Below, one piece after another: positions 1-64,000 of a stretch of 64,000 nucleotides of DNA. Made by a program: the position numbers and the translations under genes. Origin of the DNA: a virus; the IMG/VR virus record IMGVR_UViG_3300020391_000003, positions 1-64,000 of that record; one strand, written 5' to 3'. Positions within the stretch are counted from its first letter, which is position 1, and each line of letters begins with the position of its first letter. The notes beneath the pieces were generated by a model. The model was not told the origin of the DNA. It saw only the letters and a program-made list of their open reading frames with translations, and ran no database searches.

Positions 1-408
1 AGAATCAAGATTACCACTTAATGTATCAATATGTTCGTGGAGATGAAGTTCTGTGGTTTCGAGATTACCACTTAATGTATCAATATGTTCGTGGAGATGA
101 AGTTCTGTGGTTTCGAGATTACCACTTAATGCATCAATATGTTCGTGGAGATGGAGCTCTGTGACTCCGGGGTTTCCACTTGATAAGTTAAAACCTGTAG
201 AATTTTGTAGTAAGTCAATAATATTTATTTTTTCTCCAGATAAATTTTGTAAAAATCCAGATTTAAAATTTAATTGATCTACATCAATTTGTTTAGTAGA
301 AAGTTTTTTTCCTTCAATTAATACAAGTGGATCAAAGGGCTGCTGGCCAATAATATACTTATCTTTGCCAATCTTTCTTAATGCATTTTTTATTTGAAAA
401 AATTCCAT
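1..408 (-). CDS. Hypothetical protein with 18-aa His-rich tandem repeats (3' end runs off the window; missing from the ORF track)
   Basis: My translation from ATG at 408 is open to position 1: MEFFQIKNALRKIGKDKYIIGQQPFDPLV...SGNPGVTELHLHEHIDALSGNLETTELHLHEHIDTLSGNLETTELHLHEHIDTLSGNLDS. It starts 6 nt after the stop of the 415-1938 gene. Confidence 0.8.
   Translation of the reverse strand, partial: MEFFQIKNALRKIGKDKYIIGQQPFDPLVLIEGKKLSTKQIDVDQLNFKSGFLQNLSGEKINIIDLLQNSTGFNLSSGNPGVTELHLHEHIDALSGNLETTELHLHEHIDTLSGNLETTELHLHEHIDTLSGNLDS
9..165. repeat. 54-bp coding tandem repeat, about 3 copies
   Basis: Units start at 9, 63 and 117 (gattaccacttaatgtatcaatatgttcgtggagatg...) and encode ETTELHLHEHIDTLSGNL on the minus strand. 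Confidence 0.95.
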
Positions 409-414
409 AATTTA

Positions 415-1938
415 TTAGATTACATCGTTATCGCCTGTAACTTTATATACTATAGAATATTTAACTGTATATCCAGAAATAGTATGAGGCCTTTTAATAA
501 AAACCCTTCCCGCTTCGTCATTGTCTATTTTTACTCCGATATCTGAATCAATAAATATTAAATCTTCATTTTTTGGTGAAACTGGTTCATTTTTATTTAA
601 TCTTCTATCTGCAGTATGAAATTGTATTGGATATGATGATTCATTAAAAATAACAATGTGATCCATTAAGCCTCTTTCATATAAGTTGTTATAATCTTCT
701 AGTTCATAAGAATTTATCAAACTAGCTGAAACGTTTTCTTGACGAAGCGAAAATTGCGTGTCTGTGTGAAATGTGCTAAATGAGTCAACGCATCTGTCTT
801 GCGGTGTATATTCTGAGTGTATAAAGTATTCTGGATGAGCTATTTCGAGCTCGCTTTTATTCATTCTGCCATTTTCAAAATAAGTTCCAAAAACATCATC
901 CATTAAATTTTTATTTGTTCCGTAACAACTTCCAGAGTCAGTGCCATACCTTAAATTATCTGGTATATCTTCCATTAATATGAAATCTTCTTCTATTTTT
1001 TGATTAACAGTTTTTGTTCTTTTTTTATAAGGCTGAGTGTCACTTCGTTTTATAGTTACTCCTTCGCCGGAAAAACCAATATTACTTAATTTAGATATGA
1101 CTCCAGAAAGAAGTTCGTGCGTTTTTACATCAGAATCTAATTCTACATCAACGTGTATGTTAGAAAGTTCTCCAGAAATACCAGAAAGTAATCTATGGGT
1201 TTCGCTGTCATCTATATCTATATTAGAAAGCTCTCCAGAAACCCCAGATAGTAACCTGTGAGTTTCTGCGTCATCAATATTGATATTAGAAAGCTCTCCT
1301 GAAACTCCAGATAGTAACCTGTGAGTTTCTGTATCGTCAATATTGATATTAGAAAGCTCTCCTGAAACCCCAGATAGTAACCTGTGAGTTTCTGTATCGT
1401 CAATATTGATATTAGAAAGCTCTCCTGAAACCCCAGATAGTAACCTGTGAGTTTCTGTATCGTCAATTTTTAATCTGGATAATTCCCCAGAAACTCCAGA
1501 TAGTAGCCTATGAGTTTCCGGGTCACTATCTATCTCTACGTCTACATGTATATCTGATAGGCCAGAAGATATTCCTGAAAGTAATCTATGAGTTTCTAAG
1601 TCTGCATTGTTGGAGTCAAGGCTCGATAAAGCTCCAGAAATTCCAGAAAGCAGTCCGTGAGCAGTAGTATCGCTATCGACAGATACATTAAAATTTATAT
1701 CAGAAAGATAGCCGCTTAAATTAGAAACGTTGTCTGCAATACCAGTTAGTATTTCATTAGTTGAACTCAAGTCTATTTCTAGATTTAAGTTCTCTACTTT
1801 TATATCAATTTCCCCCTGCGGCTCCCACCTTCCAGACTCTTTGTTCCAGAAGTATTGAAATACGGGCGCAGGAGATAGGTGGTCTAACTGCGTAATATCC
1901 GAATATAACGGATTATTTTTATAATCTCCATTGGCCAT
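415..1938 (-). CDS. Repeat-containing hypothetical protein, probably virion-associated
   Basis: 507-aa ORF with 21-aa repeats IDDTETHRLLSGVSGELSNIN, an upstream GTGTA motif and an unrecognised C-terminal domain. Confidence 0.75.
   Translation of the reverse strand: MANGDYKNNPLYSDITQLDHLSPAPVFQYFWNKESGRWEPQGEIDIKVENLNLEIDLSSTNEILTGIADNVSNLSGYLSDINFNVSVDSDTTAHGLLSGISGALSSLDSNNADLETHRLLSGISSGLSDIHVDVEIDSDPETHRLLSGVSGELSRLKIDDTETHRLLSGVSGELSNINIDDTETHRLLSGVSGELSNINIDDTETHRLLSGVSGELSNINIDDAETHRLLSGVSGELSNIDIDDSETHRLLSGISGELSNIHVDVELDSDVKTHELLSGVISKLSNIGFSGEGVTIKRSDTQPYKKRTKTVNQKIEEDFILMEDIPDNLRYGTDSGSCYGTNKNLMDDVFGTYFENGRMNKSELEIAHPEYFIHSEYTPQDRCVDSFSTFHTDTQFSLRQENVSASLINSYELEDYNNLYERGLMDHIVIFNESSYPIQFHTADRRLNKNEPVSPKNEDLIFIDSDIGVKIDNDEAGRVFIKRPHTISGYTVKYSIVYKVTGDNDVI
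1220..1471. repeat. 63-bp coding tandem repeat, 4 near-perfect copies with degenerate flanking copies
   Basis: Units start at 1220, 1283, 1346 and 1409 (atattagaaagctctcc...). Degenerate copies extend over roughly 1100-1720. Confidence 0.95.
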
Positions 1939-1950
1939 ATAGGAGATTAT

Positions 1951-1955
1951 TACAC
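1951..1955 (-). promoter_or_regulatory. GTGTA motif, candidate late promoter
   Basis: Minus strand aattaaGTGTAataatctcctatATG, 12 nt before the 1938 start. Confidence 0.55.
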
Positions 1956-1962
1956 TTAATTT

Positions 1963-2307
1963 CTAGCTCTTATCCTGGGGGTGTTTTAACCCCCTCCTTT
2001 TCTTACTATAATCTTTGAAATATTTTTGCTGAATAGGGTCATACCCAAGCTTATCTTTGCGTTGTTGGCTAAGCTCTTTGCTTTTATCGATTATATCTCC
2101 CATTGTTCCTTTAGTACTGTCTGTTTTTTCTCTAAAAGATTGACTACTAAAAGGATCGATTGCGGAATCAATACTTGCTTCTGGGCTGTAAAAAACTCTT
2201 TTCCATTTTACTCCATCTTCATCTGTATATTCATGTTTGTCATTCATACCTTGAATAACATCTATTTCTTCTGATGTAATAGGATGCTCGTATGTATATA
2301 AGGGCAT
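1963..2307 (-). CDS. FmdB-like small regulatory protein (zinc-ribbon Cys residues absent)
   Basis: The N-terminus MPLYTYEHP...EEIDVIQGMND...KWKRVF resembles the MP-x-Y-x-Y start of FmdB-family proteins. Confidence 0.5.
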   Translation of the reverse strand: MPLYTYEHPITSEEIDVIQGMNDKHEYTDEDGVKWKRVFYSPEASIDSAIDPFSSQSFREKTDSTKGTMGDIIDKSKELSQQRKDKLGYDPIQQKYFKDYSKKRRGLKHPQDKS

Positions 2308-2308
2308 A

Positions 2309-3364
2309 TTAAGATAAAATTGTATTTAATGTGTTTTTGTAAGTAAATTTTTCTTTCAATTTTTGACCTTCGGCATTTAAGTGTTTACACTTTGTTTCAG
2401 CTAATTTCATTGATTCTATAAATTCATCTTCATCAAATGTGTAAATATTACCTTGATTAAATTCAGCACCTTCTTTAAAAAATATGTTATCATAAACGGG
2501 CTCTTTGCCAGAGGGGTCTATGAGAATGCAATTTTTATCGTTAGCCCAATCTTTATGTGCGCTACAGTTAAGAACTATACTCCACTTTCCTAAGCAGGTT
2601 GCATTGAAAGAAGGTAGATTCCATCCTTCTGCGCCACTCATGCCTCCCAGGTCGATATCAATTGAATTAAGATAATCGTTCACTTGTGAATTTTTAGGAA
2701 GAAATGGTAAAAAATTAACATTACCAACTCTTTTACCCTCAAGTATGTTGTTTATAATTCCCTCCATCTGCTCCTTTTTGAAGAATGGATTGGTAATACA
2801 GCATGTTAATTGGTAATCATAATTATTACCATATTTTTTAATCCAAGTTTTGATTATTTTTTCTGTATGCTTTCTTTTTTCAAACTTGCCCATAATTCCA
2901 AAATGTATTTTGTTTTGCATATAGGTCTTGTTTGTGTTATAAAATGTATCATCAAAACCCAATGGAGCAAAGCCGGAATTTTGAAATAAAGTAGAAGCTG
3001 TTGAGGAACTAAAAAAAGTTTTATCCTGAAATTCGCATAATTTTTTTTCTTCTTTTGTTGGATTATCTAATTCGTAAAATGTATACAATATTTGTTTTTT
3101 GGATATTCTGTTTTCAGATCCATTGAGATGCCACATTTGTAAAGTTGTTGTATCTTGATTGAGCATTGAGTATCTGTCGTTAACTCCTTTCTCAACCCAC
3201 TCTTTAAGATCTTTGCTTATAGATCCAAACGAACTAACGTCAACATTTCCGTGCGGAAATATAGCTACGTTCATATCTTGATTATACATTTCTTTCAAAA
3301 GGTTAAACGATACATTTCCGAAAGAAAGTGAATTTAATGGGCCTTTGTATATTAAATCTTTCAT
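2309..3364 (-). CDS. Glycosyltransferase, GT-B fold (GT4-like)
   Basis: GKFEKRK and SGAEGWNLPSFNATCLGKWSIV match the GT4 E-G-[FW]-x-L-P motif. Confidence 0.75.
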   Translation of the reverse strand: MKDLIYKGPLNSLSFGNVSFNLLKEMYNQDMNVAIFPHGNVDVSSFGSISKDLKEWVEKGVNDRYSMLNQDTTTLQMWHLNGSENRISKKQILYTFYELDNPTKEEKKLCEFQDKTFFSSSTASTLFQNSGFAPLGFDDTFYNTNKTYMQNKIHFGIMGKFEKRKHTEKIIKTWIKKYGNNYDYQLTCCITNPFFKKEQMEGIINNILEGKRVGNVNFLPFLPKNSQVNDYLNSIDIDLGGMSGAEGWNLPSFNATCLGKWSIVLNCSAHKDWANDKNCILIDPSGKEPVYDNIFFKEGAEFNQGNIYTFDEDEFIESMKLAETKCKHLNAEGQKLKEKFTYKNTLNTILS

Positions 3365-3365
3365 G

Positions 3366-3749
3366 TTAAAATGGTATGTCGGCGAATTCGTCGTCTTCTA
3401 ATATTTCATTAGCCTTTTGTTCTGCAATTTTATCTTGATCTAATTCTTCGTTTTTGTCTAAAAAATTTACAAAGTCTGCTCTACAAAATATCTTAGTTCT
3501 ATTTTCTCCAGTTTTTGAAGTCCAATTATTTAATATTAATTTTCCTTCAATTAAAACTTTTCGACCTTTGGTTAGGAATCTATTACAATTTTCAGCGACA
3601 CCATTCCATGTTTCAACGTCTATATAAAAAACGGAGTTATTAATTTTATTATTTATTGCAATACTAAAACTGCATACATTATTACCATTGGGTATTTTTT
3701 TTAAAATGGGATCTTTTGTTAAGTTGCCTAGTCCTATAAATTTATTCAT
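3366..3749 (-). CDS. ssb: Single-stranded DNA-binding protein
   Basis: MNKFIGLGNLTKDP...FSIAIN...YIDVETW...AENCNRFLTKGRKVLIEGKL...W, with the acidic tip DDEFADIPF. Confidence 0.95.
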   Translation of the reverse strand: MNKFIGLGNLTKDPILKKIPNGNNVCSFSIAINNKINNSVFYIDVETWNGVAENCNRFLTKGRKVLIEGKLILNNWTSKTGENRTKIFCRADFVNFLDKNEELDQDKIAEQKANEILEDDEFADIPF

Positions 3750-4339
3750 ATATCTTCAGATAGTTGTTCTTGAAAATTTTTAACTGCAGAGTTATGTATA
3801 TTGATGCAACCTTGAATGCTAAGATTCATTTCGTTGCCAATTTTTTTCCATGACATTAATTTGTTTTTTGTTCCTTGTACATATCTCATTTCAAATATTT
3901 TTTCTACTCTTTTATCGGGATGATCTTTTATTACTTCAATAACCTTATTAAATAAATCTTGCTTAATGCTTTCTGAAATAGTGTCGCATTCTTCATCTTC
4001 TGTTGGTAGGTTTTCTAGAAAATCGCTATGCCATGCAGGACGTCTTTTGTTTCGATTGTATATATTTAAGCACATCCACTTGGTTTCATTGCCGAGGTAA
4101 GTGCTAAATTTTGCACCTCTATCTTTATCGAACTTCTTTGCGGCATCATAAATTTTATATTCCTTATCGCTAATTAGATCATCATAATCTATAAAAGGAC
4201 TATTTGGACTTGCATATGAGTTCACCATTTCAATGTATATTCCGCTGTGTCTGTCGATTAATAGTTTTAAACTATCTTCAACATTGACATTATTTTGTAT
4301 GTTTTCTACGAGCGTTAAATCATTTACATCTTGATTCAT
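3746..4339 (-). CDS. Phage-encoded sigma-70-family RNA polymerase sigma factor
   Basis: Region 2 AAKKFDKDRGAKFSTYL...W; region 4 IFEMRY...MSWKKIGNEMNLS...NIHNSAV. Confidence 0.85.
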   Translation of the reverse strand: MNQDVNDLTLVENIQNNVNVEDSLKLLIDRHSGIYIEMVNSYASPNSPFIDYDDLISDKEYKIYDAAKKFDKDRGAKFSTYLGNETKWMCLNIYNRNKRRPAWHSDFLENLPTEDEECDTISESIKQDLFNKVIEVIKDHPDKRVEKIFEMRYVQGTKNKLMSWKKIGNEMNLSIQGCINIHNSAVKNFQEQLSEDI

Positions 4340-4884
4340 AAAATAGATTGTAATGCTTCATCTACAATATTCGATATTTCATTTTTATTTTCAGGAGCAA
4401 AGTCTAACCACTCTATGAAAAAGTCTGATTTACTTTTAAGAATGGGATCATTATCCGACTCTTCTTGATTAGGCGCGACAATACCATCTCGAGTTACATG
4501 AACAGCTTTTCCGCCCAAAGAGTGAACCCAATCTATTTCATTTTCAAATCGAACATCGGTTATAAATATTACTTTATCTTCTGTTTGTTTTTGCTTGATT
4601 CTTGTATCAAGCTTATCAACCCAACAGTTTGGATTAATCTTTCTTCTTAAGTGTGTGCCATACGTAACTAAAAATGGTCTTATTAATTCTTTTTCAGAAT
4701 TCTCTTCTGTAAAAGAAGATATTCCTAGATTATCTTGCAAAAAATTATCACACTCATGTTTTAATTCATCAGCAAAAGCCATTCTGCATGAATTTATTCC
4801 CTTTTCTTTAAGCTTATCTCGAGCGAAGGAATAGAAACTGTCTTTACCGCTTCTAGCTAATCCTGATATGCCTACTACTTTCAT
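4336..4884 (-). CDS. Deoxynucleoside monophosphate kinase (P-loop)
   Basis: GISGLARSGKDS, AFADELK, R-x-x-L-x-x-YGT, IFITDVRFENE. Confidence 0.85.
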   Translation of the reverse strand: MKVVGISGLARSGKDSFYSFARDKLKEKGINSCRMAFADELKHECDNFLQDNLGISSFTEENSEKELIRPFLVTYGTHLRRKINPNCWVDKLDTRIKQKQTEDKVIFITDVRFENEIDWVHSLGGKAVHVTRDGIVAPNQEESDNDPILKSKSDFFIEWLDFAPENKNEISNIVDEALQSIL

Positions 4885-5180
4885 TATGCCCCAAAAACAG
4901 TTTTAACATTACTGGACAATTCATGATGCCCTGCGTTTGCTAACATTCTAGAAACAGAGTGATACGATATTAGGTCATCATATTCATCTTCTAGTGCGTC
5001 TGGCTTTAGTTCGTGAGAAATCATTACAGAAGATAATCTTAAACTTCTTCCGTTTTCCTCTAGCATTTTAGTTAATGACTGAGTACATGCTTCTTCTTCA
5101 GAGTCAGCTTCGATTATCACCGACCAGTCAGAGCATCTAATCATATAATGCTTTCCTTTTGTTAGATCTATAAATTTCAT
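4884..5180 (-). CDS. Hypothetical protein, first gene of the leftward early operon
   Basis: 98-aa ORF directly behind a consensus sigma70 promoter; overlaps the next gene by 1 nt. Confidence 0.7.
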   Translation of the reverse strand: MKFIDLTKGKHYMIRCSDWSVIIEADSEEEACTQSLTKMLEENGRSLRLSSVMISHELKPDALEDEYDDLISYHSVSRMLANAGHHELSSNVKTVFGA

Positions 5181-5186
5181 GCATAA

Positions 5187-5215
5187 AGTATAACACCTTC
5201 TTTACAATTTGTCAA
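5187..5215 (-). promoter_or_regulatory. Sigma70-type promoter, probably leaderless transcript
   Basis: TTGACA-17 nt-TATACT, then 6 nt, then ATG at 5180. Confidence 0.85.
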
Positions 5216-5317
5216 TTCTTATATTTATAAATTATTAAAAAAATATTCAATGTATATCTATATTATTAACATCGTACAATTTTTTGTATGTCGCTAATAC
5301 AATTTTTTGAATTCTGC

Positions 5318-5346
5318 TTGACTATTTGTTGAGTAAATGATATTAT
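5318..5346 (+). promoter_or_regulatory. Sigma70-type promoter driving the glycosyltransferase island
   Basis: TTGACT-17 nt-TATTAT, then cgttgATGATG (5352/5355). Confidence 0.75.
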
Positions 5347-5351
5347 CGTTG

Positions 5352-5666
5352 ATGATGAAAAAATTCACACAGATTCCTCTTGCTGTTCAGCAAGATATAA
5401 TCAACGGTAAGCTTATTGGAAATGATCTTGTGGTTTACAATTATCTTGTATCAAAAGCCTCACACGGAAAGCCTATATATTTTTCCAATGATAGAATAGG
5501 AAAGGATTTAGGCGGCATGTCTTACGGTAAAATATCTGCCAGCCTAGGAAGATTATCTAGCGCTCAGCATATTGTTAGAAAAAAAACTTGCAACAAAACA
5601 CTAACTCAATTAAAAACCTTAGTCCTTGATCATAATACAATGTTAGTAAAAGGCTACAAGCAATGA
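5352..5666 (+). CDS. Small winged-helix DNA-binding protein
   Basis: DLVVYNYLVSK...IYFSNDRIGKDLGGMSYGKISASLGRLSSAQHI is an HTH-like pattern. Start moved from 5337 because that ATG lies inside the promoter. Confidence 0.55.
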   Translation: MMKKFTQIPLAVQQDIINGKLIGNDLVVYNYLVSKASHGKPIYFSNDRIGKDLGGMSYGKISASLGRLSSAQHIVRKKTCNKTLTQLKTLVLDHNTMLVKGYKQ

Positions 5667-6622
5667 AAATATCAGTAAGAATGGAAGGTGGTTTAGGTGA
5701 TCACTTATTGGCCAATAGATTTATTCCTGCAATTAAAGAGCAGTGGCCTGGCTGTAAGATTGATTTATGGTCTGACACAGAGGGAAATAAATTTCAATCA
5801 GATGTCCTTAAAAAAATGTGGCCATCTCACTTTAATGATATTTTTGTTCTAGAAGAAAAAAGGTACAAAAGCCTTAAGATTAGATCTTCTAATTTTCCAG
5901 AAGAAGATTACCGAGGGTCAATCAAAAACGTAAAACCGACAGACCTTAAATTAATGGAGGGTGCTTACGATAAATTCTATGACCTTCATATTGATTCTCT
6001 GGATTGGATGAATTATGACTTTGATTGGTTTAAACACTTTCAAGTTTTTCCTACTCCAGAAAACAAAGGGAGAATGTTTTATCCCAACGCAATGTTTCCA
6101 AATAAATTTATTTTAGCACACCTTTATGCAAGAGACGGAGCAGACTCAAACATGGAAGACTGGTATATAGAAAAACTCGTCAAAAATATTACGCAAGAGT
6201 TTGATGTGATAATTTTATATAACGAAGAGTCAGAACATAAGTATAAAAAGCTGATGTCTCAAAAAATCGACAGGCTTCACTTTATGGACGAAACGGTAAT
6301 TTCTATTTTTGATATTTCCTCAAGATGTACAGCAATGCTTGCTATTGACTCAGGAATTAGATATATTCCATACCACTACGGAAAGCCAGTTTTTACATTT
6401 TCTAAATATTGTACTCAATATGGAGTTGTTCAATATTCATACCTAATCAGGTGGTTACTTAATGATAGATATGTACTACCACTACATTATGATATAAGCG
6501 GAGCATCAACTATGCTAAAAAACTGTTTAAGAAATCCGGCCTACAGATTATACCCACACCTCTTGGATAATATCGAAAAGCTGGTGGCACAAAGAGATAT
6601 TACTGAATATATTACAGAATGA
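5663..6622 (+). CDS. GT9 (heptosyltransferase-like) GT-B glycosyltransferase
   Basis: GGLGDHLLA...IKEQWPGCKIDLW and AMLAIDSGIRYI...GKPVF. Confidence 0.65.
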   Translation: MKISVRMEGGLGDHLLANRFIPAIKEQWPGCKIDLWSDTEGNKFQSDVLKKMWPSHFNDIFVLEEKRYKSLKIRSSNFPEEDYRGSIKNVKPTDLKLMEGAYDKFYDLHIDSLDWMNYDFDWFKHFQVFPTPENKGRMFYPNAMFPNKFILAHLYARDGADSNMEDWYIEKLVKNITQEFDVIILYNEESEHKYKKLMSQKIDRLHFMDETVISIFDISSRCTAMLAIDSGIRYIPYHYGKPVFTFSKYCTQYGVVQYSYLIRWLLNDRYVLPLHYDISGASTMLKNCLRNPAYRLYPHLLDNIEKLVAQRDITEYITE

Positions 6623-7410
6623 AAACAGCATTACTTTTTAGCGGAAAACTAGGAGATTGGGAAGATTCTTCTATGTCAATCATGGAGAATATTATTTGGC
6701 CCTTAAAACCAGACATTTTCGTTACAACATGGGATGATCAGCCGTCTTACGATTTTTGTAAATATTACAACCCTGTCAAACGAAATATCTTAAATTTTAA
6801 TCAAGTAATGAAAGTAATTAGTTCCATCGACAAACTAGATTATGATCCAAATCCAGGATTAATACCTATGCTAGCAGGACTAAAAGCCTGCCACACATTA
6901 TATTATAATTACAAACTACTTAAAAAACTAGATTATGATTTAGTAATTAGATTACGCCCAGATGTACAAGTTCTTGAGCCAATTAAAATTCACGAAAAAA
7001 ATGATTGTGCAAAAAATAAATTAATCAGGCTACCCTTATTTGAAAGCGAAAATATTTATAACCATGAAGAAGAGTTAAAAAAAGAATTTAGTTTTAGTTT
7101 TGTTTACGAAAAACAATCTTTACCCAATCAAATTAACGACCAATTTGCCATCGGACATCCAGACCAAATGGATAAATATTTTAATTGCCTATCTTTTTTA
7201 AGACAAGCCATTAAAATAATGTGGGAAGATGGATATCCAGAATATATGATAAAGGTTCCCGAATCAGTCATGACATTTTGTCTTAATTTACAAAACTGCA
7301 AGTATAAGCAATTAACTGGAACTAATTCTTTTGGAAATATAAAAACTATATTATGCAAAGATGGAAAAAAATGGAGAAACAAGGGTCATAATTCAGTAGA
7401 AGCAAAGTGA
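6619..7410 (+). CDS. Putative glycosyltransferase or glycan-modifying protein
   Basis: MKTALLFSG...DIFVTTW...YDLVIRLRPD...NDQFAIG, a pattern common in phage and bacterial glycan loci. Confidence 0.55.
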   Translation: MKTALLFSGKLGDWEDSSMSIMENIIWPLKPDIFVTTWDDQPSYDFCKYYNPVKRNILNFNQVMKVISSIDKLDYDPNPGLIPMLAGLKACHTLYYNYKLLKKLDYDLVIRLRPDVQVLEPIKIHEKNDCAKNKLIRLPLFESENIYNHEEELKKEFSFSFVYEKQSLPNQINDQFAIGHPDQMDKYFNCLSFLRQAIKIMWEDGYPEYMIKVPESVMTFCLNLQNCKYKQLTGTNSFGNIKTILCKDGKKWRNKGHNSVEAK

Positions 7411-8363
7411 AAATATTTTTTCCAGATATACATATAACTTTGACAAAAAACTTAAGCTTATCGTTCCAAGAGTTGGGCCATCAAATAGTTATTCCATCAA
7501 AGGAATACGAAGTAAAATATTTCCCTCCTCAGAATTGGGTGTGGAACAATTCTCATGATAAAAAATCAATACAGAAGTACGGTTTTGCCACGAACTCTCT
7601 TTTTGTAAGTAATAAAGAGTTACTAGAACTAAAACCCGAAGTTATTTTTGTGAGTGCGTTCGAAAATCAATTTGAGGTTATTAATTCAATATGGTCAGAA
7701 GCGCAAAAATGGGGAGCTAAGCTCGCATTCTATAGCGGTAATGATTATTGGGAAAGTGCTTATCCTTGGGACATAATAAAAAACTATATGCCCGCAGATC
7801 AACTAGGCGCAAGCTTATGCGAAAAATACAAAAAGCATTATTTTCACTATAGACCATGGATAGACTACAAAATGTTTAACTTTGAGGGCGTATCGGATAA
7901 CAAAAAAATAGGAACATATATATGCGACTATAAAAATAATTTTCCACGAGATTTCGATTGTTATCAGCAAGTATTAAAAAAACACAATGTAGAATACATA
8001 TTATGCGAGAAAGAAACTAAACAAAAAACTGCAGAAATAATGAATGAAACATCGTGCACTCTACATATAAAAAGATTAGAAGGTTATGGCTTTGCAATAA
8101 TAGAAAGCATGGCTAAAGGTAGACCTGTATTTTTCTGGGAACCTCAAGTCGCTGGCAAGAGTTACTTAAAATGGCTAAAAAAAGGCATTACGGGATTTAT
8201 ATTTAAAAACCTAGAGGATTATCTAAAAAGACAAGCTTTATTTCAAACAGATAAAGATTTCAGAAATGAGTCTCAAATCAAATGTGCAAAAGAAATAAGA
8301 AAAATTATAAATAATGAAGAGCAAAATTTAAAACTAAACAATTTTTTACATAATCTAGTATGA
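7407..8363 (+). CDS. Glycosyltransferase, GT4-like
   Basis: EGYGFAIIESMAKGRPV...GITGFI. Confidence 0.75.
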   Translation: MKIFFPDIHITLTKNLSLSFQELGHQIVIPSKEYEVKYFPPQNWVWNNSHDKKSIQKYGFATNSLFVSNKELLELKPEVIFVSAFENQFEVINSIWSEAQKWGAKLAFYSGNDYWESAYPWDIIKNYMPADQLGASLCEKYKKHYFHYRPWIDYKMFNFEGVSDNKKIGTYICDYKNNFPRDFDCYQQVLKKHNVEYILCEKETKQKTAEIMNETSCTLHIKRLEGYGFAIIESMAKGRPVFFWEPQVAGKSYLKWLKKGITGFIFKNLEDYLKRQALFQTDKDFRNESQIKCAKEIRKIINNEEQNLKLNNFLHNLV

Positions 8364-9064
8364 AATTAAATGATTTATTTGATTGTGTTTACTATATTAA
8401 TTTAAGCAAACGTATTGATAGAAAAAATAAATTTTGGCAATTAAATAAAAATATCCTAGACATAAATCGAACAATAAGAATTTCTGCGTTCGATGGATCA
8501 AATCAAAAAAGTAATACTGATTTCGCATCAATCATTAACGCAAGAACAGCAATATCACTAAGTTATGTTAAACCATTCTTGCATGCATTAAAAAACAATT
8601 TTAATGAGATATTGATTTTTGAAGATGACGCAGAACCTTTCTTTGCAGATGCATCTTTAGTTAACAAATATTTAGTCAATGCAAACGAATTAAATTACGA
8701 AATTATGTTCTTAGGTGGTACAATACAATCCCCCCTTGGCAGAGCTTCTCAAAATCTATTTAATTTAAAAGGTAATATTCTAGCCACTCAAGCAGTATGC
8801 TTTAATAATAGAAATAGTATTTTTAATCAATTCAATGAATTTCCAACAGACTTTAAAAGTATGAAAAAATTTTTGTTATCAAATAACGGGTGTTGTATGG
8901 ATACAATTATAGGAGAGAAATTAACACAACAAAGAGCTTCATTTATAACAGACAAATTATTATTCGGTCAATACGAAAGCTTTTCCGATATTGAAGCTCA
9001 AATAACATCTTATAACGAAGATATGATAAATAGATTTTCCAAGTTTGCATTAAATGAAATTTAA
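8360..9064 (+). CDS. GT25-like glycosyltransferase
   Basis: YYINLSKRIDRK, RISAFDG, ILIFEDDA. Confidence 0.75.
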   Translation: MKLNDLFDCVYYINLSKRIDRKNKFWQLNKNILDINRTIRISAFDGSNQKSNTDFASIINARTAISLSYVKPFLHALKNNFNEILIFEDDAEPFFADASLVNKYLVNANELNYEIMFLGGTIQSPLGRASQNLFNLKGNILATQAVCFNNRNSIFNQFNEFPTDFKSMKKFLLSNNGCCMDTIIGEKLTQQRASFITDKLLFGQYESFSDIEAQITSYNEDMINRFSKFALNEI

Positions 9065-9977
9065 TAAACAAAGAATAATATCATTATCATATGAATATAT
9101 AAAAGACCTACGAAAAGAAGGATTTAATTGCATAAAATATGGTCAATCAGAAGATGACCCTTTAGTAATAACTAATTATTTACAAAATTTATTTATAGTT
9201 AACTTATGGTTCTTAACTCACTTCTTAATTAGTGACCTATACCCCAAAAACAAACAAGTAAAAGTTTTTGCAGTAGGAACAGATTTTTGTGTTCAAGAAA
9301 ATAATAATGGTATTTTTATCAACTTGAACAATGGTAGCCATCAACTACCACTAGGTTACAATAATTTCTCATTACCGAACCATCACATACCAAAGAATAT
9401 AAAAAAAATCTATTGCTGTAATTGCAATGTAAAAAAAGAAAATAACCTATTCTCTTATCTACCAATAGGGATACTTAAACATAATATATCTTTCCTTTGC
9501 AGTACTATAAAAGAAAATCGAAATCTTGAAGATAAAAAAAAATTATTGTATATAAACTTCAGATATGATCACCACTATAACAACGGCCCAATGTCAGAGA
9601 GAAAACATATATATCCACATTTTAAAAAATTTAATTGGGCTACATGTAAAGAAGTAGTTAATTCTAAAACCTCAGAAGAGAATCACTCAGAATTCTATAG
9701 AGATGTTTCTCTATCGACATACACCCTTAGTCCCGAAGGAATGGGAATAGATTGTTACAGAACATGGGAAGCTATTTCTTTATACTCTATACCCATAGTA
9801 AAAAGAAGTAACTTTACAGAAAGGTTAAATGAATCAAATTTACCAATATTAATTGTAGATCAATACAAAGATATAACAAAAAATTTACTAATATCAAATG
9901 CAGATAAAATAAAAAGCAAATTTAACACAGAACTATGTTTCAATAAATACTGGAAAAATATAATAAAAAATGATTAA
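9054..9977 (+). CDS. Exostosin/GT47-like glycosyltransferase
   Basis: LLYINF...ER...TLSPEGMGIDCYRTWEAISLYSIPIV. Confidence 0.7.
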   Translation: MKFNKQRIISLSYEYIKDLRKEGFNCIKYGQSEDDPLVITNYLQNLFIVNLWFLTHFLISDLYPKNKQVKVFAVGTDFCVQENNNGIFINLNNGSHQLPLGYNNFSLPNHHIPKNIKKIYCCNCNVKKENNLFSYLPIGILKHNISFLCSTIKENRNLEDKKKLLYINFRYDHHYNNGPMSERKHIYPHFKKFNWATCKEVVNSKTSEENHSEFYRDVSLSTYTLSPEGMGIDCYRTWEAISLYSIPIVKRSNFTERLNESNLPILIVDQYKDITKNLLISNADKIKSKFNTELCFNKYWKNIIKND

Positions 9978-11343
9978 ATTAATTATATTTGATTTAGATG
10001 GAGTATTAGTTGACTCAAAAAAACTTCATTTTGATGCGCTGGACAAAGCTTTGTCTTTGATTGGCGAAGAGTACAGAATTAGTTATCAAGATCACCTAAC
10101 TTCGTATGATGGTCTATCAACCAGTAAAAAATTAAAAATGCTATGCGAAACAAAAGATTTTCCAATAAATGAAATAGATAATACGTGGAAGGCTAAACAA
10201 AAAATTACGCTAAAAATAATAGATGATTTTACAGTTGATAAAAGGATACAAAATATATTCAAAGAATTAAAATCAGAAGGATTTACTATTGCTTGTGCAA
10301 CGAACTCTATTAGAGAAACAGCAAAACTTCAACTTATCAGAAAAGGCTTTATGGAGTATATAGATTTTTTATATTCAAATCAAGATGTAAATAATCCGAA
10401 ACCAAATGCCGAAATATACATGAGATGCATGATAAAGGCTGGAGTAAGTCCAGATCAAACAGTCATAATAGAAGACTCTCATATAGGTCGAAAAGGAGCC
10501 ATAAGAAGTGGTGGCGTATTGTGCGCTGTAGAAAATCCAGATGATTTGTCTTACAATAAGATTAAAAAAACAATTTCAAATGCACACAAAAACACCAAAA
10601 AACCAAAATGGAGCTCAGATAAAATGAATGTTTTAATTCCCATGGCAGGCGCAGGATCTAGATTTGAACAGGCTGGATATACTTTCCCTAAACCACTAAT
10701 AGATGTTAATGGTAAACCAATGATTCAAAGAGTTGTAGAAAATATTAATATTGATGCAACACACATTTTTATAGTTCAAAAATCTCATTACGAAAAATAT
10801 TCCTTGCATCATACTTTAAACTTAATATCCCCAGGATGTAAAATTGTTCAAGTAGACGGAGTAACAGAAGGTGCGGCATGCACCACACTTCTCGCTAAAG
10901 AATATATCAATAATAACGATCCGCTTGTTTTAGCTAACTCAGACCAATATGTAGACTGGGATAGCAGTCAATACATGTACTCTTGCATGACAGATGATAT
11001 TGACGGATCTATACTCACCTTTAATTCGACACACCCCAAATGGAGTTATGCAAAAACGAACGATCAAAATTTTGTTACTGAAGTTGCAGAAAAAAAACCC
11101 ATCAGTGAAAATGCGACTGTAGGAATTTATTTCTGGAAAAAAGGAAAAGATTATGTTGAGTGTGCAGAATCTATGATAGAAAAAAATATCAGAGTTAATA
11201 ATGAATTTTACGTTTGTCCAGTTTATAACGAAGCTATTTTAAAACATGCTAAAATTAAAACATTTCATATAGAAAAAATGTGGGGATTAGGAACACCAGA
11301 AGACTTAGATACTTTTCTAAAGCATGATATTTATAGCTCATAG
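9970..11343 (+). CDS. HAD phosphatase fused to a BcbE-like sugar nucleotidyltransferase
   Basis: N-terminal IIFDLDGVLVD...KP...IIEDS. C-terminal LIPMAGAGSRF...PKPLIDVNGKPMI...TEGAACT...NSDQ...WGLGTPEDL. Confidence 0.85.
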   Translation: MIKLIIFDLDGVLVDSKKLHFDALDKALSLIGEEYRISYQDHLTSYDGLSTSKKLKMLCETKDFPINEIDNTWKAKQKITLKIIDDFTVDKRIQNIFKELKSEGFTIACATNSIRETAKLQLIRKGFMEYIDFLYSNQDVNNPKPNAEIYMRCMIKAGVSPDQTVIIEDSHIGRKGAIRSGGVLCAVENPDDLSYNKIKKTISNAHKNTKKPKWSSDKMNVLIPMAGAGSRFEQAGYTFPKPLIDVNGKPMIQRVVENINIDATHIFIVQKSHYEKYSLHHTLNLISPGCKIVQVDGVTEGAACTTLLAKEYINNNDPLVLANSDQYVDWDSSQYMYSCMTDDIDGSILTFNSTHPKWSYAKTNDQNFVTEVAEKKPISENATVGIYFWKKGKDYVECAESMIEKNIRVNNEFYVCPVYNEAILKHAKIKTFHIEKMWGLGTPEDLDTFLKHDIYSS

Positions 11344-11746
11344 AGGTAACACCGATGGTCCTCGCCCAGAAAAAGAAAACAAGCAGGACTACATTTTAGA
11401 TGCAATACAAAAAGGATATGATGTAGAAATTGATATTTGGGCAGACAAAAAACTTTGGCTTGGACATGACAAACCTCAATATAAAGTTGATTTAAAATTT
11501 CTAACAAAAAATTTTAATAAGTTATGGATTCACTGTAAAAATCTAGAAGCTATAGATATACTATCTGAGTTTAGCTTATTTAACTTCTTTTGGCATCAAA
11601 ATGATGACTTTACATTAACATCAAAAAATTTCGTATGGACTTATCCGGGAAAAAGTGTTTGCAACAAAAGTGTTCTCGTTCTGGATAACGCCCGACAATA
11701 TTCAGGTCAATCATGCTTTGGTCTCTGCTCAGATTACTTGGTATGA
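11324..11746 (+). CDS. Small GDPD/PI-PLC-like phosphodiesterase-fold protein (BcbG-like)
   Basis: IFIAHRGN...EN...GYDVEIDIW...LGHD...WIHCKN...FFWHQND. Confidence 0.75.
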   Translation: MIFIAHRGNTDGPRPEKENKQDYILDAIQKGYDVEIDIWADKKLWLGHDKPQYKVDLKFLTKNFNKLWIHCKNLEAIDILSEFSLFNFFWHQNDDFTLTSKNFVWTYPGKSVCNKSVLVLDNARQYSGQSCFGLCSDYLV

Positions 11747-12612
11747 ATGAAACAGATCGCCTGTTTCTAAATTATTTAGATCACGATTTGTATATAAGCC
11801 CCTATCATAGGTGGCTATATAAATTTAATAAATGCCTCCTTAAAAGAACACTTGATTTTGAAAACAAAATTTCAATTATAATTCAAGGCTCGCTTCATCC
11901 TAGATCAATAAAAACCATACCATATTATTTGAGATACGGACAGGTAGTTGTTAGCTGTTGGGACTCTGATGATTTATCTCTTCTTGAAGAATACAAGAAC
12001 CATATAAAAATTGTTGTGAACAAATATTCCGATGTCCCCAAAAGCCCAAGAAAAGGTGGAACGCAAGCGCCATGGATATATCAACACTTTACCACCTTAA
12101 ACGGAATAAAAGAATCTTCAGGATATTTTTGTATTAAGGTTCGTTCAGATGAAAGCTATCCAGTGCTAGATCCAATCATAAATATACTAAAGCATAATAG
12201 AGACAACAAAGATAAAGATACTCAATTATACCAATATTTTAAAATAGTGACATCTAACATATATTTCAGATTTGATAAAGAAAATAAATTTCATCCATCA
12301 GATCATGTAATTGCTGGACAAAAAAGTAGAATGCAAGACATATTTACTAGAGGTTTAGAATTATGCCAACAAAAAGGAGCCGCTAGGTTTCCAGAGCAAC
12401 TTATTTGCAGAGCGATTATAGAAACTTATTATGATCCAATCAAAAAACAAACAGATTTTTTAAATGAAAAAGAGTCTAAATCTTTAATGAAAAAACATTT
12501 TGATATAATAAGAATACGCGATCTACCCAATCATATATGGACATCAAGTTATAGAAAATATGACCCACTTTATAACGAAGAAGGTTGGTGTAATCATATA
12601 GATTTAATTTAG
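11743..12612 (+). CDS. WavE-like glycosyltransferase
   Basis: ISIIIQG...VVVSCW...QHFTTLNGI...IKVRSD...FHPSDHVIAG. Start placed at the ATGA overlap at 11743. Confidence 0.6.
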   Translation: MNETDRLFLNYLDHDLYISPYHRWLYKFNKCLLKRTLDFENKISIIIQGSLHPRSIKTIPYYLRYGQVVVSCWDSDDLSLLEEYKNHIKIVVNKYSDVPKSPRKGGTQAPWIYQHFTTLNGIKESSGYFCIKVRSDESYPVLDPIINILKHNRDNKDKDTQLYQYFKIVTSNIYFRFDKENKFHPSDHVIAGQKSRMQDIFTRGLELCQQKGAARFPEQLICRAIIETYYDPIKKQTDFLNEKESKSLMKKHFDIIRIRDLPNHIWTSSYRKYDPLYNEEGWCNHIDLI

Positions 12613-12640
12613 TTGATAAACATTAATTCTTTGTTATAAT
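12613..12640 (+). promoter_or_regulatory. Sigma70-type promoter with extended -10
   Basis: TTGATA-16 nt-TATAAT, with TG-n immediately before the -10; 21 nt upstream of ATG 12662. Confidence 0.55.
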
Positions 12641-12661
12641 CTCGTATAACCTAGAATAAAA

Positions 12662-13327
12662 ATGTCAATATCATTATACAAACCAAATAGTAAGAATACA
12701 GGCTGCGCCTTCAATTTTTCTATAGGACAAAATAAAAATAAAGAGCCTGTAGTTTATGTTAATGCAATTCAACAGTATAGCTGGGATGAAAAAAATAGAA
12801 GTGGAAGCTTTTCTAATAATGCAAGCGATCCAGACAAAAAGATTAGTTTGAAATTTACTGAATTTGAAATAGGTGGAATAATAAGCGCATTCAATAATAG
12901 AAATGAATATTCATCCTTTCACTCTTTTGAAGACAACAAGACGTCAATCAAATTCGCCCCATGGGACAAGAAGACAAAAATTAAAGTAGGTGATCAAGAA
13001 AAATATGTAGTACTTCCAGCTTTTGGTGTTACTTTTACAAGAAATGGAAATCAAACTTTCAGAATTCCAATAGAACCTGGAGAAGTTGAGAATTTGAAAG
13101 AATTTTTCAAACATTATCTAAGCAATCTATATGACCACAGAAGGCTTGAAGAACATAAAAAACTACAAGACTATAAATCAAAAACTACAGACAGAGGAGT
13201 TTCTTACCTTCCAGGCAGCGTTGGCATTTTGCAAAATGTTTTTGATCTTGTTTCGCAAGAAACTTCGCAAACAAGCGTATCCGAAGAAGAGGTAGCAGAT
13301 CATATTTCTGATGAAGCTCCTTTTTAA
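12662..13327 (+). CDS. Whirly-like ssDNA-binding protein with an SSB-type acidic tail
   Basis: LYK...QYSWD...SLKFTEFEIGGIISAF...SSFH recalls the Whirly motif F-x-L-S-x-x-E-I-G-x-I-I-S...F-F-H; ends EEEVADHISDEAPF. Confidence 0.5.
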   Translation: MSISLYKPNSKNTGCAFNFSIGQNKNKEPVVYVNAIQQYSWDEKNRSGSFSNNASDPDKKISLKFTEFEIGGIISAFNNRNEYSSFHSFEDNKTSIKFAPWDKKTKIKVGDQEKYVVLPAFGVTFTRNGNQTFRIPIEPGEVENLKEFFKHYLSNLYDHRRLEEHKKLQDYKSKTTDRGVSYLPGSVGILQNVFDLVSQETSQTSVSEEEVADHISDEAPF

Positions 13328-15231
13328 TGAAAAAGAAAAAAGTATTAATCCACAGTAATCACTGTAAGGCTTATACGGGCTTCGGCAAGCACACAAAAAA
13401 TATATTATTATATTTACAAAAAACAGGTAAGTACGATTTAGTAGAGTTTTCTAATGGTATAAAATGGGGAGATCCATCTTTACAAAATTTACCATGGAAA
13501 TGTGAGGGCTCATTACCAAATAGCCCATCTCTTCTCAAGAAACTAAACGAAGATCCAAGCTTGGCGAGAAGCGCCAGCTATGGAGCTTATAGTATTGATA
13601 AAATTATAGAAAGAGAAAAACCAGATTTATATATAGGAATAGAAGATATCTGGGCCTTCTCTGGATATACAGACAAAAAGTGGTGGAACAAAATAAACTG
13701 CATGATATGGACCACATTAGATAGCCTTCCAATATTACCAGAAGCAGAAAAGTCTGCCCACAAGATTCAACATTACTATACTTGGGCTTCTTTTGCGCAA
13801 AAATCTTTAAATAAAATAGGCCATAAACATGTAAAAACCTTACACGGCGCCTTAGACACTAAAAATTTTAAAAGATTAAGCGACGAAGAAAGGTTGAGAA
13901 TGAGGACTTATTTTAAAACTCAAGATGACTTTGTAATAGGATTTGTTTTTAGAAATCAACTAAGAAAAAGTGTTCCTAATTTACTCGAGGGTTTTAAGAT
14001 TTTTTGCAGTCAAAATCCAGAGTGTTCTGCAAAGTTATTATTACATACTAGCTGGAGTGAAGGTTGGGATATACCAAGATTAATCAAAGAAAAAGGTATT
14101 GATCCGAGTAGAGTACTAACAACATATGTGTGCGAAAAATGTAAAAGTTTTGAAATTAAAAAATTTACTACAGAAAAAGAAGATTGCTCATTTTGTGGTG
14201 CCAAAAAATCACAAAAAACTACTAGCACTAAACTTGGTGTCAGTGAAACTCAGCTTAATCAAATTTATAATAATATGGATGTATACTGCCATCCATTTAC
14301 TAGTGGCGGACAAGAGATTCCTATACAAGAAGCAAAACTCACAGAGCTAATAACCTTAGTAACAAATTATAGCTGCGGAGAAGACTGCTGTACAGATGAA
14401 GCCGCTGGTTTCGGACTAAGTTGGACTGAATACAGAGAACCTGGAACTCAATTTATTAAAGCTAGCACAAGCCCAGATAGCATAGCTAGTCAACTTAGAA
14501 AAGTTTTTAAAATGAAAAAAGAGAAGCGCTCTGAAATGGGTAAACAAGCACGAGAATTTGTTATTAAAAATTACAGTATAGAAGCAGTGGGCGCTCAATT
14601 AGAAAAAATTATCGACGATATGCCTAAACCAGATTGGGATTTTGATTTTACATCTAATCCCAAGAATCCAGATTACAATCCTCCGGAAATCGAAAGTGAT
14701 TCTGCATGGATAAAAGATATATATAAAAATATACTTGATATGGAAATTATAGATTCAGATGAAGGACACAAACATTGGTTAAAAAGATTAAATGATGATA
14801 TGTCTAGACAAGATGTTTTAAAATATTTCAAACAAGTTGCCACTAAAGAGAATGATAAAAGTAAAAAAATAGACTTTGCAGAACTTCTTGATAAAAATGA
14901 TGAAGGAAAAAGAATTTTAATATCTATGCCTCAAAGCATAGGAGATATATATCTTTGCACATCTTTATTTAAAAATATGAAAGAATTATATCCAGAATAT
15001 AATATTTATTTTGCAACAAAACCAGAATACTTTGACATACTTGATGGCAATCCATACTTACATAAAGTTATTCCTTATGATAAAAACCTAGATAACTTAA
15101 CAGCAATGGAGGGACAAGCCAATCATAAAGGTTTTTTCGAAATTGCATTCTTACCTTTTATAGGAACTCAAAGAATGTTAAATTATATTCATAACGGAAA
15201 AGATAAAATACAATTTGATATATGCACTTAA
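13327..15231 (+). CDS. Multidomain glycosyltransferase: GT4 with Zn-ribbon insert, DUF4214-like helix bundle and GT9 N-terminal lobe
   Basis: RNQLRKSVP, CEKC...CSFC, TSGGQEIPIQEAKL; WIKDIYKNIL...GHKHWLKRLNDDMSRQDV; SIGDIYLCTSL...YPEYNIYFAT. Confidence 0.75.
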   Translation: MKKKKVLIHSNHCKAYTGFGKHTKNILLYLQKTGKYDLVEFSNGIKWGDPSLQNLPWKCEGSLPNSPSLLKKLNEDPSLARSASYGAYSIDKIIEREKPDLYIGIEDIWAFSGYTDKKWWNKINCMIWTTLDSLPILPEAEKSAHKIQHYYTWASFAQKSLNKIGHKHVKTLHGALDTKNFKRLSDEERLRMRTYFKTQDDFVIGFVFRNQLRKSVPNLLEGFKIFCSQNPECSAKLLLHTSWSEGWDIPRLIKEKGIDPSRVLTTYVCEKCKSFEIKKFTTEKEDCSFCGAKKSQKTTSTKLGVSETQLNQIYNNMDVYCHPFTSGGQEIPIQEAKLTELITLVTNYSCGEDCCTDEAAGFGLSWTEYREPGTQFIKASTSPDSIASQLRKVFKMKKEKRSEMGKQAREFVIKNYSIEAVGAQLEKIIDDMPKPDWDFDFTSNPKNPDYNPPEIESDSAWIKDIYKNILDMEIIDSDEGHKHWLKRLNDDMSRQDVLKYFKQVATKENDKSKKIDFAELLDKNDEGKRILISMPQSIGDIYLCTSLFKNMKELYPEYNIYFATKPEYFDILDGNPYLHKVIPYDKNLDNLTAMEGQANHKGFFEIAFLPFIGTQRMLNYIHNGKDKIQFDICT

Positions 15232-16379
15232 TAGAACAGTACGCTTTATCTTGTGGGGTAAAAATCGATAAACCTTTAATTGAAACTCTTTTCTTTCCAG
15301 TAGAATGTGAAAAGTATATTACTTTACATGCAAGCAGTGGTATGGAATCTAAAAATTATGATTACTTTAGTGATGTCATTGAAATTATAAATCCTTATTT
15401 AGAAAAAAATAATATCAGTATTATACAAATTGGAGCAAAAGAAGACGCCAAGCTTCGCAACTGTATTCATTACAACGGCTCAACTTCAATTAGACAATCA
15501 GCATATCTTATTGAAAATGCAATGCTTCATCTAGGCAACGACTCATTTAGCGCACATGTTGCATCTGGTTTTAACAAAAAAATTGTTTGTTTGTACAGCA
15601 TTTTATATAAAGAATGTTGTGGTCCATATTGGGGAGATAAAAAAGACCACGTTTTACTTGAATCAGATAGAGGCGGACAAAAACCATCTTTCTCAAGTAA
15701 AGAATCGCCAAAAACAGTAAACTTTATAGATCCAGAAGAAATCGCTTGCGGGGTTTTGGATTTATTAAACATAAAGCATGATGCCGATAAAATAGAAACA
15801 ATTCACATAGGCAGTCAATATCAAAAAGAAAATATATCTGTTGTACCCAATCATATCATGCCCAAGTCTTTCGCTAAAGGTCAGCCAGTCAATATTTGGG
15901 GTCACGAATGCTTTGATGAACAGAATATAGCTAAATGGGCATACAGCAGAAAGTGCAACATCTTTCTTGATAAACCCATGAAACTAAAATATCTACAAGT
16001 TATTAAAGATAATATTCATTACATAAATTATTATGTATCAGAAAATGATGAAACTAAATACTTTGAATCATTACAAAAGTTGGGTATAAAATTTAATTTA
16101 TTAAGCAAAGATAAACAAAACATTAATAATATAAGATTAAAGTTTTTTGATTGGAATGTTAGATTAATTGAAACAAAAACGAAAAAAGATCTTGACAATC
16201 CAGAGAAAATATGCGATAATTCTCGTTATAAATGTTCAACAAAGATAGTATCAGGAGGTCAAGTTTTCAACAGCAAAGCTGCATGGAAATTCAATCAGCC
16301 AGGAAATCACGATCAAGTAATTGATTGTGAAGAGTTTTGGGAAGACCTTGATATGCTTAGAATTTATAACCAAAAATAA
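15222..16379 (+). CDS. GT9-like C-terminal lobe plus an unknown domain
   Basis: YITLHASSG...KNY...IIQIG...AYLIENAMLHLGNDSFSAHVASGFNKKIVCLY. Confidence 0.7.
   Translation: MHLIEQYALSCGVKIDKPLIETLFFPVECEKYITLHASSGMESKNYDYFSDVIEIINPYLEKNNISIIQIGAKEDAKLRNCIHYNGSTSIRQSAYLIENAMLHLGNDSFSAHVASGFNKKIVCLYSILYKECCGPYWGDKKDHVLLESDRGGQKPSFSSKESPKTVNFIDPEEIACGVLDLLNIKHDADKIETIHIGSQYQKENISVVPNHIMPKSFAKGQPVNIWGHECFDEQNIAKWAYSRKCNIFLDKPMKLKYLQVIKDNIHYINYYVSENDETKYFESLQKLGIKFNLLSKDKQNINNIRLKFFDWNVRLIETKTKKDLDNPEKICDNSRYKCSTKIVSGGQVFNSKAAWKFNQPGNHDQVIDCEEFWEDLDMLRIYNQK
16192..16220 (+). promoter_or_regulatory. Possible gene-internal sigma70 promoter for 16382-17218
   Basis: TTGACA-17 nt-GATAAT inside the upstream CDS. 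Confidence 0.35.
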
Positions 16380-16381
16380 TT

Positions 16382-17218
16382 ATGGCAAAAACAAAAACAA
16401 CAGCAGATAACTCAGTAACTTTCGATTCGGTATTAGAATCCGCAGAAATAACAAACAAGGCAATTGAATACGCAAAAAACTATAAAGATGGGCCTGGTAA
16501 ATTTAAAAGAAATTCATTTGGATTACTTGACAATGTCGATTATCATTTTAATGATGACGGATCAGTAAATTGGAGATCCATGATTGAAGACGAGCATCTT
16601 TTTCCCAACAAAGGATGGTTTACTTTAAGAGGTAAAGACATGCCTAGGTCCGTCAAAGGCCTTCAAGATTATCAACTTTTAATTAAACTAAGCGGTATCA
16701 AAGAACTTGCAAGACTAAGAGGATTTAAAGATGTAAGATATGATATTGTTAAATGCGAAATGGATCATGTAGCAGTAAGCTGCTCAATTGTTTTTCTTCC
16801 CAACTACGAAACAAATGGAGAGCCTGTAATCTTCCAAGATATGGCTAACGCTACATTAGAAAATACAAGTAGTTTTGCAACAAAGTTTTTAGAAACTATT
16901 GCTTGTAACAGAGCTTTTGTTCGCTGTGTAAGAAATTTTCTTAATGTTCACATTGTGGGTGATGATGAAATTGACAAGTCTAACAATAAAACTTCTGCAG
17001 TTCAAAATAATATTTCTCCAACACTTACTCCATCAACTATGATAGAAAATTTAGCAAAAGAAAAATTAAATTGTGCAAGTTTTGAAGAATTTAAAGTTTA
17101 TCTTAGAGATTGGTGGAAAGATGGAAAATACAAAAATGATTCTGTAAAAGAATGGAATGACTTCTCAGATATTCCTGCTACCCAATCCAGAATATTAATG
17201 AAAGTTATGAACGACTAG
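16382..17218 (+). CDS. Rad52/Sak-like single-strand annealing protein (putative)
   Basis: LLIKLSGIKELA...VAVSCSI...ETIACNRAFVRCVRNFLNVHIVGDDEID resembles the A-E-T-R-A-x-x-R-A...G-x-x-E motif. Confidence 0.5.
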   Translation: MAKTKTTADNSVTFDSVLESAEITNKAIEYAKNYKDGPGKFKRNSFGLLDNVDYHFNDDGSVNWRSMIEDEHLFPNKGWFTLRGKDMPRSVKGLQDYQLLIKLSGIKELARLRGFKDVRYDIVKCEMDHVAVSCSIVFLPNYETNGEPVIFQDMANATLENTSSFATKFLETIACNRAFVRCVRNFLNVHIVGDDEIDKSNNKTSAVQNNISPTLTPSTMIENLAKEKLNCASFEEFKVYLRDWWKDGKYKNDSVKEWNDFSDIPATQSRILMKVMND

Positions 17219-18104
17219 ATCTTCTTTCTAGGCTTTCTAGTCTTTTTTCTAAAAATTCTATTTTCTTTTGTTGTTCTTGAATTGCTCCCACAAGAAGAGC
17301 ATTTACTTTTTCGTATTTAATTGCTTTGTATCCGTCTTTTCTGGTTTCTACTATTTCCGGAGCTACCTCTTCAACCTGTTGAGCAATCAAGCCAATATCG
17401 TGTCCAGTATATGTTGATTGATTATCATTCCAATTAAATTCTATTGCGTCTAAAGACATAACCTTAGACAAAGGTTCATCTATTAAAGTTATATCATCTT
17501 TTAATCTTTTGTCCGAAGCGTAAAAGGCAATTACATCACCTTCAACATAAAGATTACAAACTTGATTAGAATTAGGCGCTGGCCCTATATATAAATCGTA
17601 TTCCGACTGACTACTACCAACTCCTTGAGCTATACGTACCTGACTATCTTGATCCATATCATTTTTTAAATCAATAAAGGCAAATTGCACTGTCCCTGGA
17701 CCAACTTCAATATTCGAAGTAGAAACAAGTCTTTGTTCGGCTAAAACATCTCCTTTGGCTAAAACATCTCCTTTGGCTAAAACATCTCCATATACAACCA
17801 TTCCATTATGACATCCCACATTAAAAGAATTGTCCTCAATATCAGTATATCCACTTAAGCCCATGTAATCTCCAATAACATGCGCATTATATTTTCCGCT
17901 TATTAAATTGTTTGCACCATTTATTATAGAACATCTTTGACTATTTATGATTTCTCCAGCAACACCAGCTCCTATAAAATTATTTTGAGCGTAATAATTA
18001 GTAAACTTAGGGCTATCACTAGGTTGAGCTGGATTAAAATCAGTTGTTCCAGGAGCGTTAACAGGTGTAATATCTGGTGCAGTATCTGATGGATGATTTG
18101 TCAT
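17205..18104 (-). CDS. Short tail-fibre-like protein with a peptidase S74 intramolecular chaperone
   Basis: ASDKRLKDDI...FNW...DIGLIAQQVEEVAPEIV...YKAIKYEK...LVGAIQEQ. Confidence 0.85.
   Translation of the reverse strand: MTNHPSDTAPDITPVNAPGTTDFNPAQPSDSPKFTNYYAQNNFIGAGVAGEIINSQRCSIINGANNLISGKYNAHVIGDYMGLSGYTDIEDNSFNVGCHNGMVVYGDVLAKGDVLAKGDVLAEQRLVSTSNIEVGPGTVQFAFIDLKNDMDQDSQVRIAQGVGSSQSEYDLYIGPAPNSNQVCNLYVEGDVIAFYASDKRLKDDITLIDEPLSKVMSLDAIEFNWNDNQSTYTGHDIGLIAQQVEEVAPEIVETRKDGYKAIKYEKVNALLVGAIQEQQKKIEFLEKRLESLERRSSRS
17739..17790. repeat. 18-bp coding tandem repeat x3 (GDVLAK)
   Basis: ggctaaaacatctccttt units at 17739, 17757 and 17775. Confidence 0.9.
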
Positions 18105-21100
18105 GATAATTCGTATAAAAGTTGCCAGTTGTAAGAAGATGCATTTCGATCGGCATTATAATCTGTTAATCTTAAATAGTAATATCTTCCAACTCCATTT
18201 TCTTCTGATGCATTAGTACAAACCAATATCCAGTTATTACCATAATATAGACTATTAAAAACCACAGCCTTATTGCTAGTTATAGTCACACCATCAGCAT
18301 CAATTTGCCCTCCAGAGGTTTCAATTGTTTGTGTGTGTATGTTGCCAGGACCCGGAAAAAATACCCAACCAAGATGATTTGATGTGCCATGCACTTGAAC
18401 ATTTAACCACATCCATCCATCCCACCTATCATCTTCAGATACAAAAATTTTATCACTTTGTTCTGGAACATATATATATCCAAAATTTAATGTATAAATC
18501 CAAAATCCAGAGTTTAAACCTTGTAATGATGATATAACTTTAAAGTAATACATTGTGTGAGCGCCATTAGGATTATAGGTTGCATGAGATTCTCCAAATT
18601 CAGCTATAGTTCTACTTTGTACGGGAATTTCATTTCCTGCTTCATAATTCCAAGTATTATTTGAGTTATTATAATAATCTAATAAATCTAGATTTTGTGT
18701 TACATATGAATAGTAATCTTCTTCCGGCCCATCAACTAGATAAGAAATCCAAAATAAGTTACTCCAAGAAGATATCGACCCATTTGTTGGAAAATTAGTA
18801 TCATAAGCAATTCCGTTATCTAATAATCGAGTAATTCCTTTTCCTTTACCAAAAGATCCTGTTGCCAGTATTGAATTATCTGGATCATATATAATTTCTT
18901 GAAAATTATTACCATTAATTGTTATATCTTCTGGCCCGAAAAATATTTCATTTTCAAATCCATTCACTATTGATTGATTTGTTCCTCCATCTATAGTGTT
19001 TTTTACTCCAGCTCCAATAAAATTAGCTCCAGCATTGCCCGATTCTAAATTGGGCATTTCATTATTATATCCAGCAACAATAGCAGAAAAATTATCTCCT
19101 AGATTATTATCAAAACCGCCACCTATAAAAGAAAATCTTCCACTTATATTATTATTTCCTCCTCCAACAATAGAAGATGCTATTCCATCTCTATCTACTT
19201 GAGATCCTGTTATGAAGTTATTATATCCACCTCCAATAAATTTTGAATTCGTTCCATCTATTGAATCAAACCCTATAGTTGGATCATCAACTCCATTAAT
19301 AGTTAATGATCCTTTAATTTCTATTCGATTCTCTAGCCCATCAAACCTAATAAAAGAATTTTCTCCTCCAACATCAAATTGAGGATTTGGAGGGTTTCCG
19401 ATATTACCCAAGAAAAATCCAGTGACACCATTTCCAAATTCTTTTCCAACTGTTTTTATTAATCCGCCATGCCCAACAAATTCAGTTCCATCCAATGTGT
19501 CTCCTTGGCCCATTGTAAGGGTGTGAGTTATAACAGCATCTTTTGCTAATAGTAAATCAGTTGCAACACTCTCAAATTCACCGCCAAAAGATTCCCATTT
19601 TCCCGCAGCCTCATCGTTTGTAAAGCTTGCGCTTGATTCATGTGTTTCTTGTGCCATCCAATATTTAGAAGTTCCATCGTCATAAAAAACAACATCTCCT
19701 CTATCAGATGTTTCTGTTGCTCCTGTATATATTTTATCGGGTGCCCATAAACCTCTAAAAACAACCCCAACTCCCTTATTACCTCTTGCTCCTTCGATTC
19801 CTTGTTCAGATATAGAAAACGTTTGTTGTTTTATTATGGTTCCTTCTTGGCCTACGCTATTTTTAAATGTTATTGTATATGTAATTGTTGCAGATTGACC
19901 ACCAAAAGAGTTAAAATTATGAGATTCAACAACACAATGCTTCTCGTTTGCGCCCGTGCTTTTATCAATACCTCCAATAGTAACTCCATTATTGTTGGTT
20001 GAGGCCTGTACCTTAAAATGTTTAATGCTTGAAAGGGTTCCTGCAGTAAATGTTAATTCTTCTGCACCTTGAAAAACTTTAATATCTGTTCCACTTCCTG
20101 CAGAAGTAATTCCTTGAGGATTTTTGGTTAAAGAATGAGCTTCGTTACTTAATATTGCTGTGATAACATCAGAGCCGTCTTGAATACCATAAATACTTAA
20201 TGTATCTTTAGCTACATCAATTTCATCCTCACTCATTTCAACCATAACAGTAGCAACCTTAAACTTATTGTCAGGAGGATTATAGTTTATTGAAGCTTCT
20301 TCGATAAAACCTCCGTTGTAATCGCTGGTGCCCTGCTTAAGCGTACCGTGATCTCCGACAAGGGTGTACCTATATTTCAAAGTCGAATCCGGCCTTTGGT
20401 TGAGTGGGGTTGCAGTTAATGTAATCTCATCAGGATCAGGAGAACTTCCAGCAGTATTATACTTTACAGCTTGATCTCCTGTTAAATCAACTTTTCTTGC
20501 GTGTTCTCCTTCTTGAGATATAGAAAACGTTTGTTGTTTTATTATGGTTCCCGTTTCACCTACGTCATTTTTAAATATTATTGTATATGTAATCGTTACA
20601 GATTGACCAGTGAAAGAGCCAAAATCATGATCATCAATTCTTGCGCAATAATATTTTGTCTGATCGCTATTAGGAAATGCGGCTGCATGAGCTTCTCCAA
20701 ATTCAATTAGGGTAATATTTTGCACAGGATTACCAGCCCATTCATCATTATTATTATAATGATTCAATAAATCTTGATTTCTGGTTACATACGCGTAACC
20801 ATTTATGTCTCCATTTTGTAAAGAACCTTCGGTTACTTGGTTGATGTCTTGTATACCAACAAGAAACTCATTATTATTTAAATCCCCTGCATTGCTTGCC
20901 GATATATTTACAGATAATTCTTTTGTTCCTTGGAAAACTTTAATATCTGTTCCGCTTCCTGTAGAAGTGATTGTTCCTCCAAAATCTTTGGTTAAAGAAT
21001 GAGCTTCGTTACTTAAGATTGCCGTGATAACATCAGATCCGTTCTTCAAAGAATAAATTGTCATTTCGTCTGTTGCTAGAACAACACTTCCATCGGACTT

Positions 21101-24100
21101 TTCACTTATTTCAACTTTAATTTTTACAGGGCCGCCAATTACTTGTGGTACAGTATATTTAACCTCTGTCTCATCCTTGTTAAATCCGCTTATATCTAGA
21201 GGATTATTAACAAAAACAGCTCCACTAGAATCTGTTGCAGTATATTTATAGTAAACATCTCCAATTGTATTATGTGCCGTAGCGGTAAGAGTAATTTCTG
21301 CACCCGAATTAGTATCAAGATCTCCTGCGGAATTATACTCTATTGTTTGATCATTAGCAGTTAAATCTACTTTTCTTGCTACTGTTCCATCAAAAGTTTT
21401 AACTAAATTTTGTTCTGCATCTAATTCTCTTTTTTGTTTATCATTATCAATTACAGTTATTGCATAATTTATTTTGGCTGAATTTTCGCTCGTAGTCCAA
21501 TGTGAGGGCAGAAGTATATTTGTTTTAAATTGCGGCTGATTGTTAACTCCCTCAGAGTTTACCGTTAAAGATGATGAAGTAGCAGCAACATAAAAACCAA
21601 TATCATTATCATCTATGTCTGTCGGAACAGGGCCTGATTTATAATTTAATGGACTTGTTCCATCAAAAACAGTTAATATATTTTCTGTATTAGAAACATC
21701 TACAGTAGTTACTCCACCAGAGCTATCATTTTTTACAGGAACATTAACAAACTGCTGAGATTGAATTACAGTGATAGCATTAGAGCCTTCCTTCAAACCG
21801 AATATTGTAATTTGGTCTGTAGCCCTTGGATTAGTGTCTTCTTCAAATTCACCTGCGACCATTGTTTGGTCGTATGCCTTGCATTCTATCGTAACAGGCA
21901 AACTATAAATTTTCCCATTTATTGTTGTAGTTTGAGATATTTCTGCAGTTCCATCATGAGTACTGGGAATTGGAATATATACGATATTATTTGAAGTTCT
22001 CTCTGTAATTGAATCTTCGCCTATGAAAAATTGATATTCTACGTTTTTACCACCCATTGCTTGAGCAATAAAATTAGTAGTAACTGCGGTTATTTTAACT
22101 TGTTCTATTGACTCAGAATCTTGTGTTGGATTACTACCAGCAGTATCATATTTAACTGCCTGCGTATCAGCAGACAACTCAACAGTTCTTCCCTTGGCAG
22201 CTTCTATTGATTTTGAATAGGTATATATTTTTTCAAAAGCAACTTTGGTACCTGCTTCTTTGTATTGATTGTCTTTTACTTTTATTGTAAAAGTTCCTTG
22301 ATTCTCATTATCAGGATATTCACCAATTTTAACAAAAAGTTTTTTAAAACCGCCTACTTCTTCTATTGAAGTTTCTGCAGTAACATCATCATCTCCTGTA
22401 ACAGAATTTGTTTGGCTAGAAATTATATCACCATCAAGACTAAAACTTTCATTTTCAGATTCGTTTTCATCATATCTATATTCTTTGGTTCCCCTAAAGA
22501 ATCTAACTTGAGTTTTACCTGAGTTAAGATCAGTGCTACTAACAAAACCATTTTCATTTGCTGGATATGTATGATTTTCATTTGTTAGAAAAACAGTATA
22601 AGAATCTTTGCCGGGTAATGTTCCAAAAATACTAACAAAGTCTGAAGCAAGCTCCCTTGAATTATTGTTTTCATCTTTATCAGATATTGTTAGCTTTGCA
22701 ACAAAAGGAGTATTAGAATAATACTGTAAAGCATGATCTGCAAAATCAGCCAATTGAAAGCTAGCGGTGCCATCATTCTTTGTTACTGTGTGTTCTTTTA
22801 CTAATGAAGACGAGTCAAGGTTTACTCCTGTTTCAAAAATAAAATCAATATTACCATGCGTATTATGAGCTGTAGCTTCTAAATTAAGATTTGAGTTTGC
22901 ATCATTAAACTTTCCATCATAATCATAAGAATATACTTGTTGCGTAGCTTTTAATTCTGCATATACAGCAGCCGCTCCATCTGCTACAAAATTAATTGGA
23001 ATTGATCTTTCAGTTGAGGTATTTAATCCTGATGCAGAAACAATGACTGTTGTAAGTTGCGGACTAACAGTATTAATCATTTCATTAAATCCAGTTACTT
23101 TAAATTGCGCAGCAGCAATCTTAGGTTCTCCATCTATAAACGTCCCATCGTCTGGATCATATTTAAATCCACTTATATCGTATTTACCATATGTCGAAGA
23201 AGTAGGATCATCATCAAAATCGCTATACTTAATAAATTCATATTCATTATTAGGATTACTGACCTTGAATCTAACTTCATTTGGTTTAATAAAACTATTT
23301 TGAAAAATTGCTCTTATAGTAGATGCAGATGCATCAGTATCATCATCCATGGTAAAAGTTCCATCAGATAATTCATTATAAAAGAAAGAATCAGGCGTAG
23401 CATCTAAATCTATAAAAGTATATTCCTTACCATCAATTTGTCTTAGTTTTCCTTCTAACACAAGTTCGCTATTGTCAAAAAACAACCTTCCATCATCTGC
23501 AGCAAAAACAAAGCTTCCGTCACCACTAACAACAAAACCTTGACCGGTGTCATCAAGCCCTTCAAACCCTTGGCTTCTTATTTGTCCAGGTGGATTATCA
23601 CCGATTTGAATATCCTGACCCTGTATTACTGCAGATCTAATTTTGTCTGCAGTTAAGTTGTGAATTTTTGCATTTGTAATAGCTGCGTCTTCTATGTGGG
23701 CGCTACCAATTACAGCGTTAGCGAATGAATGCCACATTGGTGACACCACGCCCCCAGCTATCCTTGCAATAATAAAGTCTCCGTCATCTTTTAAAAGCTT
23801 TGGAGTTTGATTTTGCTGATCTGGATTAGCCCCATCTCCTAACCCTGCTGGATGATAATGAGAAACCTCATATTGACCAGCATGCTTAACATTCCTCAGT
23901 CCTAAATCACTTTTCTCTAATTCTCCTTCTCCTCCAGTTTTAATTCCTAATAATTCAAGCCTATCAAGCACGTCTTGAGAAAATAGTACCTGAGGATTAG
24001 ATTCAAGATCTTGCGTTTCTTCTTTTCCTCCAGGCGCTGTTGTTTCTGTCGAACTCCAATATATATATGCGGTTCCGTTATATGGCGCGGCGCCTATATT

Positions 24101-27100
24101 CAATGAACCAGCTTTAACTAAATACCCTTCTCCATCATGATAAACAACATGATCATCCCAATCAACAACATCGTCGGTGCTATTATAACTAAAAGGATTA
24201 TTTGGAACCAAAGATATAGTATTAGGAAAAGATTGACTAATATTTTGTTCAAAGTCAGCTATATCTGTAGTCTTGGCCTGCCCCAAAATTAACTTAAGCC
24301 CCTCTACATTATCAGTATTAGCAAGATCGGATGCACCAGTAAATGGGCCTTTATTTCCGGCGTGATCAACAGGTCTTACCCAAAAGTAACTAGTATCATT
24401 TACTTGTCCTCTATGAGTTATTTGTATAGACGGAGAAGATGCATCTATATCCAATACATTTGTAGCATTTATAATATCATTTGCAAAATCTTCATATTCA
24501 GTTGGAATATTATCTCCAAAAGTATATTGTATTCCATCAATTCTTCTGTATCCTGTAGCATTTTGTTCTTCTGTTAAAAACTTTGGAGGAGATGATGAAG
24601 ATCCATTGTCAAATTTTAAAAAATTATTAGATTGCCCTGTTGATTGCCACACCTCGTAATAACTAATATCATTTGGAGCAGCATCAACCAAAAGATTATC
24701 TTGAATTTGAGCATTAGGCATGTTCCAATTTAAGAAATAATTTTCAAATGCAGTAGATCCAGTAAGATTAACCACTGGACCAGGAATTTCGTCTGTAGTA
24801 ATTTTTATAGCGGGGCCAGTAGGAGCATCTGGATTTTTTGAATGAAAGTTTTTGGGTAAAACCCAAACTTTTTGTATTGGATCTCTATCGTCAACCGCAG
24901 TATATAACGCCCCACTACCAAAATCATCGAAAGGTAATAATTTATAATAGTATCCAGTTATTTCTTCACCTACTTCTGCGGTATCATCTACTATTTGAGT
25001 AATATTATCTCCAAAAGTTGCATCTCCTTCTCCTACCACCGACTTAACAAAAGTAGAAGGGTAATACATCTGATGCGATAGTGGGATCAATCCTTGTTCT
25101 GCTGCGTCTCTGTGATTTTCACCAAATTCAACTAGAGTTCTACTTTGTATGGGTTCACCAACTCCATTTCTGTCATAATCCCAAAAATTATTTGGGTTAT
25201 TATAGAAATCGAGCAAATCCTGATTTTTCGTTACATATGAGTAGTAATCTTCTGAGCCCGGCTCATTAAAGATTTCTTCAGGTACTGAAATTTCAGTAAA
25301 CGGTAAACCATCAGAACCTGTTATCTCAAAATCAGGTTGATCAGATCTATATAAATTCAATAAAGTAGTTTTTTCTTGCCTGCCTAAAAGATAATTAAAA
25401 TTAAATTTTACTTTTGTTACTTCGCTTTCAGAATCTACCGAAAAACCATTATTAGATATTACTGGAGCTGGATTATCACCGATTATTCGCTCCCTAGATA
25501 CTACTTGTCCGTCCGAACTTACAATTCCAACTTCTAATCCCACGCTTCTTTTTCCGCTTTCAGGTATTCCTACATGACCAAAAACCACATCCTCTAAGCT
25601 GTCATTAATTTCCCAAAATGGTGTCCAATCTAAGGTGGTATAATCCTGATTTAACGTCGTTAAGGGTATTGGAGGCTCTGAAGTTGTAGTGCTAATGTTT
25701 GCTTTATATACTGTTTCATTAAAAAATACATAATCCGCATTTGGATTGTTACTGTAAGAATCAATACATACTTTAAATTTATCAGACACATCTGGAGTTT
25801 GTAGCTGCCAACTTTGAGTTTCATCTCTAGTAGGAGGTAAAGTTGAAGCGCTTGATGATGCTATATATTTATAAATAGAACAATCAATATCAGAAAAAGG
25901 CCTAATTATTTTCCAGAATGACGAATCTAAATCTGGCCTTATAGCATTACCAACAGACTGAGAGGTTAAAGACTCATATATTGCCCCTTCATACAAAACA
26001 ACATCTGTATTTAAATAAGATTTAGTGTTATCAAATATTTCAATATTTCTCGTTGGTGCAACAACTAAATCATTTAAATTGTATACAGTATTTTCATTAA
26101 ATACTCCTATTTCTTGGCTTATTCCCGGACCAGAATCTGATAATGATTCATACAAAACACCGTTATATTTAACTACGTCAGAAAAAGGCAAGTTTTCTCT
26201 ATAATAGTACGTTTTCGCCGGATCCCAGTACTCATAGAAAGGTCTAATGTAAGGCTGTTTATCTGCATTCTGTTTTATTGAATTATAAACAAATTCTTTC
26301 TCAACAGGCAGGGTGCTAAAAAACGTTGCAGCTTCATCTGTAAAATATTGAGAATAATGAAATATATCTGTCTTGTCAATTACTTTATCATTATCATCAG
26401 GAGTATATATTTCAGATGAGTCAAAATTTTCTATACCTTCTGGAAATCCTCCATCTTTATATATTGAATTATTCAATTCCCTTGAATAAGTAAATTCAGA
26501 ATTAAGTTTTTCTTCCCCGATTCCAGAAAGATATCTATTTGTATGATTATCAAAAAGGTGGCCACTTAAACCAAGAACCTTTGGTTCATCTCCAAAATTT
26601 ATTTGATACTTTTCATTTGCCAACTCAACTGGAAGCCCGTCTTGATCAACAAAGTTCCATTCAAAAATTAAATCGTCCTCTCTTTCTCTAAAATTTAAAT
26701 TTTCTATTTTAATCTCAGAAGTAATCGGACTTAATTCCGCAAAATTAGAGGCTTCAACTAATCCATCCTCAGTAAAGTTAAAGAGCTGCCCTGTGCCATA
26801 TCCGTCTGACGGCCTAAATGTATAATAATAACTATAACCAAATATTTGTCTATTCACAAACGACTCTTCGGTTACCCGCAAAGATTCAGAAACATAATCA
26901 ACCTTCGGCCCAACATTTAACCAATATACAGAATTAGGCGGCGATGTTAAATTTGAATTTAAATGAGTTTGTCGAGCAATGTAAACATCTCCCTCGAAAA
27001 CAACCATGCTTTGATCTTGATAAAATTGTTCATCCTTAAGTGAAACATATTCACTAGCATCTTTAATGTTTCTAAAAAAATCTATATTATTTTGAAGATC

Positions 27101-28027
27101 ATAAATATCAATCAAAGATTCTTTAACTGGAATTCCTATATAATTAACCTCAACAAATTCAAAATCAGAGTCTTCGGAAGAAAAGAAAAAAGATGAATCA
27201 GAAGAGTTTGTTCTTTGCGAAAGGCTAAGGTCTGGAAAAAAATTTATTCCACTTAAAGTTCCTGTACAAGATCCGCCCTTTGAATCAAATGCCGATATTT
27301 CAAAAAATACGTTACGATCTAAATTTAATTCTTGCTCAGAAAAAGCTGTTTCATTTATTTGTAAATTAAAATTTGTATAACTACTTAATTTACCTGCCAC
27401 ATTAGCCGTAGATAAACTATCTTGTAAAGATACTGAATTGTTTAATGTTGCATCATCTATTAAGATATTATCTTTTGTATTTTTAATTTTAATTTCAAAA
27501 TGATCAAAAAAAGCATCTGAATTCAATTCTTCATTCACTGCTTGTCCACCCAAACTATGACCTTCAGGCGGAATTAAATCCCAAGACAAAGATATATTTT
27601 TATTTACATATTCTGATTCAACTTCTAATGTGTCTCCTACATTATCAGGACTACCAATTATTACATTATTTAAATTAACAGTATCAGGCAAATCATCTAT
27701 TTTTAAATTTGCAAAAGTAAAAGTTCCATCGAATGCTGGTGGGCTTATATATATTTGTTCTTGAACAAACTCAGACCTCGTTCCTATATCACTTACCGCA
27801 AATACTCTAACATCAAAATTTCCATAATTTCCTTTTAAAGGTACAATCGTTTGAATTCTTTCTCCAGTAAACTCATTTTGCCCAAATTCTTCATACTCTC
27901 CAGTTATCAAATCTTCTCCCCTCCCGAGTTGATATTGAAAAGAATAATTATCTGAAGTTCCAATCACCTCATAATTTGCACCTATATCGTGCAAATCAAA
28001 ACTTAAACCTATAGCTGTAGATGGCAT
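18101..28027 (-). CDS. Giant tail tip/central fibre protein (gpJ C-terminal-like, 3308 aa)
   Basis: FN3-like N-terminus (NFDVRVFAVSDIG), FWVRPVDHAGN, DUF1983-like IGSAHIEDAAITNAKIHNLTADKI, repeated ITAILSNEAHS modules and CBM5/12-like repeats. Lies directly downstream of the gpJ-like gene. Confidence 0.75.
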   Translation of the reverse strand: MPSTAIGLSFDLHDIGANYEVIGTSDNYSFQYQLGRGEDLITGEYEEFGQNEFTGERIQTIVPLKGNYGNFDVRVFAVSDIGTRSEFVQEQIYISPPAFDGTFTFANLKIDDLPDTVNLNNVIIGSPDNVGDTLEVESEYVNKNISLSWDLIPPEGHSLGGQAVNEELNSDAFFDHFEIKIKNTKDNILIDDATLNNSVSLQDSLSTANVAGKLSSYTNFNLQINETAFSEQELNLDRNVFFEISAFDSKGGSCTGTLSGINFFPDLSLSQRTNSSDSSFFFSSEDSDFEFVEVNYIGIPVKESLIDIYDLQNNIDFFRNIKDASEYVSLKDEQFYQDQSMVVFEGDVYIARQTHLNSNLTSPPNSVYWLNVGPKVDYVSESLRVTEESFVNRQIFGYSYYYTFRPSDGYGTGQLFNFTEDGLVEASNFAELSPITSEIKIENLNFREREDDLIFEWNFVDQDGLPVELANEKYQINFGDEPKVLGLSGHLFDNHTNRYLSGIGEEKLNSEFTYSRELNNSIYKDGGFPEGIENFDSSEIYTPDDNDKVIDKTDIFHYSQYFTDEAATFFSTLPVEKEFVYNSIKQNADKQPYIRPFYEYWDPAKTYYYRENLPFSDVVKYNGVLYESLSDSGPGISQEIGVFNENTVYNLNDLVVAPTRNIEIFDNTKSYLNTDVVLYEGAIYESLTSQSVGNAIRPDLDSSFWKIIRPFSDIDCSIYKYIASSSASTLPPTRDETQSWQLQTPDVSDKFKVCIDSYSNNPNADYVFFNETVYKANISTTTSEPPIPLTTLNQDYTTLDWTPFWEINDSLEDVVFGHVGIPESGKRSVGLEVGIVSSDGQVVSRERIIGDNPAPVISNNGFSVDSESEVTKVKFNFNYLLGRQEKTTLLNLYRSDQPDFEITGSDGLPFTEISVPEEIFNEPGSEDYYSYVTKNQDLLDFYNNPNNFWDYDRNGVGEPIQSRTLVEFGENHRDAAEQGLIPLSHQMYYPSTFVKSVVGEGDATFGDNITQIVDDTAEVGEEITGYYYKLLPFDDFGSGALYTAVDDRDPIQKVWVLPKNFHSKNPDAPTGPAIKITTDEIPGPVVNLTGSTAFENYFLNWNMPNAQIQDNLLVDAAPNDISYYEVWQSTGQSNNFLKFDNGSSSSPPKFLTEEQNATGYRRIDGIQYTFGDNIPTEYEDFANDIINATNVLDIDASSPSIQITHRGQVNDTSYFWVRPVDHAGNKGPFTGASDLANTDNVEGLKLILGQAKTTDIADFEQNISQSFPNTISLVPNNPFSYNSTDDVVDWDDHVVYHDGEGYLVKAGSLNIGAAPYNGTAYIYWSSTETTAPGGKEETQDLESNPQVLFSQDVLDRLELLGIKTGGEGELEKSDLGLRNVKHAGQYEVSHYHPAGLGDGANPDQQNQTPKLLKDDGDFIIARIAGGVVSPMWHSFANAVIGSAHIEDAAITNAKIHNLTADKIRSAVIQGQDIQIGDNPPGQIRSQGFEGLDDTGQGFVVSGDGSFVFAADDGRLFFDNSELVLEGKLRQIDGKEYTFIDLDATPDSFFYNELSDGTFTMDDDTDASASTIRAIFQNSFIKPNEVRFKVSNPNNEYEFIKYSDFDDDPTSSTYGKYDISGFKYDPDDGTFIDGEPKIAAAQFKVTGFNEMINTVSPQLTTVIVSASGLNTSTERSIPINFVADGAAAVYAELKATQQVYSYDYDGKFNDANSNLNLEATAHNTHGNIDFIFETGVNLDSSSLVKEHTVTKNDGTASFQLADFADHALQYYSNTPFVAKLTISDKDENNNSRELASDFVSIFGTLPGKDSYTVFLTNENHTYPANENGFVSSTDLNSGKTQVRFFRGTKEYRYDENESENESFSLDGDIISSQTNSVTGDDDVTAETSIEEVGGFKKLFVKIGEYPDNENQGTFTIKVKDNQYKEAGTKVAFEKIYTYSKSIEAAKGRTVELSADTQAVKYDTAGSNPTQDSESIEQVKITAVTTNFIAQAMGGKNVEYQFFIGEDSITERTSNNIVYIPIPSTHDGTAEISQTTTINGKIYSLPVTIECKAYDQTMVAGEFEEDTNPRATDQITIFGLKEGSNAITVIQSQQFVNVPVKNDSSGGVTTVDVSNTENILTVFDGTSPLNYKSGPVPTDIDDNDIGFYVAATSSSLTVNSEGVNNQPQFKTNILLPSHWTTSENSAKINYAITVIDNDKQKRELDAEQNLVKTFDGTVARKVDLTANDQTIEYNSAGDLDTNSGAEITLTATAHNTIGDVYYKYTATDSSGAVFVNNPLDISGFNKDETEVKYTVPQVIGGPVKIKVEISEKSDGSVVLATDEMTIYSLKNGSDVITAILSNEAHSLTKDFGGTITSTGSGTDIKVFQGTKELSVNISASNAGDLNNNEFLVGIQDINQVTEGSLQNGDINGYAYVTRNQDLLNHYNNNDEWAGNPVQNITLIEFGEAHAAAFPNSDQTKYYCARIDDHDFGSFTGQSVTITYTIIFKNDVGETGTIIKQQTFSISQEGEHARKVDLTGDQAVKYNTAGSSPDPDEITLTATPLNQRPDSTLKYRYTLVGDHGTLKQGTSDYNGGFIEEASINYNPPDNKFKVATVMVEMSEDEIDVAKDTLSIYGIQDGSDVITAILSNEAHSLTKNPQGITSAGSGTDIKVFQGAEELTFTAGTLSSIKHFKVQASTNNNGVTIGGIDKSTGANEKHCVVESHNFNSFGGQSATITYTITFKNSVGQEGTIIKQQTFSISEQGIEGARGNKGVGVVFRGLWAPDKIYTGATETSDRGDVVFYDDGTSKYWMAQETHESSASFTNDEAAGKWESFGGEFESVATDLLLAKDAVITHTLTMGQGDTLDGTEFVGHGGLIKTVGKEFGNGVTGFFLGNIGNPPNPQFDVGGENSFIRFDGLENRIEIKGSLTINGVDDPTIGFDSIDGTNSKFIGGGYNNFITGSQVDRDGIASSIVGGGNNNISGRFSFIGGGFDNNLGDNFSAIVAGYNNEMPNLESGNAGANFIGAGVKNTIDGGTNQSIVNGFENEIFFGPEDITINGNNFQEIIYDPDNSILATGSFGKGKGITRLLDNGIAYDTNFPTNGSISSWSNLFWISYLVDGPEEDYYSYVTQNLDLLDYYNNSNNTWNYEAGNEIPVQSRTIAEFGESHATYNPNGAHTMYYFKVISSLQGLNSGFWIYTLNFGYIYVPEQSDKIFVSEDDRWDGWMWLNVQVHGTSNHLGWVFFPGPGNIHTQTIETSGGQIDADGVTITSNKAVVFNSLYYGNNWILVCTNASEENGVGRYYYLRLTDYNADRNASSYNWQLLYELS

Positions 28028-28032
28028 AATTA

Positions 28033-31000
28033 TTATAAACTTAAATCTGTTAAAATTAAATTTTCAGGAGCCTCAGGAATACCCATGTCTGCTTGGGGAG
28101 GTATAGGCAATACAGGTTTTCTTACCACCCCCTTTGATTCAGCTGCAGAAAACTTAGCTATATTATACTCTAAACCTGTAATACGAAAAGCTCCCACATT
28201 ATCTTCATTAATAGACATCACCCTAAATTTTTGACCTTCAAATATTCTTTGGTTAATTGAGTTAAAGTTTTCAAAAAATTCAATACTTCCAAATCTAACC
28301 ACAGATAAATTTTCTAGCAAACCTTTTTCTTCATCTGATCCCTGCAACTCAATAACATCTTGACTTACATATAAAGCTCTAAATTCTTTTTCATTAAAAT
28401 TGCCATCAAAACTCGAGCTGCTAGTATCAAAATCTTTTATGGTTACCATATAACTATTTCTTAAATCATTATCATGAGATGATATTAATTGCAATCTAAC
28501 TGCATCTCGCCCAGATAAAGAGCTTCCAGCATCCACCAATTCAATATCAATAATATTTACATTTCTATAAAATAAATTTTCACTAAGATTGCTTTCCTGA
28601 AAAGTTTGATTGATTGATCTGAATTGTTGTTCTACAGAAGAAGAAATCTTCGTGGGTATAAAACTTGCCCTAGGAGAGTTTTTTAAAACATAAAAAGCAA
28701 AACTTTGAGATGAATTTGAAGTGGTCTCAGAGTTCACTATCTCAAAAAAAGTGTCTTTCAGCTGTAACATTTGCCCATTATCTTTAACCGCCTCACCAAA
28801 TATTTTGTTTGGATCTTGAGAATGCTGATCTATTGCTATTAAATACATTATTTCTGGATCTATATTAGAATTTCCATCTGGATTGCCAAACACTACTTCA
28901 ACCCATAATTTTAAATCTTTTATATACCATAGTCTTGGATGTGATGCGTCAAACCAAACCCACCCCAATCCGTATTTTTCAGGAGTAAAATAAATCCAAC
29001 AACTAGAAGATGCTCTATCAATCAGCTGATTAAGATAAACCCACTTGAAGCTTCCTGCTATATTTATCATTCCCCAACCAGTATCCATAAGGAATAATGT
29101 CCCAAAAAAATCAGAATAAAACCATTCTTGTGTTTGTATTCCAGGAATGCTTCTTAAAAGTAATTTTTGTTGCATTACTTGAGCCCTAGAAGCTTCAATG
29201 CTTCGTATTTCATTTTTACCTGCATCAAACAGGCCGTGCAAGATATATATTGATCCTGCCTGTATTTGATTAATTGCTTTTATCGTTTTTTCGTAATCCT
29301 CAGGGCAGACATAATGCTGTCCTCCTTTGTTTAAAAATATATCTCTACCAATGTCAGATATATCTATATTTATTCTATTGGAGTTTGTCATTGCATATAC
29401 TTTAAAAGCATTTTTTTCAACATCATATACATAAAGAGCATTATTATCAGCATATGACTCCGACAATCCTCCTGGCAAAACTCCTTCTGTCTCAAATTTT
29501 ACCCTATCTCCTTCCTTGAATCCATGATTACGTATTAAAATTTTATTAGACGCAGTATCAAATTTCACGGGCATTCTTAATGTTAAATTTTCAAGATATG
29601 TTGATTGTCCCTGGGGCCCTTTTCTTGATTCTTCATCTACATGTACAGATAAATTTCCAGAAAATATTAAAGATTGAGGCACCTGTAAAGAATTTATTTC
29701 TTCGTCTTGATTCTCTATACTAGTCTCAAAAGAGCTTTTACTTTGTATGGAATCTATACTAGACGAACCGGCCCCCGTTGCTATTACAATTTCAATTTTC
29801 TTGTAAGACGGTGAAAAATTATCATTTTTATCAAGTAAAATTTTATTTGCGTCTACAGCCAGCACCCTACCGCTTTTATCAGATCCAGCTCTCATTTCAT
29901 CAGAAATTTCTATTATTGATCCAGGAGTTAAATAAGCTCCTTCTTTTGAAGTTTCAAAAGAAACTGTTTCTGTTTCTAATTGTGAAGTAAATAATATCCA
30001 TTTTGCAAATCTTCTTGCCTCCGATTCACTCGTTACCCCCATGGCAGCTATCTCTTCTTGAATATAACCAAAACTTTTAATTGCGTCTGCATCTTCTTCA
30101 TAAATTACGTCTGGTTTAAAAGATTTCTCTCTATTATTAAATCTAATTAAAACGCTACTAATTCTTTTATTTTTCTGAACCCCACTATAAGAAAATCCTT
30201 CAGGAGATACATTTGAATTATTAAATATCATTGATGTCTTTTTTGGCCTGTCCTGAATAGAAGTTATTCTTCCATCAATATACGAGGATATTGCTCTAAA
30301 AGAAGATGCAATTAAATTTATCATTTGCAATGCATCACTTCTTTCGGTAAAATAAAAATTGCCAGAAAATCTAGGTTCAACAATCGCATGATTTTTTTGA
30401 ACTGCGCATGCTCCCAAAATTATTTTTTTTGCTCCTGTTGAAAATGCAGGAGGTGGAGTTCTAGTTGGATTATTTCTACCAAATGTACCTCCAGGAACAT
30501 CAAGCCAATGACCTTCTCCCCATTGAGATATAGTTCTACTACTTGTTTGTTGTAAATACGCAGTAGCAAGATCATTATTATCAGGATGATCTACATATGC
30601 AGCAAAATCCAAATTAAAATCAAATACCGCAGAATTATCAGAAAAATCTGGGCCTCTTAATTTTATAGTTCTAGAAGAATTTATTGTTTCTTCAATCACT
30701 CTTTCTTCAATAACAATTTCACCATTTCTTTGTTTAGAATTTTCATAAATATCATGCATATTTTCATCACCCAAAGAATGCTGGGATATAAAAAAAGCCA
30801 TCTTTTTACCTTTAAAAGATACTCCTTCTCCAAAATTTTTCTTAAACTGCTCGTCAGACAAGTAATTATCTGTTATAGATATTTCGAAAAATTCACTTGC
30901 ATCAGGATTTATTATACTAGAGAAAATAATCGGAAACCCAGATTCATTAGAGTTTTCAGCCTCTATCTCATAATCTGTTTCTACTAATTCATCACAATAT

Positions 31001-32820
31001 TTAGCAATAGCATACAATCTCCATTTATCTATATTTGTTTCATTAAGTCCATACTTTCCCAGACCATATCTAGCATCATGAATTAAATCAAAAAATATCC
31101 AAGCAGGATTATCTGACCATTCTCTTAAATTGTCGGGAATAGATTGTAAGGAAGAACCTTCTTCTTCTCCTTTAAACTTACCATTCCATGGTCCATCATA
31201 CTTCCTGGAAATTGGGTCATAATTACTTGGCAATAAAATCTTTTTAAGCTTCAAATGATAAGACCTTTTCGGTATTTGACTAAAATTTTTGCTATCAAAC
31301 TTTAAAAAAACACAGGCACTATTAGGATACACAAGATTTTCTTCTATAATTTCATTGACATATGTCATAGCCAATTCTCTTACAACATAAATACCCCCTA
31401 TATTTTTATCACTTACTGTAGGATCAGTCTCTGCACTTAATTTCAATATTTTAAAAGATGGATTTACATCCTGAAATTTTATTTGAATATCAAATTGATA
31501 TGCAGAAGTAGCAATTCCTCTAACAACAAAACATTTTTCTCCAGACCTTGTTTTAGCAATAAACAAACCAGAACCATTACCTTCTCCTGGATCCTCTTGA
31601 ATTATAGTTCCAAAAGAAGAAAGAACATAATTACTATTTTGTTGATTTGCTAAATCAATTAAATTTACTTCCTCATTATCTTCTACAACCAAAATTGTAA
31701 AAAATATTGCATGAGGATTAACATTTCCAGTTGTATCATTTCTTGCAACTCTAGTTCTTAATGAAAATTCTACTTGCCCAACATTTACATTGGAAGGCGC
31801 AAAAGTAAATATTTTTGCGCCCGCCTCTTGAGCAGCTGCAGTACTTTCATATACTCCTCCACTTACTGCGCGACTACCAACATAAGGTGGACCACCAAAT
31901 AAAACCTGATCTTCATCTTTTGTTATTCCTATTCCCCTAGCAGTTTCACTTAGTAAATTATTTTTATTATCTCCCAATTTTATTTTAGGCACAAAATTTT
32001 CTTCGGTAACTCCTGCTCGGTCACTTTCACTCAAAATATAATTTAATGAGCCCTTTGATCCATCATCTTTTTTTGGGTTTCGTATTGGGATTCCATTTAA
32101 AAAAACCGACTCTTCTATGTCTTGTTCTGAAATTAACACTCCATTTTTATTTACTGGTCCAGCAATCGCTCCTTCTGATACTAGGTCTAGTAATTCAATA
32201 GACATAAAGCTTTCCAAGAGGTTTTTATTTGTTGATTTGCTATTTCTTTTTAAATTAAAAGTTTTTTTTCTAGCAGATATATTGGTTGAACCGACCATAA
32301 GCCTTCCATACCCCAAAGGCACCGCCACTCCTTGCGAAGTTCTATTAACAGCCCCCGACATAAGAAAAGATTTTGTTGAAACTGGATCTTTTCTTTGTGG
32401 AGGCTTTGGAGGTTTAGATAATACAGTTATAGCTATTTGAGTGGCAGTTGCAATTGCCATTATTTTCGTAAGTACTGTGGCGTCAGCCCACCACTTTGCT
32501 ACAGCCGCAATAGCAGCAGCAACAGGTCCGCCTCCGGCTGCCATCGGAACAATATGAAATTCTTGATTATTACTTTTTAAATTATAATTAGTTTTATTGG
32601 CACAACTATTTCTAAATTCGGCTGCATTTTTAATACAGGTTATATCTTTATTTAGAACAATATAAGAAACACCCTCTTGTTCTTTATCAAATAAATAATT
32701 AGTAAATCCCTCAAAATTATTAGAAAGCGCAGCAATAAGATCTTGGGCACTGTCAATCTCAAACTCGAATCGTTTTCCGAATTTTTTGCCTAATTCTCCA
32801 TGTAAATACGCCTTTTTCAC
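28033..32820 (-). CDS. gpI (ubiquitin-like)-gpJ (tail hub/host specificity) fusion
   Basis: GTG start MKKAYLHGELGKKFG...FHIVPMAAGGG; VPLGYGRLMVGS; LDLVSEGAIAG; SDNPAWIFFDLIHDARYGLG; YAIAKYCDELV; EPRFS; SEARRFAKW; GLEYNIAKF. Confidence 0.9.
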   Translation of the reverse strand: MKKAYLHGELGKKFGKRFEFEIDSAQDLIAALSNNFEGFTNYLFDKEQEGVSYIVLNKDITCIKNAAEFRNSCANKTNYNLKSNNQEFHIVPMAAGGGPVAAAIAAVAKWWADATVLTKIMAIATATQIAITVLSKPPKPPQRKDPVSTKSFLMSGAVNRTSQGVAVPLGYGRLMVGSTNISARKKTFNLKRNSKSTNKNLLESFMSIELLDLVSEGAIAGPVNKNGVLISEQDIEESVFLNGIPIRNPKKDDGSKGSLNYILSESDRAGVTEENFVPKIKLGDNKNNLLSETARGIGITKDEDQVLFGGPPYVGSRAVSGGVYESTAAAQEAGAKIFTFAPSNVNVGQVEFSLRTRVARNDTTGNVNPHAIFFTILVVEDNEEVNLIDLANQQNSNYVLSSFGTIIQEDPGEGNGSGLFIAKTRSGEKCFVVRGIATSAYQFDIQIKFQDVNPSFKILKLSAETDPTVSDKNIGGIYVVRELAMTYVNEIIEENLVYPNSACVFLKFDSKNFSQIPKRSYHLKLKKILLPSNYDPISRKYDGPWNGKFKGEEEGSSLQSIPDNLREWSDNPAWIFFDLIHDARYGLGKYGLNETNIDKWRLYAIAKYCDELVETDYEIEAENSNESGFPIIFSSIINPDASEFFEISITDNYLSDEQFKKNFGEGVSFKGKKMAFFISQHSLGDENMHDIYENSKQRNGEIVIEERVIEETINSSRTIKLRGPDFSDNSAVFDFNLDFAAYVDHPDNNDLATAYLQQTSSRTISQWGEGHWLDVPGGTFGRNNPTRTPPPAFSTGAKKIILGACAVQKNHAIVEPRFSGNFYFTERSDALQMINLIASSFRAISSYIDGRITSIQDRPKKTSMIFNNSNVSPEGFSYSGVQKNKRISSVLIRFNNREKSFKPDVIYEEDADAIKSFGYIQEEIAAMGVTSESEARRFAKWILFTSQLETETVSFETSKEGAYLTPGSIIEISDEMRAGSDKSGRVLAVDANKILLDKNDNFSPSYKKIEIVIATGAGSSSIDSIQSKSSFETSIENQDEEINSLQVPQSLIFSGNLSVHVDEESRKGPQGQSTYLENLTLRMPVKFDTASNKILIRNHGFKEGDRVKFETEGVLPGGLSESYADNNALYVYDVEKNAFKVYAMTNSNRINIDISDIGRDIFLNKGGQHYVCPEDYEKTIKAINQIQAGSIYILHGLFDAGKNEIRSIEASRAQVMQQKLLLRSIPGIQTQEWFYSDFFGTLFLMDTGWGMINIAGSFKWVYLNQLIDRASSSCWIYFTPEKYGLGWVWFDASHPRLWYIKDLKLWVEVVFGNPDGNSNIDPEIMYLIAIDQHSQDPNKIFGEAVKDNGQMLQLKDTFFEIVNSETTSNSSQSFAFYVLKNSPRASFIPTKISSSVEQQFRSINQTFQESNLSENLFYRNVNIIDIELVDAGSSLSGRDAVRLQLISSHDNDLRNSYMVTIKDFDTSSSSFDGNFNEKEFRALYVSQDVIELQGSDEEKGLLENLSVVRFGSIEFFENFNSINQRIFEGQKFRVMSINEDNVGAFRITGLEYNIAKFSAAESKGVVRKPVLPIPPQADMGIPEAPENLILTDLSL

Positions 32821-32828
32821 CTTGTGCC

Positions 32829-33167
32829 TTATTGGTATACACTTTTATAATACACTCCAAATTCATCATCTCTAAGACTATATATTAAAAAAGGTATATC
32901 TATTTCATCACAAAACTTTTTATCACAAAAAGAAGGCTTCGCAGAATATTCCAAGTGAGAGTGAAAAATGTATATAACATCATGTTCAATTAAATTATTA
33001 GGTTCAATTATAAAAGAATTTTTTTTATCTAAACTAACGTTTTCACATTCTATAAAATCTATAGTTAAGCCTCTTTTTACAACCAACCCGCAGCATTCTT
33101 GAGATTTATTTTTTATTGCATATTTTTTAATTTTATCAAGTATAAACTTCTCTGGTAATTTATTCAA
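32829..33167 (-). CDS. Stand-alone JAB/MPN (JAMM) protease, gpK-like without NlpC/P60
   Basis: ECCGLV...FHSHLEYSAKPSFCD is an intact H-x-H-x7-S-x2-D motif. TTG start at 33167 overlaps the gpL stop (ORF track starts at 33200). Confidence 0.85.
   Translation of the reverse strand: MNKLPEKFILDKIKKYAIKNKSQECCGLVVKRGLTIDFIECENVSLDKKNSFIIEPNNLIEHDVIYIFHSHLEYSAKPSFCDKKFCDEIDIPFLIYSLRDDEFGVYYKSVYQ
32838..32842 (-). promoter_or_regulatory. GTGTA motif, candidate late promoter
   Basis: ataaaaGTGTAtaccaataaggcacaagGTG, 17 nt before the 32820 start. Confidence 0.45.
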
Positions 33168-34296
33168 TTGGGTATGCCTCCGTACCAGGAAATCCCCCAA
33201 AATTTAAAGCATCTACTCCTTTTTCTGCTCTATTAAAAGGCAGTAACCTTTCGTCTTTTCTTCCAAATCTTTTTTTGCAAGCATCTAAGGTCTTATTGCA
33301 TTCATCTTTTGCCCAGTGTTCTTGATCAAAAAATGGATTGTGTAATCTAGAACTTTGATGATCTTTCAAGCAAACAAATACTTGAGCTGATCTTTTATGT
33401 GGATCTAAACTATCATGCTTAGATATAATTTTTACAATATCATTTTTTTGATAACCAAACTTTTCATTCGCATTTACATCGGACGTCCATTCAGGAATGT
33501 TTTCTTCTGTTAACGTATCAGAGGAATCCCATCTTATTATATCTTCATCATCAACGATTCCGGTTTCTCCATTTATTTTATAAGACCTTAATATAAACGA
33601 AACAGGATCTCCTGTTTCAGTCAAGCATAAATTTTTTCCAGAGTTATTTTCTATAGGCGCGCCACTGTATCTGCATCCAATATCACACCTATATGTCCAA
33701 TTACAATAATTAGACAACACCACCCTAGCAGGAATAAAAGAGTCTTCCAACTCTAAAGCTGATACCAATTCGAAAGAAATTTCAGTTTTATTTTCCGTTA
33801 TTTTTTTACTAATAAAATACACTTCATCTCGAAAATGCGCATTAGGATCAGATTTTCCAAAAGGATTAACTCCTTTATTATTTAAATTTCTATTTTGAAA
33901 ATTAACATCATCTAAAAATCTTACAAATGTTCTTCTTCTTGTCACCTTACAATTAGCAAAATCTTTATTTGAATGAACAATTTTAGAGAACAAGCCTTCT
34001 GGATTTGATATTCTTAATTTTGGTCTAGGTAATTTTCCATCAGAAGTAGATTCAAAATCGTCTGCCTGTATAGGTAGAGGCTGATATTCTTTACCCTGCC
34101 AAACCACTGCATTTGTTCCATTTATCATAGCGCAAAACCTATAAACAGCCTCTGCCCCAATGTTTATTTGATACATATCTTTTAAAGCCTCAAAGTCAGC
34201 CTGTATATTACTAAAATCAATTTCAAATAAAGTTACAACTGTATCTGGAGTAATTGAAGCTAATTGCTTGCTAAAATTTGATTCTGATCTTCCCAT
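33160..34296 (-). CDS. Lambda gpL-like minor tail protein (four-Cys, Fe-S-binding type)
   Basis: VTLFEID, WQGKEYQPLPI, RPKLRISN, KVTRRRTFVRFLD, CNWTYR...C-x-Y, CNKTLDACKKRFG, FGGFPG. Confidence 0.92.
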   Translation of the reverse strand: MGRSESNFSKQLASITPDTVVTLFEIDFSNIQADFEALKDMYQINIGAEAVYRFCAMINGTNAVVWQGKEYQPLPIQADDFESTSDGKLPRPKLRISNPEGLFSKIVHSNKDFANCKVTRRRTFVRFLDDVNFQNRNLNNKGVNPFGKSDPNAHFRDEVYFISKKITENKTEISFELVSALELEDSFIPARVVLSNYCNWTYRCDIGCRYSGAPIENNSGKNLCLTETGDPVSFILRSYKINGETGIVDDEDIIRWDSSDTLTEENIPEWTSDVNANEKFGYQKNDIVKIISKHDSLDPHKRSAQVFVCLKDHQSSRLHNPFFDQEHWAKDECNKTLDACKKRFGRKDERLLPFNRAEKGVDALNFGGFPGTEAYPIE

Positions 34297-37200
34297 TACA
34301 TGTAAATTTTAATTTTTGCCGACTGAGGATTATAAAGCCCGTCACTTTGAATTTCTATACTTGAATTGTAAAAACCCTTTGCTACTCCGAATACTATCGG
34401 ACCAGTTTTGGCGGGCAATTCGTGGTCATTTGCTTTTCCAGGAAGTGTTTCTTGCCAGACTTGCTTACCATATTGAGATTTAGTTAAGTAATATTCATTA
34501 AATGGAGGAGAATCAGAGACAAGTTCTATTTTTCCATAATTAATGTCTCCTCTATTTGTTACTGAATTATTAGACCAGTATTTGGAATGATACTTATTTA
34601 TATACGCTTCATATTGTTGATCTTCTGTGATTAGATTATAAATAATTCTATTTCCCGAAGAATCAACAAAATAATAAAGTTTTTCACTTATTGTTGCATC
34701 GTCGTATATAATATCGAAAAAGGCTTCTTGACTTCCTTGTAATATATTAATTGAGTTATTTTCAAAAAATTGAGTTGCTATAAAGTATCTGCAACTCTCT
34801 GGCATTGAGGGTATACTGGGTGATGTTGGGTGTTTTATTATTGTTCCATCGTTTTTTTGAGTAAACACAACTTCTTTACCATTTTCTTTCACAGGTTCCC
34901 ACTCAGACTTATCTGTGCCTCCTTGCATTAACTTAAAAGACTGACCTCCTTCAACTCCTTGTGTGAAATTTTTGCTTAATTCTATTTTGGCTCCCTGAAG
35001 ATTAAACGGCAGACTTGTTGATAGAGTTTGTTGTATATCAGATGGTATAGTAAATCTTAAATCCAAAACTCCTGATTTTTTTACAACTGGAATTGACTGC
35101 TGATTTCCTCCCCCAACACTACCCAAAAAATAAAATGAATCTTTGTTTGGATCATTAAATTTCATTAGACTTATTTGCACAGGATCATCTCCGATATTTT
35201 TAATATTTACTCTAAATCTCCATGGAGACAATCTATTAATATTATCTTCTTTATTTGCTAGAATTATTTGAGAATTAAAATTTAATTCTCCAGCAGAAAG
35301 TGTTGGTGGAGAAACCGAGGAATCAATTTCCTGCGCAGAAAAGTTAAAAGGGAACTGCTCAAAAGAGGCGGAAATACTATGATTATTTTTAAAATTGTAT
35401 TTGTGAGACCATTTTTGACATATAAAATTTTGAACTCTATCGTAAGGAGATGGAGGCTTAAATAAAAACGGAACAGAACCAATATGTTGCTCTAGAAAAT
35501 GCAAAATAGCATAAGCTTCATCGTCGTCTCTGTTATTGAAATTTAAATCTAATTTAAGCAAACTTTCATTTATTCCATCTTTATAAACCTGATTATACCC
35601 TTCTACAGATTCAATATTTAACATCCTGGGTTCTTGATTTACAGATAAACCAAGCGAAGGCTTCCAAAAAAAATCTCTAGACCAATATTCTTTATTGATA
35701 TCAGTGAAATAACCGCTTTCTCTAGTCCATTCTGAATTTTCTTGCACAGGAGGCTTCCCCGCAGCAGAATCTCCAGACCAATAATAATACTTATGATTAC
35801 CAGTTGAAAATGCTATGTCATTCAACTCATATTGAAAAGAGTCATCATAATCTGCAGGTCTTTTTACAAACAAATCTTCAGACTTTTTTAGAATTGATGT
35901 ATCAAAATTTGAAAGCTTTATATTTAAATCATTATTATTTTCAAATGCAAGAGAGTGAGAAAAGTTTTGACAATAAAAGTTTTTAGTTTGCACCTCAACA
36001 GAATCATAAGGATGAAAAGCAGAAGACCCATCCCATCTAAATCCAGATATTCCTTGAGAATATTTTAAGTTAGATGACGACGAGTCTTTTTGATGTTGTC
36101 CTTGATGATTTTCTAAAAAGTGAATTATAGCATTTGCCTCTTTATTTGTCCTATTTTTAAATTCAAGATTTGCTTCAAATTTTACTGAATTTATTCCTCT
36201 TGGTCTTATTTCATAGTATCCATTTCCAAACTCACTTTTAATATTTAGAGTCGTAAAATCTACCGAAGAACCGTAATCTGCATCAAAAAAGAACTTGTCT
36301 TTAGTCCACTTGTCCGGATTTTGAGACGGAGAAAATGTTAATGCTGATAAAGTTATGTTATGGTTACTTTTTTTTTCAAAAGTTGATATTCTAGAAGAGC
36401 TATCAGCTTTTTTAATTTGTATTCTAGAACTTATTCCATCAACTTCTCTACTAACGGGATTAGCGGGTGCAGTTGGCACTGTTATATTTGATTGATCTGT
36501 AAGGCCATCAACTCCCCTTGATCCATCTTCTATTCCGTACCATCTTTCGTTTCCATAATTATACATAGCCAAAACATATTTCGGATCATTTATCTTTGTA
36601 ATATATAACCAGTTTCCCGCAGGACCAAACCTTTGATCAAATGCATCATTATCTAAAAATAAATATCCATTTTCAGTATGCGATTTTTCAGCATACATCC
36701 AAACTCCACTATTTATAGATGGTTGATTTATGTCTCCAATAAAAAACCATACCGCATTAGCATTGACAGGGCTAATGAATATCCAACCTAATTGAGGAGA
36801 AAAAAGCCATCCGTTGTTTACGTTTGGAAAATTCCAAAATGTGAAATTAATCTCAGATGAAGTACCTGTATGAGATTTTAAAAACCAAGAGCTTTCATAC
36901 CAATCAGCTATAGTTTTTGTTGCATCTAAAGCCTGTATAATTTCAGAAAAGTAGTACATTGTTCTACCTTCGTTTTCTCCAAACAACCTCCAATGACTTT
37001 CTCCAAATTCAGCTCTTGTTCTACTTTGTACGGGATGAGGAGTTCCATCTTGATCATAATCCCAAGCATTACTTGAGTTATTATAATATTTCAATAGATT
37101 TGCGTCCCTAACTACATACTGGTCGTAATCCTCTTGGCCGAATATTGGAATGTCTTGAAAATTTTCTTCTATACTTAATATTTCGTAAGAACCGTTAGCT

Positions 37201-37529
37201 CCATATATAGATCCTTCTAGATTTATTGTTTGACCCTCTTTTATTCCCACTCCAATAATACCTATCTCGCTCAACTCATCATAAATATAATGAGTCTCTG
37301 ATCCATTTTCTGTGGGGCCATCAGGATCCAGAGTGAATCTATTTTCTCCAGATACAACTATATTTCCTCCGTCAGTTATATTTTCTTTTGCATAATAAAA
37401 TAAACCATCTCCCGTATTATAAACAAAATCAAATTTTTCATAATTCGCTCCAGCTTGAAACACTCCAGAGTAATTATTTACATTTGTTAAAGTATGATTT
37501 GTACTAAAAATATTTTGTGATATACTCAT
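34296..37529 (-). CDS. Distal tail protein with two lambda gpM-like domains plus inserted modules
   Basis: FGNGYYEIRPRGINSV...FKNRTNKEANAIIHFLE and FFWKPS...GYNQVYKDGINE...FNNRDDDEAYAILHFLEQHIGSVPFLFKPP. Confidence 0.8.
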   Translation of the reverse strand: MSISQNIFSTNHTLTNVNNYSGVFQAGANYEKFDFVYNTGDGLFYYAKENITDGGNIVVSGENRFTLDPDGPTENGSETHYIYDELSEIGIIGVGIKEGQTINLEGSIYGANGSYEILSIEENFQDIPIFGQEDYDQYVVRDANLLKYYNNSSNAWDYDQDGTPHPVQSRTRAEFGESHWRLFGENEGRTMYYFSEIIQALDATKTIADWYESSWFLKSHTGTSSEINFTFWNFPNVNNGWLFSPQLGWIFISPVNANAVWFFIGDINQPSINSGVWMYAEKSHTENGYLFLDNDAFDQRFGPAGNWLYITKINDPKYVLAMYNYGNERWYGIEDGSRGVDGLTDQSNITVPTAPANPVSREVDGISSRIQIKKADSSSRISTFEKKSNHNITLSALTFSPSQNPDKWTKDKFFFDADYGSSVDFTTLNIKSEFGNGYYEIRPRGINSVKFEANLEFKNRTNKEANAIIHFLENHQGQHQKDSSSSNLKYSQGISGFRWDGSSAFHPYDSVEVQTKNFYCQNFSHSLAFENNNDLNIKLSNFDTSILKKSEDLFVKRPADYDDSFQYELNDIAFSTGNHKYYYWSGDSAAGKPPVQENSEWTRESGYFTDINKEYWSRDFFWKPSLGLSVNQEPRMLNIESVEGYNQVYKDGINESLLKLDLNFNNRDDDEAYAILHFLEQHIGSVPFLFKPPSPYDRVQNFICQKWSHKYNFKNNHSISASFEQFPFNFSAQEIDSSVSPPTLSAGELNFNSQIILANKEDNINRLSPWRFRVNIKNIGDDPVQISLMKFNDPNKDSFYFLGSVGGGNQQSIPVVKKSGVLDLRFTIPSDIQQTLSTSLPFNLQGAKIELSKNFTQGVEGGQSFKLMQGGTDKSEWEPVKENGKEVVFTQKNDGTIIKHPTSPSIPSMPESCRYFIATQFFENNSINILQGSQEAFFDIIYDDATISEKLYYFVDSSGNRIIYNLITEDQQYEAYINKYHSKYWSNNSVTNRGDINYGKIELVSDSPPFNEYYLTKSQYGKQVWQETLPGKANDHELPAKTGPIVFGVAKGFYNSSIEIQSDGLYNPQSAKIKIYM

Positions 37530-38447
37530 TTATTTTATAATTTCTTTTACTGAAATTTTAGACTGATAGTAATTTCCTTCTGATATATTTATCGATTGAT
37601 TTAATATCTTACCAGAACAATCAAACCTAGCTATTCTATTTCCTTGGAGAGAATATAAAAATGCAGATATAGTTGAATCTGAGGTGTTTACAAAATTAGT
37701 TTTTTGCTGACTTCCATATGCATTAAGCTGTGGAATCATTTCATTAGCACTAATTTGAACCTCTTTTTCAATAGCTTCCGTAGAAACCCTAACAGGAACA
37801 ACTCCGCTCGCAGTATTGTCCACCTGTGTATTTTCAAGCGCTCTTATTCTATGATGAATTTTACGATTCACTATTATTTTATAATCTAAAGATGTGATTT
37901 CAAACTGTCTATCTACGGCGTCTTCTATATCAGTTCCTGATGCGGTCATATTGCCGAAAGATTTTAATCCATGCGCAAAATCAACAGATGCTTGCTTGAA
38001 TCTATCAGCAACTCCGCTTTTTTCAATTGATCCATAAATATCGTAAGATGCATTTGCACGAATAACTTTGAATGGTTGAAAAGAAAATCCAAAAGAGGTA
38101 AGATACGCATTATCAAAAGTATATCTTCCAATTTTATTTCCATTTACTGGTTTTTCAGACATGCCCTCTTTTATATCAAACATTCTATTTATATTATTTA
38201 TTTGTCCATCTTGAGCGAAAGTATCAGCAGATATATAAAAATCTATATTCAACTTTCCCTGAATTCCTTGCGTCGGATTAAAGTCAATAAACTGAGTTTT
38301 TGCTCCTGCTATGCTTGCGTCGTAATCTCCGTATACTCTTTCTGCCGATAAAGATGGATTAATTGTTAAATCTGCAGAGTTTACCATTAAATTCTGACCA
38401 GCCAAAGAAATTTTTCCGTCTTCAAATCTTAAATATGGTCCGCTCAT
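37530..38447 (-). CDS. Tail tube-fold paralogue (minor tail protein)
   Basis: MVNSADLTINPSLSAERVYG and ITSLDYKIIVNRKIHHRI are two tube-like halves; located between TMP and gpM. Confidence 0.5.
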   Translation of the reverse strand: MSGPYLRFEDGKISLAGQNLMVNSADLTINPSLSAERVYGDYDASIAGAKTQFIDFNPTQGIQGKLNIDFYISADTFAQDGQINNINRMFDIKEGMSEKPVNGNKIGRYTFDNAYLTSFGFSFQPFKVIRANASYDIYGSIEKSGVADRFKQASVDFAHGLKSFGNMTASGTDIEDAVDRQFEITSLDYKIIVNRKIHHRIRALENTQVDNTASGVVPVRVSTEAIEKEVQISANEMIPQLNAYGSQQKTNFVNTSDSTISAFLYSLQGNRIARFDCSGKILNQSINISEGNYYQSKISVKEIIK

Positions 38448-39604
38448 GATACAGGATTATGAAGAGTATCATAACCTTTATAAGTTAAAGATATTGACAT
38501 TTCTCCTTCTATTGATGCATTAATCGATTCGCTAATTAATCGAACATCTCTTCCAACAAATTGATTCATAAGATCATTTGTTTTAGAGTCTTTAATTATT
38601 ATAGTAACATTGCTTTTTGGCGCAGCTTGTATTCTATCTTTTATTTCTCTTATTTCATATTCATCAACAATCATTGTGAAATTTATATCTGTTTCAATTG
38701 GATATTGAGTATCAACTTGCACTGGCTCTAAATTGGGAGTAGCGGCCTGATCTCCCGCAACCCATTGACTTCCATTTCCTTTAGGTATGGCGTAAATTGG
38801 TCTTAAATTTAAACTTCTAGAAAAACTAAAATCACTTATTGCGTCCACAGTAAAATCGTCAACATTAACTGAAATACTTGATTGATCTGCAAATTTTATT
38901 TCTGGATGCACTTGATTTATTGCTTGAGAATAGTCTGTAATAATTGTGAATGCATCTTTACCCAATCTCAATATTTTAATAGTGCTTGAACCGCTCTGAG
39001 TTACTATAACCTTAGATTCTTCTTTTAGCAGATTATATTCAAGTTGCGATATCGTCAGATTTCCATTGTTCCATTCTGTTGATTGATCAGTATCTACAGA
39101 TATAAGGCCTTCTCTCCTATTAAAATATACCAACCCATCAAAAGGGTTAAGGCTTAAATTATATCCAACTATTGTTAAATTATTTACTTGAGATGCAGTG
39201 GAATTTGATAGCACATTTTTTCCAAGTTCTCCATAAACAGTTAGATCAACATCTATATCTGGAACATCTCCAACACTACAGCTAATAGAATATCTATTTA
39301 ATCTAGCTTTTGTAAAACCGAAACCTTTAGTATCGTTATCATATAATATAGCACCACTAATTTCATTTTCATCAAATGTAAAATTACCCAAAGCATCGTA
39401 TTCTATTAAAGGATCAGAAGAAACCATTTTTCTTGATATAGAAAAATTTCCTTCTAATGGAGACTCTACAAGCGCATCTATAAATCCAACTCCAGCAACT
39501 CTTATTGGAGATTCACTTATTCCATAAGATCCATTTACATCTTGAACCCCAGATAAAGCGTATCCATTTAATACTACAGTTTGCTCATAGTTTGAATAAC
39601 TCAT
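38444..39604 (-). CDS. Tail tube-fold paralogue (minor tail protein)
   Basis: LSGVQDVNGSYGISESPIRVAG and ISDFSFSRSLNLRPIYAI...YPIETDINFTM parallel RVQSANYSFSINRQDV and QSFSIDVPLSR...YPVNISVSV of the major tube protein. Confidence 0.6.
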   Translation of the reverse strand: MSYSNYEQTVVLNGYALSGVQDVNGSYGISESPIRVAGVGFIDALVESPLEGNFSISRKMVSSDPLIEYDALGNFTFDENEISGAILYDNDTKGFGFTKARLNRYSISCSVGDVPDIDVDLTVYGELGKNVLSNSTASQVNNLTIVGYNLSLNPFDGLVYFNRREGLISVDTDQSTEWNNGNLTISQLEYNLLKEESKVIVTQSGSSTIKILRLGKDAFTIITDYSQAINQVHPEIKFADQSSISVNVDDFTVDAISDFSFSRSLNLRPIYAIPKGNGSQWVAGDQAATPNLEPVQVDTQYPIETDINFTMIVDEYEIREIKDRIQAAPKSNVTIIIKDSKTNDLMNQFVGRDVRLISESINASIEGEMSISLTYKGYDTLHNPVS

Positions 39605-42600
39605 TGCACTTCACTTAATAATCCTCCCGGCCTTTTTTCTTCAATTATTACGCCAACCACAGCATCTTTAATTTTCTTTCCTAATTCACCACCTTGATTT
39701 TCTTCTTTCATATTTCCGCCTGAATCCTGTTGATTTTGAGAAGATTCTTGTCTATTACCAGATGCATCCATTTTGATATTGATACTGATGTTATTTGTTT
39801 GACCTCCAGAAACAGATGATTCTTCTTTTTGTACTTCAGGAGAAACAGATCCTCCTTCGTAAAATTTTCCTGCGTTTATTTTATCAAGCATTGGTTTGCC
39901 CATTTGTCTTGCGCTGCTAGCCTTGATAACATATTCTCCTTCGCTTAACATTGCAGGAATTTGATCGATACCAGATTTTCCGTAGATCATGCCGCCTGCA
40001 GCGTATTTATTTATTTTACCTCCTCTTGACTGCGAATAAGGATTAAAGCCAAGTCGATTTACCATGGAATCAAATTCAGTAGGGGCTTGAAAATTAAAAG
40101 CTTCCTCAGGCATTCTTGTTATAGTGTCCGCACCCAAGCCCATTTTTCCACCAGCATCACCACCGCTAAATACAGACCCTAAAACATAAGATGTGGCTAT
40201 ACTTCCTATCATACCCAGTATTTTTCTTCTTTTTGCTTTTTTTGCTTGTCTTTCCATCTCGCGACGACGACGCTCTTCTTCTCTTTTTTGAAGTATACCT
40301 TTAAATTCTTGTGCGTCTTCTTGTAACCCTACATTTTCAGCTAGACCGCTATAGAAAAATCCAGACATTGCTCGAGACTGATAATTTCTACCAGAAATAA
40401 AAGATTCTCCACCACCAAAATTTGCAGCTAATGCAGAGCCAGGCTCTCCACCTCTGCTCATGTAAGGTATTTTACCCATACCATATTCCTGCATGGTATC
40501 TCCGCCCATTGTATACTTTGGTATTTTACCCATGCCATATTCTTGCATGGTATCTCCGCCCATTGTATACTTTGGTATTTTACCCATGCCATATTCTTGC
40601 ATGGTATCTCCGCCCATTGTATACTTTGGTATTTTACCCATGCCATATTCTTGCATGGTATCTCCGCCCATAGAATAATTAGGAATTTTTCCTCGAGCAT
40701 TTAAACTATGCATAAAGCCACCACCATATTTTTTAACCGCCTCTCTACCCATTACATATTCACCATTTGTTACCATGGCTGGCACATTTCCTCCAGAAGA
40801 ATATTTTTTAACCCCACCGCCTTGAGAAAATCCTAATGCGCCAACAGCTTGCATCGCTAATTTTTGCATCATTGCTTGTTGCATATAGCTAAGAAAATTA
40901 AGAGCTGCATCTTCTAAAGCATCACCAATACTTTTTGCACCATTGGCTGCTTCAGTCATTGCAGTTGCTAGGCCGTCAGCTAATTTACCTGGAATATTCT
41001 GCCCCAATTCATAATCCATATATTCAATTCGCTCTTTCATGCTACTCATACCTTTATCAAATCCTCTTCCAAAACTTCCAGTACCAGTTCTTTCCAGTCT
41101 ATCTTGTTTTAGTCTTTCTTTTTCTAAGGCAAGTATTGTGTTTAAAGATTCGATTTCTTTTTTGTGTTCGTTGTTTGCATTGTTTATTTTCTTTTCAATT
41201 TCTTCTAAATTTTTAATTCTTTCGGCTTCAAGTTGCTCCAGTCTATTTAATTCCGCTATTTCGTCATCACTAATCACCAAAAGGCGACTTCCTTCACCAA
41301 AAACGCCCATGTCTTTCTTTTGCCTCAAATTTTTGAGTTCTTCTTGGTCAACCTTTTGATTAATCTCTGCTCTTTTTATCTCAAGGTCCCTGATATTATT
41401 TGCCTTGTTTTCTTCAAGAGTTGCAAGTTTGGATTCTAATTCAAATTCTTTTTCAAGTATTTTAAATCTTTCTTTATCTTCTGCGCTTTGAAAACCAGCT
41501 CCAACAGCAGTTAATCTTCTTGCTTTTGCTACGCTATCATTAAATCCCCTAATTTTTTGCGCAGATCTAGTGTCTTCATCAGCCATTCTGTCTGCTCTTT
41601 TCAAATCATCTAGAATTGTTTTTCTGTCTGCAAGAATCATATTTATATTTTTTTCTCTCTCTGCTTGACTTTCAGAGCTTGTTTTCTGTTTTTCGGCTAA
41701 ATTTAAAATATTATCTCTCTTTATAATTTCAAGGTCTAAAAATTGAAGAATTGCTTCTCTTATGGGGCCTTCAGTTTTATTGTTAGTGGCTATGTCTTGT
41801 AATTTACCTTTCAATTCTTCACCACTTAAACTTCCAACTTTGTCGGTAATATCTTGAAAGCTATCTCCATCTTCTAATCCGAGCGAAGTCTTAAATACTG
41901 ATTGTATACTTTGATCTTTTCGAATGCCGCTCAATATACCCATTCTAAGTTGAGAGTCTGCGGTTTCCGCGCTTTTGGCGTAAGCTTGTTCAGCTTTGTT
42001 TAAAGCTTGAAGATATTTGTTTTGTGCCTTGAATTGATCGGTAGCCAAGCTGCCTGCTAATTTTACTTGATTTTTTAAATTGTCAGATATTTCAGAGTAA
42101 CGATCTTTTATTTCTAATTGCTTCATTGCGGCTGCTTGTTGAGCCATAATTTGAGTTTTTTGAAGATCAAGCTGAATAATGACTCCTCTAGCTTCTTTTT
42201 TCTTTTCAGCTAATATTTTGTCGTCTTCTCTTTTCATTGTTTTTCGCAAAGATTCAAACATTTGTATTCTCTCATCCTGAGTAGATTTTGAGAATTCTTT
42301 AGCATACTCTTTTCCAGTTCCCTCGAAGTCTACAGCTACTCTATCTCCGTCTTCATTTTCTTCAAACTTTTTAGCAGAAAAAATAAAATCGTCAGGTAAA
42401 GTTTTCAGAACATCACCAATATTCGATTTAACATCTGAACCAAGTTTATTTGTTAAGTCGGCCGCTTTTGCAACTTCTTTGTAATCTATTGTTGGACCGC
42501 CGCGAGCCGGTTTCATTTTATTTGCTTTAGCTTCTTCTAGATCTGCGAATTGTACTGAGAATCTCTGTGAAAAATTTTCAAGTTTATCTTTGGCACCAGG

Positions 42601-45600
42601 AAGCTGCATAAGCACACTAGCCAAAGAAGCTCCTATTTCCTCCGCCACTTTTCTTTCTGCTTCAGCTTTCTTTTCAACTGCATCCTTAGAGTCAATCAGT
42701 GCCATAGCAAAACCCCCTAATCCTCCGACAGCAGCACCTATTGCTGTACCAAGTGGTCCAAACATCATGCCCATAGATGCCCCAGTTGCAACCCCGTTTA
42801 ATGCCCCACCAGCAGCATTTCCTACAGTTCCTCCTATAGAATCTTGCATAAATCCTGCTGCCATAGGAAGACCCATCATCATTGCCATTTGAACTCCAGA
42901 GCTTCCCATTGCTCGTCCCATAGTTGTTCCACCAAATCTTGTATTTTGCCTTGAATAAGCAGCCCCCAATCCCCCTAATACGCCACCAACACCACCACCA
43001 CTCTTTGCAAATGCTTGTTGTGCAGCCAATTGTGACTCTTGCTGTTCGTAACCTAATTGTTTTAAGGCGTGAATAGTTTCTTCTTTAGTGTATTTCAATT
43101 GCCTCATAGACTCGGCAGATTCAAGCTTATCGAAATTCAATTGATTTTTATTGTGCTGATGCACTTGCATCATCCTAGTGCGGTCATTTTTTTGAACGCT
43201 CTTCATGTCTTTCATTGATTGGACTCTCTTTTGCTTTTCGATATCCAAAACAGCTTGAGACTCTCCCCTCCAAAGCTTTATCAAGCTTTCGATGACCCCT
43301 AAACCTGACAAAGAGTAATTTGGCACATATCCATTTGCTCCAAATACATCACGCAATCCATTTGGTTCGTCGGTAGTATTTGTAACTCCCAAGCCTAATG
43401 GATTTCCTTTGTTCATTAAAGCTTGGTGAGAGCCAACGCGAATTTGAGAAACAGGAACGCCAGCGCCTTTTTCGCGATTAATTGCATTGCTTAATGGATC
43501 GGCAAAGTTGGGAATATATCCATCTGCAGCTCTCCTGATGCCTCCCCCCGTTCTTGGTTTTGTTTTAAGAAATGACTCATATACGCTGCTTGGTGTTGAT
43601 TTAGAAATATAATTTAATATTTTTTTTGGAATTCCTCCAGTTTTTGCTGCAGCCAATGTATATTTTGCCTCAAGAGCATCCTTAGGGCTGCCGAAAAATC
43701 GTGATAAAACACTAGCATCTTGCCCCCTAAAATCAAAAGATTCTTGCGTATTTGGTTCGAGTCTATCCCCAATCGCAGTTCTCATTGCTGCTTCATATAA
43801 GTTTCCAATGGTTCCATTATCAACATGACTCATGACATTCGCGCTTGTAAAATTCGGCTTATCTACATCCTTAAATATATGTTTATGCATTCCTTTTGCA
43901 AATTCAGTCAGGCCCTCCTTAATCACGCCAGAAATTTGAGTTCTAGCAACTTCGTCAGACTTGCCAGCATCAATCTTTTTGATGTCGTTTTCATCAACTG
44001 GACTTATAGTATAGGTTGGCAGGGTCGCCCTTAACGTCTTACCTTTTAAGTCAGGTATTTTGAGACCAAGACGCATAGCAAGTGTCGCCTTAGCCTTTTT
44101 CGACTGTATGTCTGATATGGGTTGTGAGTATGTTTCATTTTCTGCGTTTTTGGTAGGTTTTCCCACTCCTAAAACAACCCCCATTCGGTTCATACTACCT
44201 GCAAAATATGTACCTAAATCTACAGTTGGATTTCCCTGTTTGACCTTTTGAAAAGCCTTGAGCCCAGGCCTGTCCGCTTGCCTCAGATCTTGGATCGCAT
44301 ATTGCTCCCCCACAGGCGGCTTTTTGTTAAAGTTTGGAATAAATCCACTTCCTGCATACGGATCAAATCCATGAACACTTCCAAATGCTTGCTGATAATT
44401 TTTGCCTGCTTTACTAGACAGCGGAGGCATAATTGCAGGCTGTTTCATACCCGCAAAATTTTTAACTTTTTCTGCGCTGTTATAAATAACCGAGCCCTGG
44501 CCAGGCATGCTCATCTCTCTAATGTTTCCTGCTGCATATCCTCCTTTTGCGGCTTGTTCGCGTTCTGCAAAGTTTGGAATGTGTCCGTCTGCTCGTCCTC
44601 TTCTTGGTGCCAAATTGGCTCCAAATCCTTGACGATATAAAGTAGACGCAGCTTGTTTGCTTACTGCATTTAAAACATTTGCTTCAGCAACCTGTGCCTT
44701 TAGTAAAGCTAATATAATTTTTTCTTTTTCTGTTCTAGATATATCAGTTCGCAACATTTCTTTGCTTAATGCTGCGTTTTGTCCAAACAAATTAACCAAA
44801 GAAGTTTGTATAGCTTTTTGTTTTTGCGCTTCTGTGGTTACGCCAATCAATGAACTCAAACTTTCTCTAGCATATTGAGCTGCTTTTAGAAATAGTTTAC
44901 CAAATACAGCAACAATAACAACCAATCCTGGCCCAGTAATAATATTACCCAGACCTTTTAAAAATCCGTTTGCAAATTTACCTCCAGCACTTTCTCCGTC
45001 TCCTAATAAATTGTTTGCTCCTTCTGCAACACTTTTAACCACATTGAGAATTTTTTCCATTCCTGGAGCTAATGCAATTTCACCAATTTTTGCGCTTGCT
45101 TCTTTGATTGCCAAACCAGTCTCGGTGGCCATTGCAGCCATAGTTTGTCTTAATTGTTCGTTTTTGGTGATAGCTTCATCTGTTGCGCCAGCAGAAATTT
45201 GTGTTGCATTTGCCAAAATACCATTTTGCTTTGCGGCATCGCCCAGCACAGCCTTTAAAACGTTGATTTGAAATACGCCACCAACGGTTTGCGCAATTTG
45301 AGCTTTTTGCGCCTCAGTTAAACTATCAAATGTATTTGCAAGATCAGTCAAAATTCTTTTTGCGCCCAAAGTATTACCTTCAATGTCTCTTACTGCAATT
45401 CCTAAATTTTCTAATTGATTTAAAGTATCTGTTCTTCCTATACGAGTAAAAATTGTTTTAAATGAGTTACCAATAACCTTACCACCTCGAGCAGTTTGTT
45501 GTTGAGCGGCAGTAACCAAGCCAATCAGTTCATCAATATCCACTCCAGCTCCTCTTGCAGCTGCACCAGTACGAGCAATAGCATCAGCGAAATCTTCTGC

Positions 45601-46209
45601 ACTAACAGCAAATTTAACATCTACAGCAGCAAATTTACTTACAAGTTGAGTAGTGTCTTTGATTTGATTACCATATGTATTCATAGCTGCCGTCAAAGAT
45701 TTAACAGCATTCGCAGAATCCATGCCAGTCAAACGAGTTAGAATCAAAGCATCTTTCGTACGCTTCAAAGATTCTTCCATACTTAAACCTTGACGAGCAT
45801 ATTCTGTTGCTGCATCAGCTGCAATTTTAAATGCTTGTCCAGTTTCTTTTGCTACCGTAAAAAGTCCGTCGCCAAATTTTTCTAGATTTTGAGCGCTCAA
45901 ACCCATCACAACATTGATGTCAGCCAATGCTTTTTCAACCTCCACGACATTTCTAACCATTCCCTTGAACGCATCAGCAACTCCATTGATAATTGCCATA
46001 CTTGCTCCGAATGCGATAATACGAGCATTAGCAGCTTCCATTGACTTGCTAAACTCGTCTGCACTTCGACGCATATTTCCAAGAGGCTGAGTGGCTCCCT
46101 TGTCATCCACAGTAATTTTAATTGGCCTGCGACGAATTCTGTTTACAGCTGACTGAACCGCTGCTTCAAGCGGCTGAGTATTACCGAGTACATCTACATT
46201 AATAGCCAT
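39601..46209 (-). CDS. Tape measure protein (2202 aa)
   Basis: TP901-type N-terminal core (EKALADINVV...AATEYARQG...GNSFKTIFTRI), long Ala/Gly/Gln helical stretches and C-terminal GG...IPAMLSEGEYVI. Confidence 0.92.
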   Translation of the reverse strand: MAINVDVLGNTQPLEAAVQSAVNRIRRRPIKITVDDKGATQPLGNMRRSADEFSKSMEAANARIIAFGASMAIINGVADAFKGMVRNVVEVEKALADINVVMGLSAQNLEKFGDGLFTVAKETGQAFKIAADAATEYARQGLSMEESLKRTKDALILTRLTGMDSANAVKSLTAAMNTYGNQIKDTTQLVSKFAAVDVKFAVSAEDFADAIARTGAAARGAGVDIDELIGLVTAAQQQTARGGKVIGNSFKTIFTRIGRTDTLNQLENLGIAVRDIEGNTLGAKRILTDLANTFDSLTEAQKAQIAQTVGGVFQINVLKAVLGDAAKQNGILANATQISAGATDEAITKNEQLRQTMAAMATETGLAIKEASAKIGEIALAPGMEKILNVVKSVAEGANNLLGDGESAGGKFANGFLKGLGNIITGPGLVVIVAVFGKLFLKAAQYARESLSSLIGVTTEAQKQKAIQTSLVNLFGQNAALSKEMLRTDISRTEKEKIILALLKAQVAEANVLNAVSKQAASTLYRQGFGANLAPRRGRADGHIPNFAEREQAAKGGYAAGNIREMSMPGQGSVIYNSAEKVKNFAGMKQPAIMPPLSSKAGKNYQQAFGSVHGFDPYAGSGFIPNFNKKPPVGEQYAIQDLRQADRPGLKAFQKVKQGNPTVDLGTYFAGSMNRMGVVLGVGKPTKNAENETYSQPISDIQSKKAKATLAMRLGLKIPDLKGKTLRATLPTYTISPVDENDIKKIDAGKSDEVARTQISGVIKEGLTEFAKGMHKHIFKDVDKPNFTSANVMSHVDNGTIGNLYEAAMRTAIGDRLEPNTQESFDFRGQDASVLSRFFGSPKDALEAKYTLAAAKTGGIPKKILNYISKSTPSSVYESFLKTKPRTGGGIRRAADGYIPNFADPLSNAINREKGAGVPVSQIRVGSHQALMNKGNPLGLGVTNTTDEPNGLRDVFGANGYVPNYSLSGLGVIESLIKLWRGESQAVLDIEKQKRVQSMKDMKSVQKNDRTRMMQVHQHNKNQLNFDKLESAESMRQLKYTKEETIHALKQLGYEQQESQLAAQQAFAKSGGGVGGVLGGLGAAYSRQNTRFGGTTMGRAMGSSGVQMAMMMGLPMAAGFMQDSIGGTVGNAAGGALNGVATGASMGMMFGPLGTAIGAAVGGLGGFAMALIDSKDAVEKKAEAERKVAEEIGASLASVLMQLPGAKDKLENFSQRFSVQFADLEEAKANKMKPARGGPTIDYKEVAKAADLTNKLGSDVKSNIGDVLKTLPDDFIFSAKKFEENEDGDRVAVDFEGTGKEYAKEFSKSTQDERIQMFESLRKTMKREDDKILAEKKKEARGVIIQLDLQKTQIMAQQAAAMKQLEIKDRYSEISDNLKNQVKLAGSLATDQFKAQNKYLQALNKAEQAYAKSAETADSQLRMGILSGIRKDQSIQSVFKTSLGLEDGDSFQDITDKVGSLSGEELKGKLQDIATNNKTEGPIREAILQFLDLEIIKRDNILNLAEKQKTSSESQAEREKNINMILADRKTILDDLKRADRMADEDTRSAQKIRGFNDSVAKARRLTAVGAGFQSAEDKERFKILEKEFELESKLATLEENKANNIRDLEIKRAEINQKVDQEELKNLRQKKDMGVFGEGSRLLVISDDEIAELNRLEQLEAERIKNLEEIEKKINNANNEHKKEIESLNTILALEKERLKQDRLERTGTGSFGRGFDKGMSSMKERIEYMDYELGQNIPGKLADGLATAMTEAANGAKSIGDALEDAALNFLSYMQQAMMQKLAMQAVGALGFSQGGGVKKYSSGGNVPAMVTNGEYVMGREAVKKYGGGFMHSLNARGKIPNYSMGGDTMQEYGMGKIPKYTMGGDTMQEYGMGKIPKYTMGGDTMQEYGMGKIPKYTMGGDTMQEYGMGKIPYMSRGGEPGSALAANFGGGESFISGRNYQSRAMSGFFYSGLAENVGLQEDAQEFKGILQKREEERRRREMERQAKKAKRRKILGMIGSIATSYVLGSVFSGGDAGGKMGLGADTITRMPEEAFNFQAPTEFDSMVNRLGFNPYSQSRGGKINKYAAGGMIYGKSGIDQIPAMLSEGEYVIKASSARQMGKPMLDKINAGKFYEGGSVSPEVQKEESSVSGGQTNNISINIKMDASGNRQESSQNQQDSGGNMKEENQGGELGKKIKDAVVGVIIEEKRPGGLLSEVQ
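40466..40690. repeat. 54-bp coding tandem repeat x4 in the TMP (MGKIPKYTMGGDTMQEYG)
   Basis: Units at 40505, 40559, 40613 and 40667. Confidence 0.95.
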
Positions 46210-46212
46210 TTT

Positions 46213-46235
46213 TACCTTATTCCTGTGATAAGGTA
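46213..46235 (-). promoter_or_regulatory. Perfect hairpin over the TMP ribosome-binding region
   Basis: Minus strand UACCUUAU-CACAGGA-AUAAGGUA ends 3 nt before the AUG at 46209. Confidence 0.5.
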
Positions 46236-46238
46236 TAA

Positions 46239-46243
46239 TACAC
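46239..46243 (-). promoter_or_regulatory. GTGTA motif, candidate late promoter
   Basis: attttgGTGTAttatacc, 29 nt before the TMP start. Confidence 0.5.
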
Positions 46244-46248
46244 CAAAA

Positions 46249-47235
46249 TTATCCTACGCCATGCAATTTCATTAAATCTTCCATATTTAAAGTGCCACCC
46301 TTTTTCTTGGCTTCTTCATGAAGACTAATTGCATTTGTTGGTTTTTCAACTCCTAGGTAATCATAATCTTCTTGTTTTGCGCCAACCAATGTACCACCAT
46401 CTCCCTGAGTAAGTTTATCTTTGGCCTTATCTTTTTCTTCTTTTGAGCTGCTGCCAAATTCTAAAAGCTTGGCTGGATCTTTGCGAATACTTTCGGGTAT
46501 ATTTTCATTCATATCAAATATATTCTTAAATACCCTAGTATAAACAATTAATCTAATTTGATTGTATGTTAAATCACAAAATGCTTTGCCATAAAATTGC
46601 ATACTATCTTCAGCAAAACTTAAATATGGATTGTAAAAATCTTCTAGTATTGTATATTGTATACTTTCTTCGCTAAATCCTTCAAATATTTCATTGTATT
46701 TATATACTACTTTCTTTATATCATGATTATCAAGCTCATCAAATTTATCTTGATTAAATAATGGTTCTTGTAATTTATCATCAGCAAAAAAACTTTTAAT
46801 CATATAAAAATCATTTAATCTATCTTTTGCATATTTTTCGCAAGTATTTCCAATCAAGCCAATTTTTTGTATTTGTTTGTCGTCCAAAAGTTTTTGTTCT
46901 TTATCAATCAACGCAGCCTGCTTGTCTATTTCTCTTTTTAAAACAAGCTTGGTTTTGGCTTTTCGCAGGTTCTCTAAAAATAATTCTTTATCTTTAATAA
47001 ATTTTTCGTCTTTATCAGTCCATTGTCCCTCATCTTTTAGATATGTTAACATATCTTCTTCTGTTGGCACACCTTTTCGCAAAGCAATATTGAAATATTT
47101 TTCTTCTATCTCCTCAAGTTCTACTTGATCATGAGGAGTCAAGTGTTTGATGTATACGAAATCTTCTTCTAGTGTGGTAGTAGAAAATCCGCGAACTACA
47201 TCTCTAAATATTTTTCTTCGCTTAACAGTTTCCAC
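46249..47235 (-). CDS. Putative tail assembly chaperone (second paralogue)
   Basis: GTG start; immediately upstream of the TMP; acidic and helical; similar to 47239-48057. Confidence 0.55.
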   Translation of the reverse strand: METVKRRKIFRDVVRGFSTTTLEEDFVYIKHLTPHDQVELEEIEEKYFNIALRKGVPTEEDMLTYLKDEGQWTDKDEKFIKDKELFLENLRKAKTKLVLKREIDKQAALIDKEQKLLDDKQIQKIGLIGNTCEKYAKDRLNDFYMIKSFFADDKLQEPLFNQDKFDELDNHDIKKVVYKYNEIFEGFSEESIQYTILEDFYNPYLSFAEDSMQFYGKAFCDLTYNQIRLIVYTRVFKNIFDMNENIPESIRKDPAKLLEFGSSSKEEKDKAKDKLTQGDGGTLVGAKQEDYDYLGVEKPTNAISLHEEAKKKGGTLNMEDLMKLHGVG

Positions 47236-47238
47236 ATA

Positions 47239-48057
47239 TTATACCTTTCCTTCTTCTATGTCACTGTCAAGTTTTTCAAAGTCTGCTTTAGAAACCGCAC
47301 CAGAACTGTAGTACCAAAAACTATACAAAGCGGCAACCTTTCCGCCAATTAAATCGTAAATAACATCTCCGTCTTCTTCAAGTTCATAATATCTATCAAG
47401 CTTTTGTTCAAAGCTATTACCCTCAAACAAAGGAGACATCTTATCTTCATCTTCTTTTTGAATAAAAGTTAAATACAATATATACCATTGAATAACTCTA
47501 TTTTCTGCTCTAACATCTGCAGTATGATTAAATAAATTAGAATATGAAGTTTCAACATTAACAATATCTTTTCTTAAAACAGAAATTTCGCCTGCAATTT
47601 CTTCGATTCGTTTTTTGTCTTTTTCAGACTGCTTGTTTTTGATTTGAATTTTTTCGCTTTCCTGAGACAGTTCTCCATATCTGACATACATTTTTGTCAA
47701 TTCTTTTGCATCATCTTCGGCCATCAAGCCTCCAGTATCACTATATTTCTTAGCAAGCATGGCTTTTGTTAAAATACCTTTCTTTATGCAGTTACTCATT
47801 TCTACGCTAAACTCTAGTTCTGCGTCTTCAATTTGCCTGCGAGTAGGCTGCTTCATAATCACTCTATATGGAACTTCTTCTGTGACCTCCTTGGTTACAG
47901 AAACTTCCTCCATTTGTTTTGTTTCTGGATTTTCCAGACTTTGCGTTTCTGTGCGTTTAACTTTTTCTTCTTTTTCAAAAGTAAAGCTGTAAATTTCTCG
48001 AAGTTTCTTTCGAGTATCATCCATTGTTTCTGTTTTTTCTGCGACTGCTTCTGCCAT
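47239..48057 (-). CDS. Putative tail assembly chaperone (first paralogue)
   Basis: KQPTRRQIEDAELEF...CIKKGILTKAML aligns with KHLTPHDQVELEEIEEKY...ALRKGVPTEEDML. Confidence 0.55.
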   Translation of the reverse strand: MAEAVAEKTETMDDTRKKLREIYSFTFEKEEKVKRTETQSLENPETKQMEEVSVTKEVTEEVPYRVIMKQPTRRQIEDAELEFSVEMSNCIKKGILTKAMLAKKYSDTGGLMAEDDAKELTKMYVRYGELSQESEKIQIKNKQSEKDKKRIEEIAGEISVLRKDIVNVETSYSNLFNHTADVRAENRVIQWYILYLTFIQKEDEDKMSPLFEGNSFEQKLDRYYELEEDGDVIYDLIGGKVAALYSFWYYSSGAVSKADFEKLDSDIEEGKV

Positions 48058-48065
48058 AATAATTT

Positions 48066-48353
48066 TTATTTAAATGTGAATCCTATAGTATAATTATCTA
48101 ATTCGCTTTCGATATTTCTAATTGTTTCGTTACCAATATCTAAAGTTCTTTTTCTAAGATATTGTAATTTATCCATATCAAAGTAATCAGCTTGATCGAT
48201 AATAGGCTCACAGCCTTCTGGTAGATTCTTTTTTAATTTATTGAATTGAATCTGATGCTCATTATGCAAGTCTTCAAGCATAACGAGGAAACCCTTAAAT
48301 AGGGAAACCGTACTCCTTTGACAGGACTTTTTGAAAATACCTTCTGCGTCCAT
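48066..48353 (-). CDS. Hypothetical protein
   Basis: 95-aa ORF leading the minus-strand tail operon. Confidence 0.7.
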   Translation of the reverse strand: MDAEGIFKKSCQRSTVSLFKGFLVMLEDLHNEHQIQFNKLKKNLPEGCEPIIDQADYFDMDKLQYLRKRTLDIGNETIRNIESELDNYTIGFTFK

Positions 48354-48376
48354 AAACCTTATACCTAATAGTCATA

Positions 48377-48381
48377 TACAC
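48377..48381 (-). promoter_or_regulatory. GTGTA motif, candidate late promoter
   Basis: ttttttGTGTAtatgac, 23 nt before the 48353 start; back-to-back with 48396-48400. Confidence 0.55.
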
Positions 48382-48395
48382 AAAAAAATTATTTA

Positions 48396-48400
48396 GTGTA
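48396..48400 (+). promoter_or_regulatory. GTGTA motif, candidate late promoter
   Basis: tatttaGTGTAaaactatgcATG, 9 nt before 48410. Confidence 0.55.
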
Positions 48401-48409
48401 AAACTATGC

Positions 48410-48871
48410 ATGGCAGAATTTTTATCATCTTCTGAAAGAGCTAGCATCGCATCCAATTTACTTGATCTTCATGATACATTTGGAAGAGATATTGTTGTAT
48501 ATAAAGAAGCGCAAAAAGTTATTATTAGTACAGACCCTAGTTACAACTATTTATATAACACTGCCAGCTCGGCAAATAAAACCATTGAAAATGCTCCAGT
48601 CAAAAAAGTATTTAAAGCAAGAATTAGATATGATACAGACCGTTCCTTAGAATACTTTGGAGATACTGATGCACAGGTCAAAGTTTCGAAACCAGATGCA
48701 AACAGTCTTGTTCGCATAAAATTAAAAGTTGAAGATTATTCTTATATTAGAGAGGCTAAAAGAGTTGAGCTAGATGGCAGAATGTTTCATGTAGAGTCTG
48801 ACCCCAGGGCACATGGACTATTTGATGTAATTCAATTTTATACTTTATATCTAAGACCTATCGAAGTTTAA
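48410..48871 (+). CDS. Head-tail joining/closure-like protein (putative)
   Basis: Size, position and beta-rich pattern (FKARIRY...VRIKL...RVELDGRMFHV...FYTLYLR). Confidence 0.5.
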   Translation: MAEFLSSSERASIASNLLDLHDTFGRDIVVYKEAQKVIISTDPSYNYLYNTASSANKTIENAPVKKVFKARIRYDTDRSLEYFGDTDAQVKVSKPDANSLVRIKLKVEDYSYIREAKRVELDGRMFHVESDPRAHGLFDVIQFYTLYLRPIEV

Positions 48872-48874
48872 AAC

Positions 48875-49498
48875 ATGACAGCCCGCCTTTCCAGATCACT
48901 CAAAGCTTCTATCAAGAAACAACTTCAAAGAGATTCTCAAGTTATGGCTCAAACCAGAGCAATTATTCGTGGTCAGTTTGAAGTTTTACATAAAAAAATG
49001 ATGCAAGACTTTGAGGGTCATCCAGTTACAAGAGAATTAAAGTCTGGGCCAGGCTCTTCGAACATAAGCGGATCATTGCCAAGAGGAAATCTTTTTGGCT
49101 TTATTGGATTCGAAAGCGGAGATGATCCAACATCTCAAATAGAACAACTATTAAGCAGAACAGAAATTGTTTTAAAAAGACGCGCAATGGGATCGAATGG
49201 ATTTATATGGACTTATTTAGTTACAGCTCCTTCTCTTAGTCAACTTTATAAAGCGACGCCCATGCCTTGGGCAAACGGTCTTAGTTGGCTGCAAGAAATG
49301 GAGGGCAAAGGTATTCCTAATTTAGGTCAGTACATGTATAAAAGGTCTAGCGTTGGTAGATCAGGAGCAGGAATACAGAACACAAAATTATCAGGAGGAG
49401 GCAGAGTAAAAATAGATTATGTTAAATCTTTGTTGAATAAATTTGAATCTGATTTAAATTCAATAAACGCAGCAAGAGTTTCCAAAAAATATTTCTAA
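48875..49498 (+). CDS. Neck/tail completion-like protein (putative)
   Basis: Basic protein lying between the closure-like and terminator-like genes; assignment mainly by synteny. Confidence 0.4.
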   Translation: MTARLSRSLKASIKKQLQRDSQVMAQTRAIIRGQFEVLHKKMMQDFEGHPVTRELKSGPGSSNISGSLPRGNLFGFIGFESGDDPTSQIEQLLSRTEIVLKRRAMGSNGFIWTYLVTAPSLSQLYKATPMPWANGLSWLQEMEGKGIPNLGQYMYKRSSVGRSGAGIQNTKLSGGGRVKIDYVKSLLNKFESDLNSINAARVSKKYF

Positions 49499-50346
49499 TG
49501 AAACCACAATTCCAACACGAACTCACAACAAGCTTTATGCTTTGGGCAGACAATTATATTGTTAGAAGAGCAGATGCTTTCACAAATTTCACCTCTACAT
49601 TTTACGCAAACGATACAGATGATAGACTTGATCCAACTTTAGTTGGATATAGCAGCCCTCACAAACAATGGGTATATGACTCCAGCATTGAAGGAGCAAA
49701 TGTTCCTAGCGGAGTTTATAATGATGGCACATTTTTAAGCAGAGGAGATAATGGTCTGCAGTTTGATTTTGACAATGGTCGCGCACTTTTTGATTCAAGC
49801 TTTGGAACAACAAATACAACAGTGAGTGGATCATATTCAGTTAAAGATTTTAATTTTTATATTACAAATCAAACAGAAGAACAATTAATTATAGACAGCA
49901 AATTTGATACAAATGGAAGATTTAAACAAGACGTATCAGGAATTGCTCCATATAAACAAGTTATTCCTGCAATTTTTGTGAACCCAGAACTTTCTGAAAA
50001 TGAACCATATGCATTTGGTGGAGAAGATAAAACTACAACAAATATTAGATGTGTTGTTTTTGCAGAAAATACTTTTCAATTAGATGGAGCATTGTCTGTA
50101 TTTGCAGATTCTAAAAATGAAGTATTTGCAAAATTAAATTTTGAAGATTATCCATTCAATGAATATGGAGATGTAACAGGATTTAATTACAGAGACTTTG
50201 TTTCTTGCAGAAGATATCCACTTGTTCATGTTGAAGAAGCAAGAGTTTCCAAGCTGAGCGACAGAGTAAGTAAAAATGTTGATCCTTCTTTGTTTGTCGG
50301 GTTCATTGACTTTGAAGTAACCAACACAAGATTCCCAAGGAAGTAA
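49498..50346 (+). CDS. Tail terminator-like protein (putative)
   Basis: PAIFV...YAFGGEDKTTTNIRCVVFAE...GFIDFEV; directly precedes the tube gene. Confidence 0.45.
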   Translation: MKPQFQHELTTSFMLWADNYIVRRADAFTNFTSTFYANDTDDRLDPTLVGYSSPHKQWVYDSSIEGANVPSGVYNDGTFLSRGDNGLQFDFDNGRALFDSSFGTTNTTVSGSYSVKDFNFYITNQTEEQLIIDSKFDTNGRFKQDVSGIAPYKQVIPAIFVNPELSENEPYAFGGEDKTTTNIRCVVFAENTFQLDGALSVFADSKNEVFAKLNFEDYPFNEYGDVTGFNYRDFVSCRRYPLVHVEEARVSKLSDRVSKNVDPSLFVGFIDFEVTNTRFPRK

Positions 50347-50406
50347 ACTTCCCTTTTTTACAGAAAAAATGTAACATAATCAGAAACCAACCTTATATAT
50401 AATATT

Positions 50407-51771
50407 ATGGCAAAAAAACTACCAGGACGCGCAAGAGTAATTTATCAAAGTGAAGCTCTTTATGTCGGCACGGTTGACGCAACAGGGTATCACTTCGCAG
50501 ATGGCGATGTTGGACAAAAAACCTCTGCTGGCGCATCTCAAACTGGCATTCAGCAACTTCGCAGGGTTCAAAGTGCAAACTACAGCTTCAGCATTAATCG
50601 TCAAGATGTCAATCAATTTGGCCAACTTGCGAGAATTGATTCTGTGTCTATTGAACCTCCCACAGTTACTCTTGATTATTCTTATTATTTAACAAACGGG
50701 TTAAATGAAAGATTGATGGGAATGAACGTTAGCGGCGACAATACTGCGCTTGCTAGCGAAATCATTGACGGAGTTGTGTGCGGAGAAGATATCAACGCAG
50801 GCGGCAAAAATTACTTTATATTAACGACCTGTGAAGGTCATGATGCAGTTGGAAACAAAGACGATGAAGAAGATAAAAGCGTTATTGCGCTTGGAAATGG
50901 CTTTGTTTCTAATTATTCTATTGAAGCAGCTGTTGGATCCATGCCAACTGCTAGTGTTACCGTTGACGGATTAAATTTAAGAAGTTATACAGGCACTCAA
51001 GATCTTGATATTCCTGCTGTAAATACAAATTTCGGTACGCCAATTAAAGATGTCCAATTTAGTCTTCCTCCAGCAGTTAGTGGAGTTCTTAATGACAGCA
51101 GCACAGCTTCGCTTGCAGATACAGATGAAGATGGCTGGGCATGTTTACGTCCTGGTGATATCACACTTTCTCTTGGTACAGATGGTAGAGCTTCAGAATT
51201 TGAATTGCTTCCTGGAGAAGATCCAAGAGGCGATGAGGGTTTTGGTCAAACAGTTGGAGGCAAAGAAATTGCAACTGGAGCTCTTGCTGAAGGCGTAAAT
51301 GACGATCCAAAAGAAGATTATACAGTTCCTGGTTCTGCTCATATTCAAAGTTTTAGTATCGACGTTCCATTGAGCCGCACAGTTCTTAATAGACTTGGCA
51401 CTCCATATGGATACAGTCGAGTTGTAGATTATCCAGTTAACATTTCTGTTTCGGTTAATGCTATTATGGCAGACCTCAAAGAAGGTAATATTGCAGATCT
51501 TCTGTGGAATACAGAAGAGCACGATTTGGTATTTACAATGAGAGAACCAAATCAATATGGAACTGGAGATGTAGCAATGCAATACATTGTTAAAGGCGCT
51601 CTTCTTGAAGGAGAAGCATTTAGCTCAAGTATTGGAGACAATAAATCTGTAGATGTTACATTTACAGCCCAAGTTGGCGGACCAGAAGATAAAGCAAGAG
51701 GACTTTATATTCTTGGATCTCGTAATGCTCATGCACCTGAAAAACTAGACGGTTGGTACGACGGAAAATAA
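50407..51771 (+). CDS. Major tail tube protein (tandem two-domain type)
   Basis: RVIYQSEALYVG...RVQSANYSFSINRQDVNQFG...PTVTLDYSY; second half HIQSFSIDVPLSR...LG...YPVNISVSV; followed by a strong terminator. Confidence 0.75.
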   Translation: MAKKLPGRARVIYQSEALYVGTVDATGYHFADGDVGQKTSAGASQTGIQQLRRVQSANYSFSINRQDVNQFGQLARIDSVSIEPPTVTLDYSYYLTNGLNERLMGMNVSGDNTALASEIIDGVVCGEDINAGGKNYFILTTCEGHDAVGNKDDEEDKSVIALGNGFVSNYSIEAAVGSMPTASVTVDGLNLRSYTGTQDLDIPAVNTNFGTPIKDVQFSLPPAVSGVLNDSSTASLADTDEDGWACLRPGDITLSLGTDGRASEFELLPGEDPRGDEGFGQTVGGKEIATGALAEGVNDDPKEDYTVPGSAHIQSFSIDVPLSRTVLNRLGTPYGYSRVVDYPVNISVSVNAIMADLKEGNIADLLWNTEEHDLVFTMREPNQYGTGDVAMQYIVKGALLEGEAFSSSIGDNKSVDVTFTAQVGGPEDKARGLYILGSRNAHAPEKLDGWYDGK

Positions 51772-51796
51772 TTCCCCCCCCCGACACCCTCCCACT

Positions 51797-51825
51797 AAAG
51801 CCCGCCTTTTTAGGCGGGCTTTTTA
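51797..51825. terminator. Bidirectional rho-independent terminator
   Basis: aaagcccgcct-tttt-aggcgggcttt (11-bp stem) followed by tt, between two convergent genes. Confidence 0.9.
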
Positions 51826-52986
51826 TTGTCTAAATAATTTAAGGCCCTTGCTTGTGCCAATACCAAATGTAAAAAATGTACCCACAGTCATACTATCTCC
51901 AATTCCTACTCGATAAGCTTGCTGCTTTAATTGTGCGCCCTCAATTAGAAAAGTATTTACAACAGAAGCAAGCTCTACCCTTCCTTCATTAAAAAATCTA
52001 TCAGTATGCTTTATTGTAATATCATATACAGAACCCTCTGTAAAAAATGAGTCAATTTGTCCTTCATCAAATTCTCGCACAATCATTTCAATTGCAGTTG
52101 ATCCAATAATTGGTAATTTTAATTTTCTATCAAACACATAATTACTGCCAAAGCCATAAATGCTCTGCCTAGGAATTGGCACATCAATAGAAACACTTTG
52201 TATTGCTGCGTCTAAACTTTCCAAAGGAACTCCTCCATAATCTCCAGCTTTTTTAGTTATCTCAATCAATATATCTCCAGGCATTATTACATTTGCTCCG
52301 TAAACGATATCTGGATTGAAAGTATCAGAATCCAAAGAAAATCTTTCTGTCGATTGAGGATTCAAAGGATCATTTATTCCAAGCTTTAAAGAAGGAAAAG
52401 TTGGAGGCTTATCATCATTTTGCGGATTCTCATTTTTATATAAATCAAATTTCATATTACTGCAATCGTATGTAATTGACGCAGTTGGTAATTGACCAAC
52501 AGAAGCTTCATAATTATAATCAATCAAAAAAGAATTGCCCAATCCTATAACATTATAATCTTCAAATCTATCTTGATCTTCTACATTATTTAGATCTGTA
52601 TAACTTGATTCATTTGCAGCAACAATAAATATGTTGATATCATCAGTTTTTGAGGTATCAATAAAGTTTTTTAGTATTGTTTCGTCTGAACTAATATTAA
52701 ATCCGATTGCTTCTTCGTTTTCTCCGCTAGAAAATAAATACGAAATATTACATCTTACATCTCCTTGCCTAACAACTGGAGATTCTTCATCTTTTACAAC
52801 TAAATTATCAAAACCCACTGATTTTAAATCTAAAGCTGGATGCGAAAAATCATAATCAATATCTTGTACTCTGATCAAATTTTTAATTTTTGACCCTTCA
52901 GAATTCTCTTCCTTGAATGCAGGAAAGTCTGACACCGCAACGCCCAACCTTTCATAGGTAAATCTATTCAGAGATGTTTTAGCCAT
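51823..52986 (-). CDS. Tail tube paralogue
   Basis: True start MAKTSLNRFTYERLG at 52986. RVQDIDYDF, LGNSFLIDYNYEASVGQLPTASITY and IQSVSIDVPIPRQSIYGFG match 50407-51771. Confidence 0.75.
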   Translation of the reverse strand: MAKTSLNRFTYERLGVAVSDFPAFKEENSEGSKIKNLIRVQDIDYDFSHPALDLKSVGFDNLVVKDEESPVVRQGDVRCNISYLFSSGENEEAIGFNISSDETILKNFIDTSKTDDINIFIVAANESSYTDLNNVEDQDRFEDYNVIGLGNSFLIDYNYEASVGQLPTASITYDCSNMKFDLYKNENPQNDDKPPTFPSLKLGINDPLNPQSTERFSLDSDTFNPDIVYGANVIMPGDILIEITKKAGDYGGVPLESLDAAIQSVSIDVPIPRQSIYGFGSNYVFDRKLKLPIIGSTAIEMIVREFDEGQIDSFFTEGSVYDITIKHTDRFFNEGRVELASVVNTFLIEGAQLKQQAYRVGIGDSMTVGTFFTFGIGTSKGLKLFRQ

Positions 52987-52995
52987 TAAACTGAT

Positions 52996-53000
52996 TACAC
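52996..53000 (-). promoter_or_regulatory. GTGTA motif, candidate late promoter
   Basis: taaaagGTGTAatcagtttaATG, 9 nt before 52986. Confidence 0.55.
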
Positions 53001-53013
53001 CTTTTATAATTAA

Positions 53014-53018
53014 GTGTA
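53014..53018 (+). promoter_or_regulatory. GTGTA motif, candidate late promoter
   Basis: aattaaGTGTAttaataaaagatccgttATG, 17 nt before 53036. Confidence 0.55.
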
Positions 53019-53035
53019 TTAATAAAAGATCCGTT

Positions 53036-54577
53036 ATGCCTAATAAAAGAATCTCAGATTTACCAGAGCGACAGACTTTGTTCTCTGATTCCCCGCCGGA
53101 ACCTTTTCCGAGTTTTGCTAGGGCAACCACGCCTTCTACCAATGATCAAAATTCTTTTTTATTAATTGCAAGACCAAAAGTTAGAAACGAAAAAATTTCT
53201 TTTGCAAATTTAAGAGCATCTATTTTAGACAATTCAATTTATTTAACAGGAGAACAATTAGCAAGCGGAAAAAAAACATTTGTTGATCCTTGTACATTTT
53301 TGGGTAGAACAAATATTAGTGAAGCTATAGATATTACAGAAACTGGAGATATCAGTGGAAATATTTTTGTCGGAGACAGCGGATTATATCAAAACCTTGG
53401 AGTCGGCAGCAACTTTTTTGAACGTCACTCAGATACAGATGATACTTTAGACATCTCTGGAGATTCATGCTTTATTGAAGATATCACTCAAACAGGAAAT
53501 CGCAGACAACTCGGCAATCTTTTTCAAATAGGAGACATTTCTTTATCTGGAGATTATTTTATAACTGGAAATTCTAAAATATTTGGAAATACAGTTCAAT
53601 TTGGAGATATTAATTTTTTAGGCAGTTTTTCTCAAACAGGAGATAACTATACTCAGGGCAAAAAAACAATTACCGGCAATATTGATCTAGGAGAATATTT
53701 ATATCACCATAATGATGTAGATACTTTCGTTAGGTTAAGAAATCACAATATTGATCTCAATGCAGGTTCACAAACTAAAATTCAGCTACAAGAAAACAAT
53801 GGTAATGACGATGATGAAATGATCTTTACTACTAGCGGCGTAGAACAAATGCGCTTAACTCAAAAAGGATTTTTGTCAATTAACTCTTCTGAACCTATAG
53901 GAGAACTTTCAGTTTCAGGAAAAGCTTTTACTCAAGATGGATTTATTTTCGACAACCCAGATAAAAAATTCTATAAAATTTTTGGAGGAGATGACGAAAC
54001 CGTTGCGTTCAAAACATCTTTAACAAACAACCTTTCTGAAAGTTCTCAAGTTGGACAAGATGAATATAAAATTAATTTTCCTAAAACATTTAAAACCCAT
54101 CCAGTTGTATCTGTTAGTTTAGAACATAGAAACGGAGGAATTATTCCTCCACTAATTATTACTGATGTTACACGGCATGATTTTATTGTAAAATTTGCAG
54201 CCCCTCTTTTGGATAAAGAATATTTTTTATATACTACTGCCTTAAGTCCATCAATATTAAACGAAGTTAATGGCATTTATTATGACGAATATCCTCATGT
54301 AACTTGTTCCGACCACGCGCAAAATAGACACGGCATACAAAGATTTTATACTAGATTACAAAAAGATTCAGATGAACATGAAATATTCTTTCCTTTTGGA
54401 TATCAAGACGCGCCAGCAGTTACTTTAACATTAGAAGGGCCAAACAAGATTATTCCTTACGCAATATCTAGTGTAAACAGTAGTTCATACACTATAATTT
54501 TCGGAACAAATGTCAATCAAGATTACACAGTACATACATTTTCTAGTTTTGAGGGAACAAAAAGGCTTGCATTATGA
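53036..54577 (+). CDS. Fibre/whisker-like protein with two C-terminal H-type-lectin-like domains
   Basis: NKRISDL N-terminus, TG/SG-rich beta repeats, YKINFPKTFKTHPVVSVSLE and HEIFFPFGYQDAPAVTLTLE. Confidence 0.6.
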   Translation: MPNKRISDLPERQTLFSDSPPEPFPSFARATTPSTNDQNSFLLIARPKVRNEKISFANLRASILDNSIYLTGEQLASGKKTFVDPCTFLGRTNISEAIDITETGDISGNIFVGDSGLYQNLGVGSNFFERHSDTDDTLDISGDSCFIEDITQTGNRRQLGNLFQIGDISLSGDYFITGNSKIFGNTVQFGDINFLGSFSQTGDNYTQGKKTITGNIDLGEYLYHHNDVDTFVRLRNHNIDLNAGSQTKIQLQENNGNDDDEMIFTTSGVEQMRLTQKGFLSINSSEPIGELSVSGKAFTQDGFIFDNPDKKFYKIFGGDDETVAFKTSLTNNLSESSQVGQDEYKINFPKTFKTHPVVSVSLEHRNGGIIPPLIITDVTRHDFIVKFAAPLLDKEYFLYTTALSPSILNEVNGIYYDEYPHVTCSDHAQNRHGIQRFYTRLQKDSDEHEIFFPFGYQDAPAVTLTLEGPNKIIPYAISSVNSSSYTIIFGTNVNQDYTVHTFSSFEGTKRLAL

Positions 54578-56598
54578 ATAAAGATAATCGTATATCAAAT
54601 TTATTTCACAATAAAAAACTTATTTCTGCTGGCCTTGAGCCTTTTCCGCATACTGCCGTTTCAGGAAATAAAGATGATGATGTATTATTTCTTATTGCAA
54701 ATTCTGGCGAATATAATGAAAAAATAAAATTTAAAAACTTAAAAAAATCTATACTAGATAATGTTGTATTTCTTACCGGCAATCAATTAATTAGTGGAGA
54801 AAAAACGTTTGCAGATCCATGCACATTTTTAAGCACAATTTATGTAAATGAAATAATTGATATAACCCAAACAGGAGATATCAGCGGTAATATTTTTGTA
54901 GGAGAAACAGGTTTATTTGAAAAAGTTGGCATTGGACTTGACTTTACAGACAGAAGAATAATAAAAGACATTTATAGCGATTTTCCAAATTTTTCAGATG
55001 GTTATGTTGATTACAATTACGGAGGAGGCATTGACCCTACAACTCATCAAGAAGGACTAGACTTTATTGGAATTGGTCAGCCTAATTTAGACACAACAAT
55101 ATCTTCTTATTCTATATATGAACCTTCAGGATATTATAATTCCACAATTCCTTTGTCTCAACAAAATTTTGAAAACGATTTAACTTTAGACGGACAATCT
55201 TTTTTGCCGAGCGACATTCACAGAGAAATGGGAGGAGCATGGGTAGGCATTGATTTTCCAGAACCTTTTAATTACAGAGGATTTTCTGTTTTCAGATCAG
55301 ACATTGAAAATTCAGCAGAAAAATTCAAAGTGGTTGCCTCAAATAACGGCGTAGACTGGAAAACTATTCATACCGAAAATAATTTAGATGCAGGATCATA
55401 TGCAGAAACGGGACAAGCATCTATTTTTTCTTTGAGTGATTATCATCCAGAAAAGTATTCAAAATATAGACTAGTTGCACAAAAAATAATTTCTGGTAAT
55501 TTTTGGGAATTTGCTCATTTTAATTTTTCTGGAGTAGAATTTTATGAACATGTTAAAACCGTTCATCCACAATATACTCTTCATGTATCAGGAGATTCTG
55601 TTTTTATTGGAGACATAACTCATACTGGAAACTTAAGACAAGAAGGCAATTCTTTAAGGATTGGAGATACAGATCTTATAGGTAATTACAATATCACAGG
55701 AGATTCTAAAATAGTTGGGGATACAGTGCAAACTGGGGATTCACACCTTTTTGGAGATGTTTTTAGAACAGGGGATGTTTTTATTAAAGGAAGCGAAACA
55801 ACAACCGAAGATATACATCTTGGAGAATATTTATATCATCTCGACGATCCAGATACATTTCTAAGATTCACAGATGATAAGCTCGAACTTACTGCGGGTT
55901 CAGGAGTCAAAGTTATTTTAGAAGAAAACGAAAATGATACTTTAAAATTTTTTACGAGTGGCATTGAGCAACTTAGATTAACAAATGAAGGATTTTTAGG
56001 AGTAAATACAGAAACACCTGTCGGAGAACTTTCTGTTACAGGAGATTCTTATTTAGAATGTTTGTTTGTAACTGGAGAAGATGGACAATGGGAAAAAGTA
56101 GTTGGCGGATCTGATGAAGTTGTTTCATTTTCTACTGATTTATTTGGAGGAGACGATCTTTATAAAATAGATTTTCCAAAAACCTTTGGAGAAAATCCAG
56201 CGGTTACCGTTTCCTTAGAAAATGATCAAGGAGGTCCAATTGTTCCATACATGATTTCTGGAGTAAATGGTCACGAATACTTTATAAACTTTGGATCAAA
56301 TTTATTAAATGATGGATACACAGTTCATACATCCGCAAGAGGTATAGGTCAATCTTCAATAAATAAAACAACAACACAATCATTTATTACTGAATTAACT
56401 CCTCAAGCAGGAAAAGACATATACGAAATATTTTATCCTAATCAATTTCACTCAAATCCAATTATATCAACTGCATTAGAAAACGAAATAGAAATACTGC
56501 CATATGTTATTTCTGGAATTTCAGATAGTTCATATAAGGTTGTATTTGGGCGTCCGCTTCCTAATTCCTGTAAAATTCATACACATGCAGTCAGATAA
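54574..56598 (+). CDS. Paralogous fibre protein with an inserted discoidin (F5/8C)-like domain
   Basis: Co-linear with 53036-54577, plus WVGIDFPEP...FKVVASNNGVDWKTI...YSKYRL. Confidence 0.65.
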   Translation: MNKDNRISNLFHNKKLISAGLEPFPHTAVSGNKDDDVLFLIANSGEYNEKIKFKNLKKSILDNVVFLTGNQLISGEKTFADPCTFLSTIYVNEIIDITQTGDISGNIFVGETGLFEKVGIGLDFTDRRIIKDIYSDFPNFSDGYVDYNYGGGIDPTTHQEGLDFIGIGQPNLDTTISSYSIYEPSGYYNSTIPLSQQNFENDLTLDGQSFLPSDIHREMGGAWVGIDFPEPFNYRGFSVFRSDIENSAEKFKVVASNNGVDWKTIHTENNLDAGSYAETGQASIFSLSDYHPEKYSKYRLVAQKIISGNFWEFAHFNFSGVEFYEHVKTVHPQYTLHVSGDSVFIGDITHTGNLRQEGNSLRIGDTDLIGNYNITGDSKIVGDTVQTGDSHLFGDVFRTGDVFIKGSETTTEDIHLGEYLYHLDDPDTFLRFTDDKLELTAGSGVKVILEENENDTLKFFTSGIEQLRLTNEGFLGVNTETPVGELSVTGDSYLECLFVTGEDGQWEKVVGGSDEVVSFSTDLFGGDDLYKIDFPKTFGENPAVTVSLENDQGGPIVPYMISGVNGHEYFINFGSNLLNDGYTVHTSARGIGQSSINKTTTQSFITELTPQAGKDIYEIFYPNQFHSNPIISTALENEIEILPYVISGISDSSYKVVFGRPLPNSCKIHTHAVR

Positions 56599-56608
56599 CA
56601 TAAAACTT

Positions 56609-56613
56609 GTGTA
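56609..56613 (+). promoter_or_regulatory. GTGTA motif, candidate late promoter
   Basis: aaacttGTGTAatacaataagATG, 10 nt before 56624. Confidence 0.55.
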
Positions 56614-56623
56614 ATACAATAAG

Positions 56624-59600
56624 ATGATTTCTAAACATATATTTACTTCGGATGTTATTAGTGGAAAGCAGCTATATATCGACGAACTTCATTCAACTGG
56701 AGACTCAATTGTAGCAAGCACTGATTTTAATATTGAAAATAATTTAAAAGTAGGAGAAGACTTATCGATCGGCGGAAACAGCGTTCTTTCAGGCAACGCA
56801 AATATCACTGGAGATCTTTTTGTTGGACAGCATTTCACTGTTAAAGGAATAACAACAACCCTTGATACAGTCAACGTTACAGGTGATGCAAATATCACTG
56901 GAGATCTTTTTGTTGGCCGCAATCTTACTGTCAAAGGAACAACCACAACTCTTGACACAGTTAACGTTACGGTTGATGACCATAATATTGAGCTTGGATC
57001 AGTTGATAATCCAACAAATATTACGGCAGAAGGTGGAGGAATCACGCTCAAAGGAGATGAAGATAAAACTTTTAATTGGCAAGCAAATTATAATGGCTCT
57101 TGGCTTTCTAGTGAAAATTTAGGAGTTGCAGATGGCAAATATGTATTTACAGACAAAGTTCGCGCAAGAGATGGTGCAGGCTTATTTTTAGAAGATGACG
57201 GAGGAAATGGAATTTTTATTAAAAATGGCGGCAATGTAGGTATTGGTTCTGCAGATTTTCCTGGCAGCGTTCAAGGAAATTTACATGTAAATGACAGTAG
57301 CTCTGACAGTCGAATTTATATAACAAGCTCAAACGACTCTGCTGCTTCTCTTCTATTTGGAAACCAAAGTCGCTCTTTCAAAGCAGGTGTTATCTATGAT
57401 AATTCCACTGATTCTTTAAACTTTTGGGGTAACAAAGATGGCGCAGAACAGACAGCAAAAAGAGTAACTATCGACTCCGTCGGCAAGGTAGGTATTGGTA
57501 CTACTGCACCAAAAGCAAAACTGCAAGTAAATGGAGATATATTATTTGGTGATGGCGCGGCTCAAAATGATATTGGTGCCGCCTCTGGCACTGGATTTGC
57601 AACTGGTGGAGACTGGCATATAGGATTATCTTCACATGGCGGCTCGGTTGTAGATGCAAATGGGGCTACCGCAGATGGATTTGCTGGTTTAAAAATTAAT
57701 TCCTATATGGATACCGATAACAGCGGAACTATTGATGCTGATGAATCGGGCGACAAATATAGTCAAGACTTAGAATTTTATACTCATCACTTCGGAGAAC
57801 CAACTCAACCGATGTCTATGGTTATCAAGAATAATGGTAATGTTGGAATTGGTGTTGATTTAGAGAGTTCGCTTCAGAGGGCTGTTGCTCGTTATAAATT
57901 GCACGTTGCGGGTGATGGATATTTCGCAGGAAATTCTATATCGAATGTCGCACCTGCTGTTGGTGTATATCTAGGTAAATCTGAAAGTAACTCAGATCAT
58001 CATGTTTCCATAATTTCGAGTGATAACCAAAACGGATACATAGATTTCTCAAACACAACAAGAGACGCTATTGGAAGAATATTATATGCCAATTCGAACT
58101 CTTCGGGCGTTGGAAGCGGACAAGGTATGTATTTCTATACTGATTATGCAAATAATATAGACAACCCTGATGTTTTCATCGGTCCAGATGGCAAAGTAGG
58201 TATTGGTACAAGTAGTCCTTCTGAAGACCTAACTATTGCTGGAACAAAACAAGGTTTAGAGATTCGAGACGCAACTATAGATTTTGCTATACTTAACTCA
58301 AATGGAGATTCTAAAAAAGCTCAAATAAAAGCCGTCAATGTTAGCAACAAAGGCGATGCAAGTGACACATCTTCAGAATTAATATTTAGCACAACTGCAA
58401 CCCATAACTTTGCAGAACGTATGCGTATTGATCACGCTGGCAATGTAGGTATTGGTACTACGAGTCCTGATCATAAATTACATATTGCTGGTGGAACTCC
58501 ATCGATGAAACTTGAAGGTTCGCAACCAAGAATATGGCTAAGAGAAACTGATCAAACAGATTTAAATACCCTAATTAGAAATAACGGTGGTATTTTTGAA
58601 ATTGATACAGTAAGCGATGCAGATGCTTATATTCAAAATAGATTTTCAATTAATCATGGAAATGGTAATGTCAGGATTAATGATTTACTTGGTATTGGTA
58701 AAGATCCAGATGGATATCATCTTGATGTTGCGGCTCCTGGGGCTGGTGCAATGGGTTTCCGAGTACAAACAAATAGTACTTCATCAAATGCGATAGTACA
58801 TATTGGTAGCGGAGGAAGCTCAGACATTAAATTTAAAGTAGACGGAGAAGGAAGCGTAACAACTGCAAAAGATGTTACAATTGGTGGAGATCTTACAGTT
58901 AATGGTACAACCACTACGGTCAATTCAACCACGGTTACTGTTGACGATAAAAATATCGAACTTGGATCAGTTGCAAGTCCAACAAATACGACTGCAGACG
59001 GAGGAGGAATTACTTTAAAAGGCGCAACAGATAAAGAATTCAAATGGACCAATGCGTCTAATTCATGGAACTCTAGCGAAAACCTAGGAATTGCCGATGG
59101 CAAATATGTATTTACAGATAAAGTTCGCGCAAGAGATGGCGCAGGCTTGTTTCTAGAAGATGACGGAGGAAATGGAATTTTTGTACAAGATGGCGGCAAT
59201 GTAGGTATTGGTACTACGAGTCCTTCTACCGCTCTTGATATCGTTGGTGACATTACAGTAGGCTCGAGGAGTTTTGTTACGAATGACGCATCGGTACAAG
59301 CACGTTCTAGTCAAGGTGTATCTGACGGTGGAAATTCTGTTAGGGGGAGTAACTTAATACTTAAAGCAGGCATCGGAACTGGATCTGCTGATAATGGTTA
59401 TATTGAGTTCCACACAGAAGATTCTACGACAATTCACGGTAATGGACTACCTCACGGCTCTGGTAGTGCTAAGATGCGTATCGACTCCGCAGGCAGAGTA
59501 GGTATTGGCACTACGAGTCCCAATAATCAACTAACAATAGGGACTGATAATAATACATCTTCTTCTATCGGTTTCAGAACTACTCAATTTGCCGGTATCG

Positions 59601-62600
59601 CGGAAATTGTCGCAGAACATGTAGATGGAACCTCGGCTGATGGTAGACTTCATTTTAAAACTCGGAAGACAGGTGACGCGCACACACGATTAACAATCAA
59701 TGAAGACGGCAATGTAGGTATTGGTACTTCTCCCTCAACTGATCGTCCGTTTATATATTCAAAAACACATGGTGATCATAGTTCTGCTATGTATTTTGAT
59801 TTTCATTATGGAAATCAAGCTCCAGGATACACAGCATCAGGTTTGACTATAGCAAACTTAGCTGGTCCTGCTGATGGTGACGGTACTTCTGATCAGCTTA
59901 AAGCCACTTCATTTCTAAATCTTGCAGTAAGATCACCAAATTTAAACAATAACCAGCATGGAACAGTTGGCTACATGGCATTGTCCACTCCGCTTGATGA
60001 TGACGGAACTAGTGACGGAGTCTATGGTACTGGTCAAATTGATTTTTATATCAGAAATGATTCTGCTGCATATGCGTTTCCAAATAGTCCACGAGTGCCA
60101 TCAGCCAATTGGATGTCATCGTTGATGACAATTAAATCTGACGGCAATGTAGCTATTGGTGCTGCGAGGCCTAACAGCGCAACAACTGTAAATAATGTTC
60201 TTCAGGCTCACGGAGGCATGACGATCGCAACAAACGAAGATAATGACACTCCCGAATTAACTTTAAAAAGAACCGCGTCCACTAGCTCAAGCGGTACTGA
60301 TGACATTGTTGATATTCGCGTGGGAGACAGTTCGCTAAATTTTGTTATCAATAATGATAGTGACGGAGATGCAGGAACATTCAGTTTTAATAAAATGGGA
60401 GGAGGCGCACAAATACCTGCAGATGTTATTCTTGGCAGCGTACATCTTGAGAATCGCTTAAGACACAACGGGGACACAGACACATATCTTGAGTTTCACA
60501 ATCAAGACGAATTTCGCGTGGTAACTGGTGGTTCAGAAAGACTTGAAGTTACAAACACGGCGATTGCTCTTAAGAGAGATACTGCTATCACTGGAGGCCT
60601 TACAATCAGTGGAGACCTCACAGTAAATGGAGATACGGTTACGCTCAACACCACGAATTTAGAGGTAGAAGACAAACTTGTTACGGTTGCTAAAAATGCC
60701 ACCAACGCCGTCACAGCCAACAATTGCGGACTTGATTTTGGAGGTCAATACAAATTAACTTTTCGAGACGAATCTACAAATAAACTAGTAATTGAAGATA
60801 CAGCCGACGATGTCGGTTCTCTTGAAATCCAAGGAACCGGTGGCGCGCAACTTATACTCCAAGATACCAACTCAACTAACACAACAAATCAAAGTGGAAT
60901 TCTCGCGTGGAAGACTGCTAACGACACCGTTACAGCTGAAGTTGGATTTAGAACCAACAGCGATAGCGATTTTACAATTAGAAATGGTAGTGGCGATATA
61001 GTTCTTAATGGTCAAGATACACGACTAACTGGTACAGGAAATTTATTGATTGAAAATAGCAATAAAATATTACTCGGAAACACTATTGGCAATTCCAACA
61101 CTAGCGCAGCAGATGCGTACATCTCAATTTTTGACATTGGCGCAAACGATAATGTTAAATTAATTGGATTTGGCGAAGGAAACGCTGGAAGCAACTTCTG
61201 GTTTGGCTCTGGCTTTGAACCTGCTAATGAAAATAATTATATATCGTTAAGTACTAGTACAGTTGAAAATGCAATGAGTTGGAAGATGGACGGCAAGGTA
61301 GGTATTGGTACTGATAGTCCCACTTCGATATTTCATGTTAAATCATCGCTAGATGGTCCTATTTTCGATAGTGGTGGCACAGACAATGCAAATCACGCAT
61401 TGCTTGTTCGTGACAGTTCTGCTAATCAGTTGTTGCGTGTAGAAAACAACGGTAATGTAGGTATCGGCACTACGAACCCTGTGGATAAACTGCATATACA
61501 AGGAGACAGCTCTACGGTATATGATGATACTTCAAGTGCAGGTCAAAGAACTAATTCCAACTTGGTTATAGAAAATAAAAATACAGCTGCGAATACATTT
61601 GCCTCTTTAGACTTTGCAACCAATAATAATAGAGTTCTAAATCGTATTATAGGTGGTCATAAAGATTTAACAACCGAAGGATTTTTAGCGTTTGTTACTG
61701 AGAATAATAGTTCAACCTCAGAAAAAATGCGCATCGACTCCTCAGGCAATGTAGGTATTGGTACTACGAGCCCTGATGCGAACCTTCATGTAAGCGGTGC
61801 GTCCAAACTCGACGGAGGAGTAGTCATTACATCAACCGCAAATCAGGCTACTCCTCAACTAACTTTAAGAAGACATACTGACACAAATGAATCTGGTACA
61901 GACGATATAGTAGACATTACTGTTGGAGATAGTCATATGGTTTTCACCATCAATAATGATAGTGACGGAGATGTAGGAACCTATGAATTCAGAAAAACGG
62001 CTGCAGGCGCTGCGATACTAGCTGCTGTAAATTGCGGCACTATAACAACCAATGGCATAATTCGAAAAGATGATGATACAAATACATACCTTCAGTTTCA
62101 TGAAGCAGATCAATTTCGAGTAGTAACGGGTGGAGCAGAAAGACTTGAAGTTACAAATCAACATACCAAAGCTACTGGAAATCTTATAGTTGAAGGTGAT
62201 CTTACAGTAAATGGAGATACGGTTACGCTCAACACCACGAATTTAGAGGTAGAAGACAAACTTGTTACGGTTGCTAAAAATGCCACCAACGCCGTCACAG
62301 CCAACAATTGCGGACTTGATTTTGGAGGTCAATACAAATTAACTTTTCGAGACGAATCTACAAATAAACTAGTAATTGAAGATACAGCCGACAACACCGC
62401 TTCTCTTGAAATTCAAGGTTTTGGTGGCTCACAACTTATACTTCAAGATACCAATTCAACCAATACCACAAATCAATCGGGAGTTGTAGCGTGGAAGCTT
62501 GGCAATGACACGGTTACAGCTGAAGTTGGATTTAGAAACAATGAGGATAGCGATTTTACAATTAGAAATGGTAGTGGCGATGTAGTTCTTTTGGGTCAAG

Positions 62601-63769
62601 ACACACGGCTCACTGGCACAGGAAATTTAATTCTCGAGCAGGGCAACCTTGTCATCAAATCGAGTAGTCACGACGGAACTTTAAGCACTGCAACTCTTAC
62701 AGCAGATAGAACATATACTCTGCCAAATAAAAGCGGTACGGTTGCGATGATCAGCGATATTTCGAACTCACCTTCTCAAACAGACAACAATTTTACAAAC
62801 GCTCTAAAAAGCAAACTGGATGGTATAGCTGCAGGCGCAACAAACGTCACTAACAACAATCAGCTTGCAAATGGCGCGGGATACTTAACTGCCCATCCAA
62901 GTATTTCTGCAGCTAGCTCTTCAAATAATAGTGGCCGAACATATATTCAAGACATCACCGTAGACTCTAATGGTCATGTAACTGGAATTCAAACTGCAAC
63001 AGAAACAGTAGTCAACACCAACACACAACGCACTGACGCAGAAATAAGAACCGCAGTAGGAGGATCATTTCCAAGTTTTACTGCTGCTCAAAATGGTAAA
63101 GTTTTAAAAGTTAACGCTAGCGGAAATTTAGAATGGGACACCGATAATGCTGGAGCAGGATCAACAAGTCCTGGCGGCTCAGATCATCAAGTACAATTCA
63201 ACAACAATGGATCATTTGGGGGTTCTGCTAATTTAAGATTTGATGGAAATAATTTAGTCTGCGCAAATGCATTAATTGCTCAAGCAAATATCGAAGTTGG
63301 TCCAGGCACAGCAGGATTTGCATTTATTGATTTTAAAAACAATAATTCGCAAGATTCCGACATACGTATATCCCAAGGAGTTGGTTCTGGTCAAGCCGAG
63401 CATGATTTATATATAGCCAAAGGACCAAGTTCTTCTCAAGCTACCAATTTACATGTTGAAGGAGACGTTCTTGCATTCTCTGCATCAGACAAAAGATTAA
63501 AAAATAATATTTCAAATATTTCTTCTCCAATTGAAAAAATCAAACAAATAAATGGAGTAAATTTTGAATGGTCAGACAAGCAATCAACTTATAGCGGAAA
63601 AGACGTTGGAGTTATTGCTCAAGAAGTAGAAAAAGTACTACCTGAAGTAGTCACCGAAAGAGAAGATGGTCATCTTGCAGTAAAATATGAAAAAATTATA
63701 CCACTACTTATAGAAGCAATAAAAGATCAACAAAAAGAGATTGAAGAATTAAAGTCAAAATTGTCTTGA
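56624..63769 (+). CDS. Long modular tail fibre with C-terminal peptidase S74 chaperone
   Basis: About 12 G-[NKR]-V-G-I-G junctions, duplicated blocks, and C-terminal ASDKRLKNNI...DVGVIAQEVEKVLPEVV...AVKYEKIIPLLIEAIK. Confidence 0.9.
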   Translation: MISKHIFTSDVISGKQLYIDELHSTGDSIVASTDFNIENNLKVGEDLSIGGNSVLSGNANITGDLFVGQHFTVKGITTTLDTVNVTGDANITGDLFVGRNLTVKGTTTTLDTVNVTVDDHNIELGSVDNPTNITAEGGGITLKGDEDKTFNWQANYNGSWLSSENLGVADGKYVFTDKVRARDGAGLFLEDDGGNGIFIKNGGNVGIGSADFPGSVQGNLHVNDSSSDSRIYITSSNDSAASLLFGNQSRSFKAGVIYDNSTDSLNFWGNKDGAEQTAKRVTIDSVGKVGIGTTAPKAKLQVNGDILFGDGAAQNDIGAASGTGFATGGDWHIGLSSHGGSVVDANGATADGFAGLKINSYMDTDNSGTIDADESGDKYSQDLEFYTHHFGEPTQPMSMVIKNNGNVGIGVDLESSLQRAVARYKLHVAGDGYFAGNSISNVAPAVGVYLGKSESNSDHHVSIISSDNQNGYIDFSNTTRDAIGRILYANSNSSGVGSGQGMYFYTDYANNIDNPDVFIGPDGKVGIGTSSPSEDLTIAGTKQGLEIRDATIDFAILNSNGDSKKAQIKAVNVSNKGDASDTSSELIFSTTATHNFAERMRIDHAGNVGIGTTSPDHKLHIAGGTPSMKLEGSQPRIWLRETDQTDLNTLIRNNGGIFEIDTVSDADAYIQNRFSINHGNGNVRINDLLGIGKDPDGYHLDVAAPGAGAMGFRVQTNSTSSNAIVHIGSGGSSDIKFKVDGEGSVTTAKDVTIGGDLTVNGTTTTVNSTTVTVDDKNIELGSVASPTNTTADGGGITLKGATDKEFKWTNASNSWNSSENLGIADGKYVFTDKVRARDGAGLFLEDDGGNGIFVQDGGNVGIGTTSPSTALDIVGDITVGSRSFVTNDASVQARSSQGVSDGGNSVRGSNLILKAGIGTGSADNGYIEFHTEDSTTIHGNGLPHGSGSAKMRIDSAGRVGIGTTSPNNQLTIGTDNNTSSSIGFRTTQFAGIAEIVAEHVDGTSADGRLHFKTRKTGDAHTRLTINEDGNVGIGTSPSTDRPFIYSKTHGDHSSAMYFDFHYGNQAPGYTASGLTIANLAGPADGDGTSDQLKATSFLNLAVRSPNLNNNQHGTVGYMALSTPLDDDGTSDGVYGTGQIDFYIRNDSAAYAFPNSPRVPSANWMSSLMTIKSDGNVAIGAARPNSATTVNNVLQAHGGMTIATNEDNDTPELTLKRTASTSSSGTDDIVDIRVGDSSLNFVINNDSDGDAGTFSFNKMGGGAQIPADVILGSVHLENRLRHNGDTDTYLEFHNQDEFRVVTGGSERLEVTNTAIALKRDTAITGGLTISGDLTVNGDTVTLNTTNLEVEDKLVTVAKNATNAVTANNCGLDFGGQYKLTFRDESTNKLVIEDTADDVGSLEIQGTGGAQLILQDTNSTNTTNQSGILAWKTANDTVTAEVGFRTNSDSDFTIRNGSGDIVLNGQDTRLTGTGNLLIENSNKILLGNTIGNSNTSAADAYISIFDIGANDNVKLIGFGEGNAGSNFWFGSGFEPANENNYISLSTSTVENAMSWKMDGKVGIGTDSPTSIFHVKSSLDGPIFDSGGTDNANHALLVRDSSANQLLRVENNGNVGIGTTNPVDKLHIQGDSSTVYDDTSSAGQRTNSNLVIENKNTAANTFASLDFATNNNRVLNRIIGGHKDLTTEGFLAFVTENNSSTSEKMRIDSSGNVGIGTTSPDANLHVSGASKLDGGVVITSTANQATPQLTLRRHTDTNESGTDDIVDITVGDSHMVFTINNDSDGDVGTYEFRKTAAGAAILAAVNCGTITTNGIIRKDDDTNTYLQFHEADQFRVVTGGAERLEVTNQHTKATGNLIVEGDLTVNGDTVTLNTTNLEVEDKLVTVAKNATNAVTANNCGLDFGGQYKLTFRDESTNKLVIEDTADNTASLEIQGFGGSQLILQDTNSTNTTNQSGVVAWKLGNDTVTAEVGFRNNEDSDFTIRNGSGDVVLLGQDTRLTGTGNLILEQGNLVIKSSSHDGTLSTATLTADRTYTLPNKSGTVAMISDISNSPSQTDNNFTNALKSKLDGIAAGATNVTNNNQLANGAGYLTAHPSISAASSSNNSGRTYIQDITVDSNGHVTGIQTATETVVNTNTQRTDAEIRTAVGGSFPSFTAAQNGKVLKVNASGNLEWDTDNAGAGSTSPGGSDHQVQFNNNGSFGGSANLRFDGNNLVCANALIAQANIEVGPGTAGFAFIDFKNNNSQDSDIRISQGVGSGQAEHDLYIAKGPSSSQATNLHVEGDVLAFSASDKRLKNNISNISSPIEKIKQINGVNFEWSDKQSTYSGKDVGVIAQEVEKVLPEVVTEREDGHLAVKYEKIIPLLIEAIKDQQKEIEELKSKLS
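60620..60808 (+). repeat. 189-bp direct repeat, copy 1 (identical to 62204-62392)
   Basis: Base-by-base comparison from acagtaaatggagatacgg to gaagatacagccgac shows no mismatch; offset 1584 nt = 528 codons. Confidence 0.9.
62204..62392 (+). repeat. 189-bp direct repeat, copy 2
   Basis: Identical to 60620-60808. Confidence 0.9.
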
Positions 63770-63794
63770 CTATAAAATAAAATGCTGCTATAAT
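63766..63794 (+). promoter_or_regulatory. Sigma70-type promoter, probably leaderless transcript
   Basis: TTGACT-17 nt-TATAAT, then 6 nt, then ATG at 63801. The -35 overlaps the fibre stop codon. Confidence 0.85.
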
Positions 63795-63800
63795 AGTAGC

Positions 63801-64000
63801 ATGGTAAAAATAGAAGGTAAAAATCTATTGTTCAAAACCAAATGCTATTTGGTTGGACATATGCAGTATGTCAGCGGCAGAAACTGGAGAGAAGAAGTCT
63901 CTGAAAAGCTGACCCCATTAAGTATTACTTGTTTTGATCCTTACAAAAAGCCATTTATGAAAGATGTAGAAGAAGATGAAGCCTCGCGTCAGGAAATGGA
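63801..64000 (+). CDS. Nucleoside 2-deoxyribosyltransferase-like protein (truncated by the window end)
   Basis: My translation: MVKIEGKNLLFKTKCYLVGHMQYVSGRNWREEVSEKLTPLSITCFDPYKKPF..., matching the Y-L-x-G...W-R...F-D-P pattern. Confidence 0.6.
   Translation, partial: MVKIEGKNLLFKTKCYLVGHMQYVSGRNWREEVSEKLTPLSITCFDPYKKPFMKDVEEDEASRQEM

Follow-up and report, generated by a model that had tools for sequence, protein, structure and literature searches.

A predicted helical mini-domain recurs as an in-frame insert in three tail-tip proteins from an uncultured marine phage

Five copies of an undescribed helical mini-domain are carried by three tail genes of an uncultured marine phage with a 184-kb genome (34% G+C). 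Comparison with orthologous sequences indicates that this module is an in-frame insertion, or accessory domain, and not an ancestral core domain. All copies lie in the window, a 64,000-nucleotide stretch of the viral record; all genes are on the minus strand. The module spans roughly 45-75 residues, depending on its form and on the flanking linker. The original prediction held that one homologous module is inserted in frame six times in three different tail genes. An HMM built from external homologues and profile-profile comparison (hhalign) bear this out for four long-form copies and one short-form copy, whereas the sixth claimed copy, at the C terminus of a gpM-like protein, is not a member of the family. 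The phage belongs to a lineage of large, uncultured and abundant marine siphophages with genomes of ~180-200 kb.

The largest of the three genes (positions 18101..28027, minus strand) encodes a giant tail fibre of 3308 aa with three long-form copies. Within this protein are four beta-rich domains paralogous to one another, a region rich in Gly and, at the C terminus, a Trp-rich domain; an S74 chaperone gene lies downstream of its gene, and 120 orthologues of 1.8-3.9 kaa are present in marine phage contigs. A gpI-gpJ fusion of 1595 aa (28033..32820, minus strand), corresponding to the central tail fibre or host specificity protein, matches phrog_31 (6e-123), phrog_32 (tail assembly protein I, residues 3-189) and PF13550. 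The third gene (34296..37529, minus strand) encodes a 1077-aa tail-tip protein in which two tandem gpM (Phage_min_tail) domains follow a long N-terminal extension that holds one copy; it matches phrog_14 and, over two stretches, Pfam PF05939 (E 4.2e-26). A locus search with this whole protein as query found no relatives. Glycosyltransferase genes directly adjoin the tail genes.

In its long form, the module begins with two short helices (DY..YV, then DLL.YY), continues through a hairpin loop with W-x-Y and a Dx[DN]x[DN]G-like turn, and ends with a long helix of the pattern PVQS[KR]T-EFGESHW...G..EGR. We defined the family by alignment A4, and the profile used for testing was derived only from homologues outside this genome. 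This profile recovered the three fibre copies, P1a, P1b and P1c, and the gpM-protein copy, P3a, with iE values of 2.4e-19, 2.8e-13, 2.7e-21 and 4.6e-28, respectively, so the expected linkage by significant HMM scores holds for the four long-form copies. These copies have 18 invariant columns in common, and their resemblance, judged from sequence, is far beyond chance. Nothing near these iE values was found elsewhere in the six-frame translation of the window or in the whole 184-kb genome, and no other protein of the genome has the module or its short form.

The family is rare. When 1.84 billion representatives were searched exhaustively with the profile, about 13 clusters and no cellular proteins emerged, and scanning 185,579 species genomes for the pattern detected no bacterial carriers; host mimicry is thus not supported. 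An IMG/VR locus search with alignment A1 gave only two loci, both with a P0005-type fibre. All family members found reside in phage-like contexts, and those carriers outside this genome that have annotation lie on phage-like contigs and are tail fibres, with Collar, S74 chaperone or tail-fibre PHROGs matches. Two carriers, P0017 and P0019, were considered as cupredoxins with the module in a loop, but the best evidence, a plastocyanin match at E 0.69, did not confirm this. Carrier proteins that are unrelated and come from different phages nevertheless show strong conservation of the module's core residues. Scanning the four long copies against Pfam with hmmscan gave no family match, the one hit being a chance-level 7TMR-DISMED2 match in one copy (E 0.024). 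NCBIfam likewise gave no match to the module, and a PDB sequence search returned only chance-level beta-lactamase matches (E 0.5 or worse).

The canonical long form is P3a, at residues 125-196 of the gpM-like protein (36942..37157, minus strand), which carries both an acidic D-Y-D-Q-D-G loop and the H-W...G..EGR end. This end, in the form H-[YW]-x3-G-x2-EGR, is present in P3a and most family members, is degenerate in the gpJ copy, and is absent from all three fibre copies. Dx[DN]x[DN]G-like loop strings occur in 12 of 25 family copies; P1a carries D-Y-D-R-N-G, and neither P1b, P1c nor the gpJ copy has a loop of the Dx[DN]xDG type. Because the H-W...EGR end is lost in three fibre copies and the loop in one, the fibre copies may be functionally degenerate. 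The P3a site is occupied likewise in close relatives L014 and L015; among close relatives this copy is 81-83% identical, and its loop and C-terminal helix are nearly invariant. In the 44%-identical orthologue P0006 the site is cleanly missing, over about 70 alignment columns, and two copies are found elsewhere.

In the fibre, P1a is a 77-aa loop insert at residues 914-990 (25058..25288, minus strand). Relatives with 80-89% identical flanks have four residues in place of the 77, 113 of 119 orthologues have a linker of 0-20 aa, and the module is present in only one strain, which is 91% identical. The same loop in other orthologues also holds an unrelated 72-aa insert. P1b, at residues 2409-2460 (20648..20803, minus strand), lacks the central loop and sits within one of the four paralogous beta-rich domains. 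The prediction had noted two ITAILSNEAHS repeats of which one has the module, and they are indeed found at residues 2334 and 2622, with the module carried by the first unit alone. Among nine aligned copies of this domain, the insert of ~50 aa is restricted to this one and its L006 orthologue, and in P0038, the closest strain, nearly identical flanks at the same site enclose a cassette without the module. P1c is a 65-aa insert at residues 3102-3166 (18530..18724, minus strand), just ahead of the Trp-rich C-terminal domain. The L016 fibre shows a clean deletion-like gap at this site, three orthologues have a 5-aa linker, and the module there is common to P0038 only. In the 91%-identical strain, sites 1 and 3 are occupied and site 2 is without a module.

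The short-form copy occupies residues 737-795 of gpJ (30436..30612, minus strand), where the two helical halves are kept and the central loop of ~18 residues is missing. Its core motif occurs genome-wide only there and in P3a. Searched alone with the external-homologue HMM, this copy is not significant (iE about 1), and its assignment is supported indirectly. Profile-profile comparison of the site with the family by hhalign gave 89.5% probability (E 2e-6) over the C-terminal half, and orthologues act as intermediates: an orthologue of 74% identity gives iE 9.7e-7 at the corresponding site, and one of 51% identity gives iE 8.8e-6 with almost the whole model aligned. We conclude on these alignments that the gpJ copy is a family member in short form. 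In more distant orthologues, 35% and 25% identical, precisely this stretch is cleanly missing.

Two further candidates in the gpM-like protein were rejected. The sixth claimed copy (nt about 34449-34619) matches the family in hhalign at 6.7% probability over 10 columns, the equivalent site in the L014 orthologue has an HMM iE of 68, and the P0006 orthologue has no module there. For a putative decayed copy at about residues 296-338, MAFFT aligns the stretch to a real P0006 copy, but the equivalent L014 stretch has an iE of 13.

Because orthologues either lack the module at clean boundaries or carry copies at other sites, it is an insertion and not a fixed ancestral domain, as had been predicted. 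Clean gaps or displaced copies are seen for gpM and gpJ, and clean gaps or short linkers for the fibre, and orthologous tail genes do not have the module at the same positions everywhere: of 120 fibre orthologues, a mere 4 contain a copy at any site. In every close relative examined, the gpM and gpJ copies keep their positions, and L016 has both while its fibre has none.

A phylogenetic tree places all copies of this lineage in one clade (95/99) and the fibre copies in a sub-clade (98/99). The DNA strings that the prediction had reported as common to several copies do exist, but recent spread or gene conversion is not supported. Copies are 35-50% identical in amino acids and 52-61% in nucleotides, and identical codons are slightly above the codon-bias expectation in the best pairs (26 versus 19.9 and 27 versus 20.0); on these grounds recent gene conversion was rejected. 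The fibre copies are about 48% identical to one another, whereas their flanks are about 90% identical to module-less orthologues, so either the donor is unsampled or the copies evolve fast.

An AF2 model of P3a, based on a 12-sequence alignment, predicts a self-folding domain of three helices (residues 8-14, 16-23 and 45-60) with a two-stranded mini-hairpin (27-28/37-38). Mean pLDDT is 81.9 and pTM 0.68, and the core (residues 11-55) exceeds 94. Positions 6 and 66 are each a single bridge residue; paired by elimination, they suggest that the two ends of the modelled domain meet. Modelling the module within its host beta-domain gave a poor result (mean pLDDT 46.9). No solved structure is significantly like the model (best Foldseek PDB E 3.4; best VIA-align wide Z 2.0), and the fold therefore gives no functional anchor. 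Foldseek found no significant match in BFVD, where giant-virus glycosyltransferases and an FkbM methyltransferase were the weak top matches. The nearest ESM Atlas shapes include HemolysinCabind, GT2/GT1 and PhyH clusters at TM 0.47-0.52, below significance for so short a model. A feature search of the same atlas with long and short forms gave only short hypothetical clusters (0.85-0.89) and was uninformative.

Structural proteins of tailed phages can be decorated with Ig-like, FN3 and carbohydrate-binding domains, reportedly described by Fraser and colleagues in 2006 and in later work. Like the module, these decorations are small and autonomous, extend tail, fibre or capsid proteins in frame, are present in some related phages and not in others, and move by recombination; they are presumed to provide weak accessory adhesion. 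Unlike the beta-sandwich of Ig-like and FN3 domains, it is predicted to consist of three helices and a mini-hairpin, and it is far rarer than these decorations, with no Pfam, NCBIfam or PDB relative.

A second resemblance is to a widespread and uncharacterised repeat, Y...NPD[LV]...H[YW]...G..EGR, found on bacterial RTX-type proteins and glycan-modifying enzymes, for which we found no curated family. The prediction had named its H-W...G..EGR signature, and the family consensus does end in it. Both the consensus and P3a start with Y..Y[VI]...DL and end with H-W-x3-G-x2-EGR, and phage short forms (the second copy of a gpJ orthologue and an extra insert in the L006 fibre) closely match the repeat in appearance. 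In contrast to the repeat, the long form has an extra loop of ~18 residues, and the fibre copies have no H-W...EGR end. Neither the profile search nor the pattern scan reached the bacterial proteins from the module. The acidic loop resembles Dx[DN]xDG, an established calcium-binding linear motif of the EF-hand and at least eleven other contexts (PMC3123361). In P3a and P1a the motif likewise lies in a turn between structured elements, but the loop lacks the position-12 Glu of canonical calcium loops and, as noted above, only about half of the family carries the motif.

With the existence, homology, predicted fold, insertion and mosaic distribution of the module in hand, we think it reasonably probable that it is an exposed, dispensable tail accessory, shuffled by recombination, contributing weak adhesion to some component of the host surface, for instance a glycan. 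In this lineage the module has entered, in frame, loops at the surface or linkers between domains in the double-gpM protein, in gpJ and in the giant fibre. Cassettes with the module are gained and lost as co-circulating phages recombine, so that site occupancy differs even between 91%-identical strains. Bound Ca2+ at the acidic loop could aid the putative adhesion, which would parallel the role of Ig-like and carbohydrate-binding decoration domains in other phage tails. A narrower version, in which the module is a phage-borne long form of the bacterial H[YW]...G..EGR helical repeat acting as a Ca2+-assisted glycan-binding unit, seems to us unlikely. Because close relatives are without some copies, near-neutral baggage would be equally possible. 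A compact autonomous fold of this kind could be tolerated by loops and spread by recombination under no selected function, as the patchy distribution among near-identical strains, the loss from fibre copies of the most conserved C-terminal signature (and of the loop from one), and the unrelated insert taken up by the P1a loop would suggest. However, core residues are conserved in unrelated carriers, P3a is well preserved in close relatives and the module is confined to tail proteins, and on balance we rate a mere passenger as improbable.

A structural role is similarly doubtful. If the gpM, gpJ and fibre copies bound each other or neighbouring subunits, they could brace the tail tip with no part in host recognition; three proteins of one assembly do share the module, which is small and helical with ends that probably meet, and two of the sites are fixed in close relatives. 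Yet the L016 fibre does without it while gpM and gpJ keep theirs, 116 of 120 fibre orthologues have no copy, P1b is missing from the closest strain, and more distant gpM and gpJ orthologues have none or have them elsewhere. A module missing or relocated in relatives cannot be an assembly requirement. It is very unlikely that the module is a docking tag marking tail proteins for the phage's own glycosyltransferases. Their genes adjoin the tail genes and the weak structural look-alikes include glycosyltransferase accessory regions and the FkbM methyltransferase, but the same glycosyltransferase block is conserved beside the module-less L016 fibre, the module is confined to the three tail proteins within the genome, and every structural match is below significance. 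Chance similarity of Tyr/Asn-rich, AT-biased coding sequence is a natural concern in a genome of such low G+C content, and the sixth claimed copy is a false positive of just this kind. For the other five copies this explanation is refuted by independent-HMM E-values of 1e-13 to 1e-28, clean orthologue indel boundaries and a confident fold prediction, and we consider the odds of it negligible.

Tail-tip proteins determine which cells are open to phage attack, and this locus is an unusually clear case of domain-level mosaicism, with one mini-domain in three proteins of one tail tip. Differences in occupancy between 91%-identical strains constitute natural pairs, with and without the module, for measuring the effect of an accessory domain on adsorption. 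Structural work would find a clean target in the module, which has no curated family or solved structure. The module may also offer a handle on the comparable orphan repeat that bacteria carry on surface proteins and glycan-modifying proteins, and being compact and tolerant of loop insertion it could be a scaffold for engineered fibre display. Should the link to the bacterial repeat and the Ca2+-assisted glycan binding be true, the presence/absence variants would be the first tractable system for the function of that repeat, and host range would be tuned through loop insertion of a mini-adhesin.

The module also resembles DUF4214 (PF13946), another small domain rich in helices, which is found in surface proteins, RTX proteins and glycosyltransferase-associated proteins, although its motif pattern differs and hmmscan of the four long copies gave no match to PF13946 at E up to 10. 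An RTX-DUF4214 protein has been reported in a 2026 preprint to bind O-antigen (bioRxiv 10.64898/2026.09.02.748959). In tail fibre P0005 the module is immediately preceded by a stretch similar to DUF4214, and a 634-aa glycosyltransferase of the phage has a sub-threshold DUF4214 match.

The tail-tip genes form a lambda-like set on the minus strand of the window, which covers positions 1 to 64,000 of a 184,324-bp source record (34% G+C). In gene order, the set encodes a 2202-aa tape measure protein, two products with no family match, a 1077-aa protein with two tandem gpM domains (34296-37529), gpL, a JAB/gpK-like protein, a 1595-aa gpI-gpJ fusion (28033-32820, with phrog_32 at residues 3-189), a 3308-aa fibre and a 299-aa protein with an S74 chaperone domain (17205-18104), and a block of glycosyltransferase genes follows on the other strand. 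The gpM homologue combines two tandem Phage_min_tail domains with an N-terminal extension of ~390 aa. The S74 intramolecular-chaperone domain is unfused, occupying its own ORF downstream of the fibre, and the related loci L006 (a Tara scaffold) and L016 are arranged likewise. No close cultured phage was found, the best match to gpJ having 27-34% identity over less than half of the protein.

Five of the six module copies in the original prediction proved to be real. Translation places four strong copies at the predicted positions on the minus strand, three in the fibre (P1a, 25058-25288; P1b, 20648-20803; P1c, 18530-18724) and one in the gpM-like protein (P3a, 36942-37157). These share 18 invariant columns, and outside the module the fibre C-terminus shows no similarity to the gpM protein. 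A profile of the four copies gave no further match, either in the window or across the genome as a whole. Moreover, an HMM made only from foreign sequences recovers all four at iE 1e-13 to 1e-28, so that their homology does not depend on the window itself.

The fifth copy, in gpJ (30436-30612), is a short form without the ~18-residue loop. By itself it is not significant in the foreign-sequence HMM. Apart from P3a, however, it alone in the genome has the core string [FWY]G.xH[WYF], and profile-profile comparison of the site from three orthologues with the family gave 89.5% probability (E 2e-6). In a 74%-identical orthologue this site reaches iE 9.7e-7, and in a 51%-identical one iE 8.8e-6 (model positions 6-64); in orthologues of 35% and 25% identity it is a clean gap. 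The sixth claimed copy, at the C-terminus of the gpM protein (~34449-34619), was rejected (hhalign 6.7%).

The proposal that the module is a mobile insertion is strongly supported by orthologues that have a gap or linker in its place. At the P1a site, two relatives with 80-89% identical flanks have four residues versus 77 in the window. A linker of 0-20 aa is found in 113 of the 119 fibre orthologues with both flanks, and the module in only one, a strain 90.8% identical overall. Three others (P0064, P0087 and P0097) carry a 72-aa insert unrelated to the module, and the P1a loop is thus permissive, a hotspot for in-frame insertions. The P1c site is a 5-aa linker in L016 and three further orthologues; among the orthologues compared, this copy is shared only by the same closest strain that has P1a (P0038, 91% identical). 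P1b lies in an insert of ~50 aa present in only one of the four paralogous beta-rich domains of the fibre, and also in the orthologous domain of L006. At this site the closest strain has a module-less 58-aa version of the ~110-aa central segment between almost identical flanks, a cassette swap.

The P3a site is occupied in close relatives and is a clean gap of ~70 columns in a 44%-identical orthologue, which has two copies at two other sites, both empty in the window protein. Overall, four of 120 fibre orthologues carry any copy, and L016 has kept its gpM and gpJ copies with none in the fibre. Such a distribution fits gains that are derived and were spread through recombination, as opposed to a domain that was ancestral and fixed. 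L006 also has an extra in-frame insert of ~53 aa in a Gly-rich region (4700-4870; fibre residues ~1565-1620) with the short-form motif Y..Y...DL...H-Y...G, and the equivalent window site is empty.

The family is rare. When the profile of the four copies was searched against 1.84 billion representative proteins, 19 matches were obtained at E <= 1e-3, six of them repeat-protein artefacts and about 13 real. All real matches lie on marine or sediment metagenome contigs in phage-like neighbourhoods, which include gpM/gpL/gpK sets, PhoH, a Collar tail fibre, a 3987-aa fibre with an S74 chaperone, and Mtd_N. A scan of IMG/VR added only two loci, a scan of 185,579 species genomes added none, and Pfam, NCBIfam and PDB sequences gave no match. 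The consensus comprises, in order, DY..YV, DLL.YYN, N.W.Y with an acidic turn, PVQS[KR]T, EFGESHW and G..EGR. The module is a small, previously undescribed domain family of a familiar kind, the shuffled accessory domains of phage tails.

An AlphaFold2 model from a 12-sequence alignment with P3a first (mean pLDDT 81.9, pTM 0.68, residues 11-55 above 94) predicts helices at 8-14, 16-23 and 45-60 and, around the acidic turn, a two-stranded mini-hairpin (27-28/37-38). Positions 6 and 66, in the lower-confidence part of the model, are predicted as single bridge residues; by elimination these pair, and the module ends would therefore meet, as an insertable domain requires. Solved structures gave no match (best Foldseek E 3.4, best VIA Z 2.0). 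The nearest predicted shapes in the ESM Atlas are all weak (TM 0.44-0.57), and comprise Uroviricota hypothetical proteins and bacterial or archaeal clusters with HemolysinCabind, GT2/GT1 or PhyH domains; those in BFVD, also weak, are giant-virus glycosyltransferases and an FkbM methyltransferase. These shape matches echo, but do not establish, the resemblance to repeats of RTX- and glycosyltransferase-associated proteins that the original prediction noted, and phage short forms of the module look exactly like such a repeat.

A tree of 25 copies groups those of this phage lineage in a single clade (95/99), with the fibre copies as a sub-clade (98/99) next to those of gpM; this topology suggests that the module spread inside the lineage. 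Identity among the copies is 35-50% (aa) and 52-61% (nt), with identical-codon use only marginally above codon-bias expectation, and recent gene conversion, as had been proposed, is unsupported. The shared 17-mer does exist, and mostly reflects conserved peptide and codon bias. Compared with the divergence of the strains, the copies are old. Since P1a sits within flanks ~90% identical to module-less orthologues, either its immediate donor has escaped sampling or divergence of the copies is rapid.

The module is carried by tail fibres and tips only. It is dispensable, is polymorphic between near-identical strains, and has a loop and a last helix that are conserved among carriers unrelated to one another. 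Half of the copies have a turn resembling Dx[DN]x[DN]G; the linear motif Dx[DN]xDG is known to bind Ca (PMC3123361). As the most economical reading, we infer that the module would serve as an exposed accessory adhesion unit, possibly Ca-assisted, comparable in its action to the Ig-like or carbohydrate-binding domains that decorate other phages. Of the alternatives, a neutral passenger seems unlikely, and a structural docking role is equally improbable. A docking tag for glycosyltransferases, an idea without support, is more doubtful still: a relative whose fibre lacks the module has the glycosyltransferase block conserved next to that fibre, and the genome encodes no further protein with the module. 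The system is moderately interesting, chiefly as a clean natural one.

A 634-aa GT1-type glycosyltransferase (13327-15231, plus strand) has a near-threshold DUF4214 match (22.3 bits versus a cut-off of 23.2), and a DUF4214-like stretch lies immediately upstream of the module in tail fibre P0005. Two tail-fibre-related proteins, P0017 (locus L008) and P0019, have a His...Cys-x2-His-x2-Met pattern suggestive of cupredoxin, and the module apparently lies between their ligand segments; assignment as cupredoxins was unconfirmed (plastocyanin E 0.69). A Trp-rich domain of repeated G-W-[IVL]-[FYW] strands occurs without the module in L016 and L006; in the window it directly follows copies P1c (18104-18520) and P3a (~36330-36900), and is present in gpJ as well (residues ~1215-1330).

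Follow-up and report, generated by a model that had tools for sequence, protein, structure and literature searches.

DNA-conserved blocks at the module junctions of a marine phage tail fibre: probable in-frame joints for homologous recombination

The host range of phages is set by their tail fibres. Short DNA sequences are reportedly proposed to target modular exchange, among them the linker or boundary sequences of the Botstein type and the mobile promoter stem-loop cassettes of T4-type phages that Arbiol et al. are said to have described in 2010. The fibre locus considered here resembles them in that short conserved DNA, a proposed site of homologous exchange, lies between unrelated cassettes. 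Those elements, however, are intergenic and non-coding or regulatory, whereas the fibre block is coding and in frame inside one gene and must therefore satisfy protein structure too.

In the T-even phages, distal tail-fibre and adhesin genes recombine at conserved motifs, namely those of gp37 and the glycine-rich motifs of gp38 (Tetart et al. 1996, 1998, as cited in Trojet et al. 2011, PMC3157838). The present fibre is similar in having short conserved motifs between the hypervariable segments of a host-recognition fibre. Judged by sequence comparison, it would qualify for motif recombination of this type: DNA-conserved motifs flank its variable segments, and apparently natural chimeras have their exchange points at the motifs. 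However, it belongs to another family, the S74/MAT-type beta-helix, with no homology to the T-even proteins, and the likeness is in mechanism only. Indeed, the gp37/gp38 family is absent from the fibre in Pfam, where Peptidase_S74 is the sole match. Unlike the T-even proteins, which exchange loops of one domain, it exchanges whole modules of 60-170 aa, and module number and order change too (640 to 2381 aa). A further difference is that synonymous locking has been measured against controls in this fibre.

The MAT/S74 fibres include Bdellovibrio Bd2133 and Bd3182, phage T5 pb1 and the K1F endosialidase stalk (Caulton et al. 2024, PMC10769870). They share with the present fibre a C-terminal Peptidase_S74 domain, modules bounded by capping loops and a mosaic architecture, but the carrier here is a phage fibre with about 13 modules. 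In the searched text of that paper the protein motif and the mosaicism are described, the word "recombination" occurs only in the methods and neither conservation of the motif as DNA nor recombination at it is described.

The window analysed, a stretch of 64,000 nucleotides, comes from the 184,324-bp genome of an uncultured marine phage. The tail-fibre gene (56624-63769, + strand) encodes 2381 aa, with a conserved N-terminus, an array of about 13 modules and a C-terminal S74 chaperone. The intramolecular chaperone domain, Peptidase_S74, spans residues 2288-2343 (63485-63652, + strand; Pfam PF13884, E=4.3e-15), and two chaperone alleles are swapped among related phages. In PDB sequence searches, the C-terminus aligns to chain 6F45, a long-tail-fibre distal subunit, including the S-D-[KR]-R-[LI]-K stretch, and three separate fibre modules match Bd2133 (8OND) across the junction motif (E=7.4e-12 overall). 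Each module ends in (M-R-I-D-x-x-)G-N-V-G-I-G-T-T-S-P-x-x-x-L, a motif that in the solved structures of Bdellovibrio MAT and S74 fibres makes up the published capping loop, found at the edges of trimeric beta-helix modules (Caulton et al. 2024, PMC10769870). Both the chaperone and the repeated, capping-loop-bounded modules suggest that the protein is an S74/MAT-type fibre. A single-sequence monomer model of residues 577-700 was unusable (pLDDT 35). The module interiors are unrelated at the sequence level, as the initial annotation had it, with no significant pairwise similarity (best BLASTP E-value 0.007). Among GenBank records of isolated phages, megablast found no close relatives, only short blocks and distant protein matches.

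At nine junctions V-G-I-G is encoded by an identical core, GTAGGTATTGG, at 57236, 57488, 58196, 58445, 59201, 59498, 59714, 61298 and 61751; copies with one mismatch occur at 60149 (GTAGCTATTGG, encoding V-A-I-G) and 61457 (GTAGGTATCGG). A motif search confirmed all of these positions, which had been annotated initially. The one junction then taken as deviant does differ (GTTGGAATTGG at 57842), but an L-G-I-G junction at 58688 (CTTGGTATTGG) departs too. All core copies are on the + strand, with 0.58 matches expected by chance, and all are in codon phase 0 of the single ORF 56624-63769; outside the fibre gene the core is absent from the 184,324-bp genome. The annotated 11-nt core is indeed conserved as DNA, but the real unit is a block of 30-45 nt around it, GGC AAT GTA GGT ATT GGT ACT ACG AGT CCT, and the most variable site of this block across alleles is the Val wobble inside the core.

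The blocks, all on the + strand, carry the exact cores, in order, at 57230-57259 (block 1), 57482-57511 (block 2), 58190-58219 (block 4), 58439-58468 (block 5), 59195-59224 (block 7), 59492-59521 (block 8), 59708-59737 (block 9), 61292-61321 (block 11) and 61745-61774 (block 13). Block 3 (57836-57865) has the deviant spelling, followed by VDLESS in place of TTSP, and the L-G-I-G variant lies at 58682-58711. Blocks 10 (60143-60172) and 12 (61451-61480) contain the one-mismatch copies. Block 5 has the full 30-nt consensus and shares with block 7 an exact run of 30 nt, the longest between blocks in the window; runs of at least 20 nt are common to 8 of the 78 pairs. Exact runs this short are at the lower limit for efficient homologous recombination. 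Blocks 10 and 13 form the left edges of copies 1 and 2, respectively, of a large internal duplication.

Within their codon families, GTA, GGT and ATT have shares of 0.39, 0.35 and 0.52 in the fibre gene, which gives the core a probability of 0.071 at each V-G-I site. It is found at 9 of the 11 V-G-I-G sites (p = 2e-9), or at 8 of 10 when one partner of the internal duplication is left out (p = 2.5e-8). Thus GTA-GGT-ATT is not simply the modal string of this gene, the core being far above gene-wide codon expectation. GGA is, as initially remarked by eye, the dominant Gly codon of the genome's other genes (0.51). Pairwise codon identity reaches 0.76 at block codons -2 to +7, against 0.36 expected, while flanking control codons show 0.36 against 0.35. 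Elsewhere in the genome, none of the 14 G-I-G occurrences is spelt GGTATTGGT, T-T-S is likewise spelt freely, and V-G-I-G, which occurs three times outside the fibre gene, is encoded differently there.

The same holds among relatives, where 56 non-redundant junctions from 12 alleles were compared with gene-wide frequencies. GGC encodes the first Gly at 0.87 versus 0.21 gene-wide (p=2e-25) and ACG is used at 0.88 versus 0.10 (p=1e-24); GGT (0.89 versus 0.29), ATT (0.98 versus 0.56), ACT (0.96 versus 0.37) and AGT (0.85 versus 0.20) behave similarly, as do the upstream codons ATC (0.62 versus 0.16), GAC (0.83 versus 0.31) and TCC (0.53 versus 0.06). Conserved residues just beyond the block (+8 Asp, +10 Lys, +11 Leu and -10 Glu) keep gene-wide usage. 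As a baseline, identical residues of a neighbouring orthologous gene have identical codons in 0.56-0.71 of cases between related genomes, and DNA identity is 66% for an orthologous module against 90-97% for the blocks. Homogenisation of spelling within individual genomes is weak (Val wobble, p=0.11; Asn, p=0.015). The synonymous sites of the block are held by something besides protein constraint.

The fibre gene occupies the same locus in related phages, all known from metagenome assemblies, as 12 alleles of 640, 761, 1057, 1086, 1175, 1212, 1271, 1426, 1683, 1774, 1848 and 2381 aa. In these the same block separates different modules, and modules cut at the motif form families that recur at different ranks. 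The alleles L129 and L130 match each other at 97.5% identity across 3376 nt; this stretch runs to the end of a junction block, and the sequences beyond are unrelated. In the window, homology with L129, L130 and L135 stops at block 1, homology with L129 starts about 24 nt upstream of the L-G-I-G junction, and an 88%-identity segment shared with the N-terminal module of L129 stops at 59218, within block 7. Of the 26 sharp ends of homology within the module array for segments of at least 93% identity, 24 fall on a block, that is, within -10 to +32 of the junction Val codon, versus 6.8 expected; with looser segments the figure is 54 of 112, versus 21. The 12 alleles, the L129/L130 switch and the 24 ends support the original proposal of in-frame crossovers at the junctions, by which the cassettes, putatively receptor-binding, would be swapped, gained or lost. 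Its corollary, that module gain or loss in relatives would break at the motif, agrees with these ends but not with the difference from the near-identical strain L132, an indel inside a long repeat (see below).

In a wider sample of viral fibre genes, codon identity is above expectation in the block and not at control positions for most genes, and consensus spelling varies between lineages, even at similar G+C content. The core itself, which the initial annotation had suggested seeking in other fibres, is present at only 22 of 212 motif sites from about 120 viral contigs. A universal DNA signal was rejected accordingly, matches to the window lineage's spelling being those expected from independent sites. 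Weak position-specific preferences do recur in unrelated viruses (GGC for the first Gly, GGT for the second, AGT for Ser). Literature searches returned no paper on the motif string and nothing relevant on synonymous sites, short conserved sequence and module exchange.

We consider it probable that the blocks are in-frame homologous-recombination joints between beta-helix fibre modules. The shaft would be a chain of beta-helix modules, each closing with the capping-loop motif, in an S74-type trimeric fibre, and the blocks, all in one codon phase and in direct orientation, would act as short stretches of homology. Recombination may start or resolve within a block, during co-infection or between copies of one genome, and would be carried out by the phage UvsX-like recombinase or by host RecA. 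A crossover in the block would always be in frame and at a structural module boundary. The product would be a foldable chimera with modules exchanged, inserted, deleted or relocated. Through recurrent exchange and conversion of short patches, the spelling of the block would stay alike across the exchanging gene pool, and modules with a common spelling would stay exchangeable.

That recombination acts on the DNA block itself does not follow from the position of the breakpoints, because selection for foldable chimeras alone would leave the same pattern. Rare illegitimate or homeologous exchange might occur anywhere, only joins at capping loops being able to fold, and locking would then be passive concerted evolution through ectopic gene conversion, the block having no role as a handle. 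We judge this unlikely. It is in keeping with the junction being a structural boundary, and patchy conversion would fit the orthologous blocks of L129 and L130, which differ at 2-4 sites per ~30 nt amid flanks that nearby are otherwise identical (mismatch density about 10% in blocks versus 4.3% in the remainder of the shared fibre part). Yet conversion is already recombination at the block, and only crossover use separates the two readings. At the same 24 of 26 ends the join is moreover seamless, each boundary having a single block and being free of indels, and the spelling is common to genomes whose neighbouring genes are 70-77% identical, for which purely intragenic conversion is insufficient.

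It is very unlikely that selection on the message or its translation holds the synonymous sites, whether as a slow patch of rare codons (TCC, ACG, GGC, CGT) for module folding or as an RNA structure or binding site. In this AT-rich genome several of the locked codons are seldom used, the block lies at a domain boundary and the weak preferences of unrelated viruses point the same way. However, one particular rare codon is chosen (ACG not ACC; GGC not GGG), common codons make up half of the locked ones, lineages of similar G+C spell the block differently, and G-I-G and T-T-S are free elsewhere. An RNA element was rejected: Rfam gave no match, and there is no fold that is stable or shared, the folds being no better than shuffles (z-scores +0.5 to -1.2). 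GANTC sites (CcrM/HinfI-type) offer no explanation either: the genome has 612 versus about 550-580 expected, within the fibre gene they occur at normal density, and they are present at only 5 of the 13 junctions. The single phage tRNA-Thr(TGT), at 81387 of the genome, reads ACA and perhaps ACG, leaving the whole block unexplained. Least probable of all, to the point of being nearly negligible, is a trivial origin in codon bias or recent tandem duplication, the shuffled relatives being chimeric assemblies joined at a repeat. Two junction pairs do sit within internal duplications, the relatives are all assemblies and the L132 difference could be a collapsed repeat. Against this, codon bias and codon-pair preference are rejected by gene-wide usage, the controls elsewhere in the genome and the flanking codons; recent whole-module duplication is ruled out because conservation does not extend from the block to the adjacent control codons, and the interiors are unrelated. 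The final k-mers of such assemblers are usually longer than 30 nt, and exact runs between blocks do not exceed that length. Several alleles were found on independent contigs or samples (L003 and L004; L128 and L129; P0006 on two, P0007 on three, P0008 with 17 member sequences), and the window's first ten modules recur in L132.

With regard to the enzyme, a Rad52-like annealase had been proposed at 16382-17218 (+ strand). This ORF gives no Rad52, Sak or RecT signal in Pfam (E up to 10), PHROGs or PDB sequence searches, nor does any gene of the genome match the Rad52 or RecT family (PF04098 finds nothing). Its Atlas language-model leads (0.89) are below the Atlas reliability mark and point to clusters where 19-20% of the members carry SSAP_Sak or Rad52. 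The clear recombinase is instead the UvsX-like gene at 164.9 kb of the genome. An invertase shufflon of the Min, Cin or Rci type was rejected, the cores being direct repeats on the + strand and the genome having no Resolvase family match. So was a diversity-generating retroelement: the 184-kb genome has no RVT_1 match, and the variation is of whole modules, not of single positions changed at adenines.

As a tentative and rather doubtful extension, the block may be a handle for recombination that is under selection and shared by the S74/MAT-type fibres of many phages and of some bacteria, with spelling dialects deciding who trades modules. If so, the block would define exchange communities, and host-range evolution would be modular and fast. 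For the joints themselves, the principle is already known from T-even phages; what is gained is breadth and measurement, the mechanism not being new. A natural cut-and-join rule for fibre modules, with in-frame joints at a known structural boundary marked in the DNA, would help in reading the fibre diversity of marine viromes and in designing chimeric fibres in laboratory phages. Quantified synonymous-site conservation is also relevant to a long-standing debate, namely whether short homologies guide phage mosaicism or whether mosaics arise at random and are then filtered.

Longer repeats are also present in the fibre gene. Two direct copies of family D2 lie at 60611-61045 and 62195-62629 (+ strand), and the only length difference from L132 is a 1584-nt (528 aa) indel inside this 435-nt repeat, not at a junction. 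The L132 loss could be due to a crossover between the long repeat copies or to assembly collapse. A second DNA-conserved block (family D5), encoding G-G-D-L-T-V-N-G-T-T-T-T-V-N-S-T-T at 58881-58948 (+ strand), has four copies in the fibre gene and is a recurrent second class of homology ends; L129/L130 homology resumes at it. Over its 68 nt, it is 85% identical in DNA to a structural protein gene of the T4-like Synechococcus phage ACG-2014d.

The 11-nt core encoding V-G-I-G lies in a 2381-amino acid ORF (56624-63769, + strand), the end gene of a structural block of this marine, uncultured phage (184,324 bp, 34% G+C; the window is its first 64 kb). Pfam places a Peptidase_S74 (S74) chaperone domain at its C-terminus, which identifies the product as an endosialidase/T5-pb1-type tail fibre. 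A sequence search recovered the exact core, GTAGGTATTGG, at all nine positions of the initial annotation (57236, 57488, 58196, 58445, 59201, 59498, 59714, 61298 and 61751), always on the + strand and against a chance expectation of 0.58 matches, as well as one-mismatch copies at 60149 and 61457. Every copy is in codon phase 0 and encodes V-G-I-G, except for V-A-I-G at 60149. The core sits within a longer protein motif, (M-R-I-D-x-x-)G-N-V-G-I-G-T-T-S-P-x-x-x-L, and 13 junction-like sites are found if the deviant 57842 and an L-G-I-G at 58688 are included. Outside the fibre gene, the core is absent from the whole 184,324-bp genome. As first described, the segments between junctions are unrelated: module interiors display no significant pairwise similarity. 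The N-terminal part of the fibre also carries two tandem copies of a 90-nt (30-aa) repeat (56787-56966, 82% identity), and relatives contain longer runs of similar short repeats, e.g. 'DVYANENVNIQKNLNVTGTSTF' in the related-phage locus L001.

GGA is indeed the commonest Gly codon outside the fibre gene. Within it, the shares of GTA (0.39), GGT (0.35) and ATT (0.52) in their codon families give the core a probability of 0.071 per site, yet it occurs at 9 of 11 sites (p = 2e-9, or 2.5e-8 with one duplicated partner left out). In the window gene, same-residue junction pairs share 0.76 of their codons from -2 to +7 of the conserved block (0.36 expected), while conserved residues just beyond the block share 0.36 (0.35 expected). 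Elsewhere in the genome, G-I-G (n=14), V-G-I-G (n=3) and T-T-S (n=14) are spelled freely and never as in the block. The proposal that junction DNA identity exceeds protein constraint plus codon bias thus holds when synonymous sites are tested against gene-wide usage. Codon bias as the cause is rejected by the core probability and by the comparisons of locked with control codons. Recent duplication is rejected by control-codon comparisons in the window gene and across alleles, and GANTC sites were rejected as well.

Relatives were found in IMG/VR and metagenomes with the gene directly upstream of the fibre (54574-56598) as anchor, and further alleles by searching protein collections with the conserved fibre N-terminus. 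Twelve distinct fibre alleles occupy the same locus (640, 761, 1057, 1086, 1175, 1212, 1271, 1426, 1683, 1774, 1848 and 2381 aa), in addition to that of a near-identical strain (1853 aa); across the allele-bearing genomes, flanking genes show 70-97% DNA identity. The twelve alleles supply 56 non-redundant junctions, in which the locked stretch extends from codon -7 to +7, with the consensus CGT ATC GAC TCC nnn GGC AAT GTA GGT ATT GGT ACT ACG AGT CCT. Observed versus gene-wide frequencies are 0.87 versus 0.21 for GGC, 0.89 versus 0.29 for GGT, 0.98 versus 0.56 for ATT, 0.96 versus 0.37 for ACT, 0.88 versus 0.10 for ACG and 0.85 versus 0.20 for AGT (p-values of 1e-13 to 1e-25). Leu +11 serves as an internal control: it is kept in 49 of the 56 junctions, yet each of the six Leu codons appears there at its background frequency. 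For scale, orthologues of the anchor gene retain the same codon, given the same residue, in 0.56-0.71 of cases, and an orthologous module shared by the window and L002, another related locus, is 66% identical in DNA, with blocks at 90-97%. The core spelling is therefore locked as proposed, but the 11 nt are not the locked unit, since constraint is weakest at their Val wobble (GTA 0.66) and the lock spans -7 to +7.

Module reordering, predicted initially, is evident in the related genomes. Pieces cut at the motif form families that recur at different ranks: the C-A module pair occupies ranks 6-7, 2-3, 4-5, 5-6 and 4-5 in five alleles, and families D, E, F, G, Q and R likewise change rank. Many modules are present in a single allele only, and the S74 chaperone exists as two alleles that reassort among relatives. 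Such shuffled relatives are unlikely to be assembly chimeras, as several alleles were recovered from more than one independent assembly.

The ends of homology point to the junctions. Two related loci, L129 and L130, share a 3376-nt stretch at 97.5% identity that reaches from the anchor gene into the fibre and closes with the final bases of a junction block; past this point they are unrelated. The homology of the window to L129, L130 and L135 stops at 57252 and that of an 88%-identity segment at 59218, both within a block. All allele pairs were compared, with the analysis restricted to segments of 200 nt or more and 93% identity or higher. Of the 26 sharp ends that such segments have inside the junction-bearing array, 24 fell at -10 to +32 of a Val codon, with 6.8 expected, in agreement with the anticipated breakpoints. 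These 26 ends are not independent, since an event is counted once for each partner and some events were passed on by descent; we estimate about ten events, still far above chance. With looser segments, 54 of 112 ends lie at junctions (21 expected). The near-identical strain L132 (99.4-99.9% identity, independent assembly) differs in one indel only, lacking exactly 1584 nt (528 aa) between the copies of a long in-frame direct repeat of 435 nt (60611-61045 and 62195-62629); the crossover point maps within this repeat and not to a block. This may be a real unequal crossover or a repeat collapsed in short-read assembly.

The remaining recurrent ends fall in the junction-free C-terminal third and at a second DNA-conserved block, G-G-D-L-T-V-N-G-T-T-T-T-V-N-S-T-T (58881-58948; also near 56904, 60597 and 62181), with whose G-G-D-L-T-V-N-G-T-T-T-T part several ends of fibre-allele homology coincide. 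Over 68 nt, 58881-58948 is 85% identical in DNA, most synonymous sites included, to a structural protein of Synechococcus phage ACG-2014d, a T4-like phage of a type quite unlike this one. It may represent a second class of joint, common to marine phage families.

Among the matches listed, a wide range of viral contigs carry the protein motif. The core itself does not emerge as a signal common to unrelated phages: it is found at 22 of 212 sites among these matches, and overall the match equals the expectation for independent positions. Most genes with at least six junctions nonetheless exceed, in block codon identity, the expectation from their own codon usage, whereas control positions do not. 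Lineages differ in the spelling they prefer: one gene, for example, has GTTGGTATAGG at 11 of its 14 sites, and another has GTCGGCATCGG at all 5 of its sites. This fits homogenisation within exchanging gene pools and speaks against a site for a sequence-specific enzyme or a single translational optimum. Selection on translation or RNA, which would also keep synonymous sites, is a weakly supported explanation. It is possible, too, that selection for foldable chimeras places the breakpoints while passive conversion sets the spelling, a reading that overlaps with that of junctions as crossover points.

The blocks all have the same orientation, share one codon phase and coincide with structural boundaries, so that homologous crossover between any two would yield an in-frame, probably foldable product. 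Exact runs between window blocks reach 30 nt and are at least 20 nt in 8 of 78 pairs; such runs are short, though probably within reach of phage recombination systems. Of recombination enzymes, the genome yielded a single clear case, a UvsX-like RecA-family recombinase outside the window (genome 164899-165498, - strand; locus L139 of the phage's own genome, 1099-2205; PF00154, 60 bits; phrog_97, E=1.9e-37). The genome has no match to reverse transcriptase, resolvase-type invertase, RecT or Rad52 families. The suggested Rad52-like annealase at 16382-17218 (+) lacks profile support and has only sub-threshold Atlas leads. This 278-aa ORF is flanked by glycosyltransferase genes, and among its language-model neighbours (at 0.89) are clusters with Sak or Rad52 annealase domains in a fifth of their members.

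Bdellovibrio Bd2133 (PDB 8OND) aligns across the motif with three different window modules. The Bdellovibrio fibre structures solved by Caulton et al. (2024, PMC10769870) are described there as intertwined trimeric beta-helix modules; 'capping loops' at module edges, with a consensus of this kind, are said to be common to phage S74 fibres. The searched text of that article holds no DNA-level treatment of the motif or of recombination at it, and literature searches found no account of its DNA conservation. A monomer fold of one module gave no usable model (pLDDT 35). The closest known principle is that of T-even gp37/gp38, in which conserved motifs are the sites of exchange, as outlined by Trojet et al. 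(2011, PMC3157838, citing Tetart et al. 1996 and 1998). Unlike gp37/gp38, the window fibre belongs to another protein family and trades whole modules, whose number and order vary too; its codon locking is given here in numbers.

Upstream of the fibre lie two genes, 53036-54577 and 54574-56598 (+), which resemble each other in their C-terminal ends (…FG…IHT…) and look like paralogues; the latter shows a weak F5/8 type C (discoidin) match (E=0.0014); their products may be further host-contact proteins. The sole phage tRNA, tRNA-Thr(TGT), lies beyond the window at genome 81387-81462.
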